Assembly: GCA_050299555.1 (NCBI GenBank)
Contig: JBNKWA010000077.1
Coordinates: forward strand, 15,490-79,489
DNA: 64,000 bases
Origin: Paracoccaceae bacterium
GTDB lineage: Bacteria > Pseudomonadota > Alphaproteobacteria > Rhodobacterales > Rhodobacteraceae
Reading direction: 5' to 3'
This document shows, one piece after another, positions 1 through 64,000 of this stretch. The notes beneath the pieces were generated by a model. It was not told the origin of the DNA. It worked only from the letters and a program-made list of their open reading frames with translations, and searched no databases. Both the position numbers and the translations under genes were made by a program. Each line of letters starts with the position of its first letter. Within the stretch, counting starts at the first letter, position 1.

Positions 1-34
1 CCTCGGGCTGGTTCATGAAACCGGGCCGCCGGGC

Positions 35-1009
35 ATGACCGACAGGCTGGACAACATGGCGGCGGCCCTGCGCGCGGATCCGGCGATCCGCTCGAAACTG
101 GGGGTGTCGCAGGCGTCGGAGATGCTGGGTTTGACGGGCCAGTCCGCTGGCGCGCCGGGCGACGATGCCGCGATGATCGAAATGCCGGACGGCTTTGATC
201 TGCTGGCAGGAGAGGGGTTCATCCCCGCATTCGTTAAGGCCGATCCGTGGTTTGCGGGCTGGTGCGGGGTGATGGTCAACCTGTCTGACATCGCAGCCAT
301 GGGCGGCCGGGCTATGGCGCTGATCGACCAGGTCTGGGCGCCCGACGCGGAGACCGCCGCGCCCATGATGAAAGGACTGCGCGATGCGGCCGCCGCCTAT
401 GGCGTGCCACTGGTGGGCGGACATACGAACTTCGCCGCCGCCGACCTGAACCTCGCCGTCTCGGTGCTGGGCAAGGCGCAAAGGCCGGTGACCAGTTTCG
501 ACGCTTGCCCAGGCGACGTTCTTCTCGCGGCCATCGATCACCGGGGGCGCTACGTAAATTTCGACAATTTCTGCGCCGCGCTGGACGCGCCGCATGACCG
601 GCTGCGCGGAGATCTGGCGTTGTTGCCCGAGCTGGCAGAGGCCGGGCTGCTGACGGCGGGCAAGGACATCAGCCAGGGTGGCATCGCGGGCACGGCACTC
701 ATGCTGGCCGAAAGCTCGCACGTGGGCATGGTGCTGGATCTGGACCGGATCGCCCCGCCCGACGACATTCCGCTGCTGCGCTGGATGCACAGCTTTCCCA
801 GCTTTGGCTTCTTGCTGACGGCTGTGCCGGAACGGGCCGCCGAGGTCTGTCTTGCATTCCGCGGGCGCGGCATCTGGGCCGATCCGGTCGGGACGGTCAC
901 CGAAGGCACTCAAGTTCGCCTGCAACGGGGCGGCGACACGGCGCTGTTCTGGGATCACGGCGAAACCCCCTACCTGTCGCTTTCCAGAAGGGTGCCCAGC
1001 CATGCCTGA
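35..1009 (+). CDS. AIR synthase-related protein (PurM/ThiL/HypE superfamily, sll0787-type member of Nit1C / MSMEG_0567-0572-type clusters)
   Basis: 324-aa ORF. DDAAMIE and GGHTN motifs of the PurM-like fold. Stop overlaps the next start (ATGCCTGA). Followed by MSMEG_0570- and MSMEG_0569-like genes. Confidence 0.8.
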   Translation: MTDRLDNMAAALRADPAIRSKLGVSQASEMLGLTGQSAGAPGDDAAMIEMPDGFDLLAGEGFIPAFVKADPWFAGWCGVMVNLSDIAAMGGRAMALIDQVWAPDAETAAPMMKGLRDAAAAYGVPLVGGHTNFAAADLNLAVSVLGKAQRPVTSFDACPGDVLLAAIDHRGRYVNFDNFCAALDAPHDRLRGDLALLPELAEAGLLTAGKDISQGGIAGTALMLAESSHVGMVLDLDRIAPPDDIPLLRWMHSFPSFGFLLTAVPERAAEVCLAFRGRGIWADPVGTVTEGTQVRLQRGGDTALFWDHGETPYLSLSRRVPSHA

Positions 1010-1286
1010 GATGCACTGGACCCTGCGCTGGCCCGATGGCGGCGAAGAGCGCTGCTATTCGCCCTCCAGCGTGATCACCGAATTGTTCACGCCGGGGCAG
1101 AGCTATCCCTTGCCCGAGTTCCTGAACCGCGCCCGCATCGCGATGGAGCGCGCCTCGAACCGGGTGGAGCGCAAATATGGCTTCGCCTGCTCTTCGGCGA
1201 TGGATCAACTCGACAGGATCGAAACCCGCGCCGCCGGCTTCGAAGGCCAGCCGGACGCCCGCGTCACCTGCCTGTCAATCACCTGA
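1002..1286 (+). CDS. MSMEG_0570-family small protein (Nit1C-type cluster)
   Basis: Internal ATG at 1002 of track ORF 852..1286 (MPEMHWTLRWPDGGEERCYSPS...), about 94 aa. Translationally coupled to the upstream gene. Family assignment is from memory of the TIGRFAM set. Confidence 0.65.
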   Translation: MPEMHWTLRWPDGGEERCYSPSSVITELFTPGQSYPLPEFLNRARIAMERASNRVERKYGFACSSAMDQLDRIETRAAGFEGQPDARVTCLSIT

Positions 1287-1300
1287 GGAAGGACGAGACG

Positions 1301-2581
1301 ATGAACCAGACATACATCCCGCATGTCCCCGTCGCGATTGTGGGCGGCGGCCAGGCCGGCCTTTCCGTGGCTTATCAACTGCAAAAGAGGGGCATCGAAA
1401 GCGTCGTGTTCGAGCGGAACGAAAAGTTCCACTCCTGGCGCGTCAACCGGTGGGACAGCTTCTGCCTCGTCACGCCGAACTGGCAGTGCCGCCTGCCGGA
1501 TTTCCACTACGATAAGGAATTCGGCGGTACCGATCCCGATGGCTTCATGCTGCGCGAGGAGATCACCGACTACCTCGACGCCTTTGCCGCCACGTTCGAG
1601 CCGAACCTGTACGAGCATGTCGCCGTGACCCGCATCGCCCATCATCCGCAGGGCGGTTATGTGGTGGAAACCAGCATTGGCACATGGACCTGCGACCAGG
1701 TGGTGATCGCCACCGGCGGCTACGACACCCCGATCGAGCCCGCCTATGCCGGGGCGCTGGATCCGACCATCGTGCAGATGCATTCGGTCGACTACCGCAA
1801 CCCCGGCCAGCTGCCGGACGGCGATGTGCTGATCGTCGGCACCGGGCAATCCGGGGTACAGATCATGGAGGATTTCGTCCGCGCTGGGCGCGGCGTGCAT
1901 CTGGCCGTCGGCCCGGCACCGCGCAGCCCACGCAAGTATCGCGGACGCGATGCCACCGACTGGCTGTACGACGCGGGCCATTACGAGATCACGATCGACA
2001 AGCATCCCGAGCCGATCAAGGCGTTGACCCAGACCAATCACTACATGTCGGGCCGCGATGGCGGCAAGGAGATCGACCTGCGCAAATGGCATGTGGATCA
2101 CGGGGTCGAGCTATATGGCTCGCTGGCCAACATGGACGGGCGGAGGCTTGAATTCCTCCCGGACCTCAAGAAGAACCTCGATGACGCGGACCGTAGCTAT
2201 GTCGGGATCCGCGACCAGATCGACGCCTACATCGCGCGGGCCGGGATCGACGCCCCGGTCGAGCCACCCTTCGTCAAGGTCTGGGAGCCCGATGAGGAGC
2301 GCACGGAACTGGACGCCAATGCGGCCGGGATCACCTCGGTGCTCTGGGCCATCGGGTTCCGGCCAGATTATCGCTGGATCGAGGTCGACGTGTTCGACGC
2401 GCGTGGCAAACCCAGGTTTCACCGCGGCGTCACCGACGTACACGGATGCCACTTCATCGGTCTGGGCTGGCTGAATACCTGGGGGTCGGGCCGGTTCCTC
2501 GGGATCGAGGAGGACAGCGCCTATCTCGCCGACCAGATCGCCTTGCAGCTGCAAGACACCGGAAAACGGGCCGTGGCATAA
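1301..2581 (+). CDS. MSMEG_0569-family flavin-dependent oxidoreductase (FMO-like, two dinucleotide-binding motifs)
   Basis: 426 aa. VAIVGGGQAGLS and VLIVGTGQSGVQ GxGxxG motifs. RBS GAGGAAGGA upstream. Confidence 0.85.
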   Translation: MNQTYIPHVPVAIVGGGQAGLSVAYQLQKRGIESVVFERNEKFHSWRVNRWDSFCLVTPNWQCRLPDFHYDKEFGGTDPDGFMLREEITDYLDAFAATFEPNLYEHVAVTRIAHHPQGGYVVETSIGTWTCDQVVIATGGYDTPIEPAYAGALDPTIVQMHSVDYRNPGQLPDGDVLIVGTGQSGVQIMEDFVRAGRGVHLAVGPAPRSPRKYRGRDATDWLYDAGHYEITIDKHPEPIKALTQTNHYMSGRDGGKEIDLRKWHVDHGVELYGSLANMDGRRLEFLPDLKKNLDDADRSYVGIRDQIDAYIARAGIDAPVEPPFVKVWEPDEERTELDANAAGITSVLWAIGFRPDYRWIEVDVFDARGKPRFHRGVTDVHGCHFIGLGWLNTWGSGRFLGIEEDSAYLADQIALQLQDTGKRAVA

Positions 2582-3381
2582 TGAGTGTGGTGGCCCTCGC
2601 CGCGCGGCCGCACCGGGTCGAGGATACTGTCGCCCTGCCGCTGGGCATGGCGCAACTGTCCCTGGGCGGCCTGTCCGAACAGTGGGTCCTGCGGTTCTGC
2701 GGGGACCGGCATTGGGCGCTGATCGCCAAGGCGCTCGGCCAGCGAAGCGCGGTGTTTCGTGCGGCGGACGGGCGTCCAGTCTACGCCGCGTTCTGCACGA
2801 CCTCGCTGCGGTTTCATACGCTGTCCCAGCCTTTGCTGGGGCAGGACGCGCGGATCGTGTCGGGGCTGTTTGCGGTTTCGGATACGCGCACAGGGTCCCG
2901 GCATCAGGTGGTGGTCGCGGGCAAGGTCGTCGCCGAGCTGTCGATGATCTCGACCTTTGTCAGCCATGATGCGAGTGGCTCCAACACGCGGATCTTCCGC
3001 AATACCGTTCTGGGCGACATGCAGTTGCCGCCAGCCGAGGCAGGGCTGACTCAGCTTGACGGCCAGGCGCGCGACACCGCGCGCGAGTTTCGCAGATATG
3101 CGCCGGATCCTGCACAGGCGGTCCACTCCGAGCGCCCAACGCCGTCTCTGGATTTCAACGCGCTCGGGCTGCTTTATTTCCCGACCTTCTCGCGCATCGC
3201 GGAGACGGCGGCCTATAGCGGGGCCCCGCGGTCCGGTCCGGTCTTGCGGCGGGACGTTGTCTATCTTGGCAATATCAACCAGGGCGACACTGTTTACGTG
3301 TTCGATCACGGCCCGATCTCCGTGATGGCCCGGGGCGACGGCGCTCCGATTGCAGCTGTGCGCACACTGACCGCAATCTGA
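2581..3381 (+). CDS. Pnap_2097 / LnmK-like (double hot-dog fold) putative biosynthetic protein
   Basis: Internal ATG at 2581 overlaps the previous stop (TAATG). 266 aa, MSVVALAARPH...GMAQLSLGGLSEQWVLRFCGDRHW. Assignment is by recollection of the family that accompanies MSMEG_0569 genes. Confidence 0.5.
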   Translation: MSVVALAARPHRVEDTVALPLGMAQLSLGGLSEQWVLRFCGDRHWALIAKALGQRSAVFRAADGRPVYAAFCTTSLRFHTLSQPLLGQDARIVSGLFAVSDTRTGSRHQVVVAGKVVAELSMISTFVSHDASGSNTRIFRNTVLGDMQLPPAEAGLTQLDGQARDTAREFRRYAPDPAQAVHSERPTPSLDFNALGLLYFPTFSRIAETAAYSGAPRSGPVLRRDVVYLGNINQGDTVYVFDHGPISVMARGDGAPIAAVRTLTAI

Positions 3382-3574
3382 AATACGACGGGGCACGCTC
3401 CGAAAGTCCCGCCCCGGGTGCCAAGCTTGTCGACGATCCGAACTTACCCAATCCTCCCGCGACAGGCACTTATCCAGACCTTCTGCGCGCGACCGAGACG
3501 CTTTGGCCGAGGCGACCTCGCCCACGCAGGGCAGGGCAAGGTGGCTAAGTGCGGCCGCCATGAATTATATTCTT

Positions 3575-3588
3575 GATAGTATACTATC
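3575..3588. promoter_or_regulatory. Perfect 14-bp palindrome GATAGTATACTATC, candidate GntR-family operator overlapping a TATACT -10-like hexamer
   Basis: Lies in the only AT-rich patch of the 263-bp gap upstream of the ABC-transporter/GntR operon. The GT-N-AC core is typical of FadR/GntR operators. Confidence 0.4.
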
Positions 3589-3644
3589 CTTGATGCAGCC
3601 TTCGAACGGCGCGAGGGGTCGCGCCGGGCAACAGGGAGCATACC

Positions 3645-4430
3645 ATGACACGTCTACTCGGTTCCGCGCTGGCCGGCGCCATCATGGCCGCGGCAGCTGC
3701 GGGCGGCCTAGCCGCGCAAGACCTGCCGGAGAAACTCGTGATCGGCACCGAGGGCGCCTATCCGCCGTTCAACTACACCGAATCCGACGGCGGCGTCGCC
3801 GGCTTCGAAATTGATCTGGGCAATGCGATGTGCGCCCAAATTCAGGTCACCTGCGAATGGGTCACGCAGGACTGGGATGGAATCATTCCCGGCCTCGAGG
3901 CCAAGAAGTACGATGCCATCATCGCATCGCTCTACATTACCGACGAGCGGCGCGCGGTCGTCGGCTTCTCGGACAAGTACTATGCGGTACCATCGCGTTT
4001 CGTGCTTCCTGCCACGAGCGAGCTCGAGATTTCCCCCGAGGGCCTGTCGGGCGCGATCGTCGGCACGCAGCGCGCGACCGCTTTCGAGCGTTACCTCACC
4101 GCGAACATGCCGGACGTCGACCTGCGCCTGTACGGCACGATGGACGAAGCGTACCTCGATCTCGCCTCGGGCCGGGTCGACGCCGTGCTTGGCGACGTTG
4201 TCGCAATTCAGGGTGGGTTCCTGTCCACCGCCGAAGGCGAGGGTTTCGAACTGCGCGGGCCCGAATTTACGGATCCGGAATACTTCGGCTACGGCGCTGG
4301 CGTTGCCGTGCGGAAGGAGGATCAGGCCATCGCCGACGCCTTCTCGGCGGCGATCAAGGCGCTACGCGACGACGGCACCTACCAGGAAATCTCGGACAAG
4401 TGGTTCGGCGTCGACGTGTACGGCAGCTGA
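3645..4430 (+). CDS. Periplasmic amino-acid-binding protein (polar amino acid / LAO / opine-type ABC SBP)
   Basis: 261 aa with signal peptide. GTEGAYPPFNY and DAVLGD motifs of family-3 SBPs. RBS GGGAG. Confidence 0.9.
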   Translation: MTRLLGSALAGAIMAAAAAGGLAAQDLPEKLVIGTEGAYPPFNYTESDGGVAGFEIDLGNAMCAQIQVTCEWVTQDWDGIIPGLEAKKYDAIIASLYITDERRAVVGFSDKYYAVPSRFVLPATSELEISPEGLSGAIVGTQRATAFERYLTANMPDVDLRLYGTMDEAYLDLASGRVDAVLGDVVAIQGGFLSTAEGEGFELRGPEFTDPEYFGYGAGVAVRKEDQAIADAFSAAIKALRDDGTYQEISDKWFGVDVYGS

Positions 4431-4438
4431 CATGTGTC

Positions 4439-4487
4439 GGGCCGGGTCATCGTGCCCGGCCCCTGAATGTCCGCCTGGGGCGGACAT
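4439..4487 (+). other. Two consecutive GC-rich stem-loops between the SBP and permease genes
   Basis: GGGCCGGG-N8-CCCGGCCC (4439-4462) and ATGTCCGCC-TGG-GGCGGACAT (4467-4487). No U-tract. Probably an mRNA-stability element or partial attenuator. Confidence 0.4.
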
Positions 4488-4513
4488 GTAGGCACTGAGG
4501 GCAGGGGAGGCTG

Positions 4514-5212
4514 ATGCCGGATCTCGAGGGATATGGCTGGCTGCTGATCGACGGTCTGATCTTGACCCTGGCGGTGGCCATCGCATCGCTTGTCGGTGCG
4601 CTGCTCGTTGGCTTGGCTGCCGCCGTGGGAAAGCTGTTCGCGCCGCGGGCTGTCAAGGCACTGATCGAGATCTACACGACCTTCGTTCGCGGCGTGCCGG
4701 AACTCGTCCTGCTGCTTCTGATCTACTACGGTTTGCCGACACTGATCCAGGATTTCGCAAGCTCTCTTGGTCGTGAAATCTCGATGTCGATCAATCCCTT
4801 CGTGGCCGGCATCGGAACCCTCACCTTGATCTATGCCGCCTTTGCCTGCGAGGTTTTCCGGGCTGCCTACCTCGCTTTACCCGTTGGCCAGCGCGAGGCG
4901 GCCCTTGCGCTGGGACTGAGCAAGACCACCACCTTCCGCAAGGTCGAACTGCCGCAGATGATGCGCTACGCGCTTCCCGGCCTCGGCAACGTCTGGATGG
5001 TGCTCATCAAGGCGACGGCGCTGATCTCGATCATCCAGTTGCCGGAACTCATGCGCAACGCCGACATCGCTGCGCGTTCGACACGCCAGCCCTTCACCTT
5101 TTTCTTTGCCGCCTGTTTGCTCTATCTCGCCATCACTGCCGTATCCATGTGGGGACAGGCTCGGCTCGAACGCTGGGCATCACGTGGCGTGACTTTGGCG
5201 CGCCCATCATGA
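4514..5212 (+). CDS. Amino-acid ABC transporter permease (HisQ-like)
   Basis: 232 aa, multi-TM, EAA-loop-like region (EAALALGLSK). RBS GGGGAGG. Confidence 0.9.
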   Translation: MPDLEGYGWLLIDGLILTLAVAIASLVGALLVGLAAAVGKLFAPRAVKALIEIYTTFVRGVPELVLLLLIYYGLPTLIQDFASSLGREISMSINPFVAGIGTLTLIYAAFACEVFRAAYLALPVGQREAALALGLSKTTTFRKVELPQMMRYALPGLGNVWMVLIKATALISIIQLPELMRNADIAARSTRQPFTFFFAACLLYLAITAVSMWGQARLERWASRGVTLARPS

Positions 5213-5931
5213 TGTTCGTCGCCGAGCACCTGCCGCGTTTCCTTGAGGGCGCCTGGGTTACCGTCCGGTTGGCCGCGCTCAGTTGCCTGCTTGGGCTTCC
5301 CATTGCCCTGGCGCTGGCGCTGTGCCGTCTGTCCTCGAACCTTTTGCTCAGGAACGTCTCGACCGCCTACGTCTTCTTCTTTCGGGGCACGCCCCTGCTG
5401 GCCCAGATCTTCCTCATCTACTACGGCAGCGGCCAGTTCCGGCACGCGCTCGAGGCCGCTGGCCTGTGGGCCTTCTTCCGCGATCCGTGGTTCTGCGCGC
5501 TATTTGCACTGGCACTGAATACCGGCGCGTACAGTTCGGAAATCCTGCGCGGCGCGATCCAGGCCGTGCCGAGGGGCGAAATCGAAGCGGCCCGCGCGCT
5601 GGGGTTGACCGGGTGGATGCAACTGCGCCTCATCACTCTTCCCCGCGCCATCCGCATCGGATGGCCGGCCTATACCAACGAAGTCGTCTATCAGATCCAG
5701 GCCACCTCGCTGGTGTCGATCATCACCATCATGGACATCACCGGCGTCGCCCGCGCCGTCGGGTCCCGTCATTTCACCTTCTTCGAAGCCTTCGGTCTTG
5801 CAGCCGTGCTTTACCTGGTCCTCGTCTACAGCTTCATCTTCGCGGCGCGCCGGGTTGAGAACCGGCTGAATGCGCACCTTGTGCGCGTTGAGCGTCCCAA
5901 GGCGGTCGCGCTCGGAGGATTGATCCGTTGA
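5209..5931 (+). CDS. Amino-acid ABC transporter permease (HisM-like)
   Basis: Internal ATG at 5209 gives an ATGATG/TGA overlap with the upstream permease. EAARALGLTGWM EAA loop. Confidence 0.85.
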   Translation: MMFVAEHLPRFLEGAWVTVRLAALSCLLGLPIALALALCRLSSNLLLRNVSTAYVFFFRGTPLLAQIFLIYYGSGQFRHALEAAGLWAFFRDPWFCALFALALNTGAYSSEILRGAIQAVPRGEIEAARALGLTGWMQLRLITLPRAIRIGWPAYTNEVVYQIQATSLVSIITIMDITGVARAVGSRHFTFFEAFGLAAVLYLVLVYSFIFAARRVENRLNAHLVRVERPKAVALGGLIR

Positions 5932-6677
5932 CCGACACGACCGAGGAAATGCCCCGCAGCACCGCGCCAAAGAAGCGCGGGATCCTGCGCGAAAAGGCTT
6001 TCCTGATGCTCAAGGACGCGATCCTGTCGGGCACCCTTCAGCGCGGCGAACGGCTTTCCGAAGTACGGCTCATGAGGGATTTCGGCATCGGCCGAACGCC
6101 GCTGCGCGAGGCGCTCAACCGCCTTGAACGCGAAGGGCTCGTGGTCAGCCAGCCAAACAGCGGCTACTCGGTCACGAACCTCGACATCGACGCCGTGTGC
6201 GAGCTGCTGGTGGTGCGCGAGGGACTCGACGCCATCGCGGCGGAACTCGCCGTCCAGACCTCTACCGACGCGGATCTCGCGGCACTGTCCGAGGTCATGG
6301 CCGAGATCGATGCGCTCGACCGCGCTCACCAGCCGACGCCGGAGGTCTATGCGCGCGAGCTGGAGCTTGGACTGAAGGTTCACGAGGTCATCCTCGCCGC
6401 CACGCGAAACACCGCGCTGATCGAGATCACGCAACGCGTCTACGACCAGCTGCGCCTCGCTCTCTGGGTCGAGGTGCGCTGGGTCGAGCAGTGGTCAAGT
6501 GCCGTGGCCGAGCACCGGGCAATCGTCGATGCAATGCTGGCGCGCGATGCCCCGCGGGCATCCGAGGCCGCGCGCGCGCACATCCGGTCCTCGCGTCGGA
6601 ACATGCTGATGATCAGGGACATCTCCACCGCGCGCCGGGCAAGGGGCGCACGCCTCCCCATGCGGGATCGAGACTAA
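5928..6677 (+). CDS. GntR-family transcriptional regulator (FadR/FCD subfamily)
   Basis: TTG start overlapping the permease stop (TTGA), GGAGGA 8 nt upstream. wHTH GERLSEVRLMRDFGIGRTPLREAL. C-terminal helical FCD-like domain. Confidence 0.85.
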   Translation: MTDTTEEMPRSTAPKKRGILREKAFLMLKDAILSGTLQRGERLSEVRLMRDFGIGRTPLREALNRLEREGLVVSQPNSGYSVTNLDIDAVCELLVVREGLDAIAAELAVQTSTDADLAALSEVMAEIDALDRAHQPTPEVYARELELGLKVHEVILAATRNTALIEITQRVYDQLRLALWVEVRWVEQWSSAVAEHRAIVDAMLARDAPRASEAARAHIRSSRRNMLMIRDISTARRARGARLPMRDRD

Positions 6678-6690
6678 GCCAGAGGACACC

Positions 6691-8277
6691 ATGCGCGATT
6701 TCCACTTTCCAGGGCGCTCGGCCGTTCATTCAGTCAACGCCATGGTGGCCACGTCGCATCCGCTGGCAACCGAAGCGGCGATGCAGGTGCTGCGCGACGG
6801 TGGAAACGCGATGGATGCGGCGATCGCGGGCTCGGCCGTTATGGCGGTCGTCGAGCCGCAGATGACCGGCATCGGAGGGGATTGCTTCGCGCTGTTGTCG
6901 GTGGCCGGAAAGCCGGACGTGGTCGCTTTCAACGGCTCGGGTCGCGCGCCTTCGGCAGCAAGTCTTGAACGCCTGCGCGGCGAGGGTCTGTCCGGGATTC
7001 CCGTCGACTCGGTCCATTCGGTGACCTTGCCGGGCGCCGTGGACGGGTGGTTCAGGCTTCATGACCGCTACGGCCACCTCGAGATGGAGCGACTCCTGCG
7101 ACCGGCGATAACCTACGCGCGCGAAGGTTATCCGGTCCACGCCCGCGTGGCCCGAGACTGGGCCTGTGCCAAAGACCACCTTTCCCGGCGCAAGGCGACA
7201 CGGGCGTTGTTCCTGCCGGGCGGCGCGGTCCCGCGGTTGGGCGACATCCACCGCCAGGAACGGCTGGCCGACACGCTGGAGAGCATCGCCAGGGGCGGCG
7301 CCCGTGCCTTCTACGAGGGCCCCATCGCCGCGGCCATGGTGCGAACGCTTCAGGGCCATGGTGGGGTTCACAGCGAAGAAGACTTCAGCCGCGTATCGGG
7401 CGATTTCGTCGATCCCATATCGACCGACTATCGTGGTCTTCGCGTGCATCAGGTTCCGCCGAACAATCAGGGCCTGACCGCGCTCCTGATTCTCAACCTG
7501 CTTGAAGGCTTCGATCTGGCGGCGCTGCCGTTCGGGTCGGCCGACCGTCTCCATCTCGAGATCGAAACAGCTCGGCTGTCATACGCCATGCGCGACAGCC
7601 ACGTCACGGATCTCGCCGCGATGCGGGTTTCTGTCGAGGCCATCCTTTCCAAGTCCTGGGCGGACACGCTGCGGAACCGCATTTCACCCGACGATGCCAT
7701 GACCGACTTGGGGCCGCTCGGCTTGCGCATGTCGGACACGGTCTACATGACGGTCGTGGACAAGGACCTCAACGCGGTCAGCTTCATTAACTCCATCTTT
7801 GACAGCTTCGGCAGCGGTATCCTCTGCGAGGAAACCGGGGTCCTGTTCCAGAACCGGGGCCATTCGTTCTCCCTTGATACCGCGCACCCCAACGCACTGG
7901 AGCCCGGGAAGCGCCCGATGCACACGATCATGCCGGGAATGGTGACCGACGGGGGCAGGCCCGTGCTGTCCTTCGGCGTCATGGGTGGAGACTACCAGCC
8001 CCTTGGTCAGAGCCGGGTGATTTCGGCGGTGTATGACCACGGCCTGGACCTGCAGGACGCTCTCGACATGCCGCGGGTCTTCCCGGGCGATGTCGATGTC
8101 GAGGTTGAACGGAGTCTTCCCCCCGGGATCATGCACGGGCTCTCCGCGAAGGGGCATGCGCTCCGATTGGCAGACGACCCTTTGGGAGGCGGACAGGCCA
8201 TCCAGATCGATCACGAAAGGGGCATCATCATCGGCGCGTCGGACCCTCGGAAGGACGGTCACGCTGCAGGATACTGA
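6691..8277 (+). CDS. Gamma-glutamyltransferase family protein
   Basis: 528 aa. TGIGGDCFAL and the autoprocessing region SDTVYMTVVD. GGDYQP near the C-terminus. Confidence 0.9.
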   Translation: MRDFHFPGRSAVHSVNAMVATSHPLATEAAMQVLRDGGNAMDAAIAGSAVMAVVEPQMTGIGGDCFALLSVAGKPDVVAFNGSGRAPSAASLERLRGEGLSGIPVDSVHSVTLPGAVDGWFRLHDRYGHLEMERLLRPAITYAREGYPVHARVARDWACAKDHLSRRKATRALFLPGGAVPRLGDIHRQERLADTLESIARGGARAFYEGPIAAAMVRTLQGHGGVHSEEDFSRVSGDFVDPISTDYRGLRVHQVPPNNQGLTALLILNLLEGFDLAALPFGSADRLHLEIETARLSYAMRDSHVTDLAAMRVSVEAILSKSWADTLRNRISPDDAMTDLGPLGLRMSDTVYMTVVDKDLNAVSFINSIFDSFGSGILCEETGVLFQNRGHSFSLDTAHPNALEPGKRPMHTIMPGMVTDGGRPVLSFGVMGGDYQPLGQSRVISAVYDHGLDLQDALDMPRVFPGDVDVEVERSLPPGIMHGLSAKGHALRLADDPLGGGQAIQIDHERGIIIGASDPRKDGHAAGY

Positions 8278-8415
8278 GGGGTTCGCAACGCCGATCAGGG
8301 GATGATGCGGTTGTCCAAACGAAGGGGCGGGTGATCCACGACATTTCGCCGTGAGCCTTGTGGCGACGTCCGAACCCGCTCTTGATGTGGGTGGAGGCAA
8401 AGCGCTTTTGAAAAC

Positions 8416-8645
8416 GCGACTGTTACCGCCCCATGGCGCGCGCATGTCCGTAGATGGTGGCGGTGCTGCCAGACGGGTTCGAACTGGTCTCACCAAGGGC
8501 AGTATAGCTGTCCCTTGCCTCGCGCAGAGACACTTCGGGCTGACCGTGTTTCCGCATTGCTTTCTTGAGGAAATTCCGGAGCGAGAGTGGGAAGCGGACG
8601 TACAGCATCACCGCCAGGCGGATGATCTCGGGGCTCCAGTCTCAA
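8416..8645 (-). mobile_element. Degenerate IS6-family transposase remnant (internally deleted, frame-shifted)
   Basis: The minus strand reads WSPEIIRLAVMLYVRFPLSLRN fused to FLKKAMRKHGQPEV..RDSYTALGE. This matches the IS6/IS26 pattern (..ILWAVRWYxRYPISYRD.. and ..TDKAPSYGAA..) with the middle missing. A possible IR-like GCGACTGTTACC lies at the 8416 edge. The rest of the gap (8646-8871) is unassigned degenerate DNA. Confidence 0.5.
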
Positions 8646-8871
8646 CAGGAATCCTTCTGACAGGACCTCGGCGCCCAAGGCAGCCAGCGGGCACGGGACG
8701 CGCGGATACTGATGCTTGAGGGTATGGGTGTGCCGGAGGATGCGCGCGCCGGGCTCTATGGTCCGGTGGCGCTTGTCCCGTCTGCGCGGGATGCCCAGAC
8801 CCGTGCCGTGTCCGTCCTTGCCGAGGTTCTGGCAAAGGCGATGGCGGCCCGACGCGGCTGACCGGGCACGG

Positions 8872-9168
8872 TCAGAGCAGTTCGACCTCGATGAACCGGC
8901 AGGCAAAATCATTGCCGTTGATCACGTCATGCTCAACGCCCTTCTCGCGGAAATAGGGCGCGCCGTTTCGCATCTCGGCCACCGTGGTGGTCCCGTCGGG
9001 CCCCTTGATCCGCAGGGCGCCGTCGAACAGCGGCACCACCACGTAATCATGCGCGTGACGGTGCCAGCCGGTGTTGTCCCCTTCCCCGGCAAAGGCCCAT
9101 TCGGTGACCCGGACCTGATCGTTTTCGATCAGGACCGTGCCTGTCGCAGTTCCTTCGCCCAAGGCCAC
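8872..9168 (-). CDS. Cupin-domain protein
   Basis: 98 aa. GWHRHAHDYVVVP..EKGVEHDVIN cupin motifs. Last gene of the long minus-strand operon. Confidence 0.75.
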   Translation of the reverse strand: MALGEGTATGTVLIENDQVRVTEWAFAGEGDNTGWHRHAHDYVVVPLFDGALRIKGPDGTTTVAEMRNGAPYFREKGVEHDVINGNDFACRFIEVELL

Positions 9169-9172
9169 GGGT

Positions 9173-9775
9173 CTAGTCCCGCCGAAGTGCGTTGTTCGCC
9201 GCGTGAAGGATGGCGACCATGAGCGCGAGTTTCAGAACCTCGGCGGGAAGGAACGGCCAGAGACCGAAGCTGAGAATGGGCTTGTCCCAGCCGACGATCG
9301 CGCCAAGCCAGGCGATGCCGGGCAGGTAGATCAGCGCAAGGCCCACGAGGCCCGTTGCGGCAAGGCGCAGGATGCCCTTGCCCCAGCCCCGCTCGGCCAA
9401 CCAGCCGACCGCGACGGCGGCCAGAAGAAACCCGACAAGGTAGCCACCCGTGGGCCCGACCATGTAGGCAAGCCCCAGCCCCTTTTCGGGTGTCCCGGCG
9501 AAGACGGGAAGGCCTGCGGCACCCTGGGAGAGATACGCCCCAAGCGTCACGCCGGCCAGCCGGGTGCCATAGCTTGCCCCGATCAGCAGCACGACAAGCA
9601 CCTGCATGGTCATTGGCACGGGAAAGAACGGGACCTGCACCTTGGCCGAAAGCGTGAGCAGAAGGCTCCCGGCGACGACAAGAAGCGCGGCCCTGGCAAG
9701 CCCCGGCTGGCCGAGGGCGGCGCGCAGGGGCGAGATATGGAGAGAACTGGACATGTGTTTTCCTCCTGAGGTCAT
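9173..9775 (-). CDS. bioY: Biotin transporter BioY
   Basis: 200 aa, 5-6 TM. PTGGYLVGFLLAAVAVGWLAERG signature. Start overlaps the upstream stop (ATGA). Confidence 0.85.
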   Translation of the reverse strand: MTSGGKHMSSSLHISPLRAALGQPGLARAALLVVAGSLLLTLSAKVQVPFFPVPMTMQVLVVLLIGASYGTRLAGVTLGAYLSQGAAGLPVFAGTPEKGLGLAYMVGPTGGYLVGFLLAAVAVGWLAERGWGKGILRLAATGLVGLALIYLPGIAWLGAIVGWDKPILSFGLWPFLPAEVLKLALMVAILHAANNALRRD

Positions 9776-10746
9776 TTCACCGCGTCGCGGATCGCGGCGA
9801 GCGTTTTCTTGCGGTCGGCGCGTGCGGCAAGGGCCGCGTCCATGTCGACCTGGACGAAACGGGTTTCGGTATTGGGCTGGAGCTGTCCGATCAGGTCCAT
9901 GTCAGCCGAGATGATCGTGCCGATCATGAAATAGCCGCCGCCCGACACCGCGTCCCGGTGCAGGATGATGGGCTCGGTCCCGCTGGGGACCTGGACCGAG
10001 CCGTAGGGATAGCAGGCATCCGTGATGTTCGACGGGTCCGAACCCGCGCCGAAGGGCTGTTCGCGGTCCACGAACTCCATAGGCCTTCCGCCCTGAAAAC
10101 GGTATCCCATCCGGTCGGCCTCGTTCGCCACCTTCCAGGTGTCTTCGAAGAACGCCTTCTGCGCCGCCTCGGTGATCCGGTGCCAGTAGAGCCCCGGCAG
10201 CATCCGCAATTCGGCGCTGGATCCCGGCCCGCGGCGCAGGGCTTCGGGCACCGATTTGCCGGCGCGGCCCGTGGCCCGGTCGGCGCCAAGCGGCAAGGTG
10301 TCGCCGGGCTGAATCGCGCGACCTTCGTAGCCGCCCAACGCGCCGATGGCGTAGGTGGACCGGCTGCCGAGTGCGGGCGGCGTGGCGATGCCGCCCGAGA
10401 TCGCGATATAGGCCCGCGCCCCCGCACGCAGGAAATCGAAGGACAGGACATCGCCGGCCTTGACGTCGAAAGCCGTCCAGCCCGGCTGTTCGGCCCCGTT
10501 CACCTTTGCGGGAAGATCGGCGCCGCAGAGCGCGACAGTGGCGTCTTCGGTAAACTCGAGCTCGGGTCCCATGAACACGGTCTCCAGCCCCGCCGCATCC
10601 TCGGGGTTGCCGACGAGCATGTTCGCGGCCCGCATGGCAAGGCGGTCCATCGCGCCCCCCTGGGGGATGCCCAGGTGATAATAGCCGGGCCGGCCCAGAT
10701 CCTGGATCGTGGTCAGGATGCCGGCTGAGATGACATTAACCGGCAT
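9772..10746 (-). CDS. Biotin-dependent carboxyltransferase family protein (KipA / AHS2 / PxpC-like, CT_A_B)
   Basis: 324 aa. N-terminal ILTTIQDLGRPGYYHLGIPQGGAMD signature. Confidence 0.9.
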   Translation of the reverse strand: MPVNVISAGILTTIQDLGRPGYYHLGIPQGGAMDRLAMRAANMLVGNPEDAAGLETVFMGPELEFTEDATVALCGADLPAKVNGAEQPGWTAFDVKAGDVLSFDFLRAGARAYIAISGGIATPPALGSRSTYAIGALGGYEGRAIQPGDTLPLGADRATGRAGKSVPEALRRGPGSSAELRMLPGLYWHRITEAAQKAFFEDTWKVANEADRMGYRFQGGRPMEFVDREQPFGAGSDPSNITDACYPYGSVQVPSGTEPIILHRDAVSGGGYFMIGTIISADMDLIGQLQPNTETRFVQVDMDAALAARADRKKTLAAIRDAVK

Positions 10747-11611
10747 AGAGGGCCTCCATCAGTTTTGCGTTGGTGCCGTCGATATCGGCGTTGAAGGCTT
10801 CCAGATCGAAGGTGACCTCGGCGATACGGGGCTCGAAGCGGCCGGCTTGCACGTCTTCGACCGCCGCATCGTATTCCTCGCGGCTGATCGGTTTCCATTT
10901 CACGATGTCGCCGGGTTTGAAGAACACCATGAAATCCCTGAGGTAGCTCACCTCTTCCTGGGGATCGAAGATCGGCATCGGCGTGATCCCGAACATCTGG
11001 TAGCCACCTGCCCCGCGCACCGAGTAGATGCAGGAAAAGCAGCCGCCATAGCCCACCGTCAGCTTGGGCGTATCGGTGCGGGGCCGGAGGTATTTCGGCA
11101 CTTCGATCTGACGGGGCCGGTCCACCATCTGGTAGAGAAACGGCAGGCCCGAGACGAAGCCCACCATGGACACGAACCACGGCGCGCCCGAATGCGCCTC
11201 GATGAACGCCGCAACATCGTCATAGCCGTTGATCCGCGCGGCATATTCGATATCCGTGGCGTTCGGATCCTGGTGCCGCTCGCGGAAGCGCATCAGTGTC
11301 TCATGGGTCCAGGGATCCTGGTAATGCACCGGGATCTCGATGATCCGGGTGTTCAGCTTGGATTCGGCCTTTTCCGCGTCCTGCTCCATTTCCTTGAGCA
11401 TCCCCATCAGCTTGTCGGGATGGATCACGTCGGGATCGAACTTGATCTGGAACGAGGCGTTGGCGGGGCAGATCTCGGTCACCCCGTCGATCTTGGCGTC
11501 GCGCACCGCGTTGGTGATTGCGAGCGAGATGAAGAAGGCTTCGAGCGACATCGCTTCGTCCACTTCAACGAAGATGTGCTCGTCGCCTCCGAATGTGTAT
11601 CGGCACGTCAT
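10736..11611 (-). CDS. Carboxyltransferase subdomain C/D protein (KipI / AHS1 / PxpB-like), longer than usual at 291 aa
   Basis: FGGDEHIFVEVDE..EIPVHY..GFVSGLPFLY..GGCFSCIY pattern. 11-nt overlap with the next gene. Confidence 0.85.
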   Translation of the reverse strand: MTCRYTFGGDEHIFVEVDEAMSLEAFFISLAITNAVRDAKIDGVTEICPANASFQIKFDPDVIHPDKLMGMLKEMEQDAEKAESKLNTRIIEIPVHYQDPWTHETLMRFRERHQDPNATDIEYAARINGYDDVAAFIEAHSGAPWFVSMVGFVSGLPFLYQMVDRPRQIEVPKYLRPRTDTPKLTVGYGGCFSCIYSVRGAGGYQMFGITPMPIFDPQEEVSYLRDFMVFFKPGDIVKWKPISREEYDAAVEDVQAGRFEPRIAEVTFDLEAFNADIDGTNAKLMEALYAG

Positions 11612-13005
11612 GCGGCTGTGTCTCCCCCCATCTGTGTCCAGGCTGTTATCTTATCCACGTTGGCCTCAAGCCACGGCTCGAGCCACTTGGTATGGACGGT
11701 ATTGGTGCGGACATCGTCCGCGTCGAGAAGCGCCTCGAAAAGCGGCGCCGTGGTGGCCAGTCCGCCGATCCGAAGCTCTCTGAGCGCACGCCCGAGACGT
11801 GTGAGCGCCGCCGTGCGATCTTCGCCATGAACGATGAGCTTGCCCAGAAGCGAGTCGTAGAACGGCGGCACCTGGTAGCCCTGGTAGAGCATGTGATCGA
11901 ACCGCACGCCCGGCCCCGTGGGCACGTCGAGCGCGGCGATCTGGCCGGGAAAGGGCATGAAGTTGTTCGCCGGATCCTCGGCGTTAAGGCGCACCTCGAT
12001 GGCATGGCCCCGCATGGGCACGTCCTGTTGGCTGTACCGAAGGGGTTCGCCGCCTGCGATGCGGATCATCTCGGCCACCAGATCAAGGCCAGTGATCATC
12101 TCTGTCACCGGATGTTCGACCTGAATGCGGGTGTTCATCTCGATGAAGTAGAAATCGCCGCTTTCGTCATCGTAGAGATACTCGACGGTGCCGGCCCCCC
12201 GGTAGCCCACCGACCGCGCAAGATCGGCCGCCGACTGGCACAGCTTTTCCCGCGTCAACTGGTCAAGCGCGGCCGAAGGCGCCTCTTCCCACACCTTTTG
12301 GCGCCGCCGCTGAAGCGAGCACTCGCGCTCCCAGCAATGGATCGCATCGTTGCCGTCGGCCAGGATCTGGACCTCCACATGTCGGGCCTTTTCAATCACC
12401 TTTTCGATGTAGATGCCGCCGTCGCCGAACGCGGCCTTGGCCTCGGAAGACGCCTGTGGGGCCAGCTTGCGGAAGCTTTCGGCATCCTCGGCGATACGGA
12501 TACCGCGCCCGCCGCCGCCGGCGGCTGCCTTGATCATCACCGGAAAGCCGATCTCGCCCGCCAGTGTCGCCGCCTCATCCATATCGGCCAGAACGCCGTC
12601 CGATCCGGGAACCGTAGGCACGCCGGCGCGCGCCGCCTCTTTTCGGGCGGCGGCCTTGTCGCCCATCAAGTCGATGGTCTCGCCCGAGGGCCCGACGAAG
12701 ATCAGGCCCGCCGCCTCGACGGCCTTGGCGAAATTTGCGTTCTCGGACAGAAAGCCATAGCCGGGATGGATGGCATCCGCCCCGGTGTCTTTCGCCGCCT
12801 TCAGGATTGCCTCTGTGTCCAGGTAGGACTTGGCGGCATGGGGCGGGCCGATGCACACCGCTTCGTCGGCGATCCGGACCGCAAGCATGTCGGCATCCGC
12901 TTCGGAATGAACCTGCACGGTCCCGATCCCCAGGTCGCGCGCCGCGCGGATCACGCGCACGGCGATCTCGCCCCGGTTCGCAATCAGAAGCTTGCCGATG
13001 GGCAT
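11608..13005 (-). CDS. Biotin carboxylase (AccC-type ATP-grasp), paralog embedded in a catabolic-looking operon
   Basis: 465 aa. LLIANRGEIAVRVIRA, HPGYGFLSEN, EMNTRIQVEHPVTE. Confidence 0.95.
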   Translation of the reverse strand: MPIGKLLIANRGEIAVRVIRAARDLGIGTVQVHSEADADMLAVRIADEAVCIGPPHAAKSYLDTEAILKAAKDTGADAIHPGYGFLSENANFAKAVEAAGLIFVGPSGETIDLMGDKAAARKEAARAGVPTVPGSDGVLADMDEAATLAGEIGFPVMIKAAAGGGGRGIRIAEDAESFRKLAPQASSEAKAAFGDGGIYIEKVIEKARHVEVQILADGNDAIHCWERECSLQRRRQKVWEEAPSAALDQLTREKLCQSAADLARSVGYRGAGTVEYLYDDESGDFYFIEMNTRIQVEHPVTEMITGLDLVAEMIRIAGGEPLRYSQQDVPMRGHAIEVRLNAEDPANNFMPFPGQIAALDVPTGPGVRFDHMLYQGYQVPPFYDSLLGKLIVHGEDRTAALTRLGRALRELRIGGLATTAPLFEALLDADDVRTNTVHTKWLEPWLEANVDKITAWTQMGGDTAA

Positions 13006-13241
13006 CAGTCCAGCACCGCCAGAACTTTACCTGCCATTATCGGTTCTGCATCCTCGGCCTGAAACGAGGTGATCGTGCCATCGGAATCCGACTTTACCTC
13101 GTGAAACGTCTTCATCACTTCGACCAGCCCGATCGTGTCGCCCTTGGCGACCGTATCCCCGACCTCCTTGAACGGAGGCTCGTCGGGTGACGGCTTTCGG
13201 TAGAAGGTTCCAGGGATCGGTGACTTGATCTCATGTGCCAT
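13005..13241 (-). CDS. Short biotin carboxyl carrier protein (biotinyl domain only)
   Basis: 78 aa with the biotinylation motif EVMK (LVEVMKTFHEV). 1-nt overlap with the biotin carboxylase start. Confidence 0.9.
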   Translation of the reverse strand: MAHEIKSPIPGTFYRKPSPDEPPFKEVGDTVAKGDTIGLVEVMKTFHEVKSDSDGTITSFQAEDAEPIMAGKVLAVLD

Positions 13242-13265
13242 CTTCTTGGTCTCCTCTGGTGTGGC

Positions 13266-13991
13266 TCAGGCCGCTTGCAACTGTGAGAGGGCGGCGCTGA
13301 CCGCCTTGGCGATATCTTCGGAGTTGGGCGTGTCGGAATGGATGCAGACCGTCTCGGCCCGCACCGGAAGGGACTTGCCGCCCACCGAGATAAGCGTGCC
13401 CTCGGTCACAGCGCGGCGGGCGCGCTCTGCGGCAAGATCCGGGTCCACCGCGTCGTGGGAGCGCGTGATGATCAGCCCACCCTCGTCACTGTAATCGAGA
13501 TCGGCAAAGAATTCCGCGATGAACCCTGCGCCTTCGGCCTCGCAGACCGTTTCATGCAGGGTTCCCGCAATCCCCATCACCGGCAGATCGTAGATCACCG
13601 AGGCGCGCGCCACAGCCCGCGCGATCGGCTCTTGCCGCGCGGCCATACCGTAGAGTGCCCCGTGGGGCTTGATATGGGCAAGTCTCGTGCCCGCCTGCTT
13701 GCAGAAGGCATCAAGCGCGCCGATCTGGTAGAGGATGATGTTCAGCATCTCCTCTTCCTCGACCTTCATCTCGCGCCGACCGAACCCTGCAAGATCGGGA
13801 AGCGAGACATGGGCACCGATCCGCACATCATGCTTCACTGCAAGCTCTACGGTCGTGCGCATGTGATTGGGGTCGCTTGCGTGAAACCCACAGGCCACGT
13901 TGGCCTGGTCGATATAGGGCATCAGGTTTGCGTCATTGCCCATGTGGTAGAGCGAAAAGCTTTCGCCCATGTCGCAGTTCAGGTCAGCCAT
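13266..13991 (-). CDS. LamB/YcsF family protein (5-oxoprolinase subunit A-like lactamase)
   Basis: 241 aa. DLNCDMGESF, ACGFHASDP, HIKPHGALY motifs. Confidence 0.9.
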   Translation of the reverse strand: MADLNCDMGESFSLYHMGNDANLMPYIDQANVACGFHASDPNHMRTTVELAVKHDVRIGAHVSLPDLAGFGRREMKVEEEEMLNIILYQIGALDAFCKQAGTRLAHIKPHGALYGMAARQEPIARAVARASVIYDLPVMGIAGTLHETVCEAEGAGFIAEFFADLDYSDEGGLIITRSHDAVDPDLAAERARRAVTEGTLISVGGKSLPVRAETVCIHSDTPNSEDIAKAVSAALSQLQAA

Positions 13992-14004
13992 CCTGATGTC
14001 CTCC

Positions 14005-15030
14005 CTAGTCCTTCAGCGACGCGACATAGCGCAGCCTGATTTGGTCGGCGATCACCGCCAGGATCAGCAGCGCGCCAAGAACGACGGTCTGCAAATAGCT
14101 TTCGATGCGCGCCAGGTTCATGCCGTTCTGGACAAGCCCGATGAAAAGCGCGCCGAGAACGACGTTCTCAAGCCGCCCGATCCCGCCCCGAAGGCTGACG
14201 CCCGCGATCACGCAGGCCGCGATGCTTTCCAGAGGCATGGACGCGCCGATATTCGCCTCGCCCGTGTCAAGCCGCGCGGTCAGCAGCATGCCCGCCGTCG
14301 CCGCCAGCGCCGCACACAGAACGTAGGTCGCGAACAGCGTACCGCGAACGTTGATGCCAGACAGGCGCGCGGCCTTGGCATTGCCGCCCACCGCATAGAA
14401 GTACCGGCCATAGGGGGTGCGGTAGAGCAGCACCCACAAAAGCACGATCAGAAGCGCCGCGACCCAGACAGGCGTCGGCACCCCCAGCAACATGCCGAAC
14501 CCGAAGGTATCGCCAAACTCCACGGGCATGCCGTAAACCGGCACGCCGCCGGTCAGGTAAAGCGCGATGCCGAATCCCACCGAAGCCATGCCGAGAGACA
14601 TCATGAACGGCGACACGTTGAAGAAGGCCACGCCCACGGCATTCGCAACACCGATCATCGTACCGGCAGCGACGCCCGCGAGGAACCCCAGGCTGATCGC
14701 CAGGAACACCGCGTCGGGCATGGCGGCATAGATCGACGCCATCACCATGGCGCCGACGACCGAGGCAAGCGCCAGGATCGTGCCGACGGATAGATCGAAC
14801 CCGCCGGTCAGAAGCGCCAGCATCTGGCCAAGCGCTACGATGGTCAGGTACACCGACTGCCGCAGCACGTTCATCAGGTTGCGCCCGGTCAGGAAGTTGT
14901 CCGACATCAGCGAAAACACCGCGACTGCGATCACCAGAAGGAACGGCAGGATGCCGAGCCGCACGAAAATTCGCTTGAGCCAGTCTCCCGGCGCGCTTGT
15001 TCCTTTCGCGGGGCCTGCCCTGTCGGCCAT
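14005..15030 (-). CDS. Sugar (ribose-type, RbsC family) ABC transporter permease
   Basis: 341 aa, multi-TM. TGGFDLSVG signature. Confidence 0.9.
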   Translation of the reverse strand: MADRAGPAKGTSAPGDWLKRIFVRLGILPFLLVIAVAVFSLMSDNFLTGRNLMNVLRQSVYLTIVALGQMLALLTGGFDLSVGTILALASVVGAMVMASIYAAMPDAVFLAISLGFLAGVAAGTMIGVANAVGVAFFNVSPFMMSLGMASVGFGIALYLTGGVPVYGMPVEFGDTFGFGMLLGVPTPVWVAALLIVLLWVLLYRTPYGRYFYAVGGNAKAARLSGINVRGTLFATYVLCAALAATAGMLLTARLDTGEANIGASMPLESIAACVIAGVSLRGGIGRLENVVLGALFIGLVQNGMNLARIESYLQTVVLGALLILAVIADQIRLRYVASLKD

Positions 15031-16541
15031 CAGGCGCTCTCCTTCTCGAAAAAGTTCGCAAGCACGGTCTCTTCGGTCAGGTCCGGCCCGACCAGTTCCG
15101 CCTGAATGCGACCGCGATAGAAGACGTAGGCCCGGCTTGTGAGGTTCAGGATCTCCGGCAGGTCGGACGAGACGATGACAACCGCAGTGCCCGCCGCCGC
15201 CAGATCGACGATGAACTGATAGATCGCCTGGCGTGTGCCTACGTCGACACCCACCGTGGGTTCGTCGAACACGACAAGGTCCACGTGCCGGGTCAGGCTG
15301 CGGGCCAGCATCGCCTTTTGCTGGTTGCCGCCCGAAAAATGATCGACCGCCCGCTCGGGCTGGTTTGGCGACAGTTTCAGGCGGTTCGCCAGATCCTGCA
15401 CGATCTTTCGTTCGCCGGCACGGTTGAGGAATATCCCGCGTCGAAAGGGCGGCACGTCGAGCGAGGCAAGTGAAATGTTCTCGCGCACAGGGCGAACCAT
15501 GAGCAGTCCCTCTTCGTGGCGGTCCGCGGGCAGGTAGAGGAACCCGTCACGGATCGCCGCGCCAGGCGAATGGCCGGTCACGTCGCGGCCCTTGTAGCTG
15601 ACCGCGCCGGCAGAGATCTTGAGCGCTCCGAACGCCGCCTGCATCGCCTCGGATTTGCCCGAGCCCACGAGGCCGGCCAGACCCACGATCTCGCCCTTCC
15701 GGACCGACATCGAGACATCGAGAACAGAACCGTTCGCCGAGGTCACGCCATCGAGTCGCAGTACATCCTCGCCCGGTGCGCCAAGGTCGATCTTGGGAAA
15801 GATCGCGCCTACCTCGCGCCCCGTCATCAACTCCACCAGCCGGTCTTCGTCGGCCTCGTCCACGTCCAGCGTGGCCACGTATTTTCCGTCGCGCAGGACC
15901 GTGATTCGATCCCCTATCCGGCGGATTTCGGCAATGCGGTGGGTGATGTAGATGATGCCCACGCCGCGCGCCGTCAGCCCCTCGACGATCCGGAACAGCT
16001 GGTCGGTCTCGTGGTCGGTCAGGCTTGCGGTCGGCTCGTCCAGGATCAAGACCGACACGTCCGAGCGAAACGCCTTGGCGATCTCGACCATCTGCTGCTC
16101 GGCACGGCTCAGGTGCTGGACCTTGCGCGCCGGATCAAGATCGAACGCAAGCTCGGACAGGATGCGCCGGGCCTCGCGCCGCATGTCGGCACTGTCCAGG
16201 AAGATGCCGCGCCGGTGCTCGGCCCCAAGGAACAGGTTCTGTTCCACGGTCATCTGCGGCACGAGCGAGAACTCTTGAAAAACCGCGGAAACGCCTTGGT
16301 CGCGCGCTTCGTGGACGGACTTGAACGCGACGGGCCTGCCGTCGCGCTCGATGTGCCCGGCGCTGGGTGAATTCGCGCCGGACAAAATGGAAATCAGGGT
16401 CGACTTGCCCGCACCGTTCTCGCCGAAAAGCACGTGCACCTCGCCGGCGCGCAGATCGAAATCCACGCTGTCGAGCGCACGCACACCGGGGTAGTCCTTG
16501 GTCAGGCCCCGGGTGGCCAGAAGCGGTGCGGGCGGTGTCAT
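15030..16541 (-). CDS. Sugar ABC transporter ATP-binding protein (duplicated ATPase, RbsA/MglA type)
   Basis: 503 aa. Walker A GENGAGKST, LSRAEQQ signature. The second half has the LSGGNQQK-like FSGGNQQK. Confidence 0.95.
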   Translation of the reverse strand: MTPPAPLLATRGLTKDYPGVRALDSVDFDLRAGEVHVLFGENGAGKSTLISILSGANSPSAGHIERDGRPVAFKSVHEARDQGVSAVFQEFSLVPQMTVEQNLFLGAEHRRGIFLDSADMRREARRILSELAFDLDPARKVQHLSRAEQQMVEIAKAFRSDVSVLILDEPTASLTDHETDQLFRIVEGLTARGVGIIYITHRIAEIRRIGDRITVLRDGKYVATLDVDEADEDRLVELMTGREVGAIFPKIDLGAPGEDVLRLDGVTSANGSVLDVSMSVRKGEIVGLAGLVGSGKSEAMQAAFGALKISAGAVSYKGRDVTGHSPGAAIRDGFLYLPADRHEEGLLMVRPVRENISLASLDVPPFRRGIFLNRAGERKIVQDLANRLKLSPNQPERAVDHFSGGNQQKAMLARSLTRHVDLVVFDEPTVGVDVGTRQAIYQFIVDLAAAGTAVVIVSSDLPEILNLTSRAYVFYRGRIQAELVGPDLTEETVLANFFEKESA

Positions 16542-16548
16542 CGCCCGA

Positions 16549-17619
16549 TCACTCCACCCGGAACACCGGGCTGAATCCGGCGGGCGCCAGCGTGGAGGTG
16601 GGATCGAACTCGCTGTGGTTTTCGGTCGTCACCACGTAAAGCGCGGGGCCCACATGCTTCTGGTAGTCCTGCCCTTCCAGGATCCGCACGGCCTGGTCGA
16701 TGGCGATACGGCCCTGGATCACGGTTGAATCCGTGGGCGCGGCCAGGATCTGACCACGGGCGATGCCCTGGTCGACGCCCGGCGTGTAGTAGTAGGACAC
16801 GACCTTGACCTGATCGGTCAGGCCACGCGCGCGCAGGATCGGCACGGCGGCCTCGGCCGTAACGGCCGTTCCGACCACGTAGTCGAGATCCGGATAGGTC
16901 TCGAGCGCGTCTTCCACCAGCTTCGACTGCGCTTCCTTGCCGGTGTCGCCATAGAAGGTGTCGACAACCTCGATCGCACCCGATTCAACCGCCGCAAGAA
17001 AGCCGCTGTTGCCGGCTTCCACCCAGCCCGCGCCCGCAGGCCCGGGGAACCAGGCGACCTGTACCGGGTCACCGTCAGGATGAGCTTCGGCCAGGAACTC
17101 ACCCGCCTTGGCACCCATCTCACCGAAAGAGACCAGCGACTTGGCGCTAAGCTCCGGCGAAGACATGCCATTGATCACATCGATCACCGGGATGCCTTGG
17201 CTTCGGATCTCGCTGACCACGTTGTTAAGGCCGTCGAAGGAAATCGCACCGATCACCACGGCATCGGCGCCTGCGGCCACGCAATCCTCGATCTGGCTGA
17301 TCTGGGTGTTCAGTTCGGTATAACCGCCGGCCTCGACCAGCTGCATCTTGACGCCAAGACGCTCGGCCTCGGAGGCGACCCCATAGTCCACGGCCAGCCA
17401 GTACGCATCCTTCATGTGCGGGAAGGACACGCAGATTTCCCAGGGCTGGCTTGCGGCTTCGAGAGGCACGTAATCGATCGACGTGCGCGGGCTGGACATG
17501 TCAAAGGCCGGCTCCCAGCTTTCGACGGTATAGGGATACCAGGTGTCCTGAGCGACCGCGGCGGACGAGGCCAGCGCCAGGGCCGATACGCTTGTCGCGG
17601 CAATTAGTCTGAGCTTCAT
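16549..17619 (-). CDS. Periplasmic sugar-binding protein (family-2 SBP, TorT/RbsB-like)
   Basis: Start moved to the internal ATG at 17619 (MKLRLIAATSVSALALASSAAVAQ signal peptide). The upstream 65 codons of track ORF 16549..17814 lie in AT-rich promoter DNA. Confidence 0.85.
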   Translation of the reverse strand: MKLRLIAATSVSALALASSAAVAQDTWYPYTVESWEPAFDMSSPRTSIDYVPLEAASQPWEICVSFPHMKDAYWLAVDYGVASEAERLGVKMQLVEAGGYTELNTQISQIEDCVAAGADAVVIGAISFDGLNNVVSEIRSQGIPVIDVINGMSSPELSAKSLVSFGEMGAKAGEFLAEAHPDGDPVQVAWFPGPAGAGWVEAGNSGFLAAVESGAIEVVDTFYGDTGKEAQSKLVEDALETYPDLDYVVGTAVTAEAAVPILRARGLTDQVKVVSYYYTPGVDQGIARGQILAAPTDSTVIQGRIAIDQAVRILEGQDYQKHVGPALYVVTTENHSEFDPTSTLAPAGFSPVFRVE

Positions 17620-17724
17620 GAGATCTCTCCCCAATGGGCTGCACTGCAGACGCTGGCGGTTGGGCCAGCCAACTGACGCTCTAAGGTGAAGCGCGTCGAC
17701 CGATATGACAAATTCAAAGCAAAC

Positions 17725-17737
17725 TGATTGATTATCA
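17725..17737. promoter_or_regulatory. Candidate LysR box TGAT-N5-ATCA (T-N11-A)
   Basis: TGATTGATTATCA in the comparatively AT-rich 308-bp divergent region between the SBP gene and the LysR gene. Confidence 0.3.
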
Positions 17738-17927
17738 AAAATTCCGATACTGTTTTCCGGCATTCGATCGACGTCCGGGAACGGCGCGCTCCCGAATACA
17801 ATTTCACAAGACATTGGAAAGAATGTCGTTTCTGTCTGCCCAGTCCCCGACGACCGGCATTGACACCGGCCTGTGGAAGACGCACCAATGGCCTTGGAAA
17901 ATATGATGAAAGAGATAGATTTTTCCG

Positions 17928-18842
17928 ATGGAGCCGTCTCTTCGCCAGATCAGGTACTTCATCGCCGCGGCAAATGCAGGCCAGATTTCGCGTGCAGCCC
18001 GTGATCTCAACGTGTCGCAAAGCGCGATCACGACGGCGATCCGGCAGCTCGAGGACATCGTCGGCTGCCCGCTTTTTCGCCGGCATGTGCGGGGTGTTTC
18101 GCTCACCCATGAAGGAACGATTTTCCTGCAGCACGCCCACCGTATCTTCGCCACGGTCGATGAGGCCGTTCACGCGCCCAGATCGGTTCGCAACACGCTA
18201 AGCGGCAAGCTGCGGGTCGCAATGACATACACAGTCGCGGGATACTTCCTGCCCCAGCACCTGGAGCGTTTCATGCGCTATCATCCGGGTGTCGAGCTTC
18301 TGCCGGTGGAGGCAAGCCGGGCCGATATCGAAACCGGCCTGTCCTCGGGCCAGTACGACATCGCGGTTCTCCTGACTTCGAACATCGCGGATCAGGAAAA
18401 CCTTGCCTATGAAACCCTGATCCGGTCGTCCCGCCGGCTTTGGCTTTCCGCGCGGCACGATTTCCTGGGCCGCGAGACGCTGACGCTCGCGGATGTGGCG
18501 ACCCAGCCCTACATCATGCTGACCGTCGACGAGGCGTCAAACACGGCACAGCGCTACTGGAACCAGGCAGGTACGCGCCCGAAAACGCTCATGCGCACCT
18601 CTTCGGTGGAGGCCGTACGCTCCATGGTCGCCAGCGGAATGGGGGTGACGATCCTGTCCGACATGGTCTATCGCCCGTGGTCGCTCGAGGGCCTGCGGGT
18701 AGAGGCCGTCGACCTTGCCGCCCCGGTACCGACCATGGATGTGGGCCTTGCCTGGGCCGTCAATGTTGAACTCCCCCCGGCGGCACAGGCCTTTGCCCAG
18801 TTCATGCGCACCAGCTTCGAGATCAGCCGGCCGCACCCCTAG
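17928..18842 (+). CDS. LysR-family transcriptional regulator
   Basis: 304 aa. LRQIRYFIAAANAGQISRAARDLNVSQSAITTAIRQLE HTH. Divergent from the 10-gene operon. Confidence 0.9.
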   Translation: MEPSLRQIRYFIAAANAGQISRAARDLNVSQSAITTAIRQLEDIVGCPLFRRHVRGVSLTHEGTIFLQHAHRIFATVDEAVHAPRSVRNTLSGKLRVAMTYTVAGYFLPQHLERFMRYHPGVELLPVEASRADIETGLSSGQYDIAVLLTSNIADQENLAYETLIRSSRRLWLSARHDFLGRETLTLADVATQPYIMLTVDEASNTAQRYWNQAGTRPKTLMRTSSVEAVRSMVASGMGVTILSDMVYRPWSLEGLRVEAVDLAAPVPTMDVGLAWAVNVELPPAAQAFAQFMRTSFEISRPHP

Positions 18843-18986
18843 TCCGCCATCGACCGAGCAGGCGCTCTGGCGTGTCGGTACAGCGTCCTCACCGCAAGTT
18901 GGGGCGGCAACGGGGCCCACCACTGGTGGGAACCGCGCTGTTCTCCAAAAACAGGAAACGCTGAGCGACCCGTCGCAAGGGAGGTG

Positions 18987-19095
18987 TCAGACGGATTCGA
19001 ACTGATCTCTGGAGGGACAGTATGACTGTCCCTTGTGCCGCGCCGAGTTCGCGCCATTCGGCGAGAGCGGCGGCGCGGTTCTTCTTGAAGAGGTT
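18987..19095 (-). mobile_element. Short IS6-family transposase fragment, homologous to the remnant at 8416-8645
   Basis: Hand alignment of the minus strands: AAyyTCyTCAAGAAr...GGGACAGyyATACTG...CAGTTCGAAyCCGTCTG is shared with 8470-8580, in the same orientation. Confidence 0.4.
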
Positions 19096-19097
19096 TC

Positions 19098-19424
19098 GTG
19101 AGGAGACGGATCCTTATTGAAGTGGTTCGTGACGGAGGCGTGGATGGAGGCGAACATTTGAAGACTTCGGATGCGCCGCTTACCGCCGATCCGAGCGCCG
19201 GCAAACCTCTGGGCGCAATCGCCGCGGCAACCCGACATACAGACTCCTACATCCGCAGCCGGGCGCAGCTTGCTTTCCTGTCGCCCGCGATCCAGAGGGC
19301 CATCCTGGAGGGCCGCCAGCCGGCCGACTTGAAGCTGGAACGGATCATTCGGAAGCCGGTACCCCTCGACTGGGATCGGCAGTTGAGGCTCTACGGGTTT
19401 GACCGGGCGCCCGGGCATCCCTGA
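19098..19424 (+). pseudogene. C-terminal fragment of a serine-recombinase/resolvase-family protein
   Basis: Tail ...SYIRSRAQLAFLSPAIQRAILEGRQPADLKLERIIRKPVPLDWDRQ matches (from memory) the conserved C-terminal HTH tail of alphaproteobacterial recombinase-family proteins. No catalytic N-terminal domain is present. Confidence 0.45.
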
Positions 19425-19437
19425 TCCGCGCCTGCGC

Positions 19438-19604
19438 TTCCCTGTTCTTGCGGGAAAATTCCCTGATGGAAGAAGTAATTTCCCTGCAAACCCGAGTAGA
19501 ATTTCCTCTCAACGCATTGATATCAATGCCTGATTCAGGGACAGATTCTGTCGAACGACCCGGGATCCGCGGGAATTCCCTGTAAATTCCCTGCTAGCAG
19601 GGAA
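19438..19604. repeat. Cluster of six TTCCCTG/CAGGGAA words, including three palindromes
   Basis: TTCCCTG at 19438, 19459, 19480, 19576 and 19587. CAGGGAA at 19598. Palindromes GGGAA-AA-TTCCC (19452-19463), GGGAATTCCC (19571-19580) and TTCCCTGCTAGCAGGGAA (19587-19604). Lower-GC non-coding DNA next to the tRNA-Ser 3' end. Confidence 0.6.
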
Positions 19605-19772
19605 ATCTGGCTCAAACCGAAGCGCATGATACAGTCCCCGGAGATGGTGCGGGATTATCAGGCAAGATCGGGGCATTGCGGTCGTCTCTCTGGCAAAACG
19701 CAATGGGCAAGATCCCGAGAAAACGGGGAAAATCAGGGAAAGAAAGTCTTTGCTGACAGAGACAGGGGCGGG

Positions 19773-19862
<90 letters not shown>

Positions 19863-19958
19863 GCGTGAGCCCTGAGGCCCTAGTCGACAGCGCGCGGAAC
19901 CTAGAGGCCGCTCCGGGCTTTCGCAAGGGGAATTTCGGCCAGCGCCCTGGGCCGGGTC

Positions 19959-19987
19959 TTGACAGTGGCTTCCGCCCCGCAGATAAC
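19959..19987 (+). promoter_or_regulatory. Candidate sigma70 promoter of rplU-rpmA (TTGACA-N17-GATAAC)
   Basis: Consensus -35 hexamer at 19959-19964 and -10-like GATAAC at 19982-19987. Leaves a roughly 140-nt structured 5' UTR before rplU. Confidence 0.4.
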
Positions 19988-20133
19988 GCGGCCCTTCCTG
20001 ACGCGGGATGCCCGCGATTGGGCGAATACATGCATGCCCGGCAAGGGCCGCAGTTCTCCGGCGCGGGGCCAATCCCGCGGAACGCCGCACCAGCGGGGCC
20101 GTCGGACGCGAGAGACAAGAAGGAATGAACGCG

Positions 20134-20844
20134 ATGTTCGCGGTGCTGAAGACCGGCGGCAAGCAATACAGGGTCGCCGCCAACGAGATCCTCAAGATAG
20201 AAAAACTGGCCGCCGATGCCGGCGACACCGTCCAGTTCAACGACGTGCTGATGCTCGGCGGCGACAAGGTTACGGTCGGATCGCCCTTCGTTGCGGGTGC
20301 CGCCGTTCAGGCCGAGGTGCTGGAACAGACCCGGGGCGAGAAGACGATCTCGTTCAAGAAGCGCCGGCGCAAGCATTCCTCGGCCCGGCGCAAGGGCCAC
20401 CGGCAGTACCTGACCGTCGTGCGGATCACCGACATTCTGGCCTCGGGTGCCGATACCTCCGGCGTCAAGGCGGCAATCGGCGCCGGTTCGGCCCCGGCCG
20501 CGCTTCAGGCGGCGGCCCCGGCCAAGGCGGCGCCCGAACCGAAAGCCAAGGCGGAAAAGCCCGCCCCGGCACCGAAACCCGAGGCTGTGGCCGAGGCCAC
20601 CGGAACGCGCCCGGCCAACCTGCTGGAGGCGGCCGAGGGCGAGGCGGACGATCTCAAGAAGATCTCCGGCGTCGGGCCGAAGCTCGAGAAGCTCCTGAAC
20701 GAGAACGGCGTCTACCACTACTGGCAGGTTGCCGCCTGGACGGCGGACGAGATCGCCTACATGGATGACAAGCTGTCCTTCAAGGGCCGCATCGAACGTG
20801 ACAACTGGATCGACCAGGCCAAGACCCTGGCCGCCGGCGAATAA
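20134..20844 (+). CDS. rplU: 50S ribosomal protein L21 with Ala/Pro/Lys-rich linker and a roughly 60-aa C-terminal helix-hairpin-helix-like module
   Basis: [14 protein letters not shown]... canonical L21 for about 105 aa. AAGGA 9 nt upstream of the ATG at 20134. The C-terminus reads [58 protein letters not shown]. Confidence 0.9.
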
Positions 20845-20859
20845 GGAGGGCCCTGAGCC

Positions 20860-21129
20860 ATGGCACACAAGAAGGCAGGCGGTTCCTCTCGCAACGGCCG
20901 CGATACCGCCGGGCGCCGCCTCGGCGTCAAGAAGTTCGGCGGCGAGGCGGTGATCCCGGGCAACATCATCATCCGCCAGCGCGGCACCAAGTGGTGGCCG
21001 GGCAACGGCGTCGGCATGGGCCGCGATCACACCATCTTCGCGACGGTGGATGGCAAGGTGCAGTTCCACAAGGGGCTCAAGGGTCGCACCTACGTCTCCG
21101 TGACCGTTCCCGCCGAGGCCGCCGAATAG
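20860..21129 (+). CDS. rpmA: 50S ribosomal protein L27
   Basis: [28 protein letters not shown]... canonical L27. Confidence 0.97.
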
Positions 21130-21159
21130 GCCGGACCCCATCAGGCACAGATCAGCCAA

Positions 21160-21192
21160 GGGCCCGGCAAGCAGCCGGGCCCTTTGTCGTTT
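21160..21192 (+). terminator. Rho-independent terminator after rpmA
   Basis: GGGCCCGGC-AAGCA-GCCGGGCCC followed by TTTGTCGTTT. Confidence 0.7.
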
Positions 21193-21250
21193 GCACGCCC
21201 CGGAACCCGGTATCGGCCGGGAACGGGCGGTGTTTCCGGAACCAAAGGCC

Positions 21251-21784
21251 ATGACCGTCAATGTCGAGACACAGCGCCTGATCGGACCGCGGCTGGTGCT
21301 GCGGCCGCTCCGGCCTTCCGATGCCGGGCTGATCGCCTTTTATTGCGGCGACGTCCGGGTGGCGAAGAACCTCTCCGTCGTGCCGCACCCCTATCCGCCC
21401 GGCGCGGCCGAGGCCTTCATTACCCGCAGCCTGTCGCCCACCAGCCGCGAGGCGGTCTGGGCCATGGACTACGGCGCCGACGACCATGCCGAGCTCATCG
21501 GGCTCGTCTCGCTCCGCGACCAGGGCGACGGGCAGGGCCTCGTCGGCTACTGGGTGGCGCCGCAGCTCTGGGGCGGCGGCTTCGCCTCCGAGGCGCTGGA
21601 GCTTGTCATTGCCGAGGCGCGCCGGCGCGGCTACGACCAGCTCACCGCCAGCGTCCATGTCGGCAACGACGCCAGCGCCCGGGTGCTGGAGAAGGCGGGC
21701 TTTTTCGATGTCGGCGGCGGCGAGAGCCACTCGATCGCCCATGGCGGCATGGTCAAGACGCGCTTCTATGCCTGCGACCTGTGA
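21251..21784 (+). CDS. GNAT N-acetyltransferase (RimJ/RimL-like), copy 1
   Basis: Internal ATG at 21251 (MTVNVETQRLIGPRLVLRPLRPSD...). YWVAPQLWGGGFASEAL acetyl-CoA motif region. Confidence 0.8.
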   Translation: MTVNVETQRLIGPRLVLRPLRPSDAGLIAFYCGDVRVAKNLSVVPHPYPPGAAEAFITRSLSPTSREAVWAMDYGADDHAELIGLVSLRDQGDGQGLVGYWVAPQLWGGGFASEALELVIAEARRRGYDQLTASVHVGNDASARVLEKAGFFDVGGGESHSIAHGGMVKTRFYACDL

Positions 21785-22318
21785 CACCGATCCGCTGCTG
21801 ATCCGCACCGCGAGGCTGACCATCGCGCCCTTCGAGGATGGCGATGCGGCCCGCTTCGCGGCCATCGCCGGCGACCTCGGCGTGGCCCGGATGATGTCCT
21901 CGATCCCGCATCCGTTCACCGCGGCCGACGCCGAGGCCTGGATCGACGGCCGCCGCTGGAAGGGCCGGATCGGCTTTTGCGCCGCGATCCGGGACCAGCG
22001 CGATCTGGTGGGCATGGTCGGCATCGGCGGCGATCCCGTGGACACCGCCTATCTGATCGGCCGCGCCCATTGGGGCAGGGGCTTTGCAACCGAGGCGATG
22101 CGGGGCTTTCTCGCCGAGATGTTCGCGCGCTTCCCACTGACCCGGGTCACTGCCGGCGCCTTTGACGACAACCCGGCCTCGGTCCGGGTGCTGGAAAAGC
22201 TCGGCTTCACATACGACCGAAGCTACATGAACCCGTCGAAAGCGCGGGCGGAGCCCGGAAGGGTCCGCGAATACGCCATCGACCGGGCCGCAGTCGAGGC
22301 CCGGGGCGGGCCGCAGCT

Positions 22319-22322
<4 letters not shown>
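21768..22322 (+). CDS. GNAT N-acetyltransferase (RimJ/RimL-like), copy 2
   Basis: In-frame ATG at 21768 (17-nt overlap with copy 1). LIRTARLTIAPFEDGD...YLIGRAHWGRGFATEAM. Confidence 0.75.
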
Positions 22323-25048
<2,726 letters not shown>

Positions 25049-25097
25049 CCGCGCGCACCAACCCGTTCAGCGACCGCGTGGCCCCGATACGTTTGGG

Positions 25098-25847
25098 CTA
25101 GGCCGGCCCGGTCAGCGCCCGCAGCAGCAGCATGGCCGCACCCGTTGCGATTGCGGCCTCGAGCAGCACCTCGTGCTGGCCGGGCCTCAGCCGCCGGATC
25201 AGCCAGCGCGCAACCAGCGCGCCCGGCGTCGCCATCAGCCCGATCAGCAGGGCCAGGATCAGCAGCGGTCCGGTCAGGGCGCCCGCCGCCGCGAAGACGC
25301 CGGTCTTGAAGACACCCAGCACCACCGAGATCGTGGCATCGGTTGCCACCACCGCCGCGCCACCCAGCCCGGCGGCCATCAGGATCGACGTCAGGATGGC
25401 ACCGCCACCGGTGGTGCCGCCCATGGCCAGGCCGAGACCGGCGCCGGCCACCCGCTGTCCTCTCGGCCCGATCGCTATTCTCAGCCGCCGCAGGATCCGG
25501 CGCAGCGGCAGTAGCACCAGCAGCATGACACCGATGAAAAGCTGCGCCGCCGGGCCGGAGAGGAGCGTGAAGCCCCATGCGCCCAGCAGCACGCCGGGAA
25601 CGGCGACCGGCGCGATCCGCCGCACCATCGGCCACGAGATGTCGGTACGAAAGGTCAGCGCGCGGGTCGGGTTGGTGATCAGCGCACTGACCCCGATCAC
25701 CGGCACCGTGGCTTCGGCGCCGATCAGGGGCACCAGCACCAGCGGCATGATCAGCCCGGTGCCATAGCCCGAAAGGCCGCCGGCTATCTGCGCCGCCAGC
25801 GCGGTCAGGGCAACGATCAAAACGTCGATGAGCTGCAGATCGGACAT
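25098..25847 (-). CDS. TauE/SafE-family sulfite-exporter-like membrane protein
   Basis: 249 aa, 7-8 TM, Gly-rich repeats. Sits between proB and proA on the opposite strand. Confidence 0.85.
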   Translation of the reverse strand: MSDLQLIDVLIVALTALAAQIAGGLSGYGTGLIMPLVLVPLIGAEATVPVIGVSALITNPTRALTFRTDISWPMVRRIAPVAVPGVLLGAWGFTLLSGPAAQLFIGVMLLVLLPLRRILRRLRIAIGPRGQRVAGAGLGLAMGGTTGGGAILTSILMAAGLGGAAVVATDATISVVLGVFKTGVFAAAGALTGPLLILALLIGLMATPGALVARWLIRRLRPGQHEVLLEAAIATGAAMLLLRALTGPA

Positions 25848-25986
25848 GGGCGGCCGGTAGGCTGATCCGCCCGCTGCTTGGTCGCGGTCCCGAAGAAAGT
25901 CAAGCGCACCGGGAAGCTGCCGAAGGGCCTGCGGACTGGCACAGCCACTCGTTTCGGTCTAGACCGATCTTCCGGAGGAGAGGACC

Positions 25987-27261
25987 ATGAACGATCAGCA
26001 GCGCACCGAGGACATCACCGCCGTAATGATGGCGATCGGCCAGGCTGCCCGCGATGCTGCCCGGGTCCTCGCCACCGCCACGGCCGAGCGCAAGCACGCG
26101 GCGCTGATCGGCGCGGCAGAGGCGGTCTGGTCCAGCCGCGGTGCCATCCTGACCGCCAACGAGAAGGACATGGCCGCCGCGACTGCCAAGGGCCTCTCCA
26201 AGGCCATGCTCGACCGGCTGCTGCTGAACGAGGATCGGGTTCGCGGCATGGTCGACGGACTTCGCTCCGTCGCCCAGCAGACCGACCCGGTCGGCGCGGT
26301 GCTGGCGGAATGGGACATGCCCTCGGGGCTTCATATCCGCCGCGTCTCCACCCCCATTGGCGTTGTCGGGGTGATCTTCGAAAGCCGTCCCAACGTCACC
26401 GCAGATGCCGGGGCGCTGTGCCTCAAGGCCGGCAACGCGGCGATCCTGCGCGGCGGCTCGGAAAGCTTCCACTCCGCCCACGCCATCCACGCCGCGCTGG
26501 TGGCGGGGCTGGAACAGGCGAACCTGCCCGCCGCGGCGATCCAGCTTGTGCCCACCCGCGACCGGGCGGCGGTGGGCGCCATGCTGACCATGACCGATCA
26601 TATCGACGTCATCGTGCCTCGCGGCGGCAAGGGGCTGGTCGGCCGAGTTCAGGCCGAGGCGCGGGTGCCGGTCTTCGCCCATCTCGAGGGGATCGTGCAC
26701 ATCTATGTCGATGGCGCCGCCGACACCGGCATCGCCCGCAAGGTGATCCTCAACGCCAAGACCCGGCGAACCGGCATCTGCGGTGCCGCCGAATGCCTGC
26801 TGGTGGACCGTGCCTATCTCGATGCCCACGGCGCGCCGTTCATCGAGGACCTGATCGCGGCCGGGGTCGAGGTCAGGGCCGACGAGGCGCTGCGGGCGAT
26901 CCCGGGCACGGTAGCGGCGAGCGATGACGACTGGGGCCACGAGTTCCTCGACATGGTCATCGCGGCGAAAGTGGTCGACGGCATCGACCCGGCGATGGAT
27001 CACATCCGCCGCTACGGCTCGAACCACACCGACTGCATCATTACCGCCGACGAGCGCCAGGCGACGCGTTTCTTCGCTGGCCTCGACAGCGCCATCCTGA
27101 TGCACAACGCCTCGACCCAGTTCGCCGATGGCGGAGAGTTCGGCATGGGTGCCGAGATCGGCATCGCCACCGGCAAGCTGCATGCCCGCGGGCCGGTGGG
27201 GGCGGCGCAGCTGACCAGCTTCAAGTATCTGGTCACCGGCGACGGTGCGATTCGGGCCTGA
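25987..27261 (+). CDS. proA: Glutamate-5-semialdehyde dehydrogenase
   Basis: 424 aa. [14 protein letters not shown] catalytic Cys region. RBS GGAGGAGAGG. Confidence 0.97.
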
Positions 27262-27290
27262 CGGGCGGCGAATGGCCCAGAAAAGGAAAT

Positions 27291-27335
27291 GCCCGGCACG
27301 GGGCCGGGCAGTTGCCATTTTAGTTTTTTTGTTTT
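27291..27335 (+). terminator. Rho-independent terminator after proA
   Basis: GCCCGGC-ACGGG-GCCGGGC followed by a T-rich tract (CATTTTAGTTTTTTTGTTTTG). Confidence 0.65.
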
Positions 27336-27380
27336 GATTTCCGCTCGCGTCTGCGCCCGCGTCCTACCCCTGTCGCTTGT

Positions 27381-27953
27381 TCAGCCGCGCCAGCTGCGCA
27401 CCGGACCGCAATCCATGTGCACGAAATTCGACCGCGCATACTTTCCGACGCCGCCAGCCTTGCAGGCTGCCGCCGCACCGGCCATGTCGGTGATCGATCG
27501 GCTGGAATGCTGCAGGTCCGCAGCCATGCCCTTCATGTGGTAGCTGTCCTTGGCGACGCCGCGGTGGGTTCGGGCGAGCATCGCGTTGGTGTGCGGCGTC
27601 CGATAACCCGAAACCACCAGATAGGGCTCGCTGGTGTCCATCAGCCGCAGCGTGGCGGCGAGGATGTCGACATTGCGGCGGTCATACGGGATCACAGCGT
27701 TCTCGCGCCAGTCGCGCATGAACCAGTTGATCTCTTCCATCACCTCGGGAATGTACTCGCCCTCGACCCAATAGACCGTGTCGATGGCCTCGCCCGTGCG
27801 AGCCGACCGCAGCGACACCCTTCTGATGTCTCCGGCACCGCGCAAAAAGCTTGCTGCTTTGGCGTAGTGGGGTGCGGCAGTGACGGCTGCGATACCTGCG
27901 AATGCGCCCAATGCTGCACGGCGCGAAAGCCGTGCGTCAGCCGGTTTGATCAT
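27381..27953 (-). CDS. DUF882 / peptidase M15A protein (YcbK/MepK-like murein endopeptidase) with Tat signal
   Basis: Internal ATG at 27953 (MIKPADARLSRRAALGAFAG...). SGYRTPHTN...SYHMKGMAADL...FVHMDCG metal-binding motifs. Confidence 0.85.
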   Translation of the reverse strand: MIKPADARLSRRAALGAFAGIAAVTAAPHYAKAASFLRGAGDIRRVSLRSARTGEAIDTVYWVEGEYIPEVMEEINWFMRDWRENAVIPYDRRNVDILAATLRLMDTSEPYLVVSGYRTPHTNAMLARTHRGVAKDSYHMKGMAADLQHSSRSITDMAGAAAACKAGGVGKYARSNFVHMDCGPVRSWRG

Positions 27954-28282
27954 GCCAAGTCCTGCCTTCGTTCCGTCCCTCGTGGCCGCCGATTTTTTTG
28001 GCCGACCATCCCTCTGACCGAGGTTTCGCACTCGACCCCGGTTCAGCCAAGCGACATTTCTTGCCTTGATTCGTGCTCGGCGGATTTCTGCCGAAAGTCA
28101 CGTTTTTTGGCGCTGTGCCCGGCCATTCACCACAACTTTACCGAAAGCTGATGCACAAACTCCACAGTTGCGCTGCAATCTGCGAGCATCGTCACCGCCA
28201 TCTGTGGCGGTCTGCGACGATGTTGATAGCGTCCGTTGACAAGGTAAGCCAGCGAGTGGGTCACGTGTCGGAACTTGGATTT

Positions 28283-29977
28283 ATGCGGTCAGCGCCCTGC
28301 GCTTTGACCATGTTTTTTGCTGTCTTGGCGTCAGGCGCCGTGGCCCAGGACGCACAGCCGCCGTTGCCGGCGGCTGTCGAGGATATGGCGGCGACCGCCG
28401 ATCCCCTTGTGGCTTCGGTCTCCGACGCGCTGGAGGAGCCGGCCGAGGTGCCGTTGGCGCCATTGCCGGCACTCTTGCGCGACAGCATCGCATCGGGTGG
28501 GCCGGTGCTGGCGCAGCTCGATGCCTTCTATGCCGAGCGGGGCTACCAGCCCGTCTGGGACGCAGGCCACGGCGACGCCCTGCTGGCTGCCCTGGCTCAG
28601 GTTTCCCGGCATGGCCTTCCGCCGGCGCGCTACGAGGCCGATGCCCTCGCGGCGACGTTGCAGACCGGGCTTGCCGGGGGCGCCGACGACGATGCACGCG
28701 TCGCGGCCGAGATTGCCGCGGCGCGGACCTTCGTGACCTACGCGCATGACATCAACTCGGGGATGCTGGAGCCGCGCGAGATCGACCGCGAGCTGACCTT
28801 CCGCCCGCACCGCGCGGACCCCTCGAAGATGCTCGCCGACTTCTTCGCGGCACCGGATGCCGATGCCTTTCTCTCCGGCTTGGCGCCGCAGCATCCGCAA
28901 TATGCAGCCCTTCTCGACCAGAAGGTGCGGCTCGAGGCGCTGATCCAGGCCGGCGGCTGGGGCCCCGAGGTGCCCGCCGGCAAGACCATGCGTCCGGGTC
29001 AGGCGGGGTCGCGGGTGCTGGCCATGCGCCAGCGGCTGTCGCGCATCCTGCAGCAGTCGCTGGGCGACAGCGATGTCTTCGACGAAGGGCTGGTCATCGC
29101 GCTCAAGCAGTTCCAGGACCGCCACGGGCTGAACGCCGATGGCGTTGCCGGGCCGGCGACGCTGGCGGCGCTGAACCGCTCGCCCGAGTTCCGGCTCGAA
29201 CAGGTGCTGGTCAATCTCGAGCGCCAGCGCTGGATGAACTTCGACCGCGGCTATCGCCACATCTTCGTCAACCAGGCCGACTTCTCCATGGCCGTCTACG
29301 AGGATGGCAAGGCGATCTTCCGCTCGCGCACCATCATCGGCAAGGCGGCCGAGCATCGCACGCCCGAGTTCTACGAAGAGATGACCCATATGGTCGTCAA
29401 CCCGACCTGGCACGTGCCGCGCTCGATCGTGACCGAGGAGTACCTGCCGCGGCTGCAGCGCAACCCCGGCTCGCTGCCGCACCTGCAGGTGATGACCCGC
29501 AGCGGCACCCGGATCAACCCGCGGCTGGTCAATTTCGGCCAGTTCACCAAGGGCAACTTCCCCTTCATCATGAAGCAGGCACCGGGCAGCGGCAACGCCC
29601 TCGGCCGGGTCAAGTTCATGTTTCCCAACCAGTACGACATCTACCTGCATGACACCCCGACCAAGCCGCTCTTCGCCAGGGACGTTCGTGACTTCAGCCA
29701 TGGCTGCGTGCGGGTGCAGCGGCCGTTCGAGCTGGCGCACCTGCTGCTCAGCTGGCAGACCGACGAGCCCGAGGCGGTGTTCGAGCGGGCGCTGGCGGGC
29801 GGGCGCGAGCGCCACCTCGATCTGGCCAAGCCGGTGCCGATCTATCTCACCTACCAGACCGCCTGGGTTGACGATGACGGCGTCAGCCAGTTCCGCGAGG
29901 ATGTCTATGGCCGCGACCGGCGCATCTTCGGCGCGCTCGCCGATGCCGGCGTGACGCTGCCGGCGGTTGAAGGCTAG
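28283..29977 (+). CDS. L,D-transpeptidase family protein (YcbB/LdtD-like, PG-binding + YkuD domains)
   Basis: Start chosen at the signal-peptide Met (MRSAPCALTMFFAVLASGAVAQ). PG_binding_1-like LKQFQDRHGLNADGVAGPATL. Catalytic HDTPTKPLF...SHGCVRV. Confidence 0.85.
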   Translation: MRSAPCALTMFFAVLASGAVAQDAQPPLPAAVEDMAATADPLVASVSDALEEPAEVPLAPLPALLRDSIASGGPVLAQLDAFYAERGYQPVWDAGHGDALLAALAQVSRHGLPPARYEADALAATLQTGLAGGADDDARVAAEIAAARTFVTYAHDINSGMLEPREIDRELTFRPHRADPSKMLADFFAAPDADAFLSGLAPQHPQYAALLDQKVRLEALIQAGGWGPEVPAGKTMRPGQAGSRVLAMRQRLSRILQQSLGDSDVFDEGLVIALKQFQDRHGLNADGVAGPATLAALNRSPEFRLEQVLVNLERQRWMNFDRGYRHIFVNQADFSMAVYEDGKAIFRSRTIIGKAAEHRTPEFYEEMTHMVVNPTWHVPRSIVTEEYLPRLQRNPGSLPHLQVMTRSGTRINPRLVNFGQFTKGNFPFIMKQAPGSGNALGRVKFMFPNQYDIYLHDTPTKPLFARDVRDFSHGCVRVQRPFELAHLLLSWQTDEPEAVFERALAGGRERHLDLAKPVPIYLTYQTAWVDDDGVSQFREDVYGRDRRIFGALADAGVTLPAVEG

Positions 29978-30084
29978 CGGCCAATCGGCTAAGCCGCCCC
30001 GGGGGCCGGGGCGTCGGACAGTCCGCCGGCGGGCGATGGCAGCCGGGCAGCCCGGGGTCCCCGCGAACCGGAAACCGTCCAGCC

Positions 30085-31182
30085 ATGACCCATACCATCC
30101 GCAGTATCGCCCGGGCGCTGGGCGCCGAGGCCGAGGGCGATCTCGACCTCGCCATCGCCCGCCCCGCCGAGCCGGCCCGCGCCGGCCCCGACGATCTGGC
30201 CCTGGCCATGGACCCCCGCTTTGCCGAGGGACTGGCCGAAGGCGGCGCCCGCGCCGCCATCCTCTGGCCCGGCGCCGACTGGCGGGCGCTGGGGCTCAGC
30301 GCCGCGATCTTCGCGCCCAGGCCACGCTACGTCCTGGCTGGCGTCACTAGCCTTTTCGCGCCCCCGCCGGCATCGGCGCCGGGCATCCACCCCACCGCCA
30401 TCGTCGATCCCTCCGCCCGCCTCGGCGACGGCGTCTCCATCGGCCCGTTCTCCATCGTCGAGGCCGGCGCGGAAATCGGCGCCGGCAGCACCATCCTGTC
30501 GCATGTGGTGATCGGCGCCGGCGCGGCAATCGGGCCCGGCGCCCTGATCCACGCCCGCGGCTGGATCGGTCCCGGCACCGTTGCCGGGCCCGGCCTCATC
30601 ACCCATCCCGGCGCGATCGTCGGCGCCGACGGCTTCTCCTTCGTCACCCCGCAGCCCGGCGCGGTCGAGGCGGCGCGCGCCACCGGCCAGATCGACCCCG
30701 CTGCCGATCCCGACGCCACCCGCTACGTGCGCATCGCCTCGCTCGGCCGGGTCATCCTGGGCGCCGATGTCGAGATCGGCGCCAATGCCTGCATCGACCG
30801 CGGCACCATCGTCGACACCGTGATCGGCGACGGGACCAAGATCGACAACCAGGTGCAGATCGGCCACAACTGCCGCGTCGGCAGCCATTGTCTGCTCTGC
30901 GGCCAGGCCGGCGTCGCCGGCTCGGTCACCATCGGTGACCGGGTGGTGCTGGGCGGCAAGGCCGGGATCGCCGATCACATCACCATCGGCTCGGACGTGG
31001 TGGTGGCCGGCGCCTCGGGCGTCTCCTCAAACATCCCGTCGGGGCGGGTGATGATGGGCAATCCGGCGGTTCGCATGGACCTCAACGTCGAAATCTACAA
31101 GGCGCTGCGACGGCTGCCACGGCTGGTCGCCCGCGTCGCCGAACTGGAGAAACGGGTTTCCAAGACCGGGGCGAAGGATTAG
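30085..31182 (+). CDS. LpxD-family UDP-3-O-acylglucosamine N-acyltransferase (divergent paralog-like)
   Basis: 365 aa. N-terminal uridine-binding-like domain, left-handed beta-helix hexapeptide repeats, catalytic-region GADGFSF. An insertion (TPQPGAVEAARATGQIDPAADPDATRYVRIASLG) is present. Not in the usual bamA-lpxD-fabZ-lpxA context. Confidence 0.75.
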   Translation: MTHTIRSIARALGAEAEGDLDLAIARPAEPARAGPDDLALAMDPRFAEGLAEGGARAAILWPGADWRALGLSAAIFAPRPRYVLAGVTSLFAPPPASAPGIHPTAIVDPSARLGDGVSIGPFSIVEAGAEIGAGSTILSHVVIGAGAAIGPGALIHARGWIGPGTVAGPGLITHPGAIVGADGFSFVTPQPGAVEAARATGQIDPAADPDATRYVRIASLGRVILGADVEIGANACIDRGTIVDTVIGDGTKIDNQVQIGHNCRVGSHCLLCGQAGVAGSVTIGDRVVLGGKAGIADHITIGSDVVVAGASGVSSNIPSGRVMMGNPAVRMDLNVEIYKALRRLPRLVARVAELEKRVSKTGAKD

Positions 31183-31216
31183 ATAGCAGCGCGTGGGTAT
31201 GTCCGGAGCTCTCCTG

Positions 31217-31480
31217 ATGCCGAGTGTTAAGGATCAGATCGTAGCGATCATCGCCGAGCAGGCGGTGCTGGAACCGGAAGACGTGAGGCTGGATTCGACG
31301 CTTGAGGAACTGGGCGTGGACAGTCTGGGCCTGGTCGAGGCGATCTTCGCCATCGAGGAAGCCTTCGACATCCAGGTCCCGTTCAATGCCAACGATCCGG
31401 GTCGGTCCGAGTTCGATATCACCAATGTCAGCGCCATCATCGAGGCGGTGCAGGGGCTTCTGTCCCAGAAGACGGCCTGA
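31217..31480 (+). CDS. Acyl carrier protein (specialised, NodF/AcpXL-like context)
   Basis: MPSVKDQIVAII...LGVDSLGLVEAIFAIEE with the DSL phosphopantetheine Ser. The alternative start at 31193 is less likely. Confidence 0.85.
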   Translation: MPSVKDQIVAIIAEQAVLEPEDVRLDSTLEELGVDSLGLVEAIFAIEEAFDIQVPFNANDPGRSEFDITNVSAIIEAVQGLLSQKTA

Positions 31481-31489
31481 CGCATCCGC

Positions 31490-32698
31490 ATGAAGCGGGT
31501 CGTCATTACCGGCATGGGCGCGGTCTCGGCCCTCGGGCCGTCGGCCGCCGAGACCATGCGCGGGATGCGCGAGGCCGTCTGCGGCATCGGGCCGCTTGAG
31601 TTCGACAATGTCGAGCGCCTCGGCATCCGCATCGGCGGTCAGATACGCGGCTATGATGCCGAGGCGCATTTCACCCGCCAGGAAATCACCCTCTACGATC
31701 CGTTCACCCAGTTCGCCCTCCTGGCCGCCGCCGAGGCGGTGGGCCAGTCCGGCCTCAGCGAGGGCCAGTTCATCGCCGACAATGCCGGGGTCGTGCTGGG
31801 TACCGCCGGCGGCGGGCTGCAGACCCAGGACGAGAACTACCGGCAGGTCTACGAGGAGGCGAAGAACCGCGTCCATCCCTTCGTGGTGCCGCGGCTGATG
31901 AACAGCGCCGCCGCCAGCCATGTCTCCATGGTGCACGGGCTGCGCGGGCCGAGCTTCACCGTCGCCACCGCCTGCGCCTCGTCGAACCATGCGATGGGGC
32001 TGGCGCTGAACCTGATCCGTGGCGGCACCGCCAGCGTCATGCTCACCGGCGGCTCGGAAAGCATGCTGTGCTTCGGCGGCATCAAAGCCTGGGAAGGTCT
32101 GCGGGTGATGGCCAAGGATGCCTGCCGGCCGTTCTCGGCCAATCGAAGCGGCATGGTTCAGGGCGAGGGCGCGGCGATCTTCGTGTTCGAGGAATTCGAG
32201 CACGCGCGCGCCCGCAGCGCCGAGATCCTCGCCGAGGTGGCGGGCTTTGCGATGACCTCGGACGCGTCCGACATCGTCATGCCCAGCCGCGAGGGCGCCA
32301 GTCGGGCCATGCGCCAGGCGCTGGCCGATGCCGGCCTGGCGCCCGAGGCGATCGGTTACATCAACGCCCATGGAACCGGCACGACGGCCAATGACCGCAC
32401 CGAATGTGCCGCCGTGCGCGAGGTCTTCGGCGCCCATGCCGACCGTCTGATGATCTCGTCCACCAAGTCGATGCACGGCCACATCATGGGCGGCACCGGC
32501 GCGGTGGAACTGCTGGCCTGCATCATGGCGCTTCGCGATGGGGTGATCGCACCCACCATCGGCTATGAAGAGCCGGACCCCGACTGCAATCTCGACGTGG
32601 TGCCCAACGTGGCGCGCGAGGCGAAGGTCGGCGCGGTCGCCTCGAACGCCTTCGCCTTCGGCGGGTTGAATGCGGTCCTGGTGCTGAAGTCGGTCTGA
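31490..32698 (+). CDS. Beta-ketoacyl-ACP synthase (KAS I/II family, FabF/NodE-like)
   Basis: 402 aa. Active-site TACASSNHA Cys, His motifs NAHGTGT and KSMHGH. 9 nt after the ACP gene. Confidence 0.9.
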   Translation: MKRVVITGMGAVSALGPSAAETMRGMREAVCGIGPLEFDNVERLGIRIGGQIRGYDAEAHFTRQEITLYDPFTQFALLAAAEAVGQSGLSEGQFIADNAGVVLGTAGGGLQTQDENYRQVYEEAKNRVHPFVVPRLMNSAAASHVSMVHGLRGPSFTVATACASSNHAMGLALNLIRGGTASVMLTGGSESMLCFGGIKAWEGLRVMAKDACRPFSANRSGMVQGEGAAIFVFEEFEHARARSAEILAEVAGFAMTSDASDIVMPSREGASRAMRQALADAGLAPEAIGYINAHGTGTTANDRTECAAVREVFGAHADRLMISSTKSMHGHIMGGTGAVELLACIMALRDGVIAPTIGYEEPDPDCNLDVVPNVAREAKVGAVASNAFAFGGLNAVLVLKSV

Positions 32699-32816
32699 GC
32701 CGGTCGGGGTGCGGGCGCCTGGTGGCCGGATCGCGCCCGGCCACGCCCCGCCCAGCCCACCCGCGTGGCCGGGCGCGATCCGGGTTCTGGCGCTTCGCCG
32801 GCCGGGGCTTGCCATC

Positions 32817-32896
32817 GTCCCCACCGCGTCCCCACCGACGTTAACACTTTAATTGTTTTATTTCAAAGCGTTAGGTATGCGTCCCCGTGGGGACGC
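32817..32896 (-). repeat. GGGGAC-repeat element, copy A1 (80 bp)
   Basis: Forward strand reads GTCCCCAC-CGC-GTCCCCAC-CGACGTTAACACTTT...AT-rich...GCGTCCCCGTGGGGACGC. Confidence 0.8.
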
Positions 32897-32971
32897 CTGT
32901 TCTGGTGCGCAGCTGGTGCCTCTTGGTGCGACAAGGGGCGCGAGATAGGCGGCCCGGCGCGCGACACCGAT

Positions 32972-33039
32972 GTCCCCGGACCGTCCCCACGGGATTTGCC
33001 ACGATTCCAGTACCTTGACCCCCCGTCCCCATGGGGACG
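32972..33039 (-). repeat. GGGGAC-repeat element, copy A2 (68 bp)
   Basis: Forward strand reads GTCCCC-GGACC-GTCCCCAC...CGTCCCCATGGGGACG. Same orientation as A1, 75 bp away. Confidence 0.8.
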
Positions 33040-33071
33040 CTGCTCGCGGGGCGCGATACCGGCGTTGCGGT

Positions 33072-33713
33072 CTATCCGCCGGTCGCCGCCACCAGCGCGT
33101 CGTAGGCAGCGGTGAAGCCGGTCAGCGACAGCGTAAGAACCACGGGCTCCTCGGGCAGTCCGATCGAGCGCAGGGTCACGGTCGCCTTGGCGCCACGCTT
33201 CAGGGTCGACACGCCGCCGTCATCGACGCCGAAACGGGCGAAGCAGCCCGAGCGGGTGCACCAGTTGAAGGGATAGGTGGCAGCGGCATTGGAATCGACC
33301 TGCACCGAAAGTCCCGCCGTCAGCAGCGTGCCGAGCGGCGTCACCACCGTGGCGCCAGCGGTCGCCTCGGCTTCCGCGGGCAGCTTGATCATCGAGAACT
33401 CCACGACCGGGTTGTCGTCCTGATCGCGCAGAAGCTGGTAGAGGAAGCAGTCCGCCTTGTCGGGCGTGCAGCGCAGTTCCCAGTCTCCGAACGCCTCGGT
33501 AATGAACTCCGGTTCGGCCGGCGCGGCGGGTGCCGCTTCCGCTGGATCGGCTGCTGCGGGCGCGTCGGCGGCGTCGGATGCAGCAGGCGCGTCGGCTCCG
33601 ATCTCGGTCTGAACCGAGGCCGCGCCGCTGGCTTCCTGTGCAGTTGCCGCCACTGGCAAAAAGGTCGCCAGGGCAATGGCGGCCAGGCCGCAAAATAGGC
33701 TCTTGCTATGCAT
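33072..33713 (-). CDS. Invasion-associated locus B (IalB) family periplasmic protein
   Basis: 213 aa, signal peptide, Ala/Pro-rich linker, then FGDWELRC...CFLYQ...NWCTRSGCFARF, typical of the IalB family. Confidence 0.8.
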   Translation of the reverse strand: MHSKSLFCGLAAIALATFLPVAATAQEASGAASVQTEIGADAPAASDAADAPAAADPAEAAPAAPAEPEFITEAFGDWELRCTPDKADCFLYQLLRDQDDNPVVEFSMIKLPAEAEATAGATVVTPLGTLLTAGLSVQVDSNAAATYPFNWCTRSGCFARFGVDDGGVSTLKRGAKATVTLRSIGLPEEPVVLTLSLTGFTAAYDALVAATGG

Positions 33714-33820
33714 CCACGTGCCTCGATCATGTCGGTTTTGTCGGGCGCACAGGTGTCACCCCGCGTCGCCGCTGTCAATGTATGCCCGGTCACGATCGCT
33801 TCCGTTGGCGACCCGCCAAC

Positions 33821-33847
33821 AAAAAAGGTACCCCGGAAGGTACCTTT
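33821..33847 (-). terminator. Rho-independent terminator-like hairpin on the minus strand
   Basis: The minus strand reads AAAGGTACC-TTCCGG-GGTACCTTT followed by TTT(G). Immediately followed by a second perfect hairpin GTTGGCG-GGT-CGCCAAC (33804-33820). Confidence 0.5.
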
Positions 33848-33951
33848 CTGCGCTGCCTAGCAGCCTTCTCTCCCTGCCGGACTGGCCGACTTATGGGACG
33901 GCACGCTAGGCGGCGAAATCCCGTCCGTCAACAGTTCGTTGACCTCAATTC
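33821..33951 (-). ncRNA. Candidate roughly 130-nt structured sRNA, or terminated 5' leader of the ialB-like gene
   Basis: Minus-strand TTGCCC-N17-TAAAAA promoter-like element (33986-33958). Predicted stems GUCAAC/GUUGAC, GGACGG/CCGUCC and GCUGC-UAG-GCAGC, then the terminator at 33821-33847. No ORF. Confidence 0.3.
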
Positions 33952-34125
33952 GATCAATTTTTAAAGGCATTCCGGCCGTTGGGCAAAAAAATGGCCGCGC
34001 GAGACGCACGGCCAGTTCAACAGGGAGGAAGTCAGCACCGCCGGGCGATTGCCCCTTGATGCAGTTCCATTGATGACATCAAAAGGTTAACCAAAGATGT
34101 TGCATTCCGCACAATTCTCACGGGG

Positions 34126-35688
34126 ATGGCGAACAGAATGACCGATGGCACCGTTTTTGTGGGTGGCGGTGGAACCGACTACGCCGAGGCGCAGTCGCTG
34201 ATCCTGAAATACGGCAATCGGCACGGTTTGATTGCCGGCGCTACGGGAACCGGCAAGACGGTTACCTTGCAGATCCTTGCCGAAGGACTGTCAGCCGCGG
34301 GCGTGCCGGTATTCCTTTCCGACGTAAAGGGCGACGTCTCCGGCATTGCCGCGGCCGGCAGCCCGGAGCACAAACTTCACGAAAAGCTGGTCGAGCGCGC
34401 CAACAAGATCGGACTGCCGGATTATACCTACCGGTCGTTTCCGGTCACCTTCTGGGATCTTTTCGGCGAAAAGGGCCATCCGGTCCGGACCACGATCAGC
34501 GAGATGGGTCCGCTTCTGCTGTCCCGGCTGCTGGAGCTGAGCGAGGCCCAGGAGGGTGTTCTCAACATCGCCTTCCGAATTGCCGATGACGAGGGATTGC
34601 CGCTGCTCGACCTGAAAGACCTGCGGGCCCTGCTGATCTGGCTCGGCGAGAATGCCAAGGATGTCTCGCTGAAATACGGCAACGTCACGACCGCTTCCAT
34701 TGGTGCGATCCAGCGGCGGCTGATCGTTCTGGAGAACCAGGGCGCGGAGCAGTTCTTTGGCGAGCCGGCGCTGGACCTGACCGACATGATTGCAACCACG
34801 GCCGATGGTGAGGGCCGGGTGAACGTGCTGGCCGCGGATCGGCTGATGGGCTCCCCGCGCCTTTACGCAACGTTCCTTCTGTGGCTTCTGTCCGAGCTTT
34901 TCGAGCAGTTGCCCGAGGTGGGCGACCCGGACAGGCCGGTCTTCGTGTTCTTCTTCGATGAGGCGCATCTGCTGTTCGAGGATGCCCCCAAGGCGCTGGT
35001 CGACAAGGTCGAGCAGGTGGCACGACTGATCCGCTCCAAAGGTGTCGGCGTCTACTTCATCACCCAGAACCCCGACGACGTGCCGGCGGACATTCTGGGC
35101 CAGCTCGGCAACCGGGTGCAGCATGCGCTGCGGGCCTACACGCCACGGGACCAGAAGGCGCTGCGGGCCGCGGCCGAAACGTTCCGTCCCAACCCGGCCT
35201 TCGACACCGAAACCGCGATCCGCGAAGTCGGCACCGGTGAGGCGGTGGTCTCGCTGCTTGAGAATAAAGGTGTGCCCAGTATCGTCGAGCGTACGCTGAT
35301 CCGGCCACCCTCGTCACGGCTGGGCCCGCTGGGGGACGACGAGCGCAAGGCAGCGATGGCCAAATCCCCGCTGGCAGGGCGCTACGATACCCCGGTCGAC
35401 CGCGACAGTGCCAGCGAGATGCTGGCCAGGCGCGCTGACAAGGCGGCCGAGGAAGCTGCCGCGGCCGAGGCGGCGGAAGAGACCCGCGAGTTCAAGAATG
35501 CCCGGCGATACGACGACACAAGCTACTCGGGTGGAAGTGTTCGCAGTAGTACGAACCGCAGCACCAGCCGTTCGCGCAGCGACACCATTGGTGAGACGCT
35601 GGTCAAATCGGTGATCAAGACCGCCACCTCGCGCTCCGGCCAACAGTTCATTCGCGGTGTCCTGGGAAGCCTGTTCAAGTCCCGCTGA
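34126..35688 (+). CDS. DUF853 / HerA-like P-loop ATPase (YjgR family)
   Basis: 520 aa. Walker [13 protein letters not shown], Walker [13 protein letters not shown]. Basic, low-complexity C-terminus. Confidence 0.85.
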
Positions 35689-35748
35689 CCGGCGGATTCC
35701 GGCGTCCGGATTCGGCCAGATTACACCCGATTTCGGCCCCCTGACCAA

Positions 35749-35827
35749 GCGTCCCCATGGGGACGCTATGTCAAGCCATTGATAATATTATGTAAAAGTG
35801 TTAACGCCGATGGGGACACGTGGGGAC
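35749..35827 (+). repeat. GGGGAC-repeat element, copy B (79 bp)
   Basis: GCGTCCCCATGGGGACGC...TTGATAATATTATGTAAAAGTGTTAACGCCGA-TGGGGAC-ACG-TGGGGAC. Confidence 0.8.
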
Positions 35828-35876
35828 AGGGCCCCCGCAGAGCCGATGGCGGGGTGGATTGCCGCGCCCGATCCGG

Positions 35877-37175
35877 TCAGCCCAGCTTTCTCAGCCGCAG
35901 CCGCGTCAGGCGGTTCTTTTCGCGCTCAAGCACCTCGATGCGGAAGCCGTGGAAGCTGAACACCTGCCCGGCGGTGGGGATGGTCTGCGCCTCGTGGATC
36001 ACCAGTCCGGCAATGGTATTGGCTTCCGTGTCGGGCAGAGCCCACTCGCAGGCCCGGTTGAGGTCCCTGATCGTCATCGACCCATCGACGGTGACCGTGC
36101 CGTCGCGCTCGCGCTTGACGGTTGTCCCGGCGGTATCGTGCTCGTCGGCGATCTCGCCAACAATTTCCTCGAGAATGTCCTCGAGCGTGATCAGCCCGCT
36201 CAGTGCGCCGTACTCGTCGACAACCAGGGCGAAGTGGCTGCGCCGTCGCAGGAACTCGCGCATCTGGTCGTCAAGAGTGGTGGTTTCCGGGACGAAATAG
36301 GGCTTCATCGCCACCTGCATGACGTCGAAACTGTCAAGCGCGCCGCCGCTGGTCAGTAGCTTGTGCACCGCGCGCAGCAGGTCCTTGGCGTGCAGCACGC
36401 CGACGATGTTCTCTTGGTCGTCGCGGTAGATCGGCAGGCGGGTGTAGGGCGAGCCGAGCGCCTGCTCGAGAATCGCCGCGGGCGGGGTGTCCACGTCGAT
36501 CATCTCGATCGACTGGCGGTGCAGCATGATCTCCTCAACCTCTCGCTCGCCGAGATCGAGAGCGCCGAGGAGCCTGTCGCGGTCGGCCTTTTCCACCGCA
36601 CCCTCGGAGTGGTGCAGCGCAATCGCGCCCGCCAATTCGTCGCGTGCTGAAAGCACATGGGCGCTGGGGTCGGTCTCGACGCCGACGGCGCCCAGCATCC
36701 AGTTGACAAGGGCCCGAACCAGGGTGACGACAGGCGAAAGCGCCAGCACCACCACCTGCACCGGCTGGGCGACCATGCGCGAGGCGCGCTCGGGATTGGT
36801 GATGGCATAGGTCTTCGGCATGACCTCCGAAAAGACCAGCACAAGCGCCGTCATCACCACGGTGGCCACCGCCACACCGCTATCACCCATCAGCCGGGTG
36901 AACAGGCTGGTCGCCAGTGCCGCCGACAGGATGTTGACGATATTGTTGCCCAGCAGCACCGAGCCGATCAGCCGCTCGCTGTCCTCGGTCAGCTTCAAGG
37001 CAGTCTCGGCGCCCCCTTCGCCGCGATCGGCCATCGAGCGCAGCTTGCCGCGGTTCGACGCGGTCAGGGCCGTTTCCGAGCCGGAGAAGAAGGCAGACAG
37101 CATCAGCAGCACCAGGATGGCGATGCCGGTTCCCCACACGGCCAATCCGCCGACCATTGCATCGCCCGTATCCAT
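35877..37175 (-). CDS. Hemolysin/CNNM-family protein (DUF21 TM domain + CBS pair + CorC_HlyC)
   Basis: Start moved to the ATG at 37175 (MDTGDAMVGGLAVWGTGIAILVLLMLSAFFSGSETAL). The upstream 117 codons of the track ORF overlap the xerD 3' region. Confidence 0.9.
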   Translation of the reverse strand: MDTGDAMVGGLAVWGTGIAILVLLMLSAFFSGSETALTASNRGKLRSMADRGEGGAETALKLTEDSERLIGSVLLGNNIVNILSAALATSLFTRLMGDSGVAVATVVMTALVLVFSEVMPKTYAITNPERASRMVAQPVQVVVLALSPVVTLVRALVNWMLGAVGVETDPSAHVLSARDELAGAIALHHSEGAVEKADRDRLLGALDLGEREVEEIMLHRQSIEMIDVDTPPAAILEQALGSPYTRLPIYRDDQENIVGVLHAKDLLRAVHKLLTSGGALDSFDVMQVAMKPYFVPETTTLDDQMREFLRRRSHFALVVDEYGALSGLITLEDILEEIVGEIADEHDTAGTTVKRERDGTVTVDGSMTIRDLNRACEWALPDTEANTIAGLVIHEAQTIPTAGQVFSFHGFRIEVLEREKNRLTRLRLRKLG

Positions 37176-37371
37176 GCTCACGCCCGTATCTGTTGCAGCC
37201 AGGCCCGTGCGGGCCTCTAACTCTCGTATGAGCGCGAAGGATAGCGGATACAAGGTGCCGGCGCCGCGGGATTTTGGACAGATCGATGGTCCGGAGCTGC
37301 TGTTCGGCGGCGCGTATTGACGCGCTGGTGGCCCAGCGAGGAGACGCTGCCGCCCGAGTTGCGGCGCAGCG

Positions 37372-38307
37372 CTATTGTTTCGCCAGCGGGTGGTGCTCCA
37401 GCACCAGTGCCTTGAGGCGCTCTTCCACCACGTGCGTGTAGATCTCGGTGGTGGCGACGCTGGCATGGCCAAGCAGCGTCTGAATGGTCCGCAAGTCCGC
37501 GCCGTGGGCGAGAAGATGGGTTGCAAAGGCGTGACGAAGCGCGTGCGGCGTCAGTCGCTCGGGCGGGATGCCCGCTGTCGGCGCGATCTCCTTGACCAGC
37601 CCGTGAAAACGGACCCGAGTCAGGTGCCCGGCCTTGCCGAAGGACGGGAACAGAAAGACCGAGCGCCGGCCGCCCTGGGCCAGCGCCGCGTCCTCGGCAG
37701 CGTCACGCGCGACCAGCCAGGTCGCTGTAGCCGCACGGGCCGGCACCGACAACGGGACCATGCGCTCGCGCCCGCCCTTGCCCCTGACCAGGATCATCGC
37801 CGGATCGCCGCGCACTGCCGCCACCGGCAGCGACACCAGTTCGCTCACCCTCAGCCCGGTCGCATACAGCAGCTCGAACAGGCAGGCATTGCGCAGGCGC
37901 TCGTTCTCGTTGCGGCCATGTGTATGGGCTGCGGCTAGGAGGCGCGACACTTCCTTCTCGCCCAGGGTGACCGGCAATTTGCGCACCGGCTTGGGGCCGC
38001 TGAGCCGGGCTGCGGGGTTGTCGGTGCGCAGCCCCTCCTCATAGAGAAAGCGGAACAACCCGCGTATGGCCGACAGGCGCCGCGCCCGCGTTGCCGCCGA
38101 CAGGTCCTCGGCCAGCATGGCGCTTGCATAGTCCTCGATGGCGGCCTGGTCGGTGTGCTTCAGGCCGCTGTCCCGCATCGTCAGATAGGCGGTAAAGTCC
38201 CTCAGGTCGCGGCCATAGGCCAGGATCGTATTGCGCGCAGCGTTGCGCTCGGCCTGGATTGCATCGAGAAACAAGGCCACCCACCCCAGGTCCGCATTGG
38301 AACTCAT
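37372..38307 (-). CDS. xerD: Site-specific tyrosine recombinase XerD
   Basis: 311 aa. N-terminal SAM-like domain, catalytic ...HALRHAFATHLLAHGADLRTIQTLLGHASVATTEIYTHV. Confidence 0.9.
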   Translation of the reverse strand: MSSNADLGWVALFLDAIQAERNAARNTILAYGRDLRDFTAYLTMRDSGLKHTDQAAIEDYASAMLAEDLSAATRARRLSAIRGLFRFLYEEGLRTDNPAARLSGPKPVRKLPVTLGEKEVSRLLAAAHTHGRNENERLRNACLFELLYATGLRVSELVSLPVAAVRGDPAMILVRGKGGRERMVPLSVPARAATATWLVARDAAEDAALAQGGRRSVFLFPSFGKAGHLTRVRFHGLVKEIAPTAGIPPERLTPHALRHAFATHLLAHGADLRTIQTLLGHASVATTEIYTHVVEERLKALVLEHHPLAKQ

Positions 38308-39869
38308 GCCTCGTCCTGCAGCAGCAGCATTTCCAGCGCCACCCGCCGCGCCTGGCGCTCCAGCCCGCCCTGTCGCAGGGCATAAAGCGCGGCCTCCAGA
38401 TCGCCGGGGTCGGTTGACAGCCCGGTGTCAAGAAGCCCCAGTGCACCGATCAGCGCCTCCCCGAAGCGCGATCCGAAAAGCGATGCCAGCTGCTCGGCCT
38501 CCACTGTGGGTGGATCGATGGCGGTCAGCCCGGTGATCACCGCCCGCTCGACTTCGCCAAAGGTCGTCGTGCCCGGCAGTGGCCCGGAACCTTCGGCTAG
38601 GGCCTGCAGCAAGCGCTCCGATGGTGTCGGTGAGGTCCGCTGCCAGCGCTGGGCGGCGCCCGGGTCCGCGGCCAGCAGCAGCAGCGTGTGGACCAGGCCG
38701 ATGTCTTCGTCAGGAAATCCGTCGCGGGGCAACGCCTTCAGGGCCTGCCGGTAAGCGTGCGCAAAGGCGTCGCGCAGGCCATTCGCCGAAAACAGCCGGT
38801 CGGCAACTTCCAGCTCTGCGGCAACCGCAGCGACCTTGCCGGTCGCCAGGGCCGTGTCCAGCCGCTGCACGGCCGCGGCGCGATCCCACACGCCGCCCGA
38901 TGCCGCCGGCCGCCCGGCGCGATAGGCCGCAAAAAGCGGTGCCTCGGGAATCGCGCCGCTTCGGACCAGACGCTCGGCCGCCAGCATCCGGCTGCGAATC
39001 GGCGCGTGCTCCGGCAGGTCGAGATGCAGAAAGGCGTTCGGAACGGTGCCGGCGCCGCGCGGCAGGGCCACCGCCTCCCGGATGCTCAGCTCCAGCGGCG
39101 TCATCGGGTCCGAGGGCGGTGGCGCTTCTGTGCCCTCGAAAAGCTGTGGATCCAGAAACCGCGCCAGCAGTTCCTCCTGATCAGCGCCGATCTCTCCGAT
39201 GTCGTGCCCGAGCTTCAGGGTCAGCGCGGCCGCCTTCCAGTCGCCCAGCCGTGCCAGGCAATAGACCCGTGCGGGAAGAGTGGGCGACAGCGACGGACTG
39301 TCGCCGAGCATCGAGCAGTATTCGTCCTGATGCCCGGTCAGCAGGCCGATGTCGAAGCCCCGCCGGAACAGCGCCGGGTCGGTTGGCCCGGCCTCGTCGA
39401 TCAGTGCCTCGGCATTGTCGAGGTCGCCGATCTGAATCAGTCGGTCGATGCGCGCCAGCAGCAGTAGCGGACGCCCCGCACTGCTGGCCGGAGCATCGGT
39501 GCGTGCCAACAGCAGTTGCTTGAACAGTGCCTGTGCCGCGGGAACGCCGTCGGCGCGATGGTTCAGGATCAGCGCTCGCGCCCGCAGGGCCGAAGTGCCG
39601 CCCCAGACATCTTCGGGAAAGCCGGTCTGGGCGGGGGTAAGCAGCCCCAGCCCGTCGCGGTTGACCCCGTCGAGAACTGCAACGCTGATCTCCGTCTCAC
39701 CCTCGGCGGGTTTGGGCAGTTCCGGCGGCGCGGTGCGGACGCTTTCGGTCAGCCATGGAATCGCGCTGCGCGGCCCCTCCGCCAACGCGCTGCCAACGCC
39801 GATCGCCGAGGCGAACATCACCAGGGGCAGGGCCCACACGCTAGGCACGCCTGGCACGGCCACACTCAA
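38304..39869 (-). CDS. Conserved hypothetical secreted/periplasmic helical protein (start uncertain, 39818-39869)
   Basis: Long ORF with coding-like composition. Putative signal peptide ..VPSVWALPLVMFASAIGVGSALA. Stop overlaps the xerD start (ATGA). A TTG at 39869 overlaps the stop of an upstream micro-ORF. No recognisable domain. Confidence 0.6.
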   Translation of the reverse strand: MSVAVPGVPSVWALPLVMFASAIGVGSALAEGPRSAIPWLTESVRTAPPELPKPAEGETEISVAVLDGVNRDGLGLLTPAQTGFPEDVWGGTSALRARALILNHRADGVPAAQALFKQLLLARTDAPASSAGRPLLLLARIDRLIQIGDLDNAEALIDEAGPTDPALFRRGFDIGLLTGHQDEYCSMLGDSPSLSPTLPARVYCLARLGDWKAAALTLKLGHDIGEIGADQEELLARFLDPQLFEGTEAPPPSDPMTPLELSIREAVALPRGAGTVPNAFLHLDLPEHAPIRSRMLAAERLVRSGAIPEAPLFAAYRAGRPAASGGVWDRAAAVQRLDTALATGKVAAVAAELEVADRLFSANGLRDAFAHAYRQALKALPRDGFPDEDIGLVHTLLLLAADPGAAQRWQRTSPTPSERLLQALAEGSGPLPGTTTFGEVERAVITGLTAIDPPTVEAEQLASLFGSRFGEALIGALGLLDTGLSTDPGDLEAALYALRQGGLERQARRVALEMLLLQDEA

Positions 39870-40006
39870 CCGCCGGCGCTGGACGGCGAGACCGGGACCA
39901 CGATCTCCCGCTGCGGCGGCGGCAGTTCCGAAAAGATGGCATAGCCAACCACCCCGACACCGACCAGTATGGCCAGGTAGAAAAGATACCTGAGCAGCCG
40001 CCCCAT
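39866..40006 (-). CDS. Possible 46-aa single-TM micro-protein
   Basis: Not in the track (below 60 aa). MGRLLRYLFYLAILVGVGVVGYAIFSELPPPQREIVVPVSPSSAGG. GAGAGG-like RBS about 8 nt upstream. Its TGA overlaps the TTG of the next ORF (TTGA). Confidence 0.35.
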   Translation of the reverse strand: MGRLLRYLFYLAILVGVGVVGYAIFSELPPPQREIVVPVSPSSAGG

Positions 40007-40112
40007 CGCCTTGCCTCTCGCGCGGGATCTCGTGGTCCCGCTGCTTGTTTCTGCGGTGGAACTTAGCCGCTTGCATGGTTTACATCAATGCCAAGCGGGC
40101 TGACGGAGCGGT

Positions 40113-40739
40113 ATGGGGCAGCGAGGCGCAATCGGCGGCGGAGCGAGCGGGTCCGGTGGCGGGGCAGGCCTCGGCAGGTCGATCGTTCTGGTCGGCCTCA
40201 TGGGCGCCGGCAAGACCTCGGTCGGCCGTCGCCTGGCGGCCACTCTTGGCGTGCCCTTCGTCGACTCCGATGCCGAGATCGAAAAGGCCGCCGGCATGGC
40301 GATCGGCGACATCTTCGAGCGCTTCGGCGAGGCGGATTTCCGTGCCGGCGAACGCAAGGTGATCCTCCGACTCCTGGGTGAGCCGCCGGCGGTGATCGCC
40401 ACCGGCGGCGGCGCCTTCATGTCGGGTGAGACGCGGGCGGCCGTCGCCGAAAAGGCGACATCCGTTTGGCTCGACGCGGCGCTCGACGTGCTGTGGGAGC
40501 GGGTCAAGGACAAGCCCCATCGGCCGCTCCTGCGGGCTCCGCAGCCGCGGCAGGTGCTGGCCGAACTTCTCGCTCATCGCTCACCCATCTACGCACTCGC
40601 CGACGTCCGGATCGAATCGCAGGCCGGGGTGCCTCATGACGAGATGGTTCGGGCCATCCTCGCCGGCATCGCCACCCATGACGGGGCCAATCCCGGGCGC
40701 GGCCCCACCCTTTTGCAAAGTCCAGCCAATGCCAACTGA
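40113..40739 (+). CDS. aroK: Shikimate kinase
   Basis: Walker A LVGLMGAGKTSVGRRLA, DSD, GGGA motifs. The Gly-rich N-terminal extension makes the start uncertain. Confidence 0.9.
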   Translation: MGQRGAIGGGASGSGGGAGLGRSIVLVGLMGAGKTSVGRRLAATLGVPFVDSDAEIEKAAGMAIGDIFERFGEADFRAGERKVILRLLGEPPAVIATGGGAFMSGETRAAVAEKATSVWLDAALDVLWERVKDKPHRPLLRAPQPRQVLAELLAHRSPIYALADVRIESQAGVPHDEMVRAILAGIATHDGANPGRGPTLLQSPANAN

Positions 40740-41853
40740 GATACTGACCGTCGCCCTCGGCGACCGCGCCTATCCCATCCATATCGGCTCAGAGCTGCTG
40801 CGAGAGGCCGGGCAACTCATCAGGACCGTCCTGCGTGGCCGCAAGGTGGCGGTCATTACCGACGAGACCGTGGCGGCGCTGCACCTGCCGGCGCTGACCG
40901 CCTCGCTGACGGCGGCCGGTCTTGGCAGCGACGCTCTGACCCTTCCGGCCGGCGAAAGGACCAAGGGCTGGGATGGGCTGCAGCGGACCGTGGAGTGGCT
41001 GATCGCGCGGAAGATCGGGCGCGACGATCTGGTCGTGGCTCTGGGCGGTGGCGTGATCGGCGACCTTGCCGGTTTCGCCGCGGCGTTGCTGCGCCGCGGC
41101 GTGGACTTCGTGCAGGTGCCGACGACTCTCCTGGCGCAGGTGGACAGCTCCGTCGGCGGCAAGACCGGCATCAACTCGCCCATGGGCAAGAACCTGATCG
41201 GCGCCTTCCATCAGCCGAGGATGGTGATCGCGGACACCGGTGTCCTCGGTACCCTTGGCCGACGGGAGTTCCTCGCCGGCTACGGCGAAGTGGTCAAGTA
41301 CGGGCTGCTCGGCGACGCTGCGTTCTTCGACTGGCTCGAGATCGAAGGGCCGGCAATGCTGGCTGGCGGGCTCGGCGCCCGCATCCACGCTGTCCGCCGG
41401 TCCTGCGAGATGAAGGCCGAGATCGTCGCCCGTGACGAGACCGAGCAGGGCGACCGGGCGCTGCTCAACCTCGGCCACACCTTCGCCCATGCACTAGAGG
41501 CGGCGACCGGCTATTCCGACCGGCTCCTGCACGGCGAGGCGGTGGCGATCGGCTGCCAACTGGCCTTCGACCTGTCCGCGCGCATGGGGCTCTGCCCGCA
41601 GGAGGAGCCGGCGCGGATCGCCGCGCATTTCGCCGCCATGGGCATGAAGCACGGCCTCGCCGACATCCCGGGCGAGCTGCCCGACTCGCAGGGGCTGATC
41701 GCGCTGATGGGGCAGGACAAGAAAGTGAAAGACGGAGAGCTGACCTTCATCCTCGCCCGCGGAATCGGCGAGGCCTTCATCACCCGCGCGGTCGACCCCG
41801 GTCGGCTACGCACGCTGCTGGACGACGCCCTGGCGACGCGACAGGGCGCCTGA
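40729..41853 (+). CDS. aroB: 3-dehydroquinate synthase
   Basis: Internal ATG at 40729 (MPTEILTVALGDRAYPIHIG). GGGVIGDLAGFAAA, LNLGHTFAHALE. Confidence 0.95.
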   Translation: MPTEILTVALGDRAYPIHIGSELLREAGQLIRTVLRGRKVAVITDETVAALHLPALTASLTAAGLGSDALTLPAGERTKGWDGLQRTVEWLIARKIGRDDLVVALGGGVIGDLAGFAAALLRRGVDFVQVPTTLLAQVDSSVGGKTGINSPMGKNLIGAFHQPRMVIADTGVLGTLGRREFLAGYGEVVKYGLLGDAAFFDWLEIEGPAMLAGGLGARIHAVRRSCEMKAEIVARDETEQGDRALLNLGHTFAHALEAATGYSDRLLHGEAVAIGCQLAFDLSARMGLCPQEEPARIAAHFAAMGMKHGLADIPGELPDSQGLIALMGQDKKVKDGELTFILARGIGEAFITRAVDPGRLRTLLDDALATRQGA

Positions 41854-42714
41854 CGCGAGCGCCACGCCGACAGCGACGATCATGATACCGGTGCCCTTCA
41901 GCCAGCCGATCGGCTCGGCGAGGAACAGCCAGCCGCCGAGCGCGGCAAGGACCGGCACCAGCGCTGCGAAGGCCGCGACCTGGCTGGGGCCGAAAGCCCT
42001 GACGGCAACGAAATAGGTGATGGTGGCGACAAAACCCGACAGAACGCCCTGAAACAGCGTCTGAAGCAGTACGAAACCAAGCGGCGCGGCGCCGAAATGC
42101 ATGCCGTTGACGATGCCGAGCGCCAGAAAGGCCAGCGTCGACCAGAAGGCGATCATCGCCGCCGCCGGCAGCGGCTCCAGCGGGGCAATCCGAAAGCGCA
42201 CCGTGTAGATCGCCCAGGCAAACGAGGCGGTCAGAAACAGCAGATGCCCGCGCCATGCCCCGCTGCCGGCATGGCTCAGCGCCTCCCAGCCGCCGACCGC
42301 AAGGGCGCCGGTCAGGATCAGCGCCAGGCCAAGCAGCCTCAGTCCGCGCAGTCGCTCGCCGAGGAACAGCGCCGACAGGATCGCGACGAAGAACGGCAGC
42401 ATGGATGGCGTGAAGACCCCCGAATCGGCCACGGGGGCGAATTTCAGCCCGGTGGCCAGAAGCCCGACAAAGCCGAATCCGCCGAGAATCCCTATGCCCA
42501 GCAGCTCGCGCCAGCCGGCGCCGCGGGGCAGGGGACCATGGCGCATCAGCACCGGCGACAACAGCAGCAGCGCCGGGGCGAAGCGCATCAATCCCACCTC
42601 GGCAATGCCGAGCTTCGTGGTCACCGTCGCCCGCGCGGCTACGAGATAGCCCGCCCATATGACAATGGTCAGCGCAAGGGCGCCCCAGGCCCTGAGGGAT
42701 GGCGACGATGACAT
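41806..42714 (-). CDS. DMT-superfamily (EamA) transporter
   Basis: 302 aa, 10 TM, two EamA repeats. The 3' end overlaps the aroB 3' end by 48 bp (convergent). Confidence 0.85.
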   Translation of the reverse strand: MSSSPSLRAWGALALTIVIWAGYLVAARATVTTKLGIAEVGLMRFAPALLLLSPVLMRHGPLPRGAGWRELLGIGILGGFGFVGLLATGLKFAPVADSGVFTPSMLPFFVAILSALFLGERLRGLRLLGLALILTGALAVGGWEALSHAGSGAWRGHLLFLTASFAWAIYTVRFRIAPLEPLPAAAMIAFWSTLAFLALGIVNGMHFGAAPLGFVLLQTLFQGVLSGFVATITYFVAVRAFGPSQVAAFAALVPVLAALGGWLFLAEPIGWLKGTGIMIVAVGVALASGALSRRQGVVQQRA

Positions 42715-42721
42715 GATCGGT

Positions 42722-43681
42722 TCAGCCGCTGCAGCTTGCGCCGCCCAGAACGCAGAACTTGGCGCAATGGGGGTGGTTCAGCTTCACCGGTACCTCGGCC
42801 TCGGCCAGGGTCGCACCCAGTTCGAACGCAGGCTCGTAGGGCAGCAGCGTGCACGACACCACCGCCGGCCGGTCCGCGCCCCTGCGCTTGACCACCATCC
42901 GCGACGTGGCGCACATGACGTCCTCGGGCCTCTTGCCCAGGATCCCCCAGCAGGCGGTGGTGATCTCGGGGACCTCGGCCGTCTCGTCCATTTCCGGAAA
43001 CAGCACAAGCGCGCCCGGATCGCCCGCATCGACGGCAAACCCCTCGGTGGCGAAGAGCGCCGCAAAGCCGGCCCGCGCCGCCGCCTCGTCCTCGCCCCAC
43101 ATGGTGCGCCCGGCGACGGTCATCCTGACGCCGTTCTCGCTCAGCCAGCGCATGCCCTTCAGCGTCGCGGCATGACTGCCTTCGCCGCGCTCCTCGTCAT
43201 GCTGCGCGGCGGCGTAGTGGTCGAGCGAGACCCGCACCGTCAGCGCCGCGCCAAACCGGGCTGCCAGCGCCGCCAGCCCTTCGCGCATCTTCGGGCGCAT
43301 CATCGGCCGCATGGCATTGGTCAGGATCAGCACGTCAAAGCCCGCCACCAGCGCCGCTTCGGCCATGGCGATCATCTGCGGGTTCAGGAACGGCTCGCCG
43401 CCGGTGAAACCGATCTCGCTCACCGGCCAGCCGCGCTCGCCGATCTGTTGCAGGTAGTCCTCCACCTCCGCCCGGGTGATATAGACCAGCCGGTCGTTGG
43501 CGGGCGAGCTCTCGATGTAACAATGCGCGCAGGTGATGTTGCACAGTGTCCCGGTGTTGAACCAGAGCGTCGTCGGCCGGGTCAGGGCCACCGACGCCCG
43601 GGGTTCACCCTTGGCGGTCAGATCCGGATCGCTGAACTTGGCCATGGGGGCAAGGGTGCGGCTGAAGTTCTGGTCGTTCAT
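42722..43681 (-). CDS. Radical SAM protein with C-terminal Cys-rich tail (ArsS / TIGR04167-like)
   Basis: Start at the ATG at 43681 (GGAGA RBS). CNITCAHCY CxxxCxxC cluster. C-terminal HPHCAKFCVLGGASCSG. 8 bp upstream of the DMT gene. Confidence 0.75.
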   Translation of the reverse strand: MNDQNFSRTLAPMAKFSDPDLTAKGEPRASVALTRPTTLWFNTGTLCNITCAHCYIESSPANDRLVYITRAEVEDYLQQIGERGWPVSEIGFTGGEPFLNPQMIAMAEAALVAGFDVLILTNAMRPMMRPKMREGLAALAARFGAALTVRVSLDHYAAAQHDEERGEGSHAATLKGMRWLSENGVRMTVAGRTMWGEDEAAARAGFAALFATEGFAVDAGDPGALVLFPEMDETAEVPEITTACWGILGKRPEDVMCATSRMVVKRRGADRPAVVSCTLLPYEPAFELGATLAEAEVPVKLNHPHCAKFCVLGGASCSG

Positions 43682-43860
43682 TTGTGGTCTCCGCCTTGCC
43701 ACCCGTTCGGGCCGACAATCCGCGCCGCCTCGCCGGCGGTCAAGCGGCCGGGCGGTGGCCAACGCCATTGTGATGGACAAGGCACGCGGACCCGCGGCAA
43801 CGAGCCGCGCAATCATGAGGTGGCCGGCGGGCGCGCCTTCCCCGGGGTGATGGTGGAGCG

Positions 43861-44190
43861 CTAGGGCCTCAGCCTCAAGGTCGCGAAGGGCGGGTTGCAG
43901 CGCTGGTTGTTGTCGGCTGTGCGGGGCCGATGGATCCGGTCCATATCGACGGCGCCAACAGCCGGCTCTTCCAGATCGCCGGCCACCTGCACTATACGCT
44001 GCGCATGGCGCTCTTGATCTCCAAGTTCAGGCTCAGGGTCGGCGAACCGGTCGACGTCTCGATCGGCGTTCCCATCGGCGCGGCCCGCATTGCAGCCCAC
44101 GCCGGCGATGCCCGGGCGGGCCCCTGCCGCCCCGCGTTGCGCCGGGCTTCGGACGTTGGCTGCGGCTTCCCGGTCGAGGCCGACTTCTGA
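43861..44190 (+). pseudogene. Possible C-terminal remnant of a COG3176-type (OlsB-like / putative hemolysin) acyltransferase
   Basis: Open frame reads ..PVHIDGANSRLFQIAGHLHYTLRMALLISKFRLRVGEPVDVSIGVPI. This resembles, from memory, the ..G.NS.LFQ.A......LR.ALL..E......V.V.IG.PI tail. No N-terminal part is present. Confidence 0.3.
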
Positions 44191-44192
44191 CC

Positions 44193-45011
44193 ATGCCAAT
44201 CGGCGTTTTCGATTCGGGAATTGGCGGCCTTACGGTGCTCAGGGCGCTGACCGAGGCGCTGCCCGACCGCGACTTCGTCTACCTCGGCGATACCGCCAAT
44301 GCGCCCTATGGCGACCGCCCGCCGGACGAGATCATCGATCTGACCCGCCGCGGTATCCTCAGGCTCTGGGCCGAGGATTGCCGCCTCGTTATCATCGCCT
44401 GCAATACCGCGTCCGCCGTGGCGCTGCGCAACCTGCAGGACTGGTTCGTGCCGGCCGACCGCCGGGTGCTTGGCGTCTTCGTGCCGGTGATCGAGGCGCT
44501 TGCCGGCCGCGCCTTCGACGATCCCTCGCCGCCACTGCCCGGTCGGGTCTCCTCCGTCGCCTTGTTCGCAACGCCTGCAACGGTCGCCTCGCGCGCCTTC
44601 CCGCGCGAGCTCAGGCTGCGGGCGCAGGGCATCTGGGTCGAGGCCGAGCCCTGCGCGGGGCTGGTGGCCGCGCTCGAGGCCGGCAACCGAACGGCTGCCG
44701 AGGCACAGGTGGTCGGTCACGTCGCCGCCCTCCTGTCTCGGCTGCCGGCGCCCGAGGCGGCGGTGCTCGGCTGCACCCACTACCCGCTCGTGGCCGATGC
44801 GTTCCGCGCTGCGCTGCCGCCCGAAACCGCCATGCTCTCGCAGCCCGACCTAACCGCCGCCTCACTGAGGCGCTACCTGAGGCGCTTCCCTCGCCTGGTG
44901 GGCCGCGCCGAGGGTGGCCGGGTCCGCTACCTTGCCACCGGTGACCCCGGGGCCGCCCGCAATGCGGCGCTGGCGCTCACCGGGCAGGATCTGCCCTTCG
45001 CGACAGCGTGA
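44193..45011 (+). CDS. murI: Glutamate racemase
   Basis: GVFDSGIGGLTVL, ACNTAS and GCTHYP catalytic Cys motifs. Confidence 0.95.
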   Translation: MPIGVFDSGIGGLTVLRALTEALPDRDFVYLGDTANAPYGDRPPDEIIDLTRRGILRLWAEDCRLVIIACNTASAVALRNLQDWFVPADRRVLGVFVPVIEALAGRAFDDPSPPLPGRVSSVALFATPATVASRAFPRELRLRAQGIWVEAEPCAGLVAALEAGNRTAAEAQVVGHVAALLSRLPAPEAAVLGCTHYPLVADAFRAALPPETAMLSQPDLTAASLRRYLRRFPRLVGRAEGGRVRYLATGDPGAARNAALALTGQDLPFATA

Positions 45012-45067
45012 TTGCGACGCGCGGGCTTTTGCCCTAAACCGCCGCCCTCAAGCATCGAGGGATCGTC

Positions 45068-46099
45068 ATGACCGATCGGAAGCGGATCGCCATCATCGGG
45101 GCCAGCGGCTATACCGGTGCCGAGCTCGTCCGTATCGTCGGCGACCATCCGATGATGCGGATTGTCGCGCTCTGCGCCAACCAGAAGGCCGGCCAGCCCA
45201 TGGCTGCGGTCTTTCCGCATCTACGCCACCTCGATCTGCCGATGCTGACCCGGGTCGAGGAAACCGACTTTTCGGATGCCGACCTGATCTTCTGCGCCCT
45301 GCCGCACGCCACCAGCCAGGCGGTGATCCGCGACCTGCCGCGCGACAAGCGCATCGTCGACCTGTCGGCCGACTTCCGGCTGCGCGATCCGGCCGTCTAC
45401 AAGGCGTGGTACGGCAACGACCATGCCGCACTCGATTGCCAGGCCGAGGCGGTCTACGGGCTGACCGAATACTATCGCGATGACATCCGCAGCGCGCGGA
45501 TCGTCGCCTGCACCGGCTGCAACGCGCTCGCCGGCAATCTCGCGCTGCTGCCGCTGCTCCAGGCGGGTGTCATCGATCCCGACGACATCGCCATCTCGCT
45601 CGTCACCGGCGTGTCCGGAGCAGGGCGGTCGGCGAAGGAGAACCTGCTGCATGCCGAGGCCTCCGAGGGCGTGACCCCGTATGCGCTCGCCGGCCACCGC
45701 CACATGGCGGAATTCGAGCAGGAGATGTCGAAGGTCGCGGGCCGGCCGGTCAGCCCCACGTTCATCCCGCATCTGGCGCCGCAGAACCGCGGTATCCTCG
45801 CCACGGTGTTCGTCAGGGGCGTGGCCGAGGACATCCACGGCGCTTATCAGGCGCGCTACGGTGACGAGCCGTTCCTCGTCGTCCTGCCGCTGGGCGAGGC
45901 GCCATCCAGCCACCACGTCCGTGGTTCGAACTACGCCCATGTGGGCGTCGTTGCCGACCGCCGGCCGGGCCGGGCCGTGGTGTTCTCGGCGCTCGACAAC
46001 CTGACCAAGGGCTCGTCGGGCATGGCGGTGCAGAACGCCAACCTCATGCTCGGACTGCCCGAGACCATGGGGCTGACCTTTGCGCCGCTCTTCCCATGA
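45068..46099 (+). CDS. argC: N-acetyl-gamma-glutamyl-phosphate reductase
   Basis: [18 protein letters not shown](P) motif. ACTGCNA catalytic Cys. 343 aa. Confidence 0.95.
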
Positions 46100-46135
46100 G
46101 CGCGTGGGCGCCTAGATAGACGGCGGGAGGCTGCC

Positions 46136-46579
46136 ATGGCCGGACTGAAGAAGAAGCAGCGCATCCAGTTCCTCGGTGTTGCCGGGGTGCTGCTGGTGGC
46201 TGCCGTTGCGCTGGGCATCTGGGCGGCGGACGATGCCCTGCAGTTCTTCCGCACGCCCTCGGACCTGGTCGAAAGGCCGGTCGAGGATGGCCGGGTCTTC
46301 CGCCTCGGCGGGCTGGTCAAGGAAGGAACCTGGCAGCGAAACGGCACCGAGCACCACTTCGTCGTCACCGATCTCGATATGGATTATCCGGTCATTTACA
46401 ACGGTTTGGTTCCGGATCTTTTCAAGGAAGGTGAAGGCACGGTGGTGACCGGCGCCATCGAGGGCGGCGTTTTCCACGCCACCGAAGTGCTGGCCAAGCA
46501 CGATGAGAGCTACATGCCGAAAGAGGTCTCTGAAGCGCTCAAGGAACGTGGCCTCTACCAGCCCGACCCCGGCAGCTAA
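46136..46579 (+). CDS. ccmE: Cytochrome c maturation heme chaperone CcmE (CycJ)
   Basis: N-terminal TM anchor, OB fold, heme-binding VLAKHDESYMPKEV. Confidence 0.95.
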   Translation: MAGLKKKQRIQFLGVAGVLLVAAVALGIWAADDALQFFRTPSDLVERPVEDGRVFRLGGLVKEGTWQRNGTEHHFVVTDLDMDYPVIYNGLVPDLFKEGEGTVVTGAIEGGVFHATEVLAKHDESYMPKEVSEALKERGLYQPDPGS

Positions 46580-46591
46580 TCGGTTCTTAAC
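46576..46591 (+). promoter_or_regulatory. Near-consensus CtrA box cTAA-N7-TTAAC upstream of the endolysin gene
   Basis: CTAATCGGTTCTTAAC overlaps the ccmE stop codon, about 60 nt upstream of the GTG at 46651. One mismatch to TTAA-N7-TTAAC. Confidence 0.3.
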
Positions 46592-46650
46592 CAGCCCAGC
46601 GCAGCTTCTCCGGCCTGTCATTCCCGACATTGTCAGCCGGAGGCCACGAC

Positions 46651-47262
46651 GTGCAAAGCGTGGACGATATCGCGCGTGAAATTTTGAGGCGGGAGGGCGG
46701 TTTCGTCAACGACCCCGCCGACCGCGGCGGTGCCACCAATCACGGTGTCACCATCGGCACCATGCGTCGGCTTGGCCTCGACCTCGACCGCGACGGCGAT
46801 GTCGACGTGGCGGATGTCAAGCTGCTGACCGCCGACCAGGCGCTGGCGATCTACAAGCGCCATTACTTCGAACGGCCGGGGATCGCGCATCTGCCCGATA
46901 CGGTGCAGCCCTCGGTCTTCGACATGTATGTCAATGCCGGGGCCAACGCGGTGAAGATCCTGCAGCGTCTGCTCGGCGGCTTCGGGCATCCGGTCCCCGC
47001 CGACGGCATCATCGGCCCGCAGACCCGGGCGGCGGCTGAAAAGGCCGGCCGGCTGGCGCCGGATCATATCGGCGACGCCTACGGCATCGAGCGGCGCAAC
47101 TATTATTACCGGCTCGCCGACGGCAATCCGGCCTGGCGCAAGTACGCGCGGACTCGCAGCGGCGGCAAGGGGGGCTGGATCCTCCGCGCCGAGGCGTTCA
47201 TCGCGCCGCGCTTCCATCTCACCGAAACAGAACACGCGGAAAGGATCGCGGCATGGGGCTGA
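46651..47262 (+). CDS. GH108-type N-acetylmuramidase with PG_binding_3 domain (RcGTA-type endolysin)
   Basis: GTG at 46651 preceded by GGAGG (7-nt spacer). ILRREGGFVNDPADRGGATNHGVT catalytic region. The track start at 46630 (TTG) is possible. Confidence 0.85.
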   Translation: MQSVDDIAREILRREGGFVNDPADRGGATNHGVTIGTMRRLGLDLDRDGDVDVADVKLLTADQALAIYKRHYFERPGIAHLPDTVQPSVFDMYVNAGANAVKILQRLLGGFGHPVPADGIIGPQTRAAAEKAGRLAPDHIGDAYGIERRNYYYRLADGNPAWRKYARTRSGGKGGWILRAEAFIAPRFHLTETEHAERIAAWG

Positions 47263-47858
47263 TCGGAAACATCCTCGGCATCGGCGGCGCGGCCCGCGAC
47301 GTGGCCGAGGTCTTCGTCGAGAACCGCACCAAGAAGGCCGAGCAGGAGCACGAGGAGAACATCGCCACCCTCGACCAGCTCGCCAAGGAGTTCGCCCGGC
47401 CGCGCGGCGGCTGGTTCGACGAGACAGTGGACGGCATGAACCGCCTGCCGCGCCCGGCATTGGCGCTCTCGACCATCGGCCTTTTCGGCTATGCCATGGC
47501 CGACCCCATCGGCTTTGCCGCCCGCATGCAGGGGCTGCAGCTTGTGCCCGACCCGCTGTGGTGGCTCATGGGGGGCGTCGTCTCGTTCTATTTCGGGGCG
47601 CGCGAGCTGCACTACCTGCGCGGCAATGACGTGCCGATGCAACGGGTGCGCGAGGTGGCCGATTCGATCCGCGAGCTGCAGGGCCTGCGCCCGCAGCCCG
47701 AGCCGGCGGACGACGACCCCGAGGCGCCGCCGGTGGTGGCCGACACCATCGGCAACACCCCGAGCGACGCCTTCACGCGGCCGGCGACACGCACCACGTC
47801 CACCGGGCCAAGTGGCAATGCCGCGCTCGATGAATGGCGTGCGCTGCAGCGGGGCTGA
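47253..47858 (+). CDS. 3-TM holin of the gene-transfer-agent release type
   Basis: MGLIGNILGIGGAARDVAEVFVENRTKKAEQEHEE... followed by hydrophobic segments. 10-nt overlap with the endolysin gene. Confidence 0.8.
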   Translation: MGLIGNILGIGGAARDVAEVFVENRTKKAEQEHEENIATLDQLAKEFARPRGGWFDETVDGMNRLPRPALALSTIGLFGYAMADPIGFAARMQGLQLVPDPLWWLMGGVVSFYFGARELHYLRGNDVPMQRVREVADSIRELQGLRPQPEPADDDPEAPPVVADTIGNTPSDAFTRPATRTTSTGPSGNAALDEWRALQRG

Positions 47859-47938
47859 CATTGTACCCCGCACAGGATGGGCTTTGACTTGCCGGTCTGG
47901 CCACCGGCAAGAAAAGCGCGAGAACCGGGGGGCCCGCC

Positions 47939-48835
47939 ATGCCATACTACGAATTCGACTGGATCGACGCCTTCACGCTGACGCCGTTCGGCGGCAACGG
48001 CTGCGCCGTCATCCACGGCGCGGATGACCTCGACCCCGACTGCTGCACCGCCATCGTGCGCGAGACCGGACTTGTGGAATGTGCCTTCGTGGTGACATCG
48101 GACAAGGCCGATTTCGGCGCCCGCTACTACCTCGCCGACCGCGAGATCCCGATGGCCGGGCACCCGACGGTGGCTACGATCCGCTCGCTGATCCACCGCG
48201 GTCTTGTCGACCTCTCGACCGGCCGCGCCGAGCTGACGCTCGAGCTTGGGGCCGGCGTCATGCCCATCGAGGTCACTGTTGAGAACGACGAGCCGCTGAT
48301 CACCATGACCCAGGCGCGCCCGGTCTTCGGTTCGCGCCAGGAACCGGCCACCATTGCCGCCCTGTACAGGCTCGACGCCGCCGACATCGTCGGTACGCCC
48401 CGGATCGTTTCCACCGGCACACCCTTCTGCGTCACCGTCCTCACTGCGCAGTCGGCACTGAAGAAGGCCCGGCTCGACTTCGACCGCCTCGTCGCGTGGC
48501 GTGCGACAAGCGGCGAAAGCCAGGCCGCATTGTTGGAGCCGTTCCTTGTCACCCTTGGCGGCGCTACCCCCGATGGCGACACGTTCTCGCGCCTTCTCCT
48601 CGCCCCGCCGCTGCCGGCCGAGGATCCGTTTACCGGCGCCGCCACCGGCTGCATGGCCGCCTATCTCTGGGCCGAGGGTCTGATCGACGCCCAGCGCTTC
48701 ATCGCCGAGCAGGGCCACTGGCTCGGTCGTCCCGGCAATGCCCGGGTCGAAGTCCTGGGCCCCCAGGACGATATCGCCGGGGTGCGCGTCGCCGGCCACG
48801 GCACGGTGCTCATGGAAGGCCGGCTGCGGCTCTGA
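47939..48835 (+). CDS. PhzF-family isomerase-like protein
   Basis: 298 aa. FTLTPFGGNGCAV...ETGLVECAFV and a second-half repeat typical of the PhzF/DAP-epimerase-like fold. Confidence 0.85.
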   Translation: MPYYEFDWIDAFTLTPFGGNGCAVIHGADDLDPDCCTAIVRETGLVECAFVVTSDKADFGARYYLADREIPMAGHPTVATIRSLIHRGLVDLSTGRAELTLELGAGVMPIEVTVENDEPLITMTQARPVFGSRQEPATIAALYRLDAADIVGTPRIVSTGTPFCVTVLTAQSALKKARLDFDRLVAWRATSGESQAALLEPFLVTLGGATPDGDTFSRLLLAPPLPAEDPFTGAATGCMAAYLWAEGLIDAQRFIAEQGHWLGRPGNARVEVLGPQDDIAGVRVAGHGTVLMEGRLRL

Positions 48836-48943
48836 GACTCCCTGGGCGTGGCGCCTGCGTCGACATGTCCGGATATACCACGTTAGGGTGATTTGAAGCC
48901 GGCGCCGCGCCGCCTATACTCCGCCGCGAAACGGAGGCCAGAA

Positions 48944-50926
48944 GTGATCGCCGAACTCGGACATCTCGCTCTCGTCCTCGCCTTCCTGGTCGCGATCGTG
49001 CAGACGGTCGTGCCGATGGCGGGGGCGCATTTCCGCTGGGCCGACTGGATGGCGTTGGCGGTGCCCTCGGCGCTGATCCAGTTTGCGCTGACGGCCGCCG
49101 CCTTCGCGGCGCTGGTGCACGCCTTCGTGACCTCGGACTTCTCGCTGTCGGTGGTGGTGCAGAACTCGCACTCGCTCAAGCCGATGCTCTACAAGGTCAC
49201 TGGAACCTGGGGCAATCACGAGGGCTCGCTCTTGCTCTGGGTGCTGATCCTGACCCTTTTCGGCGCCATGGTGGCGCTGTTCGGCGGCAACCTGCCCGCC
49301 AGTCTCAAGGCCCGGGTGCTGGCGGTGCAGGCCTCGATCGCCGCCGCTTTCTTCGGCTTCCTGCTCTTCACCTCAAACCCGTTCCTGCGCCTCTCGGCCC
49401 CGCCGTTTGACGGCCACGACCTCAACCCGCTGCTGCAGGACCCTGGCCTCGCCTTCCACCCGCCCTTCCTTTATCTCGGCTATGTCGGCCTCTCGATGGC
49501 CTTCTCCTTCGCTGTGGCCGCGCTGATCGAGGGCAAGGTCGATGCCGCCTGGGCGCGCTGGGTGCGGCCGTGGACGCTGGCCGCCTGGATGTTCCTGACC
49601 ATCGGCATCGCGCTCGGCTCGTGGTGGGCCTATTACGAGCTCGGCTGGGGTGGCTTCTGGTTCTGGGATCCGGTCGAGAATGCCAGCTTCATGCCCTGGC
49701 TGATCGCCGGCGCGCTCTTGCATTCTGCCATCGTGGTGGAAAAGCGTGAGGCGCTGAAGAGCTGGACCATACTGCTGGCGATCCTCGCGTTCTCGTTCTC
49801 GCTGATCGGCACTTTCATCGTTCGCTCGGGGGTGCTCACCTCGGTTCACGCCTTCGCCAGCGATCCGTCCCGCGGTGTCTTCATCCTCGCCATCCTGACC
49901 GTCGCCATCGGCGGCTCACTGACGCTCTTTGCAGCACGGGCGCATGTGCTTGCCACCAGTTCCGTCTTCGGGCTGGTCAGCCGCGAGGCGGGGCTGGTGC
50001 TGAACAACCTGCTGCTGGTCGTGGCCGCGCTTGTGGTCTTCATGGGTACCGTCTGGCCGCTGATCGCCGAGCTCGCCTTTGGCTCCCAGGTCTCGGTCGG
50101 GCCGCCCTATTTCGAATGGGTGTTCACCCCGTTCATGATCGTCCTCGCGCTGATCCTGCCCATCGGCGCGGTGCTGCCGTGGAAGCGGGCGCGGCTCGGC
50201 CGGGCGGCGCGGCCCATGACCGGCATCGCGGCACTGGCGGTGGCGCTGGGCGGGCTGGCTTTCGCCATGCAGACCGGCCGTTCGCCCCTCGGCCCGGTCG
50301 GTGCTGCCCTCGGCGCCTGGCTGGTGCTGGGTGCGCTCGCCGACTTCGCCCGGCGGCTCAGGCTCGGAACCGGGCCGCTTTTGGAATCCATGCGCCGCGC
50401 CGGCGGCCTGCCGCGCTCGGAATGGGGCAAGCTGCTGGCCCATGCGGGGCTCGGGCTGACCATCTTCGCTGTCGCCGCCATCGACGCCTGGAAGGTCGAG
50501 GACATCCGCGCCGCGCGCCCAGGCGACAGCTTTGCGGTCGGCCCCTACGAGGTCGAATTCGCCGGGGTGACGCCGGTAGAGGGGCCCAACTACCAGGCTG
50601 AAGAGGCGACGCTGGTCGTCACCCGGGCCGGGCAGCCGGTGGCCACGCTGCACCCGCAGAAGCGGTTCTATCCGGTGCAGCGGATGCCCACCACCGAGGC
50701 CGGCATCGACCGCGGCATTACCCGCGACCTCTACCTGGTGCTCGGTGACCGTCAGCCTGACGGCAGCTATGCGGTGCGCAGCTTCATTCGCCCCTTCGCC
50801 AACTGGATCTGGGGCGGCGCCATCATCATGGCGCTGGGCGGATTCCTCAGCCTCACCGACCGGCGCTACCGGGTCGGGGCACCTGCCCGTCGCGCCGCGC
50901 CGACGGCTGCAGTACCGGCCGAATGA
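48944..50926 (+). CDS. ccmF: Heme lyase CcmF/NrfE (Ccl1)
   Basis: GTG at 48944 after GGAGG. WGGFWFWDPVENASFMPW WWD motif. About 15 TM. Confidence 0.95.
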   Translation: MIAELGHLALVLAFLVAIVQTVVPMAGAHFRWADWMALAVPSALIQFALTAAAFAALVHAFVTSDFSLSVVVQNSHSLKPMLYKVTGTWGNHEGSLLLWVLILTLFGAMVALFGGNLPASLKARVLAVQASIAAAFFGFLLFTSNPFLRLSAPPFDGHDLNPLLQDPGLAFHPPFLYLGYVGLSMAFSFAVAALIEGKVDAAWARWVRPWTLAAWMFLTIGIALGSWWAYYELGWGGFWFWDPVENASFMPWLIAGALLHSAIVVEKREALKSWTILLAILAFSFSLIGTFIVRSGVLTSVHAFASDPSRGVFILAILTVAIGGSLTLFAARAHVLATSSVFGLVSREAGLVLNNLLLVVAALVVFMGTVWPLIAELAFGSQVSVGPPYFEWVFTPFMIVLALILPIGAVLPWKRARLGRAARPMTGIAALAVALGGLAFAMQTGRSPLGPVGAALGAWLVLGALADFARRLRLGTGPLLESMRRAGGLPRSEWGKLLAHAGLGLTIFAVAAIDAWKVEDIRAARPGDSFAVGPYEVEFAGVTPVEGPNYQAEEATLVVTRAGQPVATLHPQKRFYPVQRMPTTEAGIDRGITRDLYLVLGDRQPDGSYAVRSFIRPFANWIWGGAIIMALGGFLSLTDRRYRVGAPARRAAPTAAVPAE

Positions 50927-51393
50927 CCCGCCTCGGCACCGTTCTCGCCGCGATGGCGCTCCTGGCCGCCGCGCCGGCTCCGGCAGTGCAGCCCGACGAG
51001 GTGCTGGATGACCCCGGCCTCGAGGCGCGTGCCCGGGACCTGTCGGCAGGGCTCCGCTGCCTGGTCTGCCGCAACGAGTCCATCGACGAATCCAATGCCG
51101 GGCTGGCCCGCGACCTGCGCCTTCTGGTGCGCGAACGCCTTACCGAGGGTGACAGCGACCAGGAGGTGCTCGATTTCATCGTCGCCCGCTATGGCGACTA
51201 CGTGCTCCTGAGGCCTCGCCTCGCCGGCAGCAACCTCGTCCTCTGGCTTACCGCGCCGGTGCTGCTGCTGGCCGGCGCCGGCGTCGCCGTGATCTACCTG
51301 CGCGGACGCGCACGCGGCCAGACCCCGGCAAGGCTCTCGGAGGCCGAGGAGAAAAAGCTCGCCGCGCTTCTTGAACGCGAAGGCGACGCCTGA
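50923..51393 (+). CDS. ccmH: Cytochrome c-type biogenesis protein CcmH (Ccl2)
   Basis: LRCLVCRNESIDESNAGLARDLR CxxC motif. ATGA overlap with ccmF. Confidence 0.9.
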   Translation: MTRLGTVLAAMALLAAAPAPAVQPDEVLDDPGLEARARDLSAGLRCLVCRNESIDESNAGLARDLRLLVRERLTEGDSDQEVLDFIVARYGDYVLLRPRLAGSNLVLWLTAPVLLLAGAGVAVIYLRGRARGQTPARLSEAEEKKLAALLEREGDA

Positions 51394-51485
51394 TCCCACC
51401 CCGCTCCCCGGGTCTGACCCCACGTCCTGCTTTCCCGGCGGCCCGGCCTCCGTTAGCCTGACCGCCCGAAAGGAAAGGGCCGGCC

Positions 51486-52262
51486 ATGTCTGACGATCCG
51501 CTGCTCTATGCCCTCGCCGATGGCGTCGCCACGCTGACGCTGAACCGCCCCGAGGTGATGAACGGGCTCAGCACCGATCTGCGGCAGGCGCTGACCGCCG
51601 GGATCGCCCGGGCCAGCGCCGAGGCGCGGGTGATCGTCCTGACCGGGGCCGGCCGCGGCTTCTGCTCCGGCCAGGATCTGAGCGATGCCGGCGATCTGGC
51701 CAGCCTCGATCTCGAGGCGGTGCTGAACGACGAATACGTGCCGATGCTCCGGGCGATCTACGACTGCCCGCTGCCCACCATCGCTGCGGTCAACGGCCCG
51801 GCGGCCGGGGCAGGCGCCAATCTCGCGCTCGCCTGCGACGTGGTGATCGCCGCCGAATCGGCCACCTTCATCCAGGCTTTCGCCCGCATCGGCCTGGTGC
51901 CCGACGCTGGCGGCACCTATTGGCTGCCGCGCCAGATCGGCCTGCCGCGGGCCATCGGCGCGGCGCTTTTCGCCGAGCCGGTCAGTGCCGCGCAGGCCGA
52001 GGAATGGGGGATGATCTGGCAGGCGGTGCCGGATGCCGAGTTCCCGGCCACGGTCGCCACCCGGGCGCGCCAACTCGCCAACGGTCCCACCGGCACCTAC
52101 CGGCTGATCAAGCAGGCGCTGAGGGCGAGCTTCGAGAACGGGCTCGCGCCGCAGCTGGCGCTCGAGGCGGCGCTGCAGGGCGAGGCCGGCAAGTCCGCCG
52201 ATTTCCGCGAGGGCGTGGCGGCCTTCCTCGAGAAACGCCCGGCAAGGTACCAGGGGCGCTGA
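51486..52262 (+). CDS. Enoyl-CoA hydratase/isomerase family protein (PaaG-like)
   Basis: 258 aa. Crotonase fold: VLTGAGRGFCSGQDL, AAVNGPAAGAGANLALACD. Confidence 0.9.
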   Translation: MSDDPLLYALADGVATLTLNRPEVMNGLSTDLRQALTAGIARASAEARVIVLTGAGRGFCSGQDLSDAGDLASLDLEAVLNDEYVPMLRAIYDCPLPTIAAVNGPAAGAGANLALACDVVIAAESATFIQAFARIGLVPDAGGTYWLPRQIGLPRAIGAALFAEPVSAAQAEEWGMIWQAVPDAEFPATVATRARQLANGPTGTYRLIKQALRASFENGLAPQLALEAALQGEAGKSADFREGVAAFLEKRPARYQGR

Positions 52263-52389
52263 AGAACGGGTGCGATTGATCGAGGGAATGCCCGAGCGGC
52301 GTCTTGCTGCCACCTGGCCGGTTCGCTTCTGGTCCTCGTCACCGCAGACGTTCCGCGATTTCGGCACCGGCCTGTTGGGGCGTCACCCC

Positions 52390-52776
52390 TCAGGCGGCCC
52401 GGCTGCTGTCCGGCCCCGCCGCGGCCCGGCCGTCATGCCCCGCCACCAGCTCGTCCAGCATCGGTGACAGGTCCTCCACCCGCTTCGCGATCACATGCAC
52501 CACCCGCCCGTCGCGCTGGATCGGGCCGGTGACCCTCAGCAGTCGCCCGGCGATCACCGCCCGGCGGTTGGCCGCATAGACCTGGGCCCAGACCACCACG
52601 TTGGCGACCCCGGTCTCGTCCTCCAGGGTGACGAAGATGACCCCCTTCGCCGTGCCCGGACGCTGGCGCACCAGCACCAGCCCGGCGACCGTGACAGTGG
52701 CGCCCGCAGGCGGCAGGTGCAGCATGCAGGCGGGCAGGGCGGCAGGCGGGCGGGGCCAGTCATAAGGCTCGAGCAT
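52390..52776 (-). pseudogene. C-terminal OB-fold remnant of error-prone DNA polymerase DnaE2 (128-codon ORF)
   Basis: [38 protein letters not shown]...[15 protein letters not shown] matches the conserved DnaE2/DnaE C-terminal OB domain. No polymerase core, imuA or imuB is nearby. The upstream part of track ORF 52390..53094 is antisense to fdx. Confidence 0.6.
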
Positions 52777-52778
52777 GA

Positions 52779-52793
52779 GAACATAATAGGAAC
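52779..52793 (-). promoter_or_regulatory. Alphaproteobacterial SOS (LexA) box GTTC-N7-GTTC
   Basis: The minus strand reads GTTCCTATTATGTTC, ending 2 nt before the ATG of the dnaE2 remnant, within a local AT-rich patch. Confidence 0.5.
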
Positions 52794-52893
52794 AATATTC
52801 GCGCCGATCAAGCGTGGCCAGCCGGCCGTCACCGCCCCGTCGGCACCGTCCGCTCCCCGATTCGGGGTGGCGGTGCCGGCAAGGGCGCATTAG

Positions 52894-53256
<363 letters not shown>

Positions 53257-53262
53257 GCCGCC

Positions 53263-54513
53263 CTAGCGGCCGCCCGGCCCCAGCGCCCGCCAGCCGATGT
53301 CGCGGCGGCAGAACCCGCCCGGCCAGTCGATCCGCCCGACGATGCCATAGGCGAGGTCCCGCGCCTCGGCCAGGCTCGCCCCCCTTGCGGTGACGTTCAG
53401 CACCCGGCCGCCACTGGAAACCAGCCTGCCGTCCTCCGCCTTCGTCCCGGCATGGAAGACCTGCACCCGCGGGTCGGCGACCTCGGGCAGCCCGATCGCC
53501 TCGCCCTTCGCATAGGTGCCGGGATAGCCCTTGGCCGCCAGCACCACGGTGATGGCGTGATCCTCGGCCCAGTGCGGCCGCAGGGTGCCGAGCCGCCCCT
53601 CGGACGCCGCCAGCATCAGGTCCAGCGCCTGGGCGCCAAGCCGCAGCATCAGCACCTGGCACTCGGGGTCGCCGAAGCGGACATTGTACTCCACCAGCCG
53701 CGGGCGGCCGTCCTCGATCATCAGCCCGGCATAAAGCACTCCCTGATAGGGTGTGCCCCGGCGCGCCAGCTCGGCCAGCGTCGGGCGGATGATCGTCTCC
53801 ATTGCCAGCGCCTCGACCTCCGGGGTCAGCACCGGCGCCGGCGAATAGGCACCCATACCGCCGGTATTCGGCCCCTCGTCACCGTCAAAGGCGCGCTTGT
53901 GATCCTGGGCGCCGCCGATCGCCACCGCCGCCTCGCCGTCGCAGAGCACGAACAGCGAGGCCTCCTCGCCGGCCATGAATTCCTCGATCACCACCGGCGT
54001 GCCGTCCAGCATGTCGATGGCCGCCAGCGCCTCGGCCTCGGTCATCGCCACGGTAACGCCCTTGCCGGCCATCAGCCCGTCGGCCTTGATGACGATGGGC
54101 GCGCCGACCTCTTGCACATGGGCCCGAGCGGCCCCGGGGTCGGTGAATCGCGCCCAGGCGGCGGTCGGCGCGCCGCAGGCGTCGCAGATTTCCTTGGTGA
54201 AGGTCTTCGACGCTTCAAGCTCGGCCGCCGCCCGGTTCGGCCCGAAGGTCAGGAACCCGGCCGCCCTCAGCGCGTCCGCCACCCCGGCCGCCAGCGGCGC
54301 CTCGGGGCCGATGACGACGAAATCCGCCGCCACCTCGCGGGCCAGAGCTACCACCGCGTCCGCATCCTCGATATCGCAGGCCCGGCACTCGGCCAGCGCC
54401 GCGATCCCGGCATTGCCCGGTGCCGCCACCAGACGGTCGCATTGCGGGTTCTGCCGCATCGCCCAGGCCAGCGCGTGTTCGCGCCCACCGCCGCCGAGAA
54501 GAAGGATGTTCAT
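53263..54513 (-). CDS. purD: Phosphoribosylamine--glycine ligase
   Basis: The ATG at 54513 gives MNILLLGGGGREHALAWA..., 416 aa. The remainder of the 815-aa track ORF is antisense to xseA. Confidence 0.97.
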   Translation of the reverse strand: MNILLLGGGGREHALAWAMRQNPQCDRLVAAPGNAGIAALAECRACDIEDADAVVALAREVAADFVVIGPEAPLAAGVADALRAAGFLTFGPNRAAAELEASKTFTKEICDACGAPTAAWARFTDPGAARAHVQEVGAPIVIKADGLMAGKGVTVAMTEAEALAAIDMLDGTPVVIEEFMAGEEASLFVLCDGEAAVAIGGAQDHKRAFDGDEGPNTGGMGAYSPAPVLTPEVEALAMETIIRPTLAELARRGTPYQGVLYAGLMIEDGRPRLVEYNVRFGDPECQVLMLRLGAQALDLMLAASEGRLGTLRPHWAEDHAITVVLAAKGYPGTYAKGEAIGLPEVADPRVQVFHAGTKAEDGRLVSSGGRVLNVTARGASLAEARDLAYGIVGRIDWPGGFCRRDIGWRALGPGGR

Positions 54514-54666
54514 CGCCGTCCCCGCGCTGCCATGGCCCGCCGCATAGCGAAGCGCCGCCAGCGGGGCAAGCCCGGCGGCCCGCCGCGACCCCTCGCGCGG
54601 CGCAGCGCTGCAGGTGCCTGACCGGTCAACCCTTTCCCGTCGCGCGCCGATCGGGCATGACGGGGC

Positions 54667-56226
54667 ATGTCCGATCTGTTCGAAGACCCGAGCCCCGGCG
54701 GCAACGCACCGGAATTCACCGTCACCGAGATTTCCGGCGCCGTCCGCCGGGTCATCGAGGGCGAGTTCTCCCGGGTGCGGGTGCGGGGCGAGGTCGGCCG
54801 GGTATCGCGCCCCGGCTCGGGACACCTCTATTTCGACCTCAAGGATGACCGCTCGGTGCTTGCGGCAGTGTCGTGGCGGGCCCAGGCGGCACGCCTCACG
54901 GTCCGGCCCGAAGAGGGCATGGAGGTGATCGCCGTCGGCCGGCTGACCACCTTCGGCGCGCAATCGAAGTACCAGCTCGTGGTCGAGGAACTGCAGCTTG
55001 CGGGGCAGGGGGCACTGCTGGCGATGCTGGAGCGCCGCCGCAAGGCACTGGCGGCCGAGGGGCTGTTCGATTCGGCCCGCAAGCGGCCGCTGCCATACCT
55101 GCCGGCGGTGATCGGGGTCGTCACCTCGCCTTCGGGGGCGGTGATCCGCGACATCCTGCACCGCCTGCGCGACCGATTCCCGCGCGAGGTGCTGGTCTGG
55201 CCGGTGACCGTGCAGGGCACCAGGTGCGCCGACGAGGTGGCCGCCGCCATCCGCGGCTTCAACGCGCTTGCCCCGGGCGGCGCGCTGCCGCGCCCGGACG
55301 TGCTCATCGTTGCCCGGGGCGGCGGCTCGATCGAGGACCTCTGGGGCTTCAACGAGGAGGTCGTGGTGCGCGCCGCCGCGGCCAGCGACATCCCGCTGAT
55401 CTCGGCCGTGGGGCACGAAACCGACACCACGCTGATCGACCTCGCCGCGGATGTGCGGGCGCCGACGCCGACGGCAGCGGCGGAACTGGCGGTGCCGGTC
55501 CGGGCCGAGCTTCTCGCCACCGTCGCCGGGCTGGAGGAGCGCCGCCTGCGCGCCCTGGCCCGTTCCATGGAGCAGGCGCGGCAGCGGCTGCGCGATCTGG
55601 CCCGGGCATTGCCGCGACCCGAGGCGCTGACCGCCGAACGCGGCCAGCAGCTCGACCATCTCGCCACCCGCCACGCCGCGGCGCTGCCGCGCTTCATCGA
55701 CGGCCGGCATCGCCAGCTCGGCGCCATCGCCTTCCGACCGGAACGATTGGAAGGGCTGGTGGCCACCAAGAAGGCCAACCTCGACTCCGTCGCCGAGCGC
55801 CTGTCGACCAGGCTCGGCCGCGTGATCGAGCGCGGGCGCGACCGGTTGGCGGCGCAGCGGCTGTCGCCGGCGCGGCTGGAACAGCGCCGGGCCGAGGCCA
55901 CGCGCGGGCTGCTGCAGACTTCCGAGCGTCTGTCACGCGCCACCGGGGCCCAGCTCGCCGGCTGGCGGGGGCAACTCGACGGGCTCGAGCGGGTGCGCCA
56001 GACCGTCGGATACCGGGCGACGTTGAAACGCGGCTTCGCCGTGGTGCACGGGCCCGGCGGCGTCGTCGCCAGCCGCGATGCCGCGGCGGCCGAGGCGGCG
56101 CTGGAGATCGAGTTCGCCGACGGCCGCCTGCCGGTGGCTCCGGGCAATCCGCCCCCCGAGGCCCCATCCCGGCCGGCGCCGCGCCGAAAGACAGCCAGGG
56201 GCGATCCCCAGGGCAGCCTTTTCTGA
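54667..56226 (+). CDS. xseA: Exodeoxyribonuclease VII large subunit
   Basis: OB fold [28 protein letters not shown], catalytic [16 protein letters not shown], long coiled-coil C-terminus. Confidence 0.95.
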
Positions 56227-56262
56227 CAGATTTTGCGGCCCCGGGCATGCCGCGGTCGGCCT

Positions 56263-56330
56263 GTCCCCATGGGGACATGGGGTCAACATGTTGATATTGC
56301 TGCAATTCAAGTGGGGACACGTGTGGGGAC
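56263..56330 (+). repeat. GGGGAC-repeat element, copy C (68 bp)
   Basis: GTCCCCATGGGGAC-ATGGGGTCAACATGTTGATATTGCTGCAATTCAAG-TGGGGAC-ACGTG-TGGGGAC, between the convergent genes xseA and xthA. Confidence 0.8.
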
Positions 56331-56383
56331 GCCGCGGGCGGCACTGGCCCGGGGCGGTAATGCGCCCCGATTGGTGCCGGTCG

Positions 56384-57157
56384 CTATCCGGCCAGCTCGG
56401 CCCAGACCGGGGCGTGGTCCGAGGCGTTCTCGCGGCCGCGAACGGCCCGATCCACGCCCGAGGCCCTCAGCCGGGGTGCAAGCCCGGGGCTCAAGAGGAT
56501 GCAGTCCAGCCGCAGCCCGGCGTCACGCTCCCAGCGCTGGCGGCGATAGTCCCAGAAGGTGAAGAGCCGCCCCTCGGGCTGGCAGGCCCTGAGCGCTTCG
56601 GTCCAGCCCTGGGCCAGCAACGCCCGGAACCGGTCGCGGACCTCGGGCTGCAGCAGCGCGTTGTCGTCGTACGAACGCGTGGGATAGATGTCGTCCGGCC
56701 CCAGCACGACGTTGAAGTCGCCGGCCAGCGCCACCGGCACACCCTCGGCCAGCAGGCTTTCGGCATGGGCGTTGAGCCGGTCCATCCAGGCAAGCTTGTA
56801 GTCGAATTTCGGCCCCGGCCGCGGGTTGCCGTTCGGTGCATAGACCGACGCGACCAGCACCCCCGCGACGGCGGCCTCGACATAGCGGGCCTGCCGGTCC
56901 GCGTCGTCGCCCGGCAGCGCGGTGCGGGTCAGCACCGGATCGCGGCCGCGGGCAAGGATGGCGACGCCGTTCCAGGTCCGCTCGCCGCACCAGACGGCGC
57001 CATAGCCGGCTTCGGCCAGCGCACTGCGCGGAAACTGCGTGTCGGTCGCCTTCAGCTCCTGCAGGCAGACCGCGTCGGGCTGCGCCTCGGCCAGCCAGTC
57101 CAGGAGGTTCGGCAGCCGCTTGCGGATGTTGTTGATGTTGAAGCTGGCGATCTTCAT
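56384..57157 (-). CDS. xthA: Exodeoxyribonuclease III (AP endonuclease, EEP fold)
   Basis: MKIASFNINNIRKRL...CLQELK...SDHAPVW. The start abuts the stop of the upstream hydrolase gene (TAG then ATG). Confidence 0.95.
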   Translation of the reverse strand: MKIASFNINNIRKRLPNLLDWLAEAQPDAVCLQELKATDTQFPRSALAEAGYGAVWCGERTWNGVAILARGRDPVLTRTALPGDDADRQARYVEAAVAGVLVASVYAPNGNPRPGPKFDYKLAWMDRLNAHAESLLAEGVPVALAGDFNVVLGPDDIYPTRSYDDNALLQPEVRDRFRALLAQGWTEALRACQPEGRLFTFWDYRRQRWERDAGLRLDCILLSPGLAPRLRASGVDRAVRGRENASDHAPVWAELAG

Positions 57158-57790
57158 CTAGCCAAGGCGCGCCGCCCAGCCGGCGACACTGCCGGCCACT
57201 GTCGCCAGATGGTCGGTCGCGGTCAGCCCGGTCAATCGCTTGCGCGGCTTCAGGTCGTGGTCGCCATCCTCCAACCACAGGATCTCGATGGTCGGCGACA
57301 GGGTCAGCGGCGCGATCTCGTCGCGGCTACCGAAGGGGTCGCGGGTGCCCTGACAGATCAGCGCCGGCGTCTGCAGCCCCTCCAGATGCGCGGTGCGCAG
57401 CTGCGCCGGCCGGCCCGGCGGATGGAACGGGTAGCCGAGGCAGACCAGCCCGGCGATGGCGCCTGCGGCGAAAAGTTCGTCCGCGACCATGCTGGCGACC
57501 CTGCCACCCATGGACTTGCCGCCGATGACCAGCGGTGTCGCCGCGCCAAGCGCCGCGACCGCGGCGCGATATTCGGGGATCACCGTCTCGGCCCGGGGCG
57601 GGGGCTTGCGCCGGCCGTCGCGGCGGGCGGCCATGTAAGCGAACTCGAACCGCGCCACGGCAAGACCGGCGGCGACGAAGGCAGCGGTGGCAGCCTCCAG
57701 CGCCGGTGAATCCATCGGCGCGCCGGCGCCGTGGGCCAGAAGCAGCGTCACCGCCGCATCCGCCGGTCCGTCACGCAGAAAGGCGGTCAT
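57158..57790 (-). CDS. Alpha/beta-hydrolase family protein (COG3571-like)
   Basis: The ATG at 57790 overlaps the upstream stop (ATGA). LLLAHGAGAPMDS, nucleophile elbow GGKSMGG, GTRDPFG, DGDHDL. Confidence 0.8.
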   Translation of the reverse strand: MTAFLRDGPADAAVTLLLAHGAGAPMDSPALEAATAAFVAAGLAVARFEFAYMAARRDGRRKPPPRAETVIPEYRAAVAALGAATPLVIGGKSMGGRVASMVADELFAAGAIAGLVCLGYPFHPPGRPAQLRTAHLEGLQTPALICQGTRDPFGSRDEIAPLTLSPTIEILWLEDGDHDLKPRKRLTGLTATDHLATVAGSVAGWAARLG

Positions 57791-58875
57791 CGCACGGCCG
57801 CCTGCAGCGCCACCAACTGCAGCCCCTTGGCGGCGCGGCGGCCCCATTCACTGTCGGGGTCGAGCTCCAGGTAGCGTTCCCACCAGCGCCGGGCCTGGTC
57901 CAGCCGGCCGGAGTCGAATTCCAGCTTGGCGAGGTTGAAGGCGGCGTCGGCATAACCCGGATCCCGTTCCAGCGCCCGGGTCAGGTGGCGCCGCGCGGCC
58001 CCCACATGGCCGCTGTCGCTCATCAGCCCGGCAAGGTTGAACCAGGCCTCGACGAAGCCCGGGTCGATCTTGACCGCGCGGGCATAGTCATGGGTGGCCT
58101 CGGCAGCGCGCCCAAGCTCTCGCAGGCAGTTGGCGCGGTTGAAGGCAGCGACGGAGTCGCCGGGGTCGGCAGCCAGCGCGCGCCCGTAAAGCGTGGCGGC
58201 CTCGGCAAGGTCGCCGTCGGCCTCGGCCGCCTCGGCGGCGGCGAAGAGCGCATCGGGGTCAGCGTCGGCCGCCGGCGCGAGGTCGAGCCGGCCCTGGCCG
58301 TCGAGCTCGGCCGTCCCGGTGCCGTGGCGGGCAACGATCGTGTCATCGCCCGCCAAAGCCAGAGCCTGGGCGGTGAGTGCGGCCGGATCCGCCGCCCGCC
58401 GGACGGCGCGCGCGACCGGCAGCCAGCCGGCGCCGTCGGCGATCAGCCGGGCGTATTTCCGGGCGAGGATGAGATCGCGAAAGCCGAAGGGCCCGGTGTC
58501 GGTCTCGAAGGCGTCGAAGACGGCAAGGAGGTCGAAATCGGCCTCGGCGAGCCCCGACTGGTCGATCAGCCCCCGCCGGGTCAGGGCGGCGGCTTCGGGT
58601 GTTGCGTTAGCCGGCAGGACGCCGAGGCGGCGGAGAAATCCAGCCTCGCTCCAGGCGGCGCAGCCGGCAGCGGTGACGGCGGCAAGGTCGGCGGCAATGG
58701 CCTCGGCATCGGCCCGGTCGAGCAGCCGGCGCCCGAAGACCACGGCGCTGGCGCTGCGGGTCAGGCCGCGCCTCAGCCGGCCGCCCTGGGCCTCCACGGC
58801 GCGCGAGGCCAGGCGCCGCGGCACGGCCTCCAGCGGGCCGATGATTCCCAGCGACTGGCCGTCGAGCGCGGTCAC
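57787..58875 (-). CDS. BRCT-like N-terminal domain + TPR-repeat protein
   Basis: 362 aa. LDGQSLGIIGPLEAVPRRLASRAVEAQGGRLRRGLTRSASAVVFG...W is BRCT-like. The C-terminal half has several TPRs (AEATHDYARAVKIDPGFVEAWFNLAGL..., AFNLAKLEFDSGRLDQARRWWERYLELDP). The start overlaps the ku stop (ATGA). Confidence 0.7.
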   Translation of the reverse strand: MTALDGQSLGIIGPLEAVPRRLASRAVEAQGGRLRRGLTRSASAVVFGRRLLDRADAEAIAADLAAVTAAGCAAWSEAGFLRRLGVLPANATPEAAALTRRGLIDQSGLAEADFDLLAVFDAFETDTGPFGFRDLILARKYARLIADGAGWLPVARAVRRAADPAALTAQALALAGDDTIVARHGTGTAELDGQGRLDLAPAADADPDALFAAAEAAEADGDLAEAATLYGRALAADPGDSVAAFNRANCLRELGRAAEATHDYARAVKIDPGFVEAWFNLAGLMSDSGHVGAARRHLTRALERDPGYADAAFNLAKLEFDSGRLDQARRWWERYLELDPDSEWGRRAAKGLQLVALQAAVR

Positions 58876-59747
58876 TTCCCGGCTTTGCGGCGGGCGCCTC
58901 CGGCGGCCGTCTTGCGCGCCGGCTTCTTCTCGGCGTCGGCCTTGCCGCGGCTTTTCGCCGGCGGTTTCTGCTCGGTCAGGCTGGCCTTCAGCGCATCCAT
59001 GAGGTTGACCACGTTGCCGCGCTCGGGCGCCGCGGCGATGACCGGCGTGTGACCCTTGATCTTGTCGCGGATCATTTCCATCAGCGCCGTCTCATAGCGA
59101 TCCTCGTAGGCCTTGGGATCGAAGCTGGTGGTCTTCTGCTCGATCAGCCTTTCGGCCAGTGCCAGCATGTCGGCATCCGGCTTGCCATCGGGGATGTTCT
59201 CGAAATAGGCAGCGGTGCCGCGCACTTCCGCGGGGTTCCTTAGGGTCTGCACGAACATTCCGTTGTCCAGGGCGCCGATGGTGACCACGCGCTCGCGGCT
59301 GGACAGCACCAGCCGGGCAACGGCCAGCTTGCCGGATTCGCGCAGCGCCTCGCGCAGGACGATGAAGGTCTCCTCGGCCATGGCGCCGTCGGGTGCGAGG
59401 TAATACGGCGCCTCCTGGAAGATCGGCTCGACCTCGTCCGCATCCACAAAGGCCTCGATGTCCAGCGTGTGCCTGGACTCGATCTTCACCGCCTCGAGGT
59501 CCTCATCGGTGATGATGACGTATTTCTTGTCCTCGTACTCGTAGCCCTTGACCAGGTCGGACCGCTCCACCAGCCCCAGCTCCGGGTCGACCGGCTTCAT
59601 GTTGATGCGGTTGTGGGTGTCCTTGTGGAGCTGGTTGAACCGGATCCGCTCGGACGAACTGGTGGCCGGGTAAAGCCGCACCGGACAGGTGACCAGACTC
59701 AGCTTCAGATAGCCCTTCCAGCTTGCGCGTGGCGCCATTGGTGGCAC
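58872..59747 (-). CDS. ku: Ku protein (NHEJ DNA-end-binding) with Lys-rich C-terminal tail
   Basis: ASWKGYLKLSLVTCPVRLYPATS...FNQLH... canonical bacterial Ku. 291 aa. Confidence 0.95.
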   Translation of the reverse strand: MPPMAPRASWKGYLKLSLVTCPVRLYPATSSSERIRFNQLHKDTHNRINMKPVDPELGLVERSDLVKGYEYEDKKYVIITDEDLEAVKIESRHTLDIEAFVDADEVEPIFQEAPYYLAPDGAMAEETFIVLREALRESGKLAVARLVLSSRERVVTIGALDNGMFVQTLRNPAEVRGTAAYFENIPDGKPDADMLALAERLIEQKTTSFDPKAYEDRYETALMEMIRDKIKGHTPVIAAAPERGNVVNLMDALKASLTEQKPPAKSRGKADAEKKPARKTAAGGARRKAGK

Positions 59748-59759
59748 TCCTGTTCTTTT

Positions 59760-62216
59760 TCACAGCCTGATCCTGCCGGTCGGCAAGGCCCGCGCGGCGG
59801 CGTCGATGTCGCGCCACGGGTCGCCTGCCTGCTGCAGAAGCCGCGGCAGGGAAGAATAGTTCAAATCCTCCGGTGCGTCGACGGACTCGAGATCCGGCCA
59901 GTTAATCGGTGCAGATGCCGGCAGACTGGTGCGCGCGCGCAACGAATATGGCGCCGCCGAGGTGGCGCCGCGGACGTTGCGGTGGAAGTCGATGAAGATT
60001 CGCCGCCGTCGCTTGTCCTTGGCCTGGGTGGTGACAAAGGTCTGCGGCTCGGCCCCGGCGATGGCTTCGGCGATTGCGCCGGTGGCGCCGTGCACCTTGT
60101 CCCAGCCGAGCCGGGGCTTGATCGGGACCACGACGTGGATGCCCTTGCCACCCGATGTCTTCACGAACGGTACCAGCCCCAGCCCCTCCAGCACGCCGCG
60201 GATATGGATCGCCGCCTCGACGATCTCGCGCCAGGCGATGCCTTCGCCGGGGTCGAGGTCGAAGGTCACCCGGTCGGGTTTGTCCAGCTGCTGGCGGTGG
60301 CTGCCCCAGCTGTGGAACTCCACCACCCCGAATTGCGCCAGCCCCAGATAGCCGCGGGCGTCCTCGATGGCGATGTAGGATTTGGTCTCGCCGTCCGAGG
60401 TGGTCACCGGAAAGCTCGCCACCGACGGCGGCATCCCGGAAAACGCGTGGCGCTGGAAAAAGCAGTCCTGGGGTCGGCCGGTGGGGCAGCGGATCAGCGA
60501 CACCGGGCGGCCGAGGATGTGCGGCAGCATGAAGTCGCCGACCGACGCGTAGTAGACAGCGACATCGAGCTTGGTGGCGCCGGAGCGGCCGAAAAGGCGA
60601 CGGGTCGGGTTGGTGACCCAGACCGAGGCGAGATCGGCATCCGAGATCAGCCGCTCCCGGGGCGCCGGGTCGGCGGGCGCGAAGGCGACCTCGCGCAGGC
60701 CCTTGAAGACCGCATGGCGGAGCGCGCCCGTCGCCGTTCTCGTCGCATAGTGGACATGGGCGGTCAGCACCGGCCTGACCCAGCGGATACCCTTGGGTGC
60801 CCTGTCGAGCGCCACGCCGCCATCCTCGAGCGGCTGCAGCCGGGCGAGAAGGTCGGCAAGCGTCGCCTCGTCGAAACCGGTGCCGACCTTGCCGACATAA
60901 GCCAGCTCGTCGCCCCGCCATTCGGCCAGCGCCAGCGCGCCCAGGCCGCCGGTCGCCGCCGACGCGGTGAAGCCCGCGATGGCGAAATCGCCCACCTTCA
61001 CCGCCTTCACCTTGAGCCAGCTTCGGGACCGGCCCGGCTGATAGGCCGCATTGCCGCGCTTGGCGATCACCCCCTCCAGCCCCATCTCCGAAACGCGCTC
61101 GAAGAACGCCCCGCCGCCGCCTTCCACGTGGTCGAGATACTGCACCGGCGCGTTGCGGGGCAGGCCCTGCAGCAGCGTGGCCAGCAGCGCCTTGCGGCGG
61201 ACGAGCGGCGCGGCGGTCAGGTCCCAGCCATCGAGAAACGGCAGGTCGAAGGCATAGAAGATCAGCCGCTCGCTCTCCCCCTTCGACAGCGCCTCCTGCA
61301 GCAGCGTCAGGTGGGTGGCGCCGGTCTCGTCCTGCACCACGACCTCGCCGTCGATCACCGCCTCGCGGCAGGGCAGCGCGCCGAAGGCCCCCGCCAGCGC
61401 GCCATAACGCCCGGTCCAGTCCAGCCCGCTGCGGGTGACCAGCCGCGCCTCGCCGCCGGCGATCCGGGCGGTTGTGCGATAACCGTCGAGCTTGATCTCG
61501 TGCAGCCAGTCGTCGCCTTCCGGCGGTGCGGCGGCTGCACTGGCGAGCTGCGGCGGCAGCCGGTCGGGGAGGGGGGCCTTGGCGGCGCCGGGCAGGTTGC
61601 CGGGCCGCAGCGGCCTCGATCTGGCGGGCGTTGGCTCGGTGGGCGGCGGTTCGGCCAGCAGGTCCTCGATCCGGCGCCCGGACTTCACGCTTTCCGGGCG
61701 CGCCTCCAGGACATCCGTCTCCCGGTCTGCCGCCTGGTCGCGCTCCTTGAAGAGCAGCCAGTTGCGCCTGGTCTCGCCGTCCTTGGGCTTCAGCCGGGCC
61801 AGCATCCAGCCGCCCCTCAGCTTCTCGCCGGCAAGGCGGAACTTGAACGCGCCGGCGGCGAGGCTTTCGCCCGGATCCTCCATCGGCGCCCAGGTGCCGG
61901 TGTCCCAGACGATCATCGGCCCGCCACCGTATTCGCCGGCCGGGATGACGCCCTCGAAGTCGATATAGTCGAGCGGGTGGTCCTCGGTCTCCACCGCCAG
62001 CCGCTTGTCGTCTGGGTCAAGCGACGGCCCCTTGGGCACAGCCCAGGATTTCAGCACCCCGTCCAGCTCCAGCCGCAGATCGTAATGGTCGGCGGTGGCA
62101 TGATGCTTGTGAACGACAAAACGGTTGCCGCCCGCCCCGGGCCTGCCGCCCTGCGGCTCGGGCGTGCGGGCGAAGTCGCGCTTGGCGCGATAGCTGTCGA
62201 GTTTCGCCTTGGCCAT
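59760..62216 (-). CDS. ligD: ATP-dependent DNA ligase LigD (phosphoesterase-ligase-polymerase/primase order)
   Basis: ATG at 62216 (MAKAKLDSYRAKRDFARTPEP). PE domain FVVHKHHATADHYDLRLE, adenylation motif EIKLDGYR, Pol domain KTSGGKGIHVVVPI. Confidence 0.95.
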   Translation of the reverse strand: MAKAKLDSYRAKRDFARTPEPQGGRPGAGGNRFVVHKHHATADHYDLRLELDGVLKSWAVPKGPSLDPDDKRLAVETEDHPLDYIDFEGVIPAGEYGGGPMIVWDTGTWAPMEDPGESLAAGAFKFRLAGEKLRGGWMLARLKPKDGETRRNWLLFKERDQAADRETDVLEARPESVKSGRRIEDLLAEPPPTEPTPARSRPLRPGNLPGAAKAPLPDRLPPQLASAAAAPPEGDDWLHEIKLDGYRTTARIAGGEARLVTRSGLDWTGRYGALAGAFGALPCREAVIDGEVVVQDETGATHLTLLQEALSKGESERLIFYAFDLPFLDGWDLTAAPLVRRKALLATLLQGLPRNAPVQYLDHVEGGGGAFFERVSEMGLEGVIAKRGNAAYQPGRSRSWLKVKAVKVGDFAIAGFTASAATGGLGALALAEWRGDELAYVGKVGTGFDEATLADLLARLQPLEDGGVALDRAPKGIRWVRPVLTAHVHYATRTATGALRHAVFKGLREVAFAPADPAPRERLISDADLASVWVTNPTRRLFGRSGATKLDVAVYYASVGDFMLPHILGRPVSLIRCPTGRPQDCFFQRHAFSGMPPSVASFPVTTSDGETKSYIAIEDARGYLGLAQFGVVEFHSWGSHRQQLDKPDRVTFDLDPGEGIAWREIVEAAIHIRGVLEGLGLVPFVKTSGGKGIHVVVPIKPRLGWDKVHGATGAIAEAIAGAEPQTFVTTQAKDKRRRRIFIDFHRNVRGATSAAPYSLRARTSLPASAPINWPDLESVDAPEDLNYSSLPRLLQQAGDPWRDIDAAARALPTGRIRL

Positions 62217-62352
62217 GTTTTCCGGGGCCCGGTGGGACGGTGGGGCCGAGCCTATGGCCTCGGGCCGTGAGGCGGCAAGCGCAAGGATCGGGTTGGCTTT
62301 CCGTGGCCCGGCCTCGATAATCGAGGGGCATTCGGGGCGGGGAGGCCGGGCA

Positions 62353-63153
62353 ATGACTGGGACAGGCACGATTCGCGTCGGCATCGGCGGCTGGACCTTC
62401 GCGCCATGGCGCGGCAGCTTCTATCCCGAGGATCTGACGCAGAAGCGCGAGCTGGAATACGCGGCCAGCAAGCTGACCTCGATCGAGATCAACGGCACCT
62501 ACTACGGCTCGCAAAAGCCCGAGAGCTTCCGCCGCTGGCACGACGAAACGCCGGACGGGTTCATGTTCGCGGTCAAGGGGCCGCGCTTTGCCACCAACCG
62601 CCGGGTCCTGGGCGAGGCCGGCGAATCGATCGACCGGTTCTTTTCCAGCGGCCTGCTGGAGCTGAAGGACAAGCTGGGGCCGGTGAACTGGCAGTTCATG
62701 GCCACCAAGGCCTTCGATCCGGAGGATTTCGAGGCGTTCCTGAGCCTTCTGCCTACGTCGCTGGACGGGCGGGCCCTGCGCCATGCGGTCGAGGTGCGGC
62801 ACGACAGCTTCCGGGTGCCGGAATTCGTGGCGCTGGCGCGCAAGTATGGCGTGGCGGTGATCGCGGCGGCGGACGGCAAGTACCCGCAGATCGCCGATGT
62901 GACGGCGGATTTCGTCTATGCGCGGATCATGGGGACGACCAAGGGCGAGGCCGAGGGATATCCGGCGGCTGCGCTCGATGCCTGGGCGGCGCGGGCCATG
63001 GCCTGGGCGGGAGGCGCGGTGCCCGAAGGGCTGGAGCGGGCGTCGGAAACGGACGCGGCGCCGGGTCCGCGGGACGTCTTCCTCTACGTGATCAGCGGCA
63101 ACAAGGTGGCGAACCCGGCGGCGGCGATGGCACTGATCCGGCGGCTGAGCTGA
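62353..63153 (+). CDS. DUF72 (YecE-like) family protein
   Basis: ATG at 62353. IRVGIGGWTFAPWRGSFYPEDL...LTSIEINGTYY DUF72 signature. Divergent from ligD. Confidence 0.9.
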   Translation: MTGTGTIRVGIGGWTFAPWRGSFYPEDLTQKRELEYAASKLTSIEINGTYYGSQKPESFRRWHDETPDGFMFAVKGPRFATNRRVLGEAGESIDRFFSSGLLELKDKLGPVNWQFMATKAFDPEDFEAFLSLLPTSLDGRALRHAVEVRHDSFRVPEFVALARKYGVAVIAAADGKYPQIADVTADFVYARIMGTTKGEAEGYPAAALDAWAARAMAWAGGAVPEGLERASETDAAPGPRDVFLYVISGNKVANPAAAMALIRRLS

Positions 63154-63297
63154 GGGGCGGCGGTTCTGGGAACGGGCGAGCCGCCAATTCGCAGCCCCTC
63201 TTCGCGCCGCCATTTCGCGCCCGCGCGCCCGCGCGGCCAATTCGCTCCGAAGTCCGGACCAAGGCCGCCGCGGACGAATCAGTAAGAAAGGTCCGCT

Positions 63298-63543
63298 CTA
63301 GTGCCGGCCCCCGGCTAGCAGTGGGGCATCATGAGCCGGCTGTGTCTCGACCAGCCCCGCCTCTGCCAGCACCCGCTCCGAGAACGACACCGGGCAGTCG
63401 GAGCTGTGGACGACGTTACCGGTTTGGAGATCGGCCATGCGCCCGCAGTGGCGGCATTTGCTGCCGCGGCAATCATCAATCATGGCGGTGCTGATTAGCG
63501 CATTCGCCATGCTGACGAGTTCGTCGACGAACCTCGAACGCAT
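63298..63543 (-). CDS. Hypothetical small Cys-rich protein (orphan, start uncertain)
   Basis: MRSRFVDELVSMANALISTAMIDDCRGSKCRHCGRMADLQTGNVVHSSDCP... GGAG lies 9 nt before this ATG. No recognisable family. Confidence 0.3.
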   Translation of the reverse strand: MRSRFVDELVSMANALISTAMIDDCRGSKCRHCGRMADLQTGNVVHSSDCPVSFSERVLAEAGLVETQPAHDAPLLAGGRH

Positions 63544-63768
63544 AAACATCTTCTCCCCCACCGGGATCAGGTTACCGGTCTAGCGTGGCGCCACGCAATG
63601 GTGGATTGATGATAGAAATACGGTAGAAACTGGGCACCCCGCCACCCGCAACCGGTAGTTGAATGCTAGAACGCCTCTTTGCGACTGGCAAGTGAGGTTG
63701 AGCACGCAAACGAGGAAATCGGCGCGCCGCCAATTGGCCCGCCTCAAAGGCCGTTCCGCTCCCGCGAG

Positions 63769-64000
63769 TCAGGCGCGCTCGGCGTATTCCAGCGTTTCGG
63801 TGTTGACGACGATGGCTTCGTCGGTGGCGATGAACGGCGGCACCATGATCCTGACGCCGTTGTCGAGCAGTGCCGGCTTGTAGCTGTTGGCGGCGGTCTG
63901 GCCCTTCACCACCGGCTCGGTCTCGACCACCTTGCAGGTGACCTTCTGCGGCAGGGTGGCGCTCAGCGCCTCGTCGCCGAAATACTCGATGGTCACGGTC
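63769..64000 (-). CDS. efp: Elongation factor P (C-terminal part, gene runs off the window)
   Basis: ...LPQKVTCKVVETEPVVKGQTAANSYKPALLDNGVRIMVPPFIATDEAIVVNTETLEYAERA is a canonical EF-P domain II/III. The M in the track is a GTG inside the gene. Confidence 0.9.
   Translation of the reverse strand, partial: TVTIEYFGDEALSATLPQKVTCKVVETEPVVKGQTAANSYKPALLDNGVRIMVPPFIATDEAIVVNTETLEYAERA

Follow-up and report, generated by a model that had tools for sequence, protein, structure and literature searches.

In Rhodobacteraceae, an ACP and a beta-ketoacyl-ACP synthase (KAS) of the NodF/NodE family are encoded directly behind lpxD, and we found that this acp-kas pair is retained by relatives that lack the early lipid A genes. 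This retention without lipid A genes is a new observation. It follows that lipid A cannot be the sole client of the pair. We favor the explanation, to which we give a probability of roughly 0.45, that the pair may stock a pool of acyl chains on the private ACP from which amide-forming acyltransferases draw. LpxD is a possible client of this pool, next to at least one more, which may be found among the aminolipid synthases that use 3-OH-20:1.

The lpxD gene and its location

We analyzed a window of 64,000 nucleotides from a Paracoccaceae genome (assembly of 3.75 Mb, 68% GC, 97.7% complete). On the plus strand, lpxD (positions 30085–31182, 365 aa), the ACP gene (31217–31480, 87 aa), and the KAS gene (31490–32698, 402 aa) run in the same direction with intergenic gaps of 34 and 9 nt, confirming the coordinates of the closely spaced trio reported in a preliminary description of this DNA. 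The upstream neighbor is an L,D-transpeptidase gene (ldt, 28073–29977, plus strand, start uncertain; PF03734 and PF20142) and the downstream neighbor a convergent gene of the IalB family (33072–33713, minus strand; PF06776). By synteny, both neighbors are conserved within Rhodobacteraceae, ldt in this family only, as it is missing from the locus in other families. A promoter and terminator scan of the locus gave no signal above chance. The placement of lpxD outside its usual bamA context was also borne out: the cluster reads rseP-bamA-ompH-fabZ-lpxA-lpxI-lpxB and contains no lpxD.

We regard it as virtually certain that this LpxD is the ordinary, essential lipid A N-acyltransferase, relocated outside the bamA cluster. 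It is predicted to N-acylate UDP-3-O-acyl-glucosamine with acyl-ACP as the donor. The protein scores above the cut-offs of the curated equivalogs TIGR01853 (284.8 bits, cut-off 242.5) and NF002060 (310.9, cut-off 207). Its AlphaFold model (pLDDT 87) comprises an N-terminal uridine-binding domain, a left-handed beta-helix, and a C-terminal helix, and Foldseek matched it to the LpxD structures 2IU8 and 4IHH with a TM-score of ∼0.8. The three-domain fold, the catalytic histidine, and both aspartates are thus shared with the canonical Raetz-pathway enzymes (E. coli 3EH0 and 4IHF, Chlamydia 2IU8, Pseudomonas 3PMO). His261, Asp238, and Asp254, which we take to be the counterparts of the catalytic histidine and the conserved aspartates of E. 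coli LpxD, are invariant in 114 of 114 aligned sequences. A glycine occupies the position that presumably maps to Met290, which we take to be the chain-length ruler of E. coli LpxD; this position is highly variable in the insert-bearing subfamily.

The preliminary description called the protein an LpxD paralog and proposed a check for a second, canonical lpxD elsewhere in the genome. We ran this search and found none, the next best match being lpxA. A canonical copy hidden in the 2% that the assembly lacks is implausible because of 145 relatives: lpxD is present in 145 of the 146 Rhodobacteraceae genera sampled, with two full copies in none. In 13 genomes from other families, the insert-bearing type is again the sole intact lpxD. 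The genome contains lpxA, lpxB, lpxC, and lpxK, and the loss of lpxD in relatives accompanies the loss of lpxA, lpxB, and lpxC. In a published Tn-seq study of R. sphaeroides, RSP_2775, the gene at the lpxD position, had 0 insertion sites in 1092 bp (PMC5513736 Table S1; the orthology of RSP_2775, RSP_2776, and RSP_2777 is based on gene order, lengths, and names). The paralog label is therefore refuted, and single copy, essential ortholog, and joint loss with lpxA/B/C all agree with a canonical LpxD. The idea of a surplus LpxD copy that acylates some other amino-sugar, for which only the location and the insertion speak, can be dismissed almost completely on the same evidence. The related proposal that the trio uses LpxD to N-acylate a different amino-sugar or an aminolipid is unlikely because ordinary lipid A needs this enzyme.

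What distinguishes the protein from canonical LpxD, apart from its location and the private ACP and KAS behind it, is an extended loop in the beta-helix. By alignment and in the predicted model, this loop spans residues 185–220 (30637–30744, plus strand) and measures 36 aa, versus 15–18 aa in canonical alphaproteobacterial LpxD; across the insert-bearing subfamily it ranges from 31 to 39 aa. Because the canonical loop is already 15–18 aa long, only ∼21 aa are extra. The insertion noted earlier was therefore not confirmed at its stated length of roughly 35 aa, a figure that corresponds to the whole loop. A short helix is predicted at loop residues 193–200 (pLDDT ∼65–70).

An ACP and a ketosynthase of the NodF/NodE family

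Identities, trees, and profile scores show that the ACP and the KAS belong to a predicted side branch of fatty acid synthesis, that of the NodF/NodE family, distinct from AcpP, FabF, and FabB. The KAS carries Cys162, His294, Lys326, and His331, in agreement with the earlier assignment to the KAS I/II enzymes with a Cys-His-His triad (Cys162-His294-His331). Its identity to NodE of nod clusters is 49–52%, versus 38% to FabF and 31% to FabB of the same genome, and in quick trees, which left out AcpXL-type and polyketide KAS, it forms a clade with NodE that is separate from FabF and FabB (SH-aLRT 99). The analogy to NodF/NodE drawn in the preliminary description was thus correct and stronger than claimed. 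The KAS remains under the fabF cut-off (TIGR03150, 433.7 < 493.75), and its best plasmid matches outside Rhodobacterales are rhizobial NodE proteins inside nod clusters. A WExLRV motif is common to this KAS and NodE, as is a deletion of 7 residues compared with FabF, but the two differ in the helix that lines the acyl pocket. A nested position of NodE inside the lpxD-linked KAS clade was not supported against a sister placement (AU p 0.7).

The ACP (PF00550, phosphopantetheine site at Ser36) starts at the ATG at 31217, although translation could also begin upstream, at 31193 or 31199. It scores below all AcpP and AcpXL cut-offs (TIGR00517, 42.6 < 70.45; PRK06508, which we take to be the AcpXL model, 33.6 versus 83), and the "AcpXL" labels on its UniRef homologs are unsupported by that comparison. 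Its best match in the PDB is NodF (1FH1), with a small margin. This match sets the ACP apart, as does the motif DSLGLVE at the phosphopantetheine site, versus DSLDTVE in the housekeeping AcpP. The DSL residues had been read as the sign of a specialized ACP; they are uninformative on specialization because AcpP of the same genome shares them. A protein atlas search returned family-level names only, and a literature search found no study of these ACP and KAS genes.

The locus has in common with rhizobial NodF/NodE an ACP-KAS gene pair, the KAS clade and its signature motifs, and a DSLGL ACP with NodF as closest structure. Each pair also lies near an enzyme that N-acylates glucosamine, NodA in rhizobia and LpxD here. 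Unlike NodF/NodE, however, the pair here is a chromosomal core locus, present in 142 of 146 Rhodobacteraceae genera, and not a symbiosis locus: nodABC is absent from it, and the neighbors are ldt, lpxD, and ialB. In Mesorhizobium, Magnetococcales, Xanthomonas, and other bacteria, similar NodF/NodE-like pairs are found at a distance from lpxD.

The AcpXL cluster, which makes the very long chain of Rhizobiales lipid A, likewise provides a private ACP and KAS for an envelope lipid. In addition to the ACP, such clusters encode a dehydratase, a reductase, LpxXL, and not one but two KAS (PMC7663294, table). Against this set (fabZXL, two fabFXL, adhXL, lpxXL), the unit here has one KAS, its ACP falls short of the AcpXL model, and PF03279 is absent from the genome. 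The housekeeping AcpP, FabF, and FabB share with the pair the Cys-His-His ketosynthase fold and the DSL ACP. They fall into separate clades, however, and the genome has its own intact acpP-fabF and fabA-fabB-fabI on other contigs (C5 and C3, respectively), while the private pair fails the equivalog scores and lies outside a fabD-fabG-acpP-fabF context.

Linkage and uncoupling of the pair and lpxD

The order lpxD-acp-kas was found in 76 of 80 family loci, a linkage that is not due to chance. The same order occurs in nine genomes from nine other alphaproteobacterial families, where the flanks are unrelated. Together, these linkages argue for an old functional tie. Among 201 alphaproteobacterial genomes, 13 carry the KAS and 16 an insert-type LpxD, with an overlap of 12: the KAS is thus present in 12 of the 16 genomes with insert-type LpxD versus 1 of the 185 others, counts that overstate the number of events because the genomes are kin and not independent. 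The composition of the unit varies, with a fabZ paralog added in one other family (G266) and, in a sister family (f2), a KAS directly behind lpxD with no ACP between. The preliminary description had named a sole lpxD together with ACP and KAS genes unlinked in relatives as evidence against its proposal. The outcome is split: lpxD is indeed the sole copy, but the linkage in relatives is tight.

We also found the pair and lpxD uncoupled. The KAS has been lost in four genera that retain lpxD and lpxC, by a clean deletion of the pair in three and with an ACP remnant in the fourth. In two of these genera (G016 and G052) the loop of LpxD is down to 23 aa, and in the other two it has a normal length. 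Insert-type LpxD without the acp-kas pair was also found in Azospirillum cavernae, Constrictibacter, and two further genomes. In the R. sphaeroides Tn-seq study, RSP_2776 (ACP) had 9 insertion sites in 267 bp and RSP_2777 (KAS) had 36.5 in 1209 bp (PMC5513736 Table S1). These insertion densities are close to those of non-essential neighbors, showing that the pair is dispensable in R. sphaeroides.

Conversely, four of the 80 family loci read ldt-acp-kas, with lpxD missing. A follow-up found at least 11 such loci from which lpxD is cleanly gone, in one genus-level group (Maritimibacter/Sinisalibacter) whose members include Sinisalibacter aestuarii, S. lacisalsi, and Maritimibacter sp. HL-12. Seven genomes of this group were tested for lpxC, which was found in none of them, nor in G044 and G129. 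Neither lpxA nor lpxB was found in G041, G042, G044, and G129. In the two genomes inspected, G041 and G042, lpxA-lpxI-lpxB is cleanly deleted after fabZ. Two fragmented assemblies on other branches of the KAS tree carry the same lpxD deletion at the locus; the loss of lpxD may therefore have occurred more than once.

The ACP and KAS of the lpxD-less genomes are intact and resemble the query as closely as those of other relatives, G129 being more diverged. The dN/dS of the KAS is 0.08–0.23 among lpxD-less loci versus 0.02–0.20 in lipid A-bearing pairs, indicating purifying selection, although these values are rough, as the genes are GC-rich and the substitutions were estimated by simple counting. 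We considered whether the pair is a recent relic in the lpxD-less clade and rejected this view: the reading frames are intact across species that are ∼80% identical and dN/dS is well below 1.

Candidate clients and competing explanations

In our preferred explanation, the KAS would load Cys162 with an acyl chain drawn from housekeeping fatty acid synthesis and condense it with malonyl carried by the private ACP, extending the chain by two carbons. Housekeeping enzymes handle NodF unevenly. Housekeeping FabG and FabZ may process the private ACP only partly, so that the chain would stay 3-oxo or 3-hydroxy. Amide-forming acyltransferases would then draw on this private acyl-ACP pool. LpxD is probably one user, able to manage without the pool, and such use would explain the old gene linkage. 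A further user, or more than one, must exist, at a minimum where lpxD is gone.

For a second user, the aminolipid N-acyltransferases OlsB/GluB would be the best candidates: in Rhodobacteraceae, their product bears 3-OH-20:1 in amide linkage, an unusually long chain. In R. pomeroyi, the glutamine lipid yields ions of m/z 717 and 435 (PMC6298996). We computed that both match a lipid with 3-OH-20:1 plus 18:1, that is, an amide-linked chain two carbons past the usual 18:1. The lpxD-less genomes G041, G042, G044, and G129 keep two PF13444 N-acyltransferase genes. Among the KAS-less genomes, both PF13444 genes are intact in G002 and G098, and the second is absent or truncated in G016 and G052. The 3-OH-20:1 chain and the retention of PF13444 genes are thus no more than suggestive of an aminolipid client. 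A late lipid A acyltransferase (LpxL/LpxXL) can be excluded as a user because PF03279, missing from the genome under study, was likewise not found in G041, G044, and G129, all of which have the pair.

Several observations weigh against our preferred explanation. Neither olsB nor gluB was ever found adjacent to the acp-kas pair, and G002 and G098 keep both PF13444 genes intact after losing the KAS. The linkage to lpxD could mean shared regulation and not shared chemistry, and the lpxD-less clade could have turned the pair to a new function once lpxD was gone. The lpxD-kas arrangement of the sister family also lacks an intervening ACP.

It is possible, though doubtful, that the pair is chemically unrelated to LpxD, sits behind it only to share an envelope-gene promoter, and produces long 3-hydroxy chains, 3-OH-20:1 from 18:1, that end up in aminolipids or some other lipid of the envelope. 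Uncoupling in both directions fits this explanation, as do the similar pairs far from lpxD in other bacteria and the insert-type LpxD that stands without a pair in A. cavernae and Constrictibacter. In G355, moreover, the pair coexists with a canonical lpxD within the bamA cluster, and the defects of the second PF13444 gene in G016 and G052 coincide with the loss of the KAS. If there were no chemical link, however, one would not expect the three-gene order to persist in nine other families whose flanks have all changed, the KAS to track the insert-type LpxD as it does in the class sample, or the LpxD loop to be shortened in KAS-less G016 and G052.

The preliminary description proposed that the trio makes a 3-oxoacyl chain on the special ACP and transfers it without reduction. 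Spelled out, the KAS would form 3-oxo-14:0 on this ACP, FabG would ignore it, and LpxD would transfer the chain unreduced. As the whole story, a dedicated 3-oxoacyl supply for LpxD is unsupported: the pair is non-essential where lpxD is essential, missing in four lpxD-bearing genera, and kept under purifying selection without lpxD and lpxC. That this route is the main job of the pair in lipid A-bearing Rhodobacteraceae is unlikely, although the unit here holds no reductase or dehydratase gene and the pair is family-wide. 3-oxo acids are reported in the lipid A of R. sphaeroides and R. capsulatus (PMC5923411), and non-essentiality is compatible with a fallback to 3-hydroxy chains. The retention of the pair without lpxD, however, has no explanation on this route. 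Furthermore, amide-linked 3-oxo-14:0 is also found in the gammaproteobacteria Spiribacter salinus and Ectothiorhodospira (PMC5923411), whereas, outside Alphaproteobacteria, a sample of 401 genomes (perhaps without Spiribacter's family) yielded the KAS in just two families, beside lpxD in neither. The 3-oxo chain of S. salinus is always on one glucosamine (PMC5923411); this confinement, together with LpxD acting before the halves join, would suggest a later, position-specific step. The fabZ paralog in the G266 unit also implies processing past the 3-oxo stage. 3-oxo chemistry may also form part of our preferred explanation.

Two further explanations have less to recommend them. It is improbable that the pair provides both the chains, 3-oxo-14:0 among them, that are amide-linked in Rhodobacteraceae lipid A and, in the Maritimibacter/Sinisalibacter clade, the chain of a replacement, non-lipid A anchor that would still be phosphorylated and Kdo-linked. 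It is more improbable still that the pair acts like NodE/NodF and makes trans-2 or conjugated polyunsaturated chains for some lipid or signal: the WExLRV motif and the 7-residue deletion would be consistent with such a product, but the acyl-pocket helix is unlike that of NodE and a literature search found no such chains reported in Rhodobacteraceae.

Rhodobacter lipid A with its 3-oxo chain was the model for Eritoran (PMC5923411). Our literature search found no account for the origin of this chain or of the 3-OH-20:1 of roseobacter aminolipids. A two-gene, non-essential, and family-wide module would provide an inexpensive handle on the origin of both: a viable R. sphaeroides deletion should be feasible, and natural losses are known in both directions. 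It would also provide the NodF/NodE family with a non-symbiotic function. The surprise is limited because the locus is core and annotated.

Finally, the lpxD-less clade keeps lpxK and waaA, both diverged, and an intact kdsA, despite missing the early lipid A genes. A clade with this combination of genes may merit more attention than the lpxD-acp-kas finding itself.

Lipid A genes in the Maritimibacter/Sinisalibacter clade and in the window's genome

The Maritimibacter/Sinisalibacter clade, which keeps the ACP/KAS pair, has no lpxD at the usual locus (loci L073, L155, L156, L157, L218-L220 and L277-L290; genomes G041, G042, G129 and G730-G739). lpxA, lpxB and lpxC were likewise not found in those genomes of the clade that we tested. 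kdsA was intact in G041, G042 and G129 despite the missing lpx genes. In the same three genomes, waaA and lpxK were full-length yet diverged: waaA scored 89-105 bits versus 207 in the window's genome, and lpxK 118-146 bits versus 204. Lipid A may be missing from the outer membrane of this clade, or else the clade's Kdo may be carried by another anchor. A literature search found no report of such lipid A gene loss in this clade.

We also looked for late lipid A acyltransferases. No LpxL-family (PF03279) gene was found across the whole genome from which the window comes (G000), unlike most relatives tested, where one was present. The lipid A of this bacterium may be tetra-acylated; alternatively, a PF03279 gene may be unassembled.

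Insert-type and canonical-type LpxD in other genomes

Insert-type LpxD has a beta-helix loop ~21 aa longer than the canonical type. One genome, G351, carries a broken canonical-type lpxD (C84:1008-1826) together with an intact insert-type lpxD-acp-kas module; it is possible that the module is replacing the canonical-type gene and that this replacement is still in progress. In the G043 assembly, lpxB was not found and lpxD was not found at its usual locus. A small contig of that assembly holds a canonical-type lpxD and lpxA (C369:995-2910), possibly as contamination. The sole lpxD of Azospirillum cavernae (L214:7663-8781) is insert-type and the ACP/KAS pair is absent, making its LpxD a natural control for the role of the insert.

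Altered loci, NodF/NodE-like pairs away from lpxD, and intergenic repeats

A sister family (f2; L159, L161 and L162) has lpxD followed after ~200 nt by the KAS gene, with no ACP between them. In G098 (L154:4795-6140), LpxD is lengthened and measures 391 aa. Behind it, only a decayed remnant of the ACP is left and the KAS gene is gone, a loss that is apparently recent.

NodF/NodE-like pairs also occur away from lpxD. In Mesorhizobium (L265:4532-5999 and L266:4507-6076), the pair adjoins urease genes, distant from any nod cluster. In Xanthomonas-type and Magnetococcales genomes (L115:2238-9454, L261-L264 and L274), it is grouped with HAD phosphatase and class III aminotransferase genes; the Xanthomonas version additionally holds GNAT, arginase, DegT and EamA genes. 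Such a group is likely an aminolipid cluster.

In the window, the intergenic stretch from the stop codon of the KAS gene to the IalB-family gene holds several short palindromic GC-rich repeats at 32810-33050, whose core is CGTCCCC...GGGGACG, together with an AT-rich patch at ~32840-32870.

Follow-up and report, generated by a model that had tools for sequence, protein, structure and literature searches.

Marine Paracoccaceae carry a small family of non-coding repeats, 67-80 bp long, dispersed between genes and apparently undescribed so far. We hold it somewhat better than an even bet (about 55%) that the repeat is a BIME-1/RIB-like or IHF-carrying MITE-like dispersed element, the words of which are probably read by a lineage-specific protein on IHF-bent DNA. 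Four copies lie in the window, the whole 64-kb stretch of DNA that was analysed, and their coordinates and strands agree with those given in a sequence-only reading of the same DNA (Table 1). All four are in gaps between convergent genes, as that reading had reported, namely KAS/IalB (A1 and A2), HerA-like/CorC-CNNM (B) and XseA/Exo_endo_phos (C), and thus occupy 3 of the ~9 convergent gaps. A profile search of the window revealed no full or partial copy beyond the four. The window is ordinary core chromosome and encodes no transposase, Y1 transposase or RAYT gene, and examination of its gene content identified no cognate protein for the repeated heptamers described below.

Table 1. Positions of the four repeat copies, their parts and a neighbouring palindrome in the window.
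Feature	Position	Strand	Remarks
Copy A1	32817..32896	-	long type
A1 outer heptamer	32817-32823		GTCCCCA; + strand coordinates
A1 inner heptamer	32828-32834		+ strand coordinates
A1 IHF-like core	32861-32873		TTTCAAAGCGTTA; 1 mismatch
A1 palindrome	32881-32894		GTCCCCGTGGGGAC
Copy A2	32972..33039	-	short type with 11-nt deletion
A2 outer heptamer	32972-32978		GTCCCCG; at -33 from core
A2 inner heptamer	32983-32989		GTCCCCA
A2 weak IHF-like core	33005-33017		TTCCAGTACCTTG; 3 mismatches
A2 palindrome	33025-33038		IalB stop codon 31-33 nt from palindrome end
Copy B	35749..35827	+	long type
B palindrome	35751-35764		starts ~60 nt past HerA-like stop codon
B exact IHF consensus	35772-35784	-	TATCAATGGCTTG
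B heptamers	35811-35817, 35821-35827		TGGGGAC; CorC stop codon 49 nt further on
Copy C	56263..56330	+	short type
C palindrome	56263-56276		starts 36 nt past XseA stop codon
C exact IHF consensus	56284-56296	-	TATCAACATGTTG
C heptamers	56312-56318, 56324-56330		TGGGGAC; outer one at -34 from core
Separate palindrome	32726..32783	.	21-bp stem, CCGGATCGCGCCCGGCCACGC...GCGTGGCCGGGCGCGATCCGG; between KAS stop codon and A1

The clustering of the four copies is far above chance. The window contains four exact sites of GTCCCCAYGGGGAC, and when up to two mismatches are allowed the count rises to 12 strand-matches (2.15 expected), a number reached in 0 of 100 shuffles. The arrangement GGGGAC-N2-8-GGGGAC occurs at four sites (0.16 expected), every one inside a unit, and 16 of the window's 33 GGGGAC hexamers fall within units. 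An apparent genome-wide depletion of GGGGAC proved to be generic G-run bias, with 17 observed and 17.6 expected under a higher-order model. The separate palindrome ahead of A1 is a co-occurring second motif outside the repeat unit. Its GGATCGCGCCCG arms recur outside the window, beside a decayed copy, E (L127 11561-11625).

The unit is built from the heptamer TGGGGAC. Two abutted inverted copies form a perfect palindrome, GTCCCCA/TGGGGAC, of 14-18 bp (GCGTCCCCATGGGGACGC), and one or two further same-strand copies, 10-12 bp apart, lie ~50-53 bp from it. Read on the other strand, every copy runs from GTCCCCA (-33/-34) through an AT-rich tract, an IHF-consensus match (WATCAANNNNTTR) and 7 nt to the palindrome GTCCCCATGGGGAC. 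The consensus match keeps a constant register, 33 nt past the distal heptamer and 20 nt ahead of the palindrome. The sequence-only reading had put the spacer at about 35-45 bp and the hexamer spacing at N3-5; the spacer in fact is either 46 or 35 nt long, the two lengths differing by an 11-nt indel, and the hexamers are N4-6 apart. In A2 and C, deletion of 11 nt brings the outer heptamer to -33/-34, and the heptamers are helically phased, at about -44, -33 and -22 relative to the core. AAAGTGTTAACGyCG, said to be common to A1 and B, is indeed present, and C does carry a palindrome of its own (TCAACATGTTGA). The unit palindrome is preceded by nTAGCG in one subgroup (ATAG, CTAG; GTAG in L087 only), and by CCCCnC in its place in A2, C, L001 and L002. 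Counted from the member sequences, C exceeds G by ~2:1 on the GTCCCC-bearing strand.

The earlier picture of conserved words around a drifting, poorly conserved spacer was half right. The spacer has a core, ..TCA....CTT., which stays at constant register, matches the IHF consensus and is the sole invariant block of the AT-rich linker; 13 of 13 members agree at columns TCA and (C)TT, with a GTCCCC heptamer at -33/-34 in all. The best same-strand match to the IHF consensus lies exactly 20 nt ahead of the palindrome in 12 of 14 members, and at one register 12 of 14 members have 0-2 mismatches (four are perfect and four have one). In most copies the AT content is 50-85% over the 20 nt 5' of the core, as against 10-38% in the flanks, and this AT-rich tract is on the same side of the core as in canonical IHF sites. 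Three exact consensus matches occur in the 64 kb (0.17 expected), two of them in B and C at the same register. Because the copies are homologous, the recurrence of the consensus match across the family counts as about one independent event. When the unit architecture was scanned for with any word, 14 matches were obtained, against 0 in 5 shuffles. With its WATCAANNNNTTR match and 5' AT-rich tract, the linker core is a probable IHF-binding site, and the geometry of the heptamers around it fits protein recognition, as far as sequence can tell.

A fifth, decayed copy (E) lies 3.2 kb past the window end in the co-directional soxB/soxD gap, giving five copies within ~73 kb of the source genome. Intact copies are present at unrelated, non-orthologous loci in Pseudoruegeria sp. 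HB172150 and in the Paracoccaceae MAG A1.bin.17, and on at least 8 metagenome contigs, six of which come from one assembly. The strict pattern gave one site each in 2 of ~185,000 representative genomes, and none of the PLSDB plasmids and IMG/VR viral contigs searched carried a copy. The palindrome served to find the non-window copies, which in part guarantees that it does not vary among them. Copies are held by divergent and co-directional gaps as well as convergent ones. In every locus the palindrome end is the gene-proximal end; of 15 loci, 9-10 have it 0-70 nt behind a stop codon and three have the copy ahead of a start codon instead.

Orthologous gaps in five relatives are without a copy, and since these relatives are only 77-89% protein-identical, exact empty sites and boundaries cannot be aligned. 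The KAS/IalB gap is 71, 6 or 203 bp long and copy-free in L004/L005, L006 and L129. The sister MAG L130 keeps the HerA/CorC arrangement, with a different hairpin and no copy in the gap, and the 89% orthologue L133 is without the copy seen in L081. When flank sequences were compared, no target-site duplication was found around any of 14 copies. The copies in other genomes, the copy-free orthologous gaps and the decayed copy fit a dispersed, turnover-prone element: copies have been gained and lost over genus-level divergence, and they decay. The sequence-only reading had made its case depend on the motif not belonging to a known family and on further copies and site differences turning up; it came through on each count, with further copies in other genomes at non-orthologous sites, besides the decayed one, and relatives whose orthologous gaps lack a copy.

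The words themselves can be exchanged. L103 and L131 are orthologous copies with almost the same spacer, but the palindrome is changed to GTCCTAGCTAGGAC with its dyad symmetry kept. Changes on both sides affect 5 of 9 dyad pairs, which 0 of 500 shuffles reach, and include the two innermost pairs, which are unable to pair in a hairpin; this speaks for recognition of the palindrome as a dyad. This single pair of sequences shows the heptamer words to be replaceable in concert, and the conservation of words claimed earlier has its exception here, where the words changed and the spacer did not.

We propose that IHF sharply bends the linker DNA. Because of this bend, the distal heptamer and the palindrome, roughly equidistant from it, would be brought together, and one oligomeric, lineage-specific protein could then bind the juxtaposed pair; IS10, gamma-delta or Mu ends and BIME-1 are the precedents that we invoke for such bend-assisted binding. 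The binder would most likely be the enzyme responsible, now or in the past, for dispersing the element: a transposase or RAYT-like protein with its gene elsewhere in the genome. The copies themselves lie where insertion is tolerated, after stop codons and less often just upstream of start codons. As a side effect, in transcribed 3' UTRs the palindrome would fold into a stable hairpin (-12.6 kcal/mol). Both options offered by the sequence-only reading, a mobile element or a set of protein sites, keep a part in this proposal, as a turnover-prone dispersed element and as a protein-recognition geometry; the MITE termini that it suggested do not, there being no target-site duplications and terminal repeats of only 7 bp.

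The strict geometry with its helical phasing and the dyad symmetry maintained through the palindrome centre could also be expected of a host architectural or regulatory site. With DNA bent by IHF as the scaffold, a chromosomal protein would then recognise the TGGGGAC heptamers and form a looped complex at gene ends, as a transcriptional roadblock, supercoil insulator or convergent-gene boundary, and host selection, with no transposition, would keep the copies. The concentration of the four window copies in 3 of ~9 convergent gaps, the palindrome end that is always gene-proximal and the lack of a nearby transposase or target-site duplication point the same way. We nevertheless consider this unlikely. 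The orthologous convergent gaps of five relatives are copy-free, including that of the sister MAG with the HerA/CorC arrangement, a decayed copy is tolerated, and divergent and co-directional gaps carry copies too. In addition, no candidate regulator was found, and the palindrome resembles a CsoR-type operator in form only, as it lacks the TAC/GTA flanks.

An element acting as RNA in 3' UTRs is distinctly improbable. Three routes can be imagined: the palindrome hairpin could protect the mRNA 3' end or cause pausing; GUCCCC and GGGGAC words could compete for pairing, as the sequence-only reading proposed; or, on the other strand, a C-rich/G-poor Rho-loading site could be followed by a pause hairpin. 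In 9-10 loci a gene read towards the palindrome stops 0-70 nt short of the palindrome end, the ~2:1 excess of C over G on the GTCCCC strand would suit Rho, and the hairpin is stable (-12.6 kcal/mol, z = -4.2). Full-length folds favour long-range word pairing (z about -2), and one compensatory change is consistent with pairing of the distal heptamer with the 3' half of the palindrome, but the long-range pair signal was not significant (40/500 shuffles) and RNAalifold gave no informative covariation. No sigma-70 promoter or intrinsic terminator was called in any unit and no U-tract follows the hairpin, though the genome uses canonical U-tailed terminators (e.g. at 33992-34014) and the terminator scanner does call that of a nearby sRNA. 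A search of the units against Rfam returned no family, whether at gathering scores or with E values up to 10. What is more, symmetry is maintained at the innermost palindrome positions, which would be the loop in RNA, and the block conserved in the spacer is unpaired and looks like a protein site. The proposed alternative pairing thus found no backing in covariation, promoter, terminator or Rfam match.

We give little credence to a classical MITE, that is, an IS deletion derivative that has GTCCCCA...TGGGGAC as terminal inverted repeats and is moved in trans by the transposase of its parent. The size, AT-rich interior, several copies, copy-free orthologous gaps and decayed copy would all suit one, as would the 7-bp inverted termini and an IHF-like site, which the 155-bp Correia element also has. 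MITEs are, however, recognised by terminal inverted repeats that match an autonomous IS and by target-site duplication. The present units have inverted termini of just 7 bp, one of them itself a full palindrome, no related IS with such ends was found in the loci examined (~1 Mb of sequence), none of 14 copies has a target-site duplication, and the plasmids of PLSDB and viral contigs of IMG/VR are free of copies. Descent from tRNA-Glu, as a degenerate pseudogene or the leftover attachment site of a tRNA-Glu-integrating element, is effectively refuted: the gene starts GUCCCCAUCG and finishes GUCCCCGUGGGGACGCCA, resembling the unit words, 71-72 nt tRNA-Glu genes make up most of the metagenome matches to a loose pattern, and the unit measures 67 nt on that strand, with some copies lengthening the match by 2-3 nt (GTCCCCATCG, GGGGACGCC), but this likeness follows from the search pattern itself, the units gave no RF00005 match at E up to 10 and no tRNA call with ARAGORN, equivalents of the D, anticodon and T arms are absent, the unit middle is the IHF-like site, and the L131 allele deviates from the tRNA words.

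The proposed IHF-bent dispersed element can be compared with several known systems. In the IS10 outside end, gamma-delta/Tn3, Mu ends, lambda attP and cosB, sites of one protein lie on both sides of an IHF bend and are brought together. The Paracoccaceae unit, with repeated words around a predicted IHF bend, follows the same logic. Those ends and sites flank or belong to the element that encodes the protein, whereas the Paracoccaceae unit stands alone, ~70 bp long, many times; the arm and core sites of lambda differ in sequence, whereas the Paracoccaceae sites all share the heptamer.

Correia/NEMIS repeats of Neisseria resemble the family as small intergenic repeats with an internal IHF site (predicted here) and inverted ends, with long and short forms through internal deletion and a location near gene ends (PMC2229807). 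In vitro, IHF binds to the site carried by the 155-bp Correia element (PMC2229807). The Correia terminal inverted repeats measure 26 bp and go with a TA duplication, as against 7 bp and no duplication here, and the short Correia form drops a 50-bp IHF segment, whereas the Paracoccaceae short form loses 11 nt, one helical turn, and keeps the IHF-like core.

In the REPIN/RAYT system, REP doublets form hairpins and are mobilised by a single-copy Y1 transposase. Shared features are family-specific words that differ by lineage, inverted words with a spacer between, decayed and word-variant copies, and persistence in a bacterial family with turnover inside genomes. The Paracoccaceae spacer differs in its protein-site-like conserved core, the copies are in mixed orientation within 25 kb, and a long-range inverted repeat of just 7 nt precludes any long REPIN hairpin. 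RAYT needs a stem mismatch and GTAG, and Ton-Hoang et al. found TnpA-REP binding to be lost once the REP was made a perfect palindrome (PMC3333891); the Paracoccaceae palindrome is perfect, with neither the mismatch or bulge of a REP stem nor the conserved GTAG 5' of the hairpin foot. REPs also exceed 100 copies per genome and flank a RAYT gene; the ~73 kb of source genome covered here hold 5 copies.

The sequence-only reading set the unit apart from REP/BIME, which was too strong. Judged by analogy, the closest counterpart is E. coli BIME-1/RIB (RIP), in which inverted REP units y and z1 surround an L linker carrying an IHF-binding site (PMC3333891), though the defining REP features are missing from the Paracoccaceae repeat. 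The words here are 7-nt units in a perfect 14-18 bp palindrome rather than imperfect palindromes of 20-40 nt, a conserved 5' GTAG is missing, and the flanks are unequal, a full palindrome against one or two single heptamers, and not equivalent REP units. The inverted heptamers are separated by a 53-nt linker with the IHF consensus, a predicted site, at constant register. The host is alphaproteobacterial, and no RAYT gene was identified. Both repeats are nonetheless short (<100 bp), non-coding, dispersed and extragenic, typically just past gene 3' ends, with GC-rich palindromic words inverted around a conserved linker that has an IHF consensus (predicted here); both occur singly or in short tandems (here A1 and A2), and can stand beside other repeat motifs in mosaics. 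The novelty is modest: the class of REP/BIME- or MITE-like bacterial repeats is already known, and the Paracoccaceae family adds another example to it.

All four units described in the sequence-only reading are present, on the strands and at the positions tabulated here, and its placement of them between convergent genes is borne out in all three of the gaps concerned. Exact GTCCCCAYGGGGAC sites number four, and with up to two mismatches there are 12 strand-matches in the window against 2.15 expected, a count that no shuffle reached. The direct pair GGGGAC-N2-8-GGGGAC occurs four times (0.16 expected), always within a unit in the window, and the hexamers are separated by 4-6 nt, not by the 3-5 nt first given. 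A profile made from the known copies found no additional full or partial copy across the whole 64 kb. Units contain 16 of the window's 33 GGGGAC hexamers. Specific avoidance of the hexamer elsewhere was considered, as a dinucleotide shuffle implied 33 against 58, and was rejected; the shortage is a generic G-run bias, because a higher-order model gave 17.6 expected for 17 observed.

To define the anatomy, we aligned 14 members, read on the strand opposite to the original orientation. In all copies GTCCCC(A) stands at -33/-34 and is followed by an AT-rich tract and a 13-nt block, and then, after 7 nt, by the palindrome at +20. The block has invariant columns ..TCA....(C)TT. in 13 of 13 copies and matches the IHF consensus WATCAANNNNTTR. 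Exactly this register holds the strand's best match in 12 of the 14 members; the match is perfect in four (B, C, the Pseudoruegeria copy L001 and locus L087) and has one mismatch in four. As in canonical IHF sites, the A/T-rich tract is found 5' of the IHF-like core. Over the whole window the exact consensus occurs three times (0.17 expected), twice in B and C at identical register. The spacer had been described as some 35-45 bp long, poorly conserved and drifting around conserved words. It does vary, but its length is either 46 or 35 nt and it carries the conserved block, the fixed register of which had been overlooked. The heptamers are spaced by one helical turn, at about -44, -33 and -22 relative to the core, and this phasing is unusually clean. 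In A2 and C the linker is shorter by 11 nt, which leaves the outer heptamer at -33/-34. Because a metagenomic subgroup has a single distal heptamer, the doubled one characterises a subfamily. When ~1 Mb of sequence was scanned for the architecture with any word (an IHF-like core with a perfect palindrome of 14 nt at a distance of 17-23 nt from its start, and the same half-site ~33 nt upstream), 14 matches were obtained against none in five shuffles. All 14 were known members, and so no other word allele was found in the relatives.

Coordinates and contexts of repeat copies and neighbouring features (window positions unless a locus is named)
Feature	Position	Strand	Context
Copy A1 (long)	32817-32896	-	beta-ketoacyl synthase (KAS) / IalB, convergent
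Copy A2 (short)	32972-33039	-	same gap as A1
Copy B (long)	35749-35827	+	HerA-like ATPase / CorC/CNNM, convergent
Copy C (short)	56263-56330	+	XseA / Exo_endo_phos protein, convergent
Copy E (decayed)	source genome, in the 9 kb to the right of the window		soxB / soxD, co-directional
Pseudoruegeria sp. HB172150 copy	L001		reverse-transcriptase gene / dinB, divergent
Paracoccaceae MAG A1.bin.17 copy			SdrD-like gene / GDSL lipase, convergent
Degenerate second copy	L018 ~1744-1830	+	3.4 kb metagenome contig
549-aa protein, weak RVT_1 domain	L001 3300-4949	-	beside the Pseudoruegeria copy
TGGGGACAAA arrangement	L008 (Ga0129327_10176106) 420-520		lower-GC organism
GGATCGCGCCCG(G) palindrome	32726-32783		adjoins A1
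GGATCGCGCCCG(G) palindrome	L127 (source genome, right of window) 11561-11625		adjoins decayed E
CCGGATTCGG	35690-35720		upstream of B
CAGGGAA(A)TT repeats (four)	~19440-19620	-	downstream of tRNA-Ser(cga)
TATCAATGCGTTG	19510-19522		within these repeats
tRNA-Ser(cga)	19773-19862
SorX/CcsR-like small RNA	33987-34049	-	IalB / HerA-like gap
tRNA-Gln(ctg) call, 90 nt	54996-55085	+	within xseA coding region
Ku	58872-59738	-	adjacent to LigD
LigD	59760-62216	-	LigD_N, ligase, Prim-Pol

The third exact IHF consensus of the window, TATCAATGCGTTG, is the only one besides those of B and C and is surrounded by the CAGGGAA(A)TT repeats; an att-type site there was rejected, the neighbours being ordinary (LysR regulator, ABC transporter, PxpABC-like genes). 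The window also holds a bacterial NHEJ module (Ku and LigD), and a tRNA-Gln(ctg) called by ARAGORN, probably a false positive because it has no Rfam support at gathering score.

The sequence of the window matches a Paracoccaceae MAG (GCA_050298435.1). Among ~185,000 representative genomes, the strict composite pattern matched in only two, those of Pseudoruegeria sp. HB172150 and MAG A1.bin.17. A looser pattern applied to metagenomes gave, among the matches listed, at least eight contigs with true relatives, six of them from assembly JAAUXY01; most of the matches listed were tRNA-Glu genes, whose acceptor and T-stem sequence satisfies the pattern. A kinase gene adjoining one metagenomic copy has its nearest named relatives in Paracoccaceae, at only ~43% identity. 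Neither IMG/VR viral contigs nor PLSDB plasmids held a copy, and a phage or plasmid origin was rejected on that ground. Copy E retains an intact spacer core but carries mutations in the palindrome (GTCCCTGTGGGGAT) and in both heptamers. The degenerate copy on L018 likewise has altered words (GTCTCAC and GTCCCAGCGAGGG) around a still recognisable spacer (spacer profile E = 0.036). On L008, TGGGGACAAA occurs as a palindrome (TTTGTCCCCATGGGGACAAA) with direct repeats ~11 bp apart, so that word and grammar recur although the surrounding sequence is unrelated. Short sequences also recur beside copies: GGCGA(A/G)TCCGGGC (complement CCCGGAyTCGCC) on one or both flanks at L018, L081, L083, L087, L103, L104, L109 and L131, and the similar CCGGATTCGG at copy B. 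The GGATCGCGCCCG(G) palindromes, exactly two in ~73 kb, each lie just past a stop codon, and their position beside element copies suggests a mosaic arrangement.

Comparison of orthologous gaps in relatives, a check that the sequence-only reading had proposed, showed that the gaps differ and the copies are absent there. The KAS/IalB gap of the window measures 373 bp and holds two copies, whereas its counterparts are free of them at 71 bp (L004/L005, HerA 85% identical), 6 bp (Halovulum, L006) and 203 bp (L129); in the sister MAG L130 the HerA/CorC gap, likewise convergent, is 176 bp and holds a different hairpin. No copy was found downstream of an 89% orthologue of the kinase adjacent to the L081 copy. 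The family has therefore been gained and lost, among relatives too distant for exact empty-site alignment. The best-supported description of the element is a dispersed, non-coding, turnover-prone intergenic repeat.

In every locus the palindrome end is the gene-proximal one. It lies 0-70 nt past the stop codon of a gene read towards it at 9-10 loci, and within ~100 nt upstream of a start codon at three independent loci (dinB in L001, an NmrA-like gene in L103/L131, and L104). Of the window's ~9 convergent gaps 3 are occupied, and gaps of other types are empty; convergent gaps are preferred but not obligatory, as copy E in its co-directional gap shows.

One orthologous pair of copies differs in its word. 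In L131/L132 (GCA_029976255.1) the downstream gene is ~95% identical to that of L103 and the spacer is nearly identical, but the palindrome is GTCCTAGCTAGGAC where L103 has GTCCCCATGGGGAC, and GTCCTCA stands in the place of the distal heptamer. In a 12-sequence alignment, both sides had changed in 5 of 9 dyad pairs, a number reached by 0 of 500 shuffles, and the changed pairs include the two innermost, which are unable to pair in a hairpin loop. For the long-range helix between heptamer and palindrome the gain was a single compensatory pair, which is not significant (40 of 500 shuffles). This one sequence pair speaks more for recognition of the duplex dyad, or for a lineage-specific allele having been installed by concerted conversion, than for a stem that works in RNA only. 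In L134, checked for a third state of this copy, the gene order is different.

On the best-supported reading, that of a dispersed repeat, IHF would bind and bend the linker, bringing the distal heptamer and the palindrome side by side, and one lineage-specific oligomeric protein would read the heptamers; this protein would be, or have been, the mobilising enzyme. A bolder reading, to which we give a probability of about 15%, takes the units for working nucleoprotein sites and not for transposition relics. A putative Paracoccaceae protein would then bind three or four phased TGGGGAC heptamers on both sides of a U-turn induced by IHF. The compact complex at the gene end might block read-through or insulate supercoiling between convergent genes. 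The specificity of the protein would co-evolve with the sites, as from GTCCCCATGGGGAC to GTCCTAGCTAGGAC, so that the alleles of one system would vary from lineage to lineage. Among the alternatives to the best-supported reading, the strongest is a host architectural or roadblock site, though it is still doubtful.

An RNA-level 3'-UTR or Rho-loading element is unlikely. As RNA, the isolated palindrome is predicted to fold into a stable hairpin (-12.6 kcal/mol, z = -4.2). When the full-length unit is folded, pairing between distant words is preferred, and the z-scores are modest. A side effect at the RNA level is therefore plausible, though nothing found speaks for it positively. The suggested alternative pairing of GUCCCC with GGGGAC found no support, and RNA structure was rejected as the identity of the units: there was no covariation among GTCCCC-type copies, for which RNAalifold gave invariant word pairings only, and the long-range helix was not significant. 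The search for a catalogued Rfam family returned nothing over the units, whether gathering scores were applied or E values up to 10 allowed. Promoter and terminator identities were likewise discarded, as neither a sigma-70-like promoter nor an intrinsic terminator was called in any unit, while the same scanner detected the U-tailed terminator of a SorX-like small RNA 1 kb away. The small RNA itself carries the CCUCCCUGUUG motif and scores 38.9 bits against RF02784 (E = 3.7e-07), below the gathering score of 46.6; SorY and mmgR match the same place more weakly.

A classical MITE is slightly less likely still. The long terminal inverted repeats and target-site duplication that define MITEs were not found, nor were the imperfect 20-40 nt palindrome and GTAG that define REPs; because both tests failed, we place the element outside these families, as a small IHF-site-bearing intergenic repeat of a known kind. 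The original choice between a mobile element and a set of protein sites is partly supported, having missed the IHF-like core and its fixed geometry. The mixed orientation within 25 kb speaks against a strictly strand-biased single-strand mechanism like that of IS200. The window belongs to ordinary core chromosome, encodes neither a transposase nor a RAYT, and has a conserved XerC/D-type protein as its sole recombinase. A composite transposon formed by A2 and B (inverted around IalB, the small RNA and HerA) was rejected because gene order is kept in repeat-free relatives. A dif/Xer site was rejected because, by eye, the copy B spacer resembles dif on the XerD-arm side only, with the XerC arm absent, and because the nearby XerC/D-type gene also occurs in relatives without the element. 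A CsoR/RcnR-type operator (C-tract/G-tract pseudopalindrome) was rejected too, since CsoR requires TAC/GTA flanks and a promoter context, and a G-quadruplex was dismissed on inspection, four G-runs being present in some copies only. Derivation from tRNA-Glu is most improbable, as the likeness is an artefact of the search pattern, with no RF00005 signal and no tRNA found by ARAGORN over the units.

Much work has been done on small dispersed repeats in enterobacteria, pseudomonads and Neisseria. Full-text searches of the literature found none matching this element for roseobacters or Paracoccaceae; the palindrome string was unmatched, and MITE terms were never paired with Rhodobacteraceae. The family could serve as a marker for strain typing, and in Paracoccaceae MAGs it may lead to broken assemblies or mis-called ORFs. 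Although the kind of element is already known, the word swap and clean helical phasing make it a good experimental system. Should the binding protein be found, it would offer a tractable model for the co-evolution of repeat words and their reader, and could clarify the role of IHF-containing repeats at gene ends, which to our knowledge is still unsettled for the E. coli RIB/RIP elements.

The IHF-like core and fixed geometry make BIME-1/RIB the nearest analogue. In E. coli BIME-1/RIB, inverted palindromic units flank an IHF-binding linker (PMC3333891), and the element follows a like logic, with inverted words around a predicted IHF site. The 155-bp Correia MITE carries an IHF site (PMC2229807) and is alike in having such a site, here predicted, inside. 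The element is a compact (~70 bp) case of the BIME-1/Correia layout, with one word on both sides of the putative IHF bend.

What the first reader, a model, noticed from the sequence alone, without database searches (positions are those of the whole stretch)
56384..62216. Five-gene translationally coupled NHEJ operon: ligD-ku-BRCT/TPR-alpha/beta hydrolase-xthA
Seen on the minus strand:
- ligD (59760-62216) is followed after 12 nt by ku (58872-59747).
- The ku stop overlaps (ATGA) the start of a BRCT+TPR protein (57787-58875).
- That stop overlaps (ATGA) the start of a COG3571-like alpha/beta hydrolase with a GGKSMGG nucleophile elbow (57158-57790).
- The hydrolase TAG stop directly abuts the ATG of exonuclease III (56384-57157).

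Established: bacterial NHEJ is described as an essentially two-component Ku + LigD machine. Nucleolytic and phosphoesterase end-cleaning is supplied by LigD domains.

Inference: the tight coupling suggests three extra dedicated components. These would be a scaffold (BRCT/TPR), a hydrolase of unknown substrate (for example removal of 3' or 5' blocking adducts or protein-DNA esters) and a 3' exonuclease/AP endonuclease. If so, this is an expanded NHEJ system that I have not seen described.
Basis: partly seen in the sequence, partly recalled or inferred. Interest (0 to 1): 0.72.

Follow-up and report, generated by a model that had tools for sequence, protein, structure and literature searches.

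The report
Ku-LigD end-joining operon with extra genes
A bacterial DNA end-joining (Ku + ligase D) gene cluster carries three extra, tightly packed genes (a BRCT/TPR adaptor-like protein, a serine hydrolase and exonuclease III) that stay with it in at least 80 sequenced species, so this supposedly two-protein repair pathway probably has undescribed helper proteins.

Summary
There are two small corrections. The BRCT/TPR gene starts with GTG (the overlap is GTGA, not ATGA). Ku most likely starts at ATG 59738, 21 nt after ligD.

The order ligD-ku-BRCT/TPR-hydrolase-xth recurs in every untruncated locus of 80 species (Ensifer/Sinorhizobium, Mesorhizobium, Aminobacter, Chelativorans, Devosia), except one without ligD. 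The flanking genes differ between loci. It includes the S. meliloti ku2/ligD2 locus, that organism's main experimentally shown NHEJ pathway.

Distant relatives of the BRCT/TPR protein (31-36% identity; Reyranella, Vineibacter, soil metagenomes) are still next to Ku. They often have a PF20408 hydrolase and LigD nearby, in other orders and orientations, but no xth.

The middle protein is a family of its own: an RFC1/LigA-type BRCT fold, a possibly MerR-like helix-turn-helix, and TPRs. The hydrolase keeps Ser-Asp-His; Xth keeps its catalytic residues.

Best reading: a conserved accessory module of one Ku/LigD subtype. Linkage is shown; biochemical roles are inferred. I found no description in the searchable literature. 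It is a new variant of a known system, testable directly in S. meliloti.

The parts
59760..62216 (-). ligD: DNA ligase D with N-terminal 3'-phosphoesterase, central ATP-dependent ligase and C-terminal primase-polymerase domains
   Evidence: Pfam PF13298, PF01068, PF04679 and PF21686. NCBIfam TIGR02776, E = 2e-200. 60-69% identical to the LigD of 79 related loci.
62251..62278 (-). Promoter-like motif TTGCCG-N16-CATAGG, 34 nt upstream of the ligD ATG
   Evidence: The pattern TTG[CA]NN-N15-18-C[AC]TA[GT] occurs upstream of ligD in 31 of 77 loci, against 0.5% of random 120-nt windows. In most loci it ends 5-9 nt before the start codon. Its function is inferred only.
58872..59738 (-). ku (probable ATG start; a GTG alternative lies at 59747)
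   Evidence: PF02735 E = 1e-43, TIGR02772 E = 3e-86. The 288-aa product matches the public gene call exactly. 73-82% identical to cassette Ku proteins, 48% or less to other Ku types.
57787..58875 (-). Gene for the Ku-linked BRCT / helix-turn-helix-like / TPR protein (362 aa); GTG start overlapping the ku stop (GTGA)
   Evidence: AlphaFold2 model with pLDDT 91. Family of 283 clusters at 50% identity (E-value up to 0.001), nearly all full-length members 350-390 aa with one architecture. Next to Ku in every locus long enough to tell.
58591..58866 (-). BRCT domain (residues about 4-95)
   Evidence: Foldseek against PDB: RFC1 BRCT 2ebu E = 3.4e-4, probability 1.0, followed by LigA, PARP1, Dbf4, TopBP1 and REV1 BRCTs. 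Profile against PDB sequences: RFC1 E = 0.01, LigA E = 0.04, aligned over residues 4-84. No Pfam BRCT hit.
58300..58584 (-). Family-specific middle domain (residues about 98-192), possibly a MerR-like winged helix-turn-helix, with the hallmark motif LxLFDxxE...FRDLxxAR
   Evidence: 8 of 32 diverse members hit Pfam MerR_1 at E <= 1 (best 2.3e-4). hhalign against five MerR N-termini: probability 21%, E = 0.001, in the expected register. No PDB sequence match. Assignment inconclusive.
57793..58263 (-). TPR domain (residues about 205-361; 102-nt periodicity visible in the DNA)
   Evidence: Pfam TPR_2 E = 2e-24 and related models. Foldseek matches to consensus TPR and OGT TPR structures. Direct repeat family D1 spaced at 102 nt.
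57158..57790 (-). PF20408 (Abhydrolase_11, KANL3/Tex30-type) serine hydrolase; ATGA overlap with the preceding gene
   Evidence: PF20408 E = 1e-68. Ser93 (GGKSMGG), Asp151, His178 and the HGxG motif at residues 20-23 are conserved in at least 98% of 79 orthologues. A PF20408 gene also lies near distant Ku-BRCT/TPR pairs.
56384..57157 (-). xth: exonuclease III family AP endonuclease / 3'-5' exonuclease; its ATG directly follows the hydrolase TAG
   Evidence: TIGR00195 scores 211 bits against a cut-off of 183. Residues E34, D147, N149, D247 and H248 are conserved in at least 98% of 79 orthologues. Present in all 5-gene cassettes but absent from the distant loci.

Best explanation
This is a conserved, horizontally mobile cassette of Alphaproteobacteria that encodes one particular subtype of the Ku/LigD end-joining machine together with a dedicated accessory module.

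Shown:
- The five genes are packed as one transcription unit.
- They are kept together, in order, in about 80 species, in unrelated genomic contexts.
- The BRCT/TPR protein family is found next to Ku in every informative locus, however distant.
- The hydrolase and Xth retain intact catalytic residues.
- The orthologous S. meliloti locus (ku2/ligD2) is that organism's main NHEJ pathway.

Inferred mechanism:
- Ku binds the broken ends.
- The co-translated BRCT / helix-turn-helix-like / TPR protein acts as an adaptor on the Ku-DNA complex. Its RFC1/LigA-class BRCT and its middle domain contact DNA ends or nicks. Its TPR domain holds a protein partner (Ku, LigD, the hydrolase or Xth).
- Exonuclease III removes 3' blocks and abasic sites near the ends that the LigD phosphoesterase cannot handle.
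- The serine hydrolase removes an ester- or amide-linked group, on a protein or at an end, whose identity is unknown.
- LigD then fills in and seals.
For: - Gene identities.
- Junctions.
- No internal promoter hit on the operon strand and no terminator hits above chance.
- The same five genes lie on S. meliloti pSymB, annotated ligD / Ku / TPR / alpha-beta hydrolase / xth.
- Ku2/LigD2 account for more than 99% of plasmid repair events in log phase in S. meliloti: PMC6379672.
- 313 species genomes carry the family. The 80 retrieved loci all show the five genes in the same order, apart from L071 (no LigD within about 9 kb upstream) and truncated contigs.
- Gene spacing is conserved.
- The five genes are shared by 79-83 of 83 loci; flanking ORFs by 9 at most.
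- Cassette Ku is a discrete clade: 92 of 736 plasmid records, with no record between 48% and 60% identity, close to the 87 records that carry the BRCT/TPR gene.
- Three sampled Ku loci of other types lack the three genes.
- Distant family members: all 23 metagenome loci with enough flanking sequence have Ku adjacent, in two different orientations. 9 also have a PF20408 gene nearby, mostly on the opposite strand, and LigD. The same holds in Vineibacter and Reyranella genomes despite inserted genes.
- BRCT fold.
- Catalytic residues conserved.
Against: - No experiment links the three proteins to end joining. The S. meliloti study does not mention them.
- xth is missing from the distant loci, so it is not part of the universal core.
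- Some distant loci have Ku plus BRCT/TPR without a hydrolase or LigD within several kb (L087-L089, L096).
- In S. meliloti, ligD2 and ku2 are reported to have independent promoters, so the unit is not always a single operon.
- The BRCT lacks the Ser/Thr of the usual phosphate pocket: Val aligns with the Thr of the RFC1/LigA 'TG' motif.
- The hydrolase substrate is entirely unknown.
- LigD already supplies 3'-end cleaning, so the need for Xth is an assumption.
Confidence: 0.6

Rival explanations
1. The BRCT / helix-turn-helix / TPR protein is a transcription regulator of ku and its operon, not a repair factor. A MerR-like DNA-binding domain would bind the promoter, and the BRCT and TPR domains would sense a signal. 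The hydrolase and xth would be merely co-regulated stress genes.
For: - Weak MerR-type signals in the middle domain.
- In one distant subgroup the gene is transcribed divergently from ku, with about 200 nt between them. This layout is typical of regulator-target pairs (L087-L093).
- ku2 of S. meliloti is stress-induced by an unknown regulator (PMC6379672).
Against: - The MerR assignment is weak (hhalign probability 21%).
- The predicted structure shows no MerR-type dimerisation coiled coil after the helix-turn-helix.
- The gene overlaps the ku stop codon by 1 or 4 nt in 62 of 82 loci. This suggests production in step with Ku, which is more typical of a complex partner.
- The BRCT is of the DNA-end-binding RFC1/LigA class.
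Confidence: 0.15
2. The cassette is mainly an excision or single-strand-break repair unit for stationary phase. Xth cuts at abasic sites, the LigD polymerase and ligase fill and seal, and Ku with the adaptor handles abasic sites near ends. This would parallel the mycobacterial LigC/Prim-PolC base-excision complex, with double-strand-break joining as a side activity.
For: - An AP endonuclease sits in the operon with conserved catalytic residues.
- The mycobacterial LigC complex interacts with core base-excision enzymes, including XthA/ExoIII (PMC5663958; PMC7470946).
- The closest matches to the BRCT (RFC1, LigA, PARP1) are from nick and gap repair proteins.
Against: - The orthologous Ku2/LigD2 pair is shown to carry out double-strand-break end joining in S. 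meliloti.
- xth is absent from the distant Ku-BRCT/TPR loci.
- Ku, a DNA-end binder, is the one invariant partner.
Confidence: 0.15
3. The three extra genes have no functional connection to end joining. They travel with ku/ligD only because the block spreads as a unit by horizontal transfer among Alphaproteobacteria.
For: - The window organism is placed in Rhodobacterales by PurD (72-77% identity to its best relatives). Yet its Ku is 80-82% identical to Ensifer/Sinorhizobium Ku.
- The cassette lies on megaplasmids and chromids.
- Both observations fit transfer of the whole block.
Against: - Hitch-hiking does not explain why the linkage survives rearrangement. In distant lineages the BRCT/TPR gene stays next to Ku in two orientations, and the hydrolase stays nearby on the opposite strand, even with unrelated genes inserted.
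- Overlapping start and stop codons are conserved.
- No locus with enough flanking sequence has a BRCT/TPR gene without Ku.
Confidence: 0.07

Closest known systems
Canonical two-component bacterial NHEJ (Ku homodimer + LigD; M. tuberculosis, P. aeruginosa, B. subtilis)
   Same: Ku and a three-domain LigD (phosphoesterase, ligase, polymerase) are encoded side by side and match the equivalog models above their cut-offs.
   Different: Three further genes are packed into the same unit and conserved with it. Reviews and surveys I could read describe LigD pathways as Ku + LigD only (PMC7470946; PMC7719229; abstracts listed).
Sinorhizobium meliloti Ku2/LigD2 pathway (Dupuy et al. 2019, PMC6379672)
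   Same: It is the orthologous locus. The same five genes lie in the same order on pSymB, with LigD 65%, Ku 82%, BRCT/TPR 57%, hydrolase 71% and Xth 68% identical to the window proteins. The pathway is shown experimentally to be the main NHEJ route and ku2 to be stress-induced.
   Different: The paper treats the system as Ku2 + LigD2 and never mentions the three downstream genes (0 occurrences). S. meliloti has a 92-nt ligD-ku spacer with a separate ku2 promoter; the window has 21 nt.
Mycobacterial LigC / Prim-PolC base-excision repair complex (PMC5663958)
   Same: An ATP-dependent ligase and primase-polymerase work with exonuclease III-type nucleases in stationary-phase repair.
   Different: There the link is by protein interaction, not a shared operon. 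No Ku, BRCT/TPR protein or PF20408 hydrolase is involved. Here the ligase is LigD and Ku is the invariant neighbour.
Eukaryotic BRCT scaffolds of end joining and break repair (XRCC1, LigIV-XRCC4, Pol lambda/mu BRCT, PARP1) and DNA-binding BRCTs of RFC1 and bacterial LigA
   Same: A single BRCT fold sits in a protein genetically tied to Ku and a ligase. The closest structures are the RFC1, LigA and PARP1 BRCTs. That BRCT domains recruit repair factors to Ku-DNA or nicks is established knowledge, not something tested here.
   Different: No detectable sequence relationship beyond the fold (E = 0.01-0.04). The domain partners are different (helix-turn-helix-like domain plus TPRs). The Thr of the phosphate-binding 'TG' motif is Val here. 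Analogy only.
LigB-Lhr-MPE-exonuclease repair gene cluster (Ejaz & Shuman 2018, as summarised in PMC7470946)
   Same: A bacterial ATP-dependent ligase sits in a conserved cluster with dedicated end-processing enzymes.
   Different: The partner proteins are entirely different (helicase, metallophosphoesterase, metallo-beta-lactamase nuclease), and there is no Ku.

Membership tests
LigD (bacterial NHEJ ligase) | Phosphoesterase, ATP-dependent ligase and primase-polymerase domains in one protein | tested here: met
   PF13298 (residues 36-141), PF01068 + PF04679 (233-509), PF21686 (548-801). TIGR02776 scores 667 bits against a cut-off of 373.
Bacterial Ku | Ku beta-barrel core matching the bacterial equivalog model | tested here: met
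   PF02735 E = 1e-43. TIGR02772 scores 289 bits against a cut-off of 150.
Two-component Ku/LigD NHEJ system | ku and ligD adjacent and co-oriented | tested here: met
   21-nt gap, same strand.
Two-component Ku/LigD NHEJ system | Ku and LigD suffice; no further dedicated components | tested here: inconclusive
   Three further genes are conserved with the pair. Sufficiency can only be tested by genetics or biochemistry.
Two-component Ku/LigD NHEJ system | End-joining activity in vivo | not testable with these tools
   Shown for the S. meliloti orthologues Ku2/LigD2 (PMC6379672), not for this organism.
Exonuclease III (Xth) family | Match to the equivalog model above its cut-off, with catalytic Glu, Asp, Asn and His residues | tested here: met
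   TIGR00195 scores 211 bits (cut-off 183). E34, D147, N149, D247 and H248 are conserved in at least 98% of 79 orthologues.
   E = 1.2e-68, model positions 3-191 of 193. The COG number itself could not be checked with these tools.
PF20408 Abhydrolase_11 | Catalytically competent Ser-Asp-His triad | tested here: met
   S93 in GGKSMGG, D151 and H178, plus HGxG at residues 20-23, conserved in at least 98% of 79 orthologues. Activity and substrate were not tested.
BRCT domain | The beta-alpha-beta-beta-alpha-beta-alpha fold of about 90 residues | tested here: met
   AlphaFold2 pLDDT above 90 over residues 1-90. Foldseek probability 1.0 to the RFC1, LigA and PARP1 BRCTs.
BRCT domain | Match to a curated BRCT sequence model | tested here: not met
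   No Pfam BRCT hit even at E <= 10. Only weak profile hits to the RFC1 and LigA BRCT sequences, E = 0.01-0.04.
BRCT domain | Phosphate-binding pocket (Ser/Thr-Gly ... Lys/Arg) | tested here: inconclusive
   Gly13 and Arg20/21 align with RFC1/LigA residues, but Val replaces the Thr.
MerR-type winged helix-turn-helix | Sequence or profile match to MerR models | tested here: inconclusive
   8 of 32 members hit PF13411 at E <= 1 (best 2.3e-4), all below the curated cut-off. hhalign probability 21%.
MerR-type winged helix-turn-helix | C-terminal dimerisation coiled coil | tested here: not met
   The model shows a short helix and a three-stranded sheet after the helix-turn-helix region, then the TPRs.
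TPR repeat proteins | Tandem 34-residue helix-turn-helix repeats | tested here: met
   TPR_2 E = 2e-24, with 4 matched stretches. The structure matches consensus TPRs.
Anti-phage defence systems (PADLOC) | Match of any component to a defence-system model | tested here: not met
   The only hit is a TPR-region match at E = 6e-6 to an unrelated model; the other four proteins have none.

The most novel reading that the evidence does not exclude
The Ku-linked BRCT/TPR protein and its partner serine hydrolase solve a problem that bacterial NHEJ is not known to solve. The adaptor would recognise Ku on DNA. The hydrolase, acting as a peptidase or esterase, would then either release Ku rings left trapped on the DNA after ligation or strip protein or acyl adducts from the ends. 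This would be a bacterial counterpart of eukaryotic Ku extraction or of protein-DNA crosslink processing.
Probability: 0.12. Interest if true: 0.9.

Novelty: new variant of a known kind. Interest (0 to 1): 0.74.

Why it matters
Bacterial end joining is described as a minimal Ku + LigD machine and is used as such in genome-editing tools. Here a whole subtype of it carries conserved extra proteins, and that subtype includes the main pathway of the model bacterium S. meliloti.

- One extra protein belongs to an uncharacterised family that was found next to Ku in every informative locus.
- Another is an active-looking hydrolase of a family with no known substrate.

If these proteins take part in repair, the two-component picture is incomplete. 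Earlier ku2 mutant phenotypes may include polar effects on the downstream genes. The PF20408 family, which includes human TEX30 and KANSL3, would gain its first functional context. Strains and assays to test this already exist.

Tried and rejected
- **EcfG/RpoE2 promoter.** GGAAC-N15-18-CGTT has no site near the operon in the window and is found upstream of ligD in only 2 of 77 loci.
- **Alphaproteobacterial LexA box.** GTTC-N7-GTTC or GAAC-N7-GAAC occurs in 0 or 1 of 77 loci. I have no evidence for SOS or general-stress control.
- **Promoter and terminator scans.** Nothing inside the operon exceeds chance.
- **Defence system.** No PADLOC match of substance.
- **Mobile-element borders.** No flanking direct or inverted repeats beyond GC-rich chance matches, and the only repeat family of note is the TPR periodicity. 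The one tRNA call lies inside xseA and is probably false.
- **Foldseek with the full-length model.** Swamped by TPR hits, so I re-modelled the N-terminal 200 residues on their own.
- **Middle domain.** No PDB sequence relative.
- **Hydrolase.** No solved close relative.
- **Literature.** Locus tags SMb20685-89 gave 0 papers. Other searches found no description of the three genes with Ku. Kobayashi 2008 is not held and no Dupuy 2019 supplements are held.
- **M. loti heat-shock data.** They list a Ku gene, mll4607, as induced but say nothing on its neighbours, and I could not tell whether it is the cassette Ku.
- **Organism name.** Exact look-ups returned no name. Placement in Rhodobacterales rests on PurD relatives.

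Full report
**1. The observation**

Family scans identify them as follows:
- LigD with phosphoesterase, ligase and primase-polymerase domains.
- Bacterial Ku.
- A 362-aa protein whose C-terminal half is TPR repeats.
- A 210-aa PF20408 alpha/beta hydrolase.
- Exonuclease III.

Reading the junctions confirms the ATGA overlap between the TPR gene and the hydrolase, and the TAG|ATG abutment of hydrolase and xth.

Two details need correction:
- The Ku stop overlaps a GTG start, not an ATG start (GTGA).
- Ku more probably begins at ATG 59738, which has AGGAG 8 nt upstream. The 288-aa product is the one in the public gene call. ligD and ku are therefore 21 nt apart and not translationally coupled.

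Consensus scans find no promoter-like site on the operon strand, and the terminator-like hits do not exceed the number expected by chance.

**2. Is the arrangement conserved?**

A tblastn search of plasmid records with the TPR protein found 87 full-length matches, all in Sinorhizobium, Ensifer or Pararhizobium. The annotated S. meliloti pSymB locus reads ligD, Ku, TPR protein, alpha/beta hydrolase, xth, with unrelated neighbours. This is the ku2/ligD2 locus.

I then built an alignment of the non-TPR N-terminal 200 residues and scanned one genome per species. 313 genomes encode a relative, and the best 80 loci were returned. They cover Ensifer/Sinorhizobium, Pararhizobium, Mesorhizobium, Aminobacter, Chelativorans, Devosia and uncultured Alphaproteobacteria.

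Every locus carries Ku, the TPR protein, the hydrolase and Xth in the same order and on the same strand wherever the contig reaches. LigD is missing upstream only in L071 (no LigD within about 9 kb) and L042 (truncated contig).

The tight spacing is conserved across the 82 loci examined:
- Ku to TPR gene: -4 or -1 nt in 62 of 82.
- TPR gene to hydrolase: 3 nt or less in 64 of 81.
- Hydrolase to xth: 16 nt or less in 74 of 78.
- ligD to ku: median 26 nt.

The five genes have homologues in 79-83 of 83 loci, whereas ORFs in the flanks are shared by at most 9 loci. So the block is kept together while its surroundings change.

**3. Is it specific to one kind of Ku?**

Ku is found in 736 plasmid records. 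Identity to the window Ku is bimodal: 92 records at 60% or more, and the rest at 48% or less. The first number is close to the number of records with the TPR gene.

Three Ku loci of other types have none of the three extra genes: Polymorphobacter, Qipengyuania, and a Rhizobium ku-ku-ligD locus.

**4. Distant relatives**

A profile search with the N-terminal alignment over 1.84 billion representative proteins gives 283 clusters at 50% identity (E-value up to 0.001). Nearly all full-length members are 350-390 aa with the domain at the N-terminus, and identity to the window protein goes down to about 30%.

Using three of the most distant members as query, a metagenome scan returned 31 loci. In all 23 with enough flanking sequence, Ku is adjacent. 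There are two arrangements:
- ku divergent from the TPR gene.
- ku, then the TPR gene, then a PF20408 hydrolase on the opposite strand, then LigD. This was confirmed by Pfam for L099.

Named relatives of this subgroup are Dongiaceae, Vineibacter and Reyranella. In the Vineibacter terrae and Reyranella genomes the Ku-TPR gene pair is tight. The hydrolase and LigD lie 2.5-7.5 kb further on, behind inserted biotin or toxin-antitoxin genes. No exonuclease III gene lies within 9 kb.

The hierarchy of linkage is therefore:
- Ku + BRCT/TPR protein: in every informative locus.
- Hydrolase and LigD: usually.
- xth: only in the five-gene cassette.

Linkage that survives changes of order and strand is hard to explain by hitch-hiking.

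**5. What the proteins are**

*The BRCT/TPR protein.*
- The full-length AlphaFold2 model is confident (pLDDT 91), but fold matches are all TPR.
- A separate model of residues 1-200 (pLDDT 90.7, pTM 0.87) matches BRCT domains over residues about 4-95. The best match is RFC1 (E = 3.4e-4, probability 1.0), then LigA, PARP1, Dbf4, TopBP1 and REV1.
- The sequence profile also weakly finds the RFC1 and LigA BRCTs (E = 0.01 and 0.04), aligned end to end. No Pfam BRCT model matches.
- In that alignment Gly13 and Arg20/21 correspond to residues of the RFC1/LigA motif, but Val replaces the Thr.
- Residues about 98-192 carry the family's most conserved motif (LxLFDxxE...FRDLxxAR). 8 of 32 diverse members give sub-threshold hits to Pfam MerR_1 (best 2.3e-4). 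A MerR-like winged helix is therefore possible but not established.

*The hydrolase.* Ser93, Asp151, His178 and the HGxG motif are conserved in at least 98% of 79 orthologues. It has no close solved relative.

*Xth.* It keeps E34, D147, N149, D247 and H248.

None of the proteins resembles a known defence-system component.

**6. What is known**

Dupuy et al. (PMC6379672) show that Ku2 and LigD2 perform more than 99% of plasmid end joining in growing S. meliloti. [quoted passage not shown] The paper does not mention the TPR, hydrolase or xth genes.

Reviews and surveys I could read treat LigD pathways as Ku + LigD. The nearest precedent for a nuclease link is the mycobacterial LigC/Prim-PolC complex, which binds XthA/ExoIII and glycosylases for base-excision repair. 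Locus-tag and keyword searches found no description of this cassette. The library is incomplete, so prior mention elsewhere cannot be excluded.

**7. Interpretation**

Shown:
- Gene identities, the packed organisation, and conservation of the block in variable contexts.
- A Ku subtype specific to the block.
- Persistent Ku linkage of the BRCT/TPR family.
- Intact catalytic residues in the hydrolase and Xth.

Inferred:
- The BRCT/TPR protein is an adaptor on Ku-bound DNA.
- Xth extends 3'-end and abasic-site cleaning beyond the LigD phosphoesterase.
- The hydrolase removes an unknown ester- or amide-linked group.

I give this 0.6. The rivals are a regulator role for the BRCT/TPR protein (0.15), a mainly excision or nick repair role (0.15) and pure hitch-hiking (0.07).

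**8. Origin of the cassette**

PurD places the window organism in an undescribed lineage of Rhodobacterales (best relative 77% identical; named relatives at 72-73% are Cereibacter, Thioclava and Paracoccaceae). Yet its Ku is 80-82% identical to that of Ensifer/Sinorhizobium, and the ku region has a lower G+C content than its surroundings. This suggests horizontal spread of the block. I did not measure PurD identity to Hyphomicrobiales directly, so this remains an inference.

**9. Verdict**

It is a new variant of a known system, built around an uncharacterised Ku-linked protein family, and it is directly testable in an existing model organism.

Noticed in passing
window 62251-62278 (-); also upstream of ligD in L001, L003-L055 and others: A promoter-like motif TTGC..-N15-16-C(A/C)TAG lies upstream of ligD in 31 of 77 loci, against 0.5% of random windows. 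In most loci it ends 5-9 nt before the start codon, which would make the ligD mRNA leaderless. In the window it lies 34 nt upstream of the start.
   Followed up: partly
window 62353-63153 (+): A DUF72 (PF01904) gene is transcribed divergently from ligD across a gap of about 136 nt, with a sigma-70-like site at 62293-62321. It is not conserved next to the cassette in other genomes.
   Followed up: partly
window 54667-56226 (+) and 53263-54513 (-): xseA (exonuclease VII large subunit) converges on xth, with purD beyond it. Neither accompanies the cassette in any of the other loci, so the juxtaposition of nucleases looks coincidental.
   Followed up: partly
window 59000-60000: The ku region has 63-65% G+C against 70-75% around it. 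Its protein is more similar to Hyphomicrobiales Ku (80-82%) than PurD is to the organism's own closest relatives (72-77%). This hints at horizontal acquisition of the cassette.
   Followed up: partly
L099 10159-13560; L119 17578-end: LigD in the distant Ku-BRCT/TPR loci is 1090-1133 aa long and carries two primase-polymerase domains in tandem.
   Followed up: no
L118 10230-12528; L119 10248-14334: In Vineibacter and Reyranella the Ku-BRCT/TPR pair is separated from the hydrolase and LigD by inserted GntR, bioY and bioB genes. In Reyranella there is also a HipA/HipB toxin-antitoxin pair.
   Followed up: no
window 54996-55085 (+): ARAGORN calls a 90-nt tRNA-Gln inside the xseA coding region. This is probably a false positive.
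   Followed up: no
window 59469-62270 (+), 56078-57709 (+), 57535-59052 (+): Very long antisense 'shadow' ORFs (505-933 aa) lie opposite the five genes. This is typical of DNA with about 71% G+C and they are not genes.
   Followed up: yes

Follow-up and report, generated by a model that had tools for sequence, protein, structure and literature searches.

A BRCT- and TPR-containing protein encoded directly behind ku as a candidate accessory factor of bacterial NHEJ

The ligD-ku gene cluster

The window analyzed here, a 64,000-nucleotide stretch of the genome of a Paracoccaceae bacterium (GCA_050299555.1, contig JBNKWA010000077.1), carries an operon with the order ligD-ku-X-hydrolase-xth, whose genes are listed in Table 1 together with the domains of the protein that we call X. 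The ligD product is recognized by the Pfam models LigD_N, DNA_ligase_A_M/C and LigD_Prim-Pol and by NCBIfam TIGR02776 (667 bits), with matches from residue 57 of the listed open reading frame; the true start of the gene is probably Met57, near 62216. The ku product matches TIGR02772 (Ku_bact, 289 bits) and Pfam Ku (1.4e-43). The genes are packed tightly: ligD lies upstream of ku with a gap of 12 nt, the ku stop and the X start overlap in the sequence GTGA, and the TGA stop of X overlaps the ATG of the hydrolase gene as ATGA at 57787-57790. X is a real gene that is translationally coupled both to ku and to the downstream α/β-hydrolase gene, and X and Ku would be made from one transcript; the coupling implies their near-stoichiometric synthesis.

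Table 1. Genes of the cluster and predicted domains of X, in positions of the window
Feature	Position	Strand	Description
ligD	59760..62384	(-)	full-length DNA ligase D: phosphoesterase, ligase and primase-polymerase domains
ku	58872..59747	(-)	bacterial Ku, Lys/Arg-rich C-terminal tail (…ARRKAGK)
X	57787..58875	(-)	362 aa, GTG start; BRCT–MerR-like HTH–β unit–TPR protein
BRCT domain of X, aa 1-88	58612..58875	(-)	LigA/RFC1 class, strongly basic (predicted)
MerR-type winged HTH of X, aa ~96-168	58372..58590	(-)	degenerate; predicted from hhalign to the clade-3 domain
Three-stranded β unit of X, aa 169-204	58264..58371	(-)	strands 171-175, 179-184 and 187-190 (AlphaFold2)
TPR domain of X, aa 205-362	57790..58263	(-)	four to five repeats and a capping helix, strongly acidic
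α/β-hydrolase	57158..57790	(-)	Abhydrolase_11 (PF20408), Pfam 1.6e-68, GKSMG nucleophile motif
xth	56384..57157	(-)	exodeoxyribonuclease III, TIGR00195 211 bits; last gene in the cluster

No informative promoter or terminator was found inside the cluster, and a search of the 64-kb window for an EcfG/RpoE2-type promoter (GGAAC-N15-18-CGTT) returned a single match, at 24691, which is unrelated and at chance level. Other neighbors in the window (DUF72, XseA and PurD) were considered as members of the module and set aside because they occur in none of 80 related loci. Membership of X in an anti-phage defense system was likewise rejected on the PADLOC models, which gave no match for Ku or the hydrolase and a sole weak match between the TPR region of X (aa 240-314) and PrimPol (6e-6).

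Linkage of X to Ku across three clades

Relatives of X number at least 226 at species level. Across three deeply diverged clades the linkage between X and Ku is very strong despite reshuffling of gene order. In clade 1, which spans Hyphomicrobiales and Rhodobacterales (Mesorhizobium, Sinorhizobium/Ensifer, Aminobacter, Devosia, Chelativorans and Amaricoccus), Ku lies directly upstream of X in 79 of 80 species-representative genomes, and the loci also carry LigD (74/80), Abhydrolase_11 after X (78/80) and Xth (75/80). The pSymB-type replicon of S. meliloti has the same cluster, annotated as ligD, Ku, TPR protein, α/β hydrolase and xth. Clade-2 proteins, at 27-31% identity, are encoded in the order Ku-X-LigD(-Abhydrolase_11) in every context examined; the P0033 lineage shows a 4-nt overlap between ku and X, a CTG that overlaps the ku stop is the proposed start of X in clade 2 (Xanthobacteraceae), and Abhydrolase_11 is also present in the rearranged clusters. 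Clade 3 includes Planctomycetota (Phycisphaerae) and has Ku directly upstream in 35 of 53 informative loci, a Ku and/or LigD(-domain) gene being present in 46 of the 53. The invariant unit is the Ku-X pair, with LigD upstream, downstream or 5 kb off. The preliminary description of this DNA, made from the sequence by itself, had proposed a BRCT and TPR protein coupled to Ku, and had named scattered orthologs without linkage to ku/ligD as the outcome that would count against it; the overlapping reading frames and the neighborhoods (79/80, all clade-2 contexts and 46/53) bear the proposal out.

The converse does not hold. Among plasmid records, full-length X is found in 87 and Ku in 684; X is thus present at only a subset of Ku loci and is not generally required for NHEJ. 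X shares 56% identity with its S. meliloti ortholog, as against 82% for Ku (81.7% to the pSymB Ku of S. meliloti 1021), so that by this comparison X evolves much faster than Ku. We found no paper on the X family, which databases label only as 'TPR repeat' or 'tetratricopeptide repeat protein'.

The BRCT domain

A direct Pfam/NCBIfam scan of X returns TPR models only, with no BRCT or MerR match at E<=1, and a single-sequence PDB search gives only sub-significant BRCT matches (E 0.6-1.1). Since both N-terminal modules are invisible in direct scans, family profiles are needed to see them. We built a BRCT profile from the N-termini of 28 family members and searched it against the PDB, and also ran a second, broader profile. 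The 28-member profile matches the BRCT domains of LigA (9vse, 5.6e-7), RFC1 (2ebu/2k6g, 7e-6), T. thermophilus LigA (1l7b, 5e-5) and E. coli LigA (1e-3), with no significant PDB match outside the LigA/RFC1 BRCTs; the broader profile reaches 3.4e-7 to 4.5e-6 (9vse 3.4e-7, RFC1 2ebu 6e-7), and 2owo is also among the family-profile BRCT matches. Weak PF00533 matches occur in 8 of the 28 members, and clade-2 relatives pass this Pfam BRCT model outright (24.9-28.6 bits, gathering score 21.3). The AlphaFold2 model of X places strands and helices at E8-12, H20-29, E33-36, E44-47, H51-69, E73-76 and H77-83, so that residues 8-83 follow the BRCT order β1-α1-β2-β3-α2-β4-α3 at a pLDDT of 90-98. By profile and by model, the N-terminus of X is thus predicted to be a single BRCT domain of the LigA/RFC1 DNA-binding class. 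The reading of the N-terminal ~85 residues as BRCT, for which structure prediction had been suggested as the check, is upheld by the profile matches, the clade-2 Pfam scores and the recovered β-α order; the tryptophan then taken as conserved (W75) is a tryptophan in only 4 of 111 clade members.

The domain is basic (family mean net charge +7.8). In RFC1 a phosphate pocket formed by T415, G416, R423 and K458 acts in DNA-end binding (PMC6334254). At the equivalent positions clade 2 has T-G-R-K, and clade 3 has T-G-(R/P)-R. X has I12-G13 … R40 at the pocket, retaining the Gly and the basic residue with Thr/Ser replaced by Ile, and so lacks the full set of Ser/Thr-Gly after β1 and Lys/Arg at the start of α2. 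Across clade 1 the Thr position is V, I or L, and Thr is kept in clades 2 and 3; recognition of a 5'-phosphate may therefore be weakened or lost in clade 1. Position F80 in α3 is F in 85 and L in 22 of the 111 clade members and aligns with the Phe/Leu of LigA and RFC1. Given that X belongs with LigA and RFC1 and not with the kin of Lig4, XRCC1 and Pol λ/μ, a parallel with eukaryotic scaffolding is an analogy at most, and binding of a DNA end or nick is a likelier role for the domain than NHEJ scaffolding of the eukaryotic type.

The MerR-like HTH and the β unit

The preliminary description gave X two modules, BRCT and TPR; both stand, but it missed a MerR-type HTH and a β unit that lie between them. 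The middle domain of the window's clade aligns to the clade-3 domain with an hhalign probability of 98.1% (E 8e-14), and clade-3 proteins pass Pfam MerR_1 (PF13411, gathering score 21.6) at 27.8-31.6 bits, as does one clade-2 protein at 26.7; members of the window's clade by themselves give weak matches in 2 of 26. The profile assignment of the middle domain of X to the MerR winged HTH is transitive, via these relatives. A Foldseek search with the model of aa 90-208 returned MerR-family proteins in about 22 of 34 matches (among them TnrA, GlnR, PbrR, MerR, CueR, SoxR, CbpM and Rv1828), all weak (E 0.86-10, TM 0.4-0.6), and because these are not significant the MerR call is one of profile evidence. 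A middle-domain profile found no match among PDB sequences.

 The recognition-helix motif LRRWE of clade 3 has become DFDLLA in the window's clade and DQLAMF in clade 2, the basic/aromatic residues (R-x-Y/W-E) are not present in the window-clade domain, and the domain is roughly neutral (net charge about -1). The X model has short helices and three β strands in place of a long dimerizing coiled-coil helix after the HTH. The window-clade HTH has lost both its basic recognition residues and the dimerizing helix, and X as a whole, with its HTH internal, does not have the layout of a MerR regulator (N-terminal HTH, coiled coil, C-terminal effector site). The β unit that follows has no PDB or Pfam match and includes an invariant G193-Q194.

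The TPR domain and the whole-protein model

The C-terminal half of X had been described as TPR repeats, and Pfam agrees: TPR_2 matches four stretches over aa ~205-345 (2e-24), alongside TPR_1, TPR_8 and others, and the model has paired helices at 207-338 followed by a capping helix. Foldseek with the full X model finds consensus TPR and OGT TPR structures (E ~1e-8); its top 50 matches are all TPR/OGT and are uninformative on the N-terminus, and the 'O-GlcNAc transferase' label carried by some relatives reflects TPR similarity only. The domain is acidic (family mean net charge -8.6). A TPR 'Asn ladder' was rejected as a sign of peptide binding, since the general TPR consensus itself has Asn there. 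The AlphaFold2 model has a mean pLDDT of 93.4 and a pTM of 0.59, at which the mutual placement of the domains is not defined. Overall, X is built of three modules: a basic single BRCT, a MerR-type winged HTH and an acidic TPR.

A role in NHEJ and its alternatives

That X adjoins Ku/LigD in hundreds of bacteria makes it a strong candidate for a third part of the bacterial end-joining machinery, and we consider X to be a dedicated accessory factor of the Ku/LigD NHEJ module with a probability of roughly 0.6. From gene linkage and domain chemistry we infer a possible scaffold function, in which the BRCT domain would contact DNA at the break (a duplex end, a nick or a 5'-phosphate) as the BRCTs of LigA and RFC1 do, and the acidic TPR groove would hold a partner peptide. 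The obvious candidate is the Lys/Arg-rich C-terminal tail of Ku; alternatives are LigD and, from the same cluster, Abhydrolase_11 and ExoIII. Every Ku linked to X has a basic C-terminal tail, and a search for a common C-terminal peptide motif as TPR ligand returned generic Lys/Arg-rich tails, none common to the three clades; as basic Ku tails are also common in bacteria without X, charge complementarity is weak evidence. Bound in this way, X could hold the enzymes of end cleaning and ligation at ends occupied by Ku, or stabilize the synapse.

The MerR-like domain raises the alternative that X is a transcription factor, which would sense DNA damage by way of the BRCT domain, the TPR domain or both and regulate the NHEJ operon instead of acting at the break. 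Regulators are often encoded beside their targets, the S. meliloti ku2 gene has a stress-inducible promoter of its own (PMC6379672), and MerR_1 is passed in clade 3, which keeps LRRWE, and in one clade-2 member. We nevertheless regard a regulator as improbable: both clade 2 and the window's clade have other residues in place of the basic ones of the recognition helix and a domain that is about neutral, the dimerizing helix that defines MerR proteins is missing with β strands in its place, the HTH is central and not N-terminal, and near-stoichiometric synthesis through translational coupling to Ku would be unusual for a regulator. The same coupling, with Ku specifically, speaks for X as a modulator or chaperone of Ku and not a repair scaffold; for example, it might grip the Ku tail with its TPR domain to keep Ku loading in check, to remove Ku once ligation is complete or to hold NHEJ back in growing cells. 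The Ku-X pair is invariant while the position of LigD varies, an acidic TPR would meet a basic tail, and X diverges faster than Ku; this reading, which leaves unaccounted for both a basic BRCT of DNA-ligase type and the fact that two putative end-processing enzymes are conserved in the same cluster, we hold to be just as unlikely as a regulator. Disfavored, and in our view very improbable, is that X is an ordinary TPR protein of unrelated role placed behind ku by a lineage-specific accident, as its database label and its absence from most Ku loci might suggest: adjacency to Ku holds in three clades down to ~26% identity, in two phyla and through rearrangements, and the N-terminal two thirds of X consist of nucleic-acid-associated domains.

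Within the preferred reading of X as an accessory factor of NHEJ, a more elaborate version can be put forward only tentatively, and we think it less likely than not to be correct in full: a multi-component NHEJ machine, present in many bacteria (Hyphomicrobiales, Rhodobacterales, Planctomycetota and others), in which X as a scaffold would bind the broken end and the Ku tail and recruit ExoIII and a dedicated serine hydrolase to clean the end.

Significance

Bacterial NHEJ is taught and modeled as a two-protein system of Ku and LigD. The coupling to Ku, the BRCT and TPR domains and the two putative end-processing genes suggest that an accessory layer has been overlooked in a large group of soil and symbiotic bacteria. 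If the multi-component machine proposed above is real, it would amount to a counterpart of XRCC1/XRCC4-type scaffolding that bacteria assembled independently, and the main NHEJ pathway of S. meliloti would have an unrecognized subunit that is essential or determines fidelity. The S. meliloti pSymB ligD-ku locus, which is probably ku2/ligD2, carries an X ortholog, and the NHEJ idea is therefore directly testable. In S. meliloti ligD lies upstream of ku (PMC6379672), an arrangement consistent with the ku2/ligD2 identification, and assays exist in the form of quantitative plasmid repair, I-SceI and ionizing radiation (PMC6379672). An ectopic ku2 copy restores repair to near wild-type in the ku2 mutant (PMC6379672), a result with no bearing on X in either direction. 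The bacterial BRCT proteins covered in a review are LigA and Pol III ε-type proteins (PMC10386641), beside which X would be the third widespread one, and it would add a case to what is known of how evolution recruited BRCT modules to end joining.

Comparison with known systems

The BRCT domains at the C-terminus of LigA and in RFC1 (p140) are the best and sole significant profile matches to the BRCT of X. All are single and basic and have in common the motif hydrophobic-(T)G-L…R-x-x-A…GG-k/r-v…(S/T)-(K/R)-x-T…vvG, and the DNA-end-binding pocket of RFC1 (T-G…R…K/R) is kept in clades 2 and 3 of X (PMC6334254). Unlike LigA and RFC1, X is non-enzymatic, carries the domain at its N-terminus and has an insertion of ~9 residues in the α2 region; unlike RFC1, the window's clade has Ile, Val or Leu for the pocket Thr. 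The winged-HTH core (α1-α2-wing-α3-α4) of MerR regulators, especially the minimal TnrA and GlnR, would be homologous to the middle domain of X, which differs from them in being internal, flanked by BRCT and TPR, without a C-terminal coiled coil and with its recognition residues lost.

X has no specific sequence relationship to XRCC1, DNA ligase IV, Pol λ/μ or TdT, LigA and RFC1 being nearer; its BRCT is single where eukaryotic BRCT repair factors have a tandem pair, and it has a TPR partner module that XRCC1, DNA ligase IV, Pol λ/μ and TdT are without. A Ku-linked BRCT joined to a protein-protein module, with end-processing enzymes co-encoded, follows an XRCC1-like logic by analogy only. X, Abhydrolase_11 and Xth are not treated as NHEJ parts in the S. 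meliloti work (PMC6379672). Like the canonical two-component NHEJ systems (Mycobacterium, Pseudomonas, B. subtilis, S. meliloti Ku2/LigD2), the cluster encodes Ku and a LigD of three domains, here in one operon; three extra conserved genes, those for X, Abhydrolase_11 and Xth, set it apart from them.

The X gene and its neighbors

The gene directly behind ku encodes a 362-aa protein, here called X, and its minus-strand reading frame exists as first described. Its GTG start codon overlaps the TGA stop of upstream ku (…GAA GTG A…, read from the DNA), and at the other end its stop codon shares bases with the start codon of the following gene (…GCG ATG A…, with this ATG at 57790). The genes for LigD, Ku, X, an Abhydrolase_11 protein and exodeoxyribonuclease III form a single compact five-gene unit. 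Long ORFs on the opposite strand were rejected as genes, being without support and expected from a G+C content of 72-74%.

Features of the five-gene cluster and its surroundings
Feature	Position	Strand	Remarks
σ70-like site	62293-62321	+	ligD/DUF72 intergenic region
ligD	59760-62384	minus	full three-domain protein; family matches begin at Met57
ku	58872-59747	minus	12 nt after ligD
X	57787-58875	minus	362 aa, between ku and hydrolase
β unit of X	58264-58371	minus	aa 169-204
Abhydrolase_11 α/β-hydrolase (PF20408)	57158-57790	minus	serine-hydrolase-like, GKSMG motif
exodeoxyribonuclease III (xth)	56384-57157	minus	completes cluster
tRNA-Gln(ctg) call	54996-55085	+	within xseA coding region

The listed ligD ORF (start 62384) overlaps the divergent DUF72 ORF (start 62209), an artefact of the first start codon being taken in the ORF listing. 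Family matches start at LigD Met57 (~62216) and at DUF72 aa ~48-72, which leaves a divergent intergenic region of ~130 bp holding one σ70-like site. The tRNA called by ARAGORN in xseA is probably a false positive, and Rfam at gathering score gave no tRNA at that position.

Conservation of the Ku–X linkage

Clade 1, the window's own clade of X (Hyphomicrobiales/Rhodobacterales), was surveyed by scanning one genome per GTDB species, and at least 226 species carry a relative of X. Window neighbors were scored by tblastn against the loci of the best 80 of these at least 226 species (X identity 50-58%; Mesorhizobium, Sinorhizobium/Ensifer, Aminobacter, Devosia, Chelativorans, Amaricoccus and related MAGs). 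Ku lies immediately upstream of X in 79/80 loci, LigD upstream of Ku in 74/80, and Abhydrolase_11 and Xth downstream of X in 78/80 and 75/80, respectively; at the sole locus without Ku the X match begins 385 nt from the contig end. The other window neighbors DUF72, XseA and PurD were found by tblastn in 0/80 loci.

An annotated S. meliloti megaplasmid has the five genes in common; its record labels them ligD, Ku protein, tetratricopeptide repeat protein, alpha/beta hydrolase and xth. X evolves much faster than its coupled partner, with ~56% identity between window X and its S. meliloti orthologue and 81.7% between window Ku and that of S. meliloti 1021 pSymB. Dupuy et al. (PMC6379672) showed that S. 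meliloti performs NHEJ mainly through Ku2/LigD2, encoded by adjacent genes with ligD2 upstream, and that ku2 is stress-induced; the passages found by term search make no mention of genes downstream of ku2/ligD2. The pSymB locus with X shows the Ku2/LigD2-type arrangement (ligD upstream of ku). X is not universal among Ku carriers, full-length X occurring in 87 PLSDB plasmid records vs 684 for Ku.

Clade 2, a large group of diverged relatives found by profile search (~350 aa, 27-31% identity), takes in Xanthobacteraceae MAGs; in all contexts examined Ku lies directly upstream of X and LigD downstream, often with Abhydrolase_11 next, and at one locus Ku and X are adjacent with LigD 5.6 kb off. 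In the intermediate lineage of relative P0033, ku and X overlap by 4 nt. Clade-2 X has been called from an internal Met, with loss of BRCT strand β1 (loci L082 1779-1846; L084 6936-7000; L086 6915-7000). The upstream in-frame peptide L(E/Q/K)GTVAFTGRLAS is kept in clade 2 with synonymous changes, and the stretch from the ku stop to this peptide holds no ATG, GTG or TTG. The likely start is a CTG that runs into the TGA of ku (cTGA), which suggests non-canonical, translationally coupled initiation.

When 1.84 billion cluster representatives were searched exhaustively with a profile, 99 matched with E≤1e-30 and 736 with E≤1e-10. Clade 3, also diverged, is among these matches; its proteins are 380-480 aa long and have a canonical MerR motif, and those members that carry a name belong to Planctomycetota (Phycisphaerales; Phycisphaerae bacterium RAS1). 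A metagenome scan for clade 3 gave 80 loci, of which the 53 with at least 900 nt upstream were taken as informative: Ku is directly upstream of X in 35/53, Ku and/or LigD or a stand-alone ligase-domain gene is found in 46/53, and 7/53 are without any NHEJ gene. The stand-alone LigD ligase-domain gene (LigD aa ~272-563) lies between Ku and X in some loci, and in others it immediately precedes X where no Ku is seen (L099, L101, L102; L091, L107, L117, L118, L137, L152); such loci are split-LigD forms of the NHEJ module.

Across loci the Ku→X pair is the invariant unit. The association of X with NHEJ holds down to ~26% identity, in a second phylum and where gene order has been reshuffled, which indicates shared function and not chance position. 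The coupling of X to Ku proposed in the preliminary description is thus borne out by the neighbors of its orthologues (79/80 in clade 1, the clade-2 contexts examined, and 46/53 with an NHEJ gene in clade 3).

Domain architecture of X

The preliminary description gave X a BRCT domain and TPR repeats; both hold, and a third module between them, at aa ~96-204, had been missed. A Pfam/NCBIfam scan of window X matched TPR repeats alone (aa ~205-345) and no other domain, and a phmmer query of PDB sequences with its first 211 aa found sub-significant matches only, three of the six being BRCT domains (RFC1, Pol μ). A profile built from the N-terminal ~88 residues of collected X homologues matched the BRCTs of LigA (9vse, 5.6e-7) and RFC1 (2ebu/2k6g, 7e-6), T. 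thermophilus LigA (1l7b, 5e-5) and E. coli LigA (1e-3) in the PDB, with no unrelated protein above noise; a wider profile including the diverged clades found the LigA/RFC1 BRCT set at 3.4e-7 to 4.5e-6. Single-sequence Pfam scans of 28 X N-termini gave weak PF00533 matches in 8 and PTCB-BRCT in 6, and no further family recurs. AlphaFold2, run on an alignment of the family, gave a confident model (mean pLDDT 93.4) with strand 8-12, helix 20-29, strands 33-36 and 44-47, helices 51-69, strand 73-76 and helix 77-83. This is the canonical BRCT order. Profile matches and modelled fold agree on an N-terminal BRCT at aa 1-88, close to the ~85 aa noticed at first.

This BRCT is strongly basic across the family (mean charge +7.8). 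Its closest relatives are the DNA-binding BRCTs of LigA and RFC1 and not those of Lig4, XRCC1 or Pol λ/μ. Profile alignments gave the equivalents of the RFC1 pocket residues T415/G416/R423/K458, a numbering that we take to be that of Kobayashi et al. 2006. They are T-G-R-K in clade 2, T-G-(R/P)-R in clade 3 and (V/I/L)-G-R-R in the window's clade (I12, G13, R20 and R40 in window X); the pocket is intact in clades 2 and 3 and partly altered in the window's clade. RFC1 uses for DNA-end binding the conserved pocket with which other BRCTs bind phosphopeptides (PMC6334254, citing Kobayashi 2006).

The middle segment holds the family's most conserved motif, LFDxFE…F-F-R-D-L-x-x-A-R…G-A, followed by an invariant G-Q. 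In a Pfam scan of this segment MerR_1 was weakly matched in 2/26 family members. Its separate AlphaFold model (pLDDT 88) gave a Foldseek list in which ~22/34 matches are MerR-family DNA-binding domains (TnrA, GlnR, PbrR, MerR, CueR, SoxR, NmlR, CvkR, CbpM, Rv1828), all weak (E 0.86-10, TM 0.4-0.6) and by themselves only suggestive of a MerR-like fold. One clade-2 and several clade-3 proteins exceed the Pfam MerR_1 gathering score (26.7-31.6 bits vs 21.6) over nearly the whole model, and hhalign pairs the window-clade and clade-3 segments with 98.1% probability (E 8e-14, 64 columns). Because of these scores and this alignment, we assign aa ~96-168 to a MerR-type winged HTH, degenerate in the window's clade, where its charge is close to neutral and the recognition-helix motif 'LRRWE' of clade 3 is 'DFDLLA' in the hhalign alignment. 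The β unit that follows, three strands with an invariant G193-Q194, is kept with its Gly-Gln in all three clades and gave no sequence or structure match.

At the C-terminus, aa 207-361 are modelled as paired TPR helices, and Foldseek matched the X model at about 1e-8 to consensus TPR proteins and to the TPR domain of OGT, in keeping with the Pfam/NCBIfam matches and the repeats originally noted. The TPR is strongly acidic across the family (mean charge -8.6). Relatives of X are publicly misannotated as 'DNA polymerase III subunit epsilon' via the BRCT or 'O-linked GlcNAc transferase' via the TPR, among them P0288 (TWT44690.1, Phycisphaerae bacterium RAS1) and P0036 (Bauldia sp. MAG).

Proposed function

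We hold the architecture of X and its NHEJ association with high confidence, and favor for X the role of an accessory factor that takes part in NHEJ at the break itself (probability about 0.6); its specific contacts are proposed with lower confidence than the architecture and the association. The BRCT would be placed on DNA at an end or nick, the TPR would hold Ku, or LigD, the hydrolase or ExoIII, and the degenerate HTH would provide non-specific DNA contact or an interface. All X-linked Ku proteins have Lys/Arg-rich C-terminal tails, a plausible candidate ligand of the acidic TPR groove, such tails being present also on Ku without X. The interpretation first given is partly supported: its fold and linkage hold, and the scaffold function is what we infer. 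The role of X is directly testable in an established genetic system.

The MerR-type domain raises the possibility that X is a damage-sensing MerR-type regulator, a reading more credible for clade 3 and unlikely overall; it is weakened in the window's clade, where the recognition residues are lost, X is translationally coupled to Ku, and the dimerisation helix is missing: three short β strands in the model stand in place of the long dimerising helix of MerR regulators. X lacks the two defining MerR features tested and is therefore not a bona fide MerR regulator. That X modulates or unloads Ku seems to us about as doubtful as regulation, and that it is an unrelated TPR protein very improbable.

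Abhydrolase_11 also comes after LigD in rearranged clade-2 clusters, and in several clade-3 loci it comes after X. We know of no obvious precedent for an α/β-hydrolase linked to NHEJ; the enzyme may serve in end cleaning.

Comparison with known systems

Because the BRCT of X belongs with LigA and RFC1, the parallel with eukaryotic BRCT scaffolding drawn in the preliminary description is one of analogy and not of system homology. The literature searched yielded no paper on the X family, and its passages describe bacterial NHEJ as Ku plus LigD (PMC6379672 among them). Most bacteria have one or two BRCT proteins only, a DNA ligase and a Pol III subunit (2023 review, PMC10386641). In the cluster described here, Ku and LigD are joined by a conserved, uncharacterised partner of BRCT–HTH–TPR architecture and by two conserved putative end-processing enzymes, a combination that a DNA-repair specialist would not expect.
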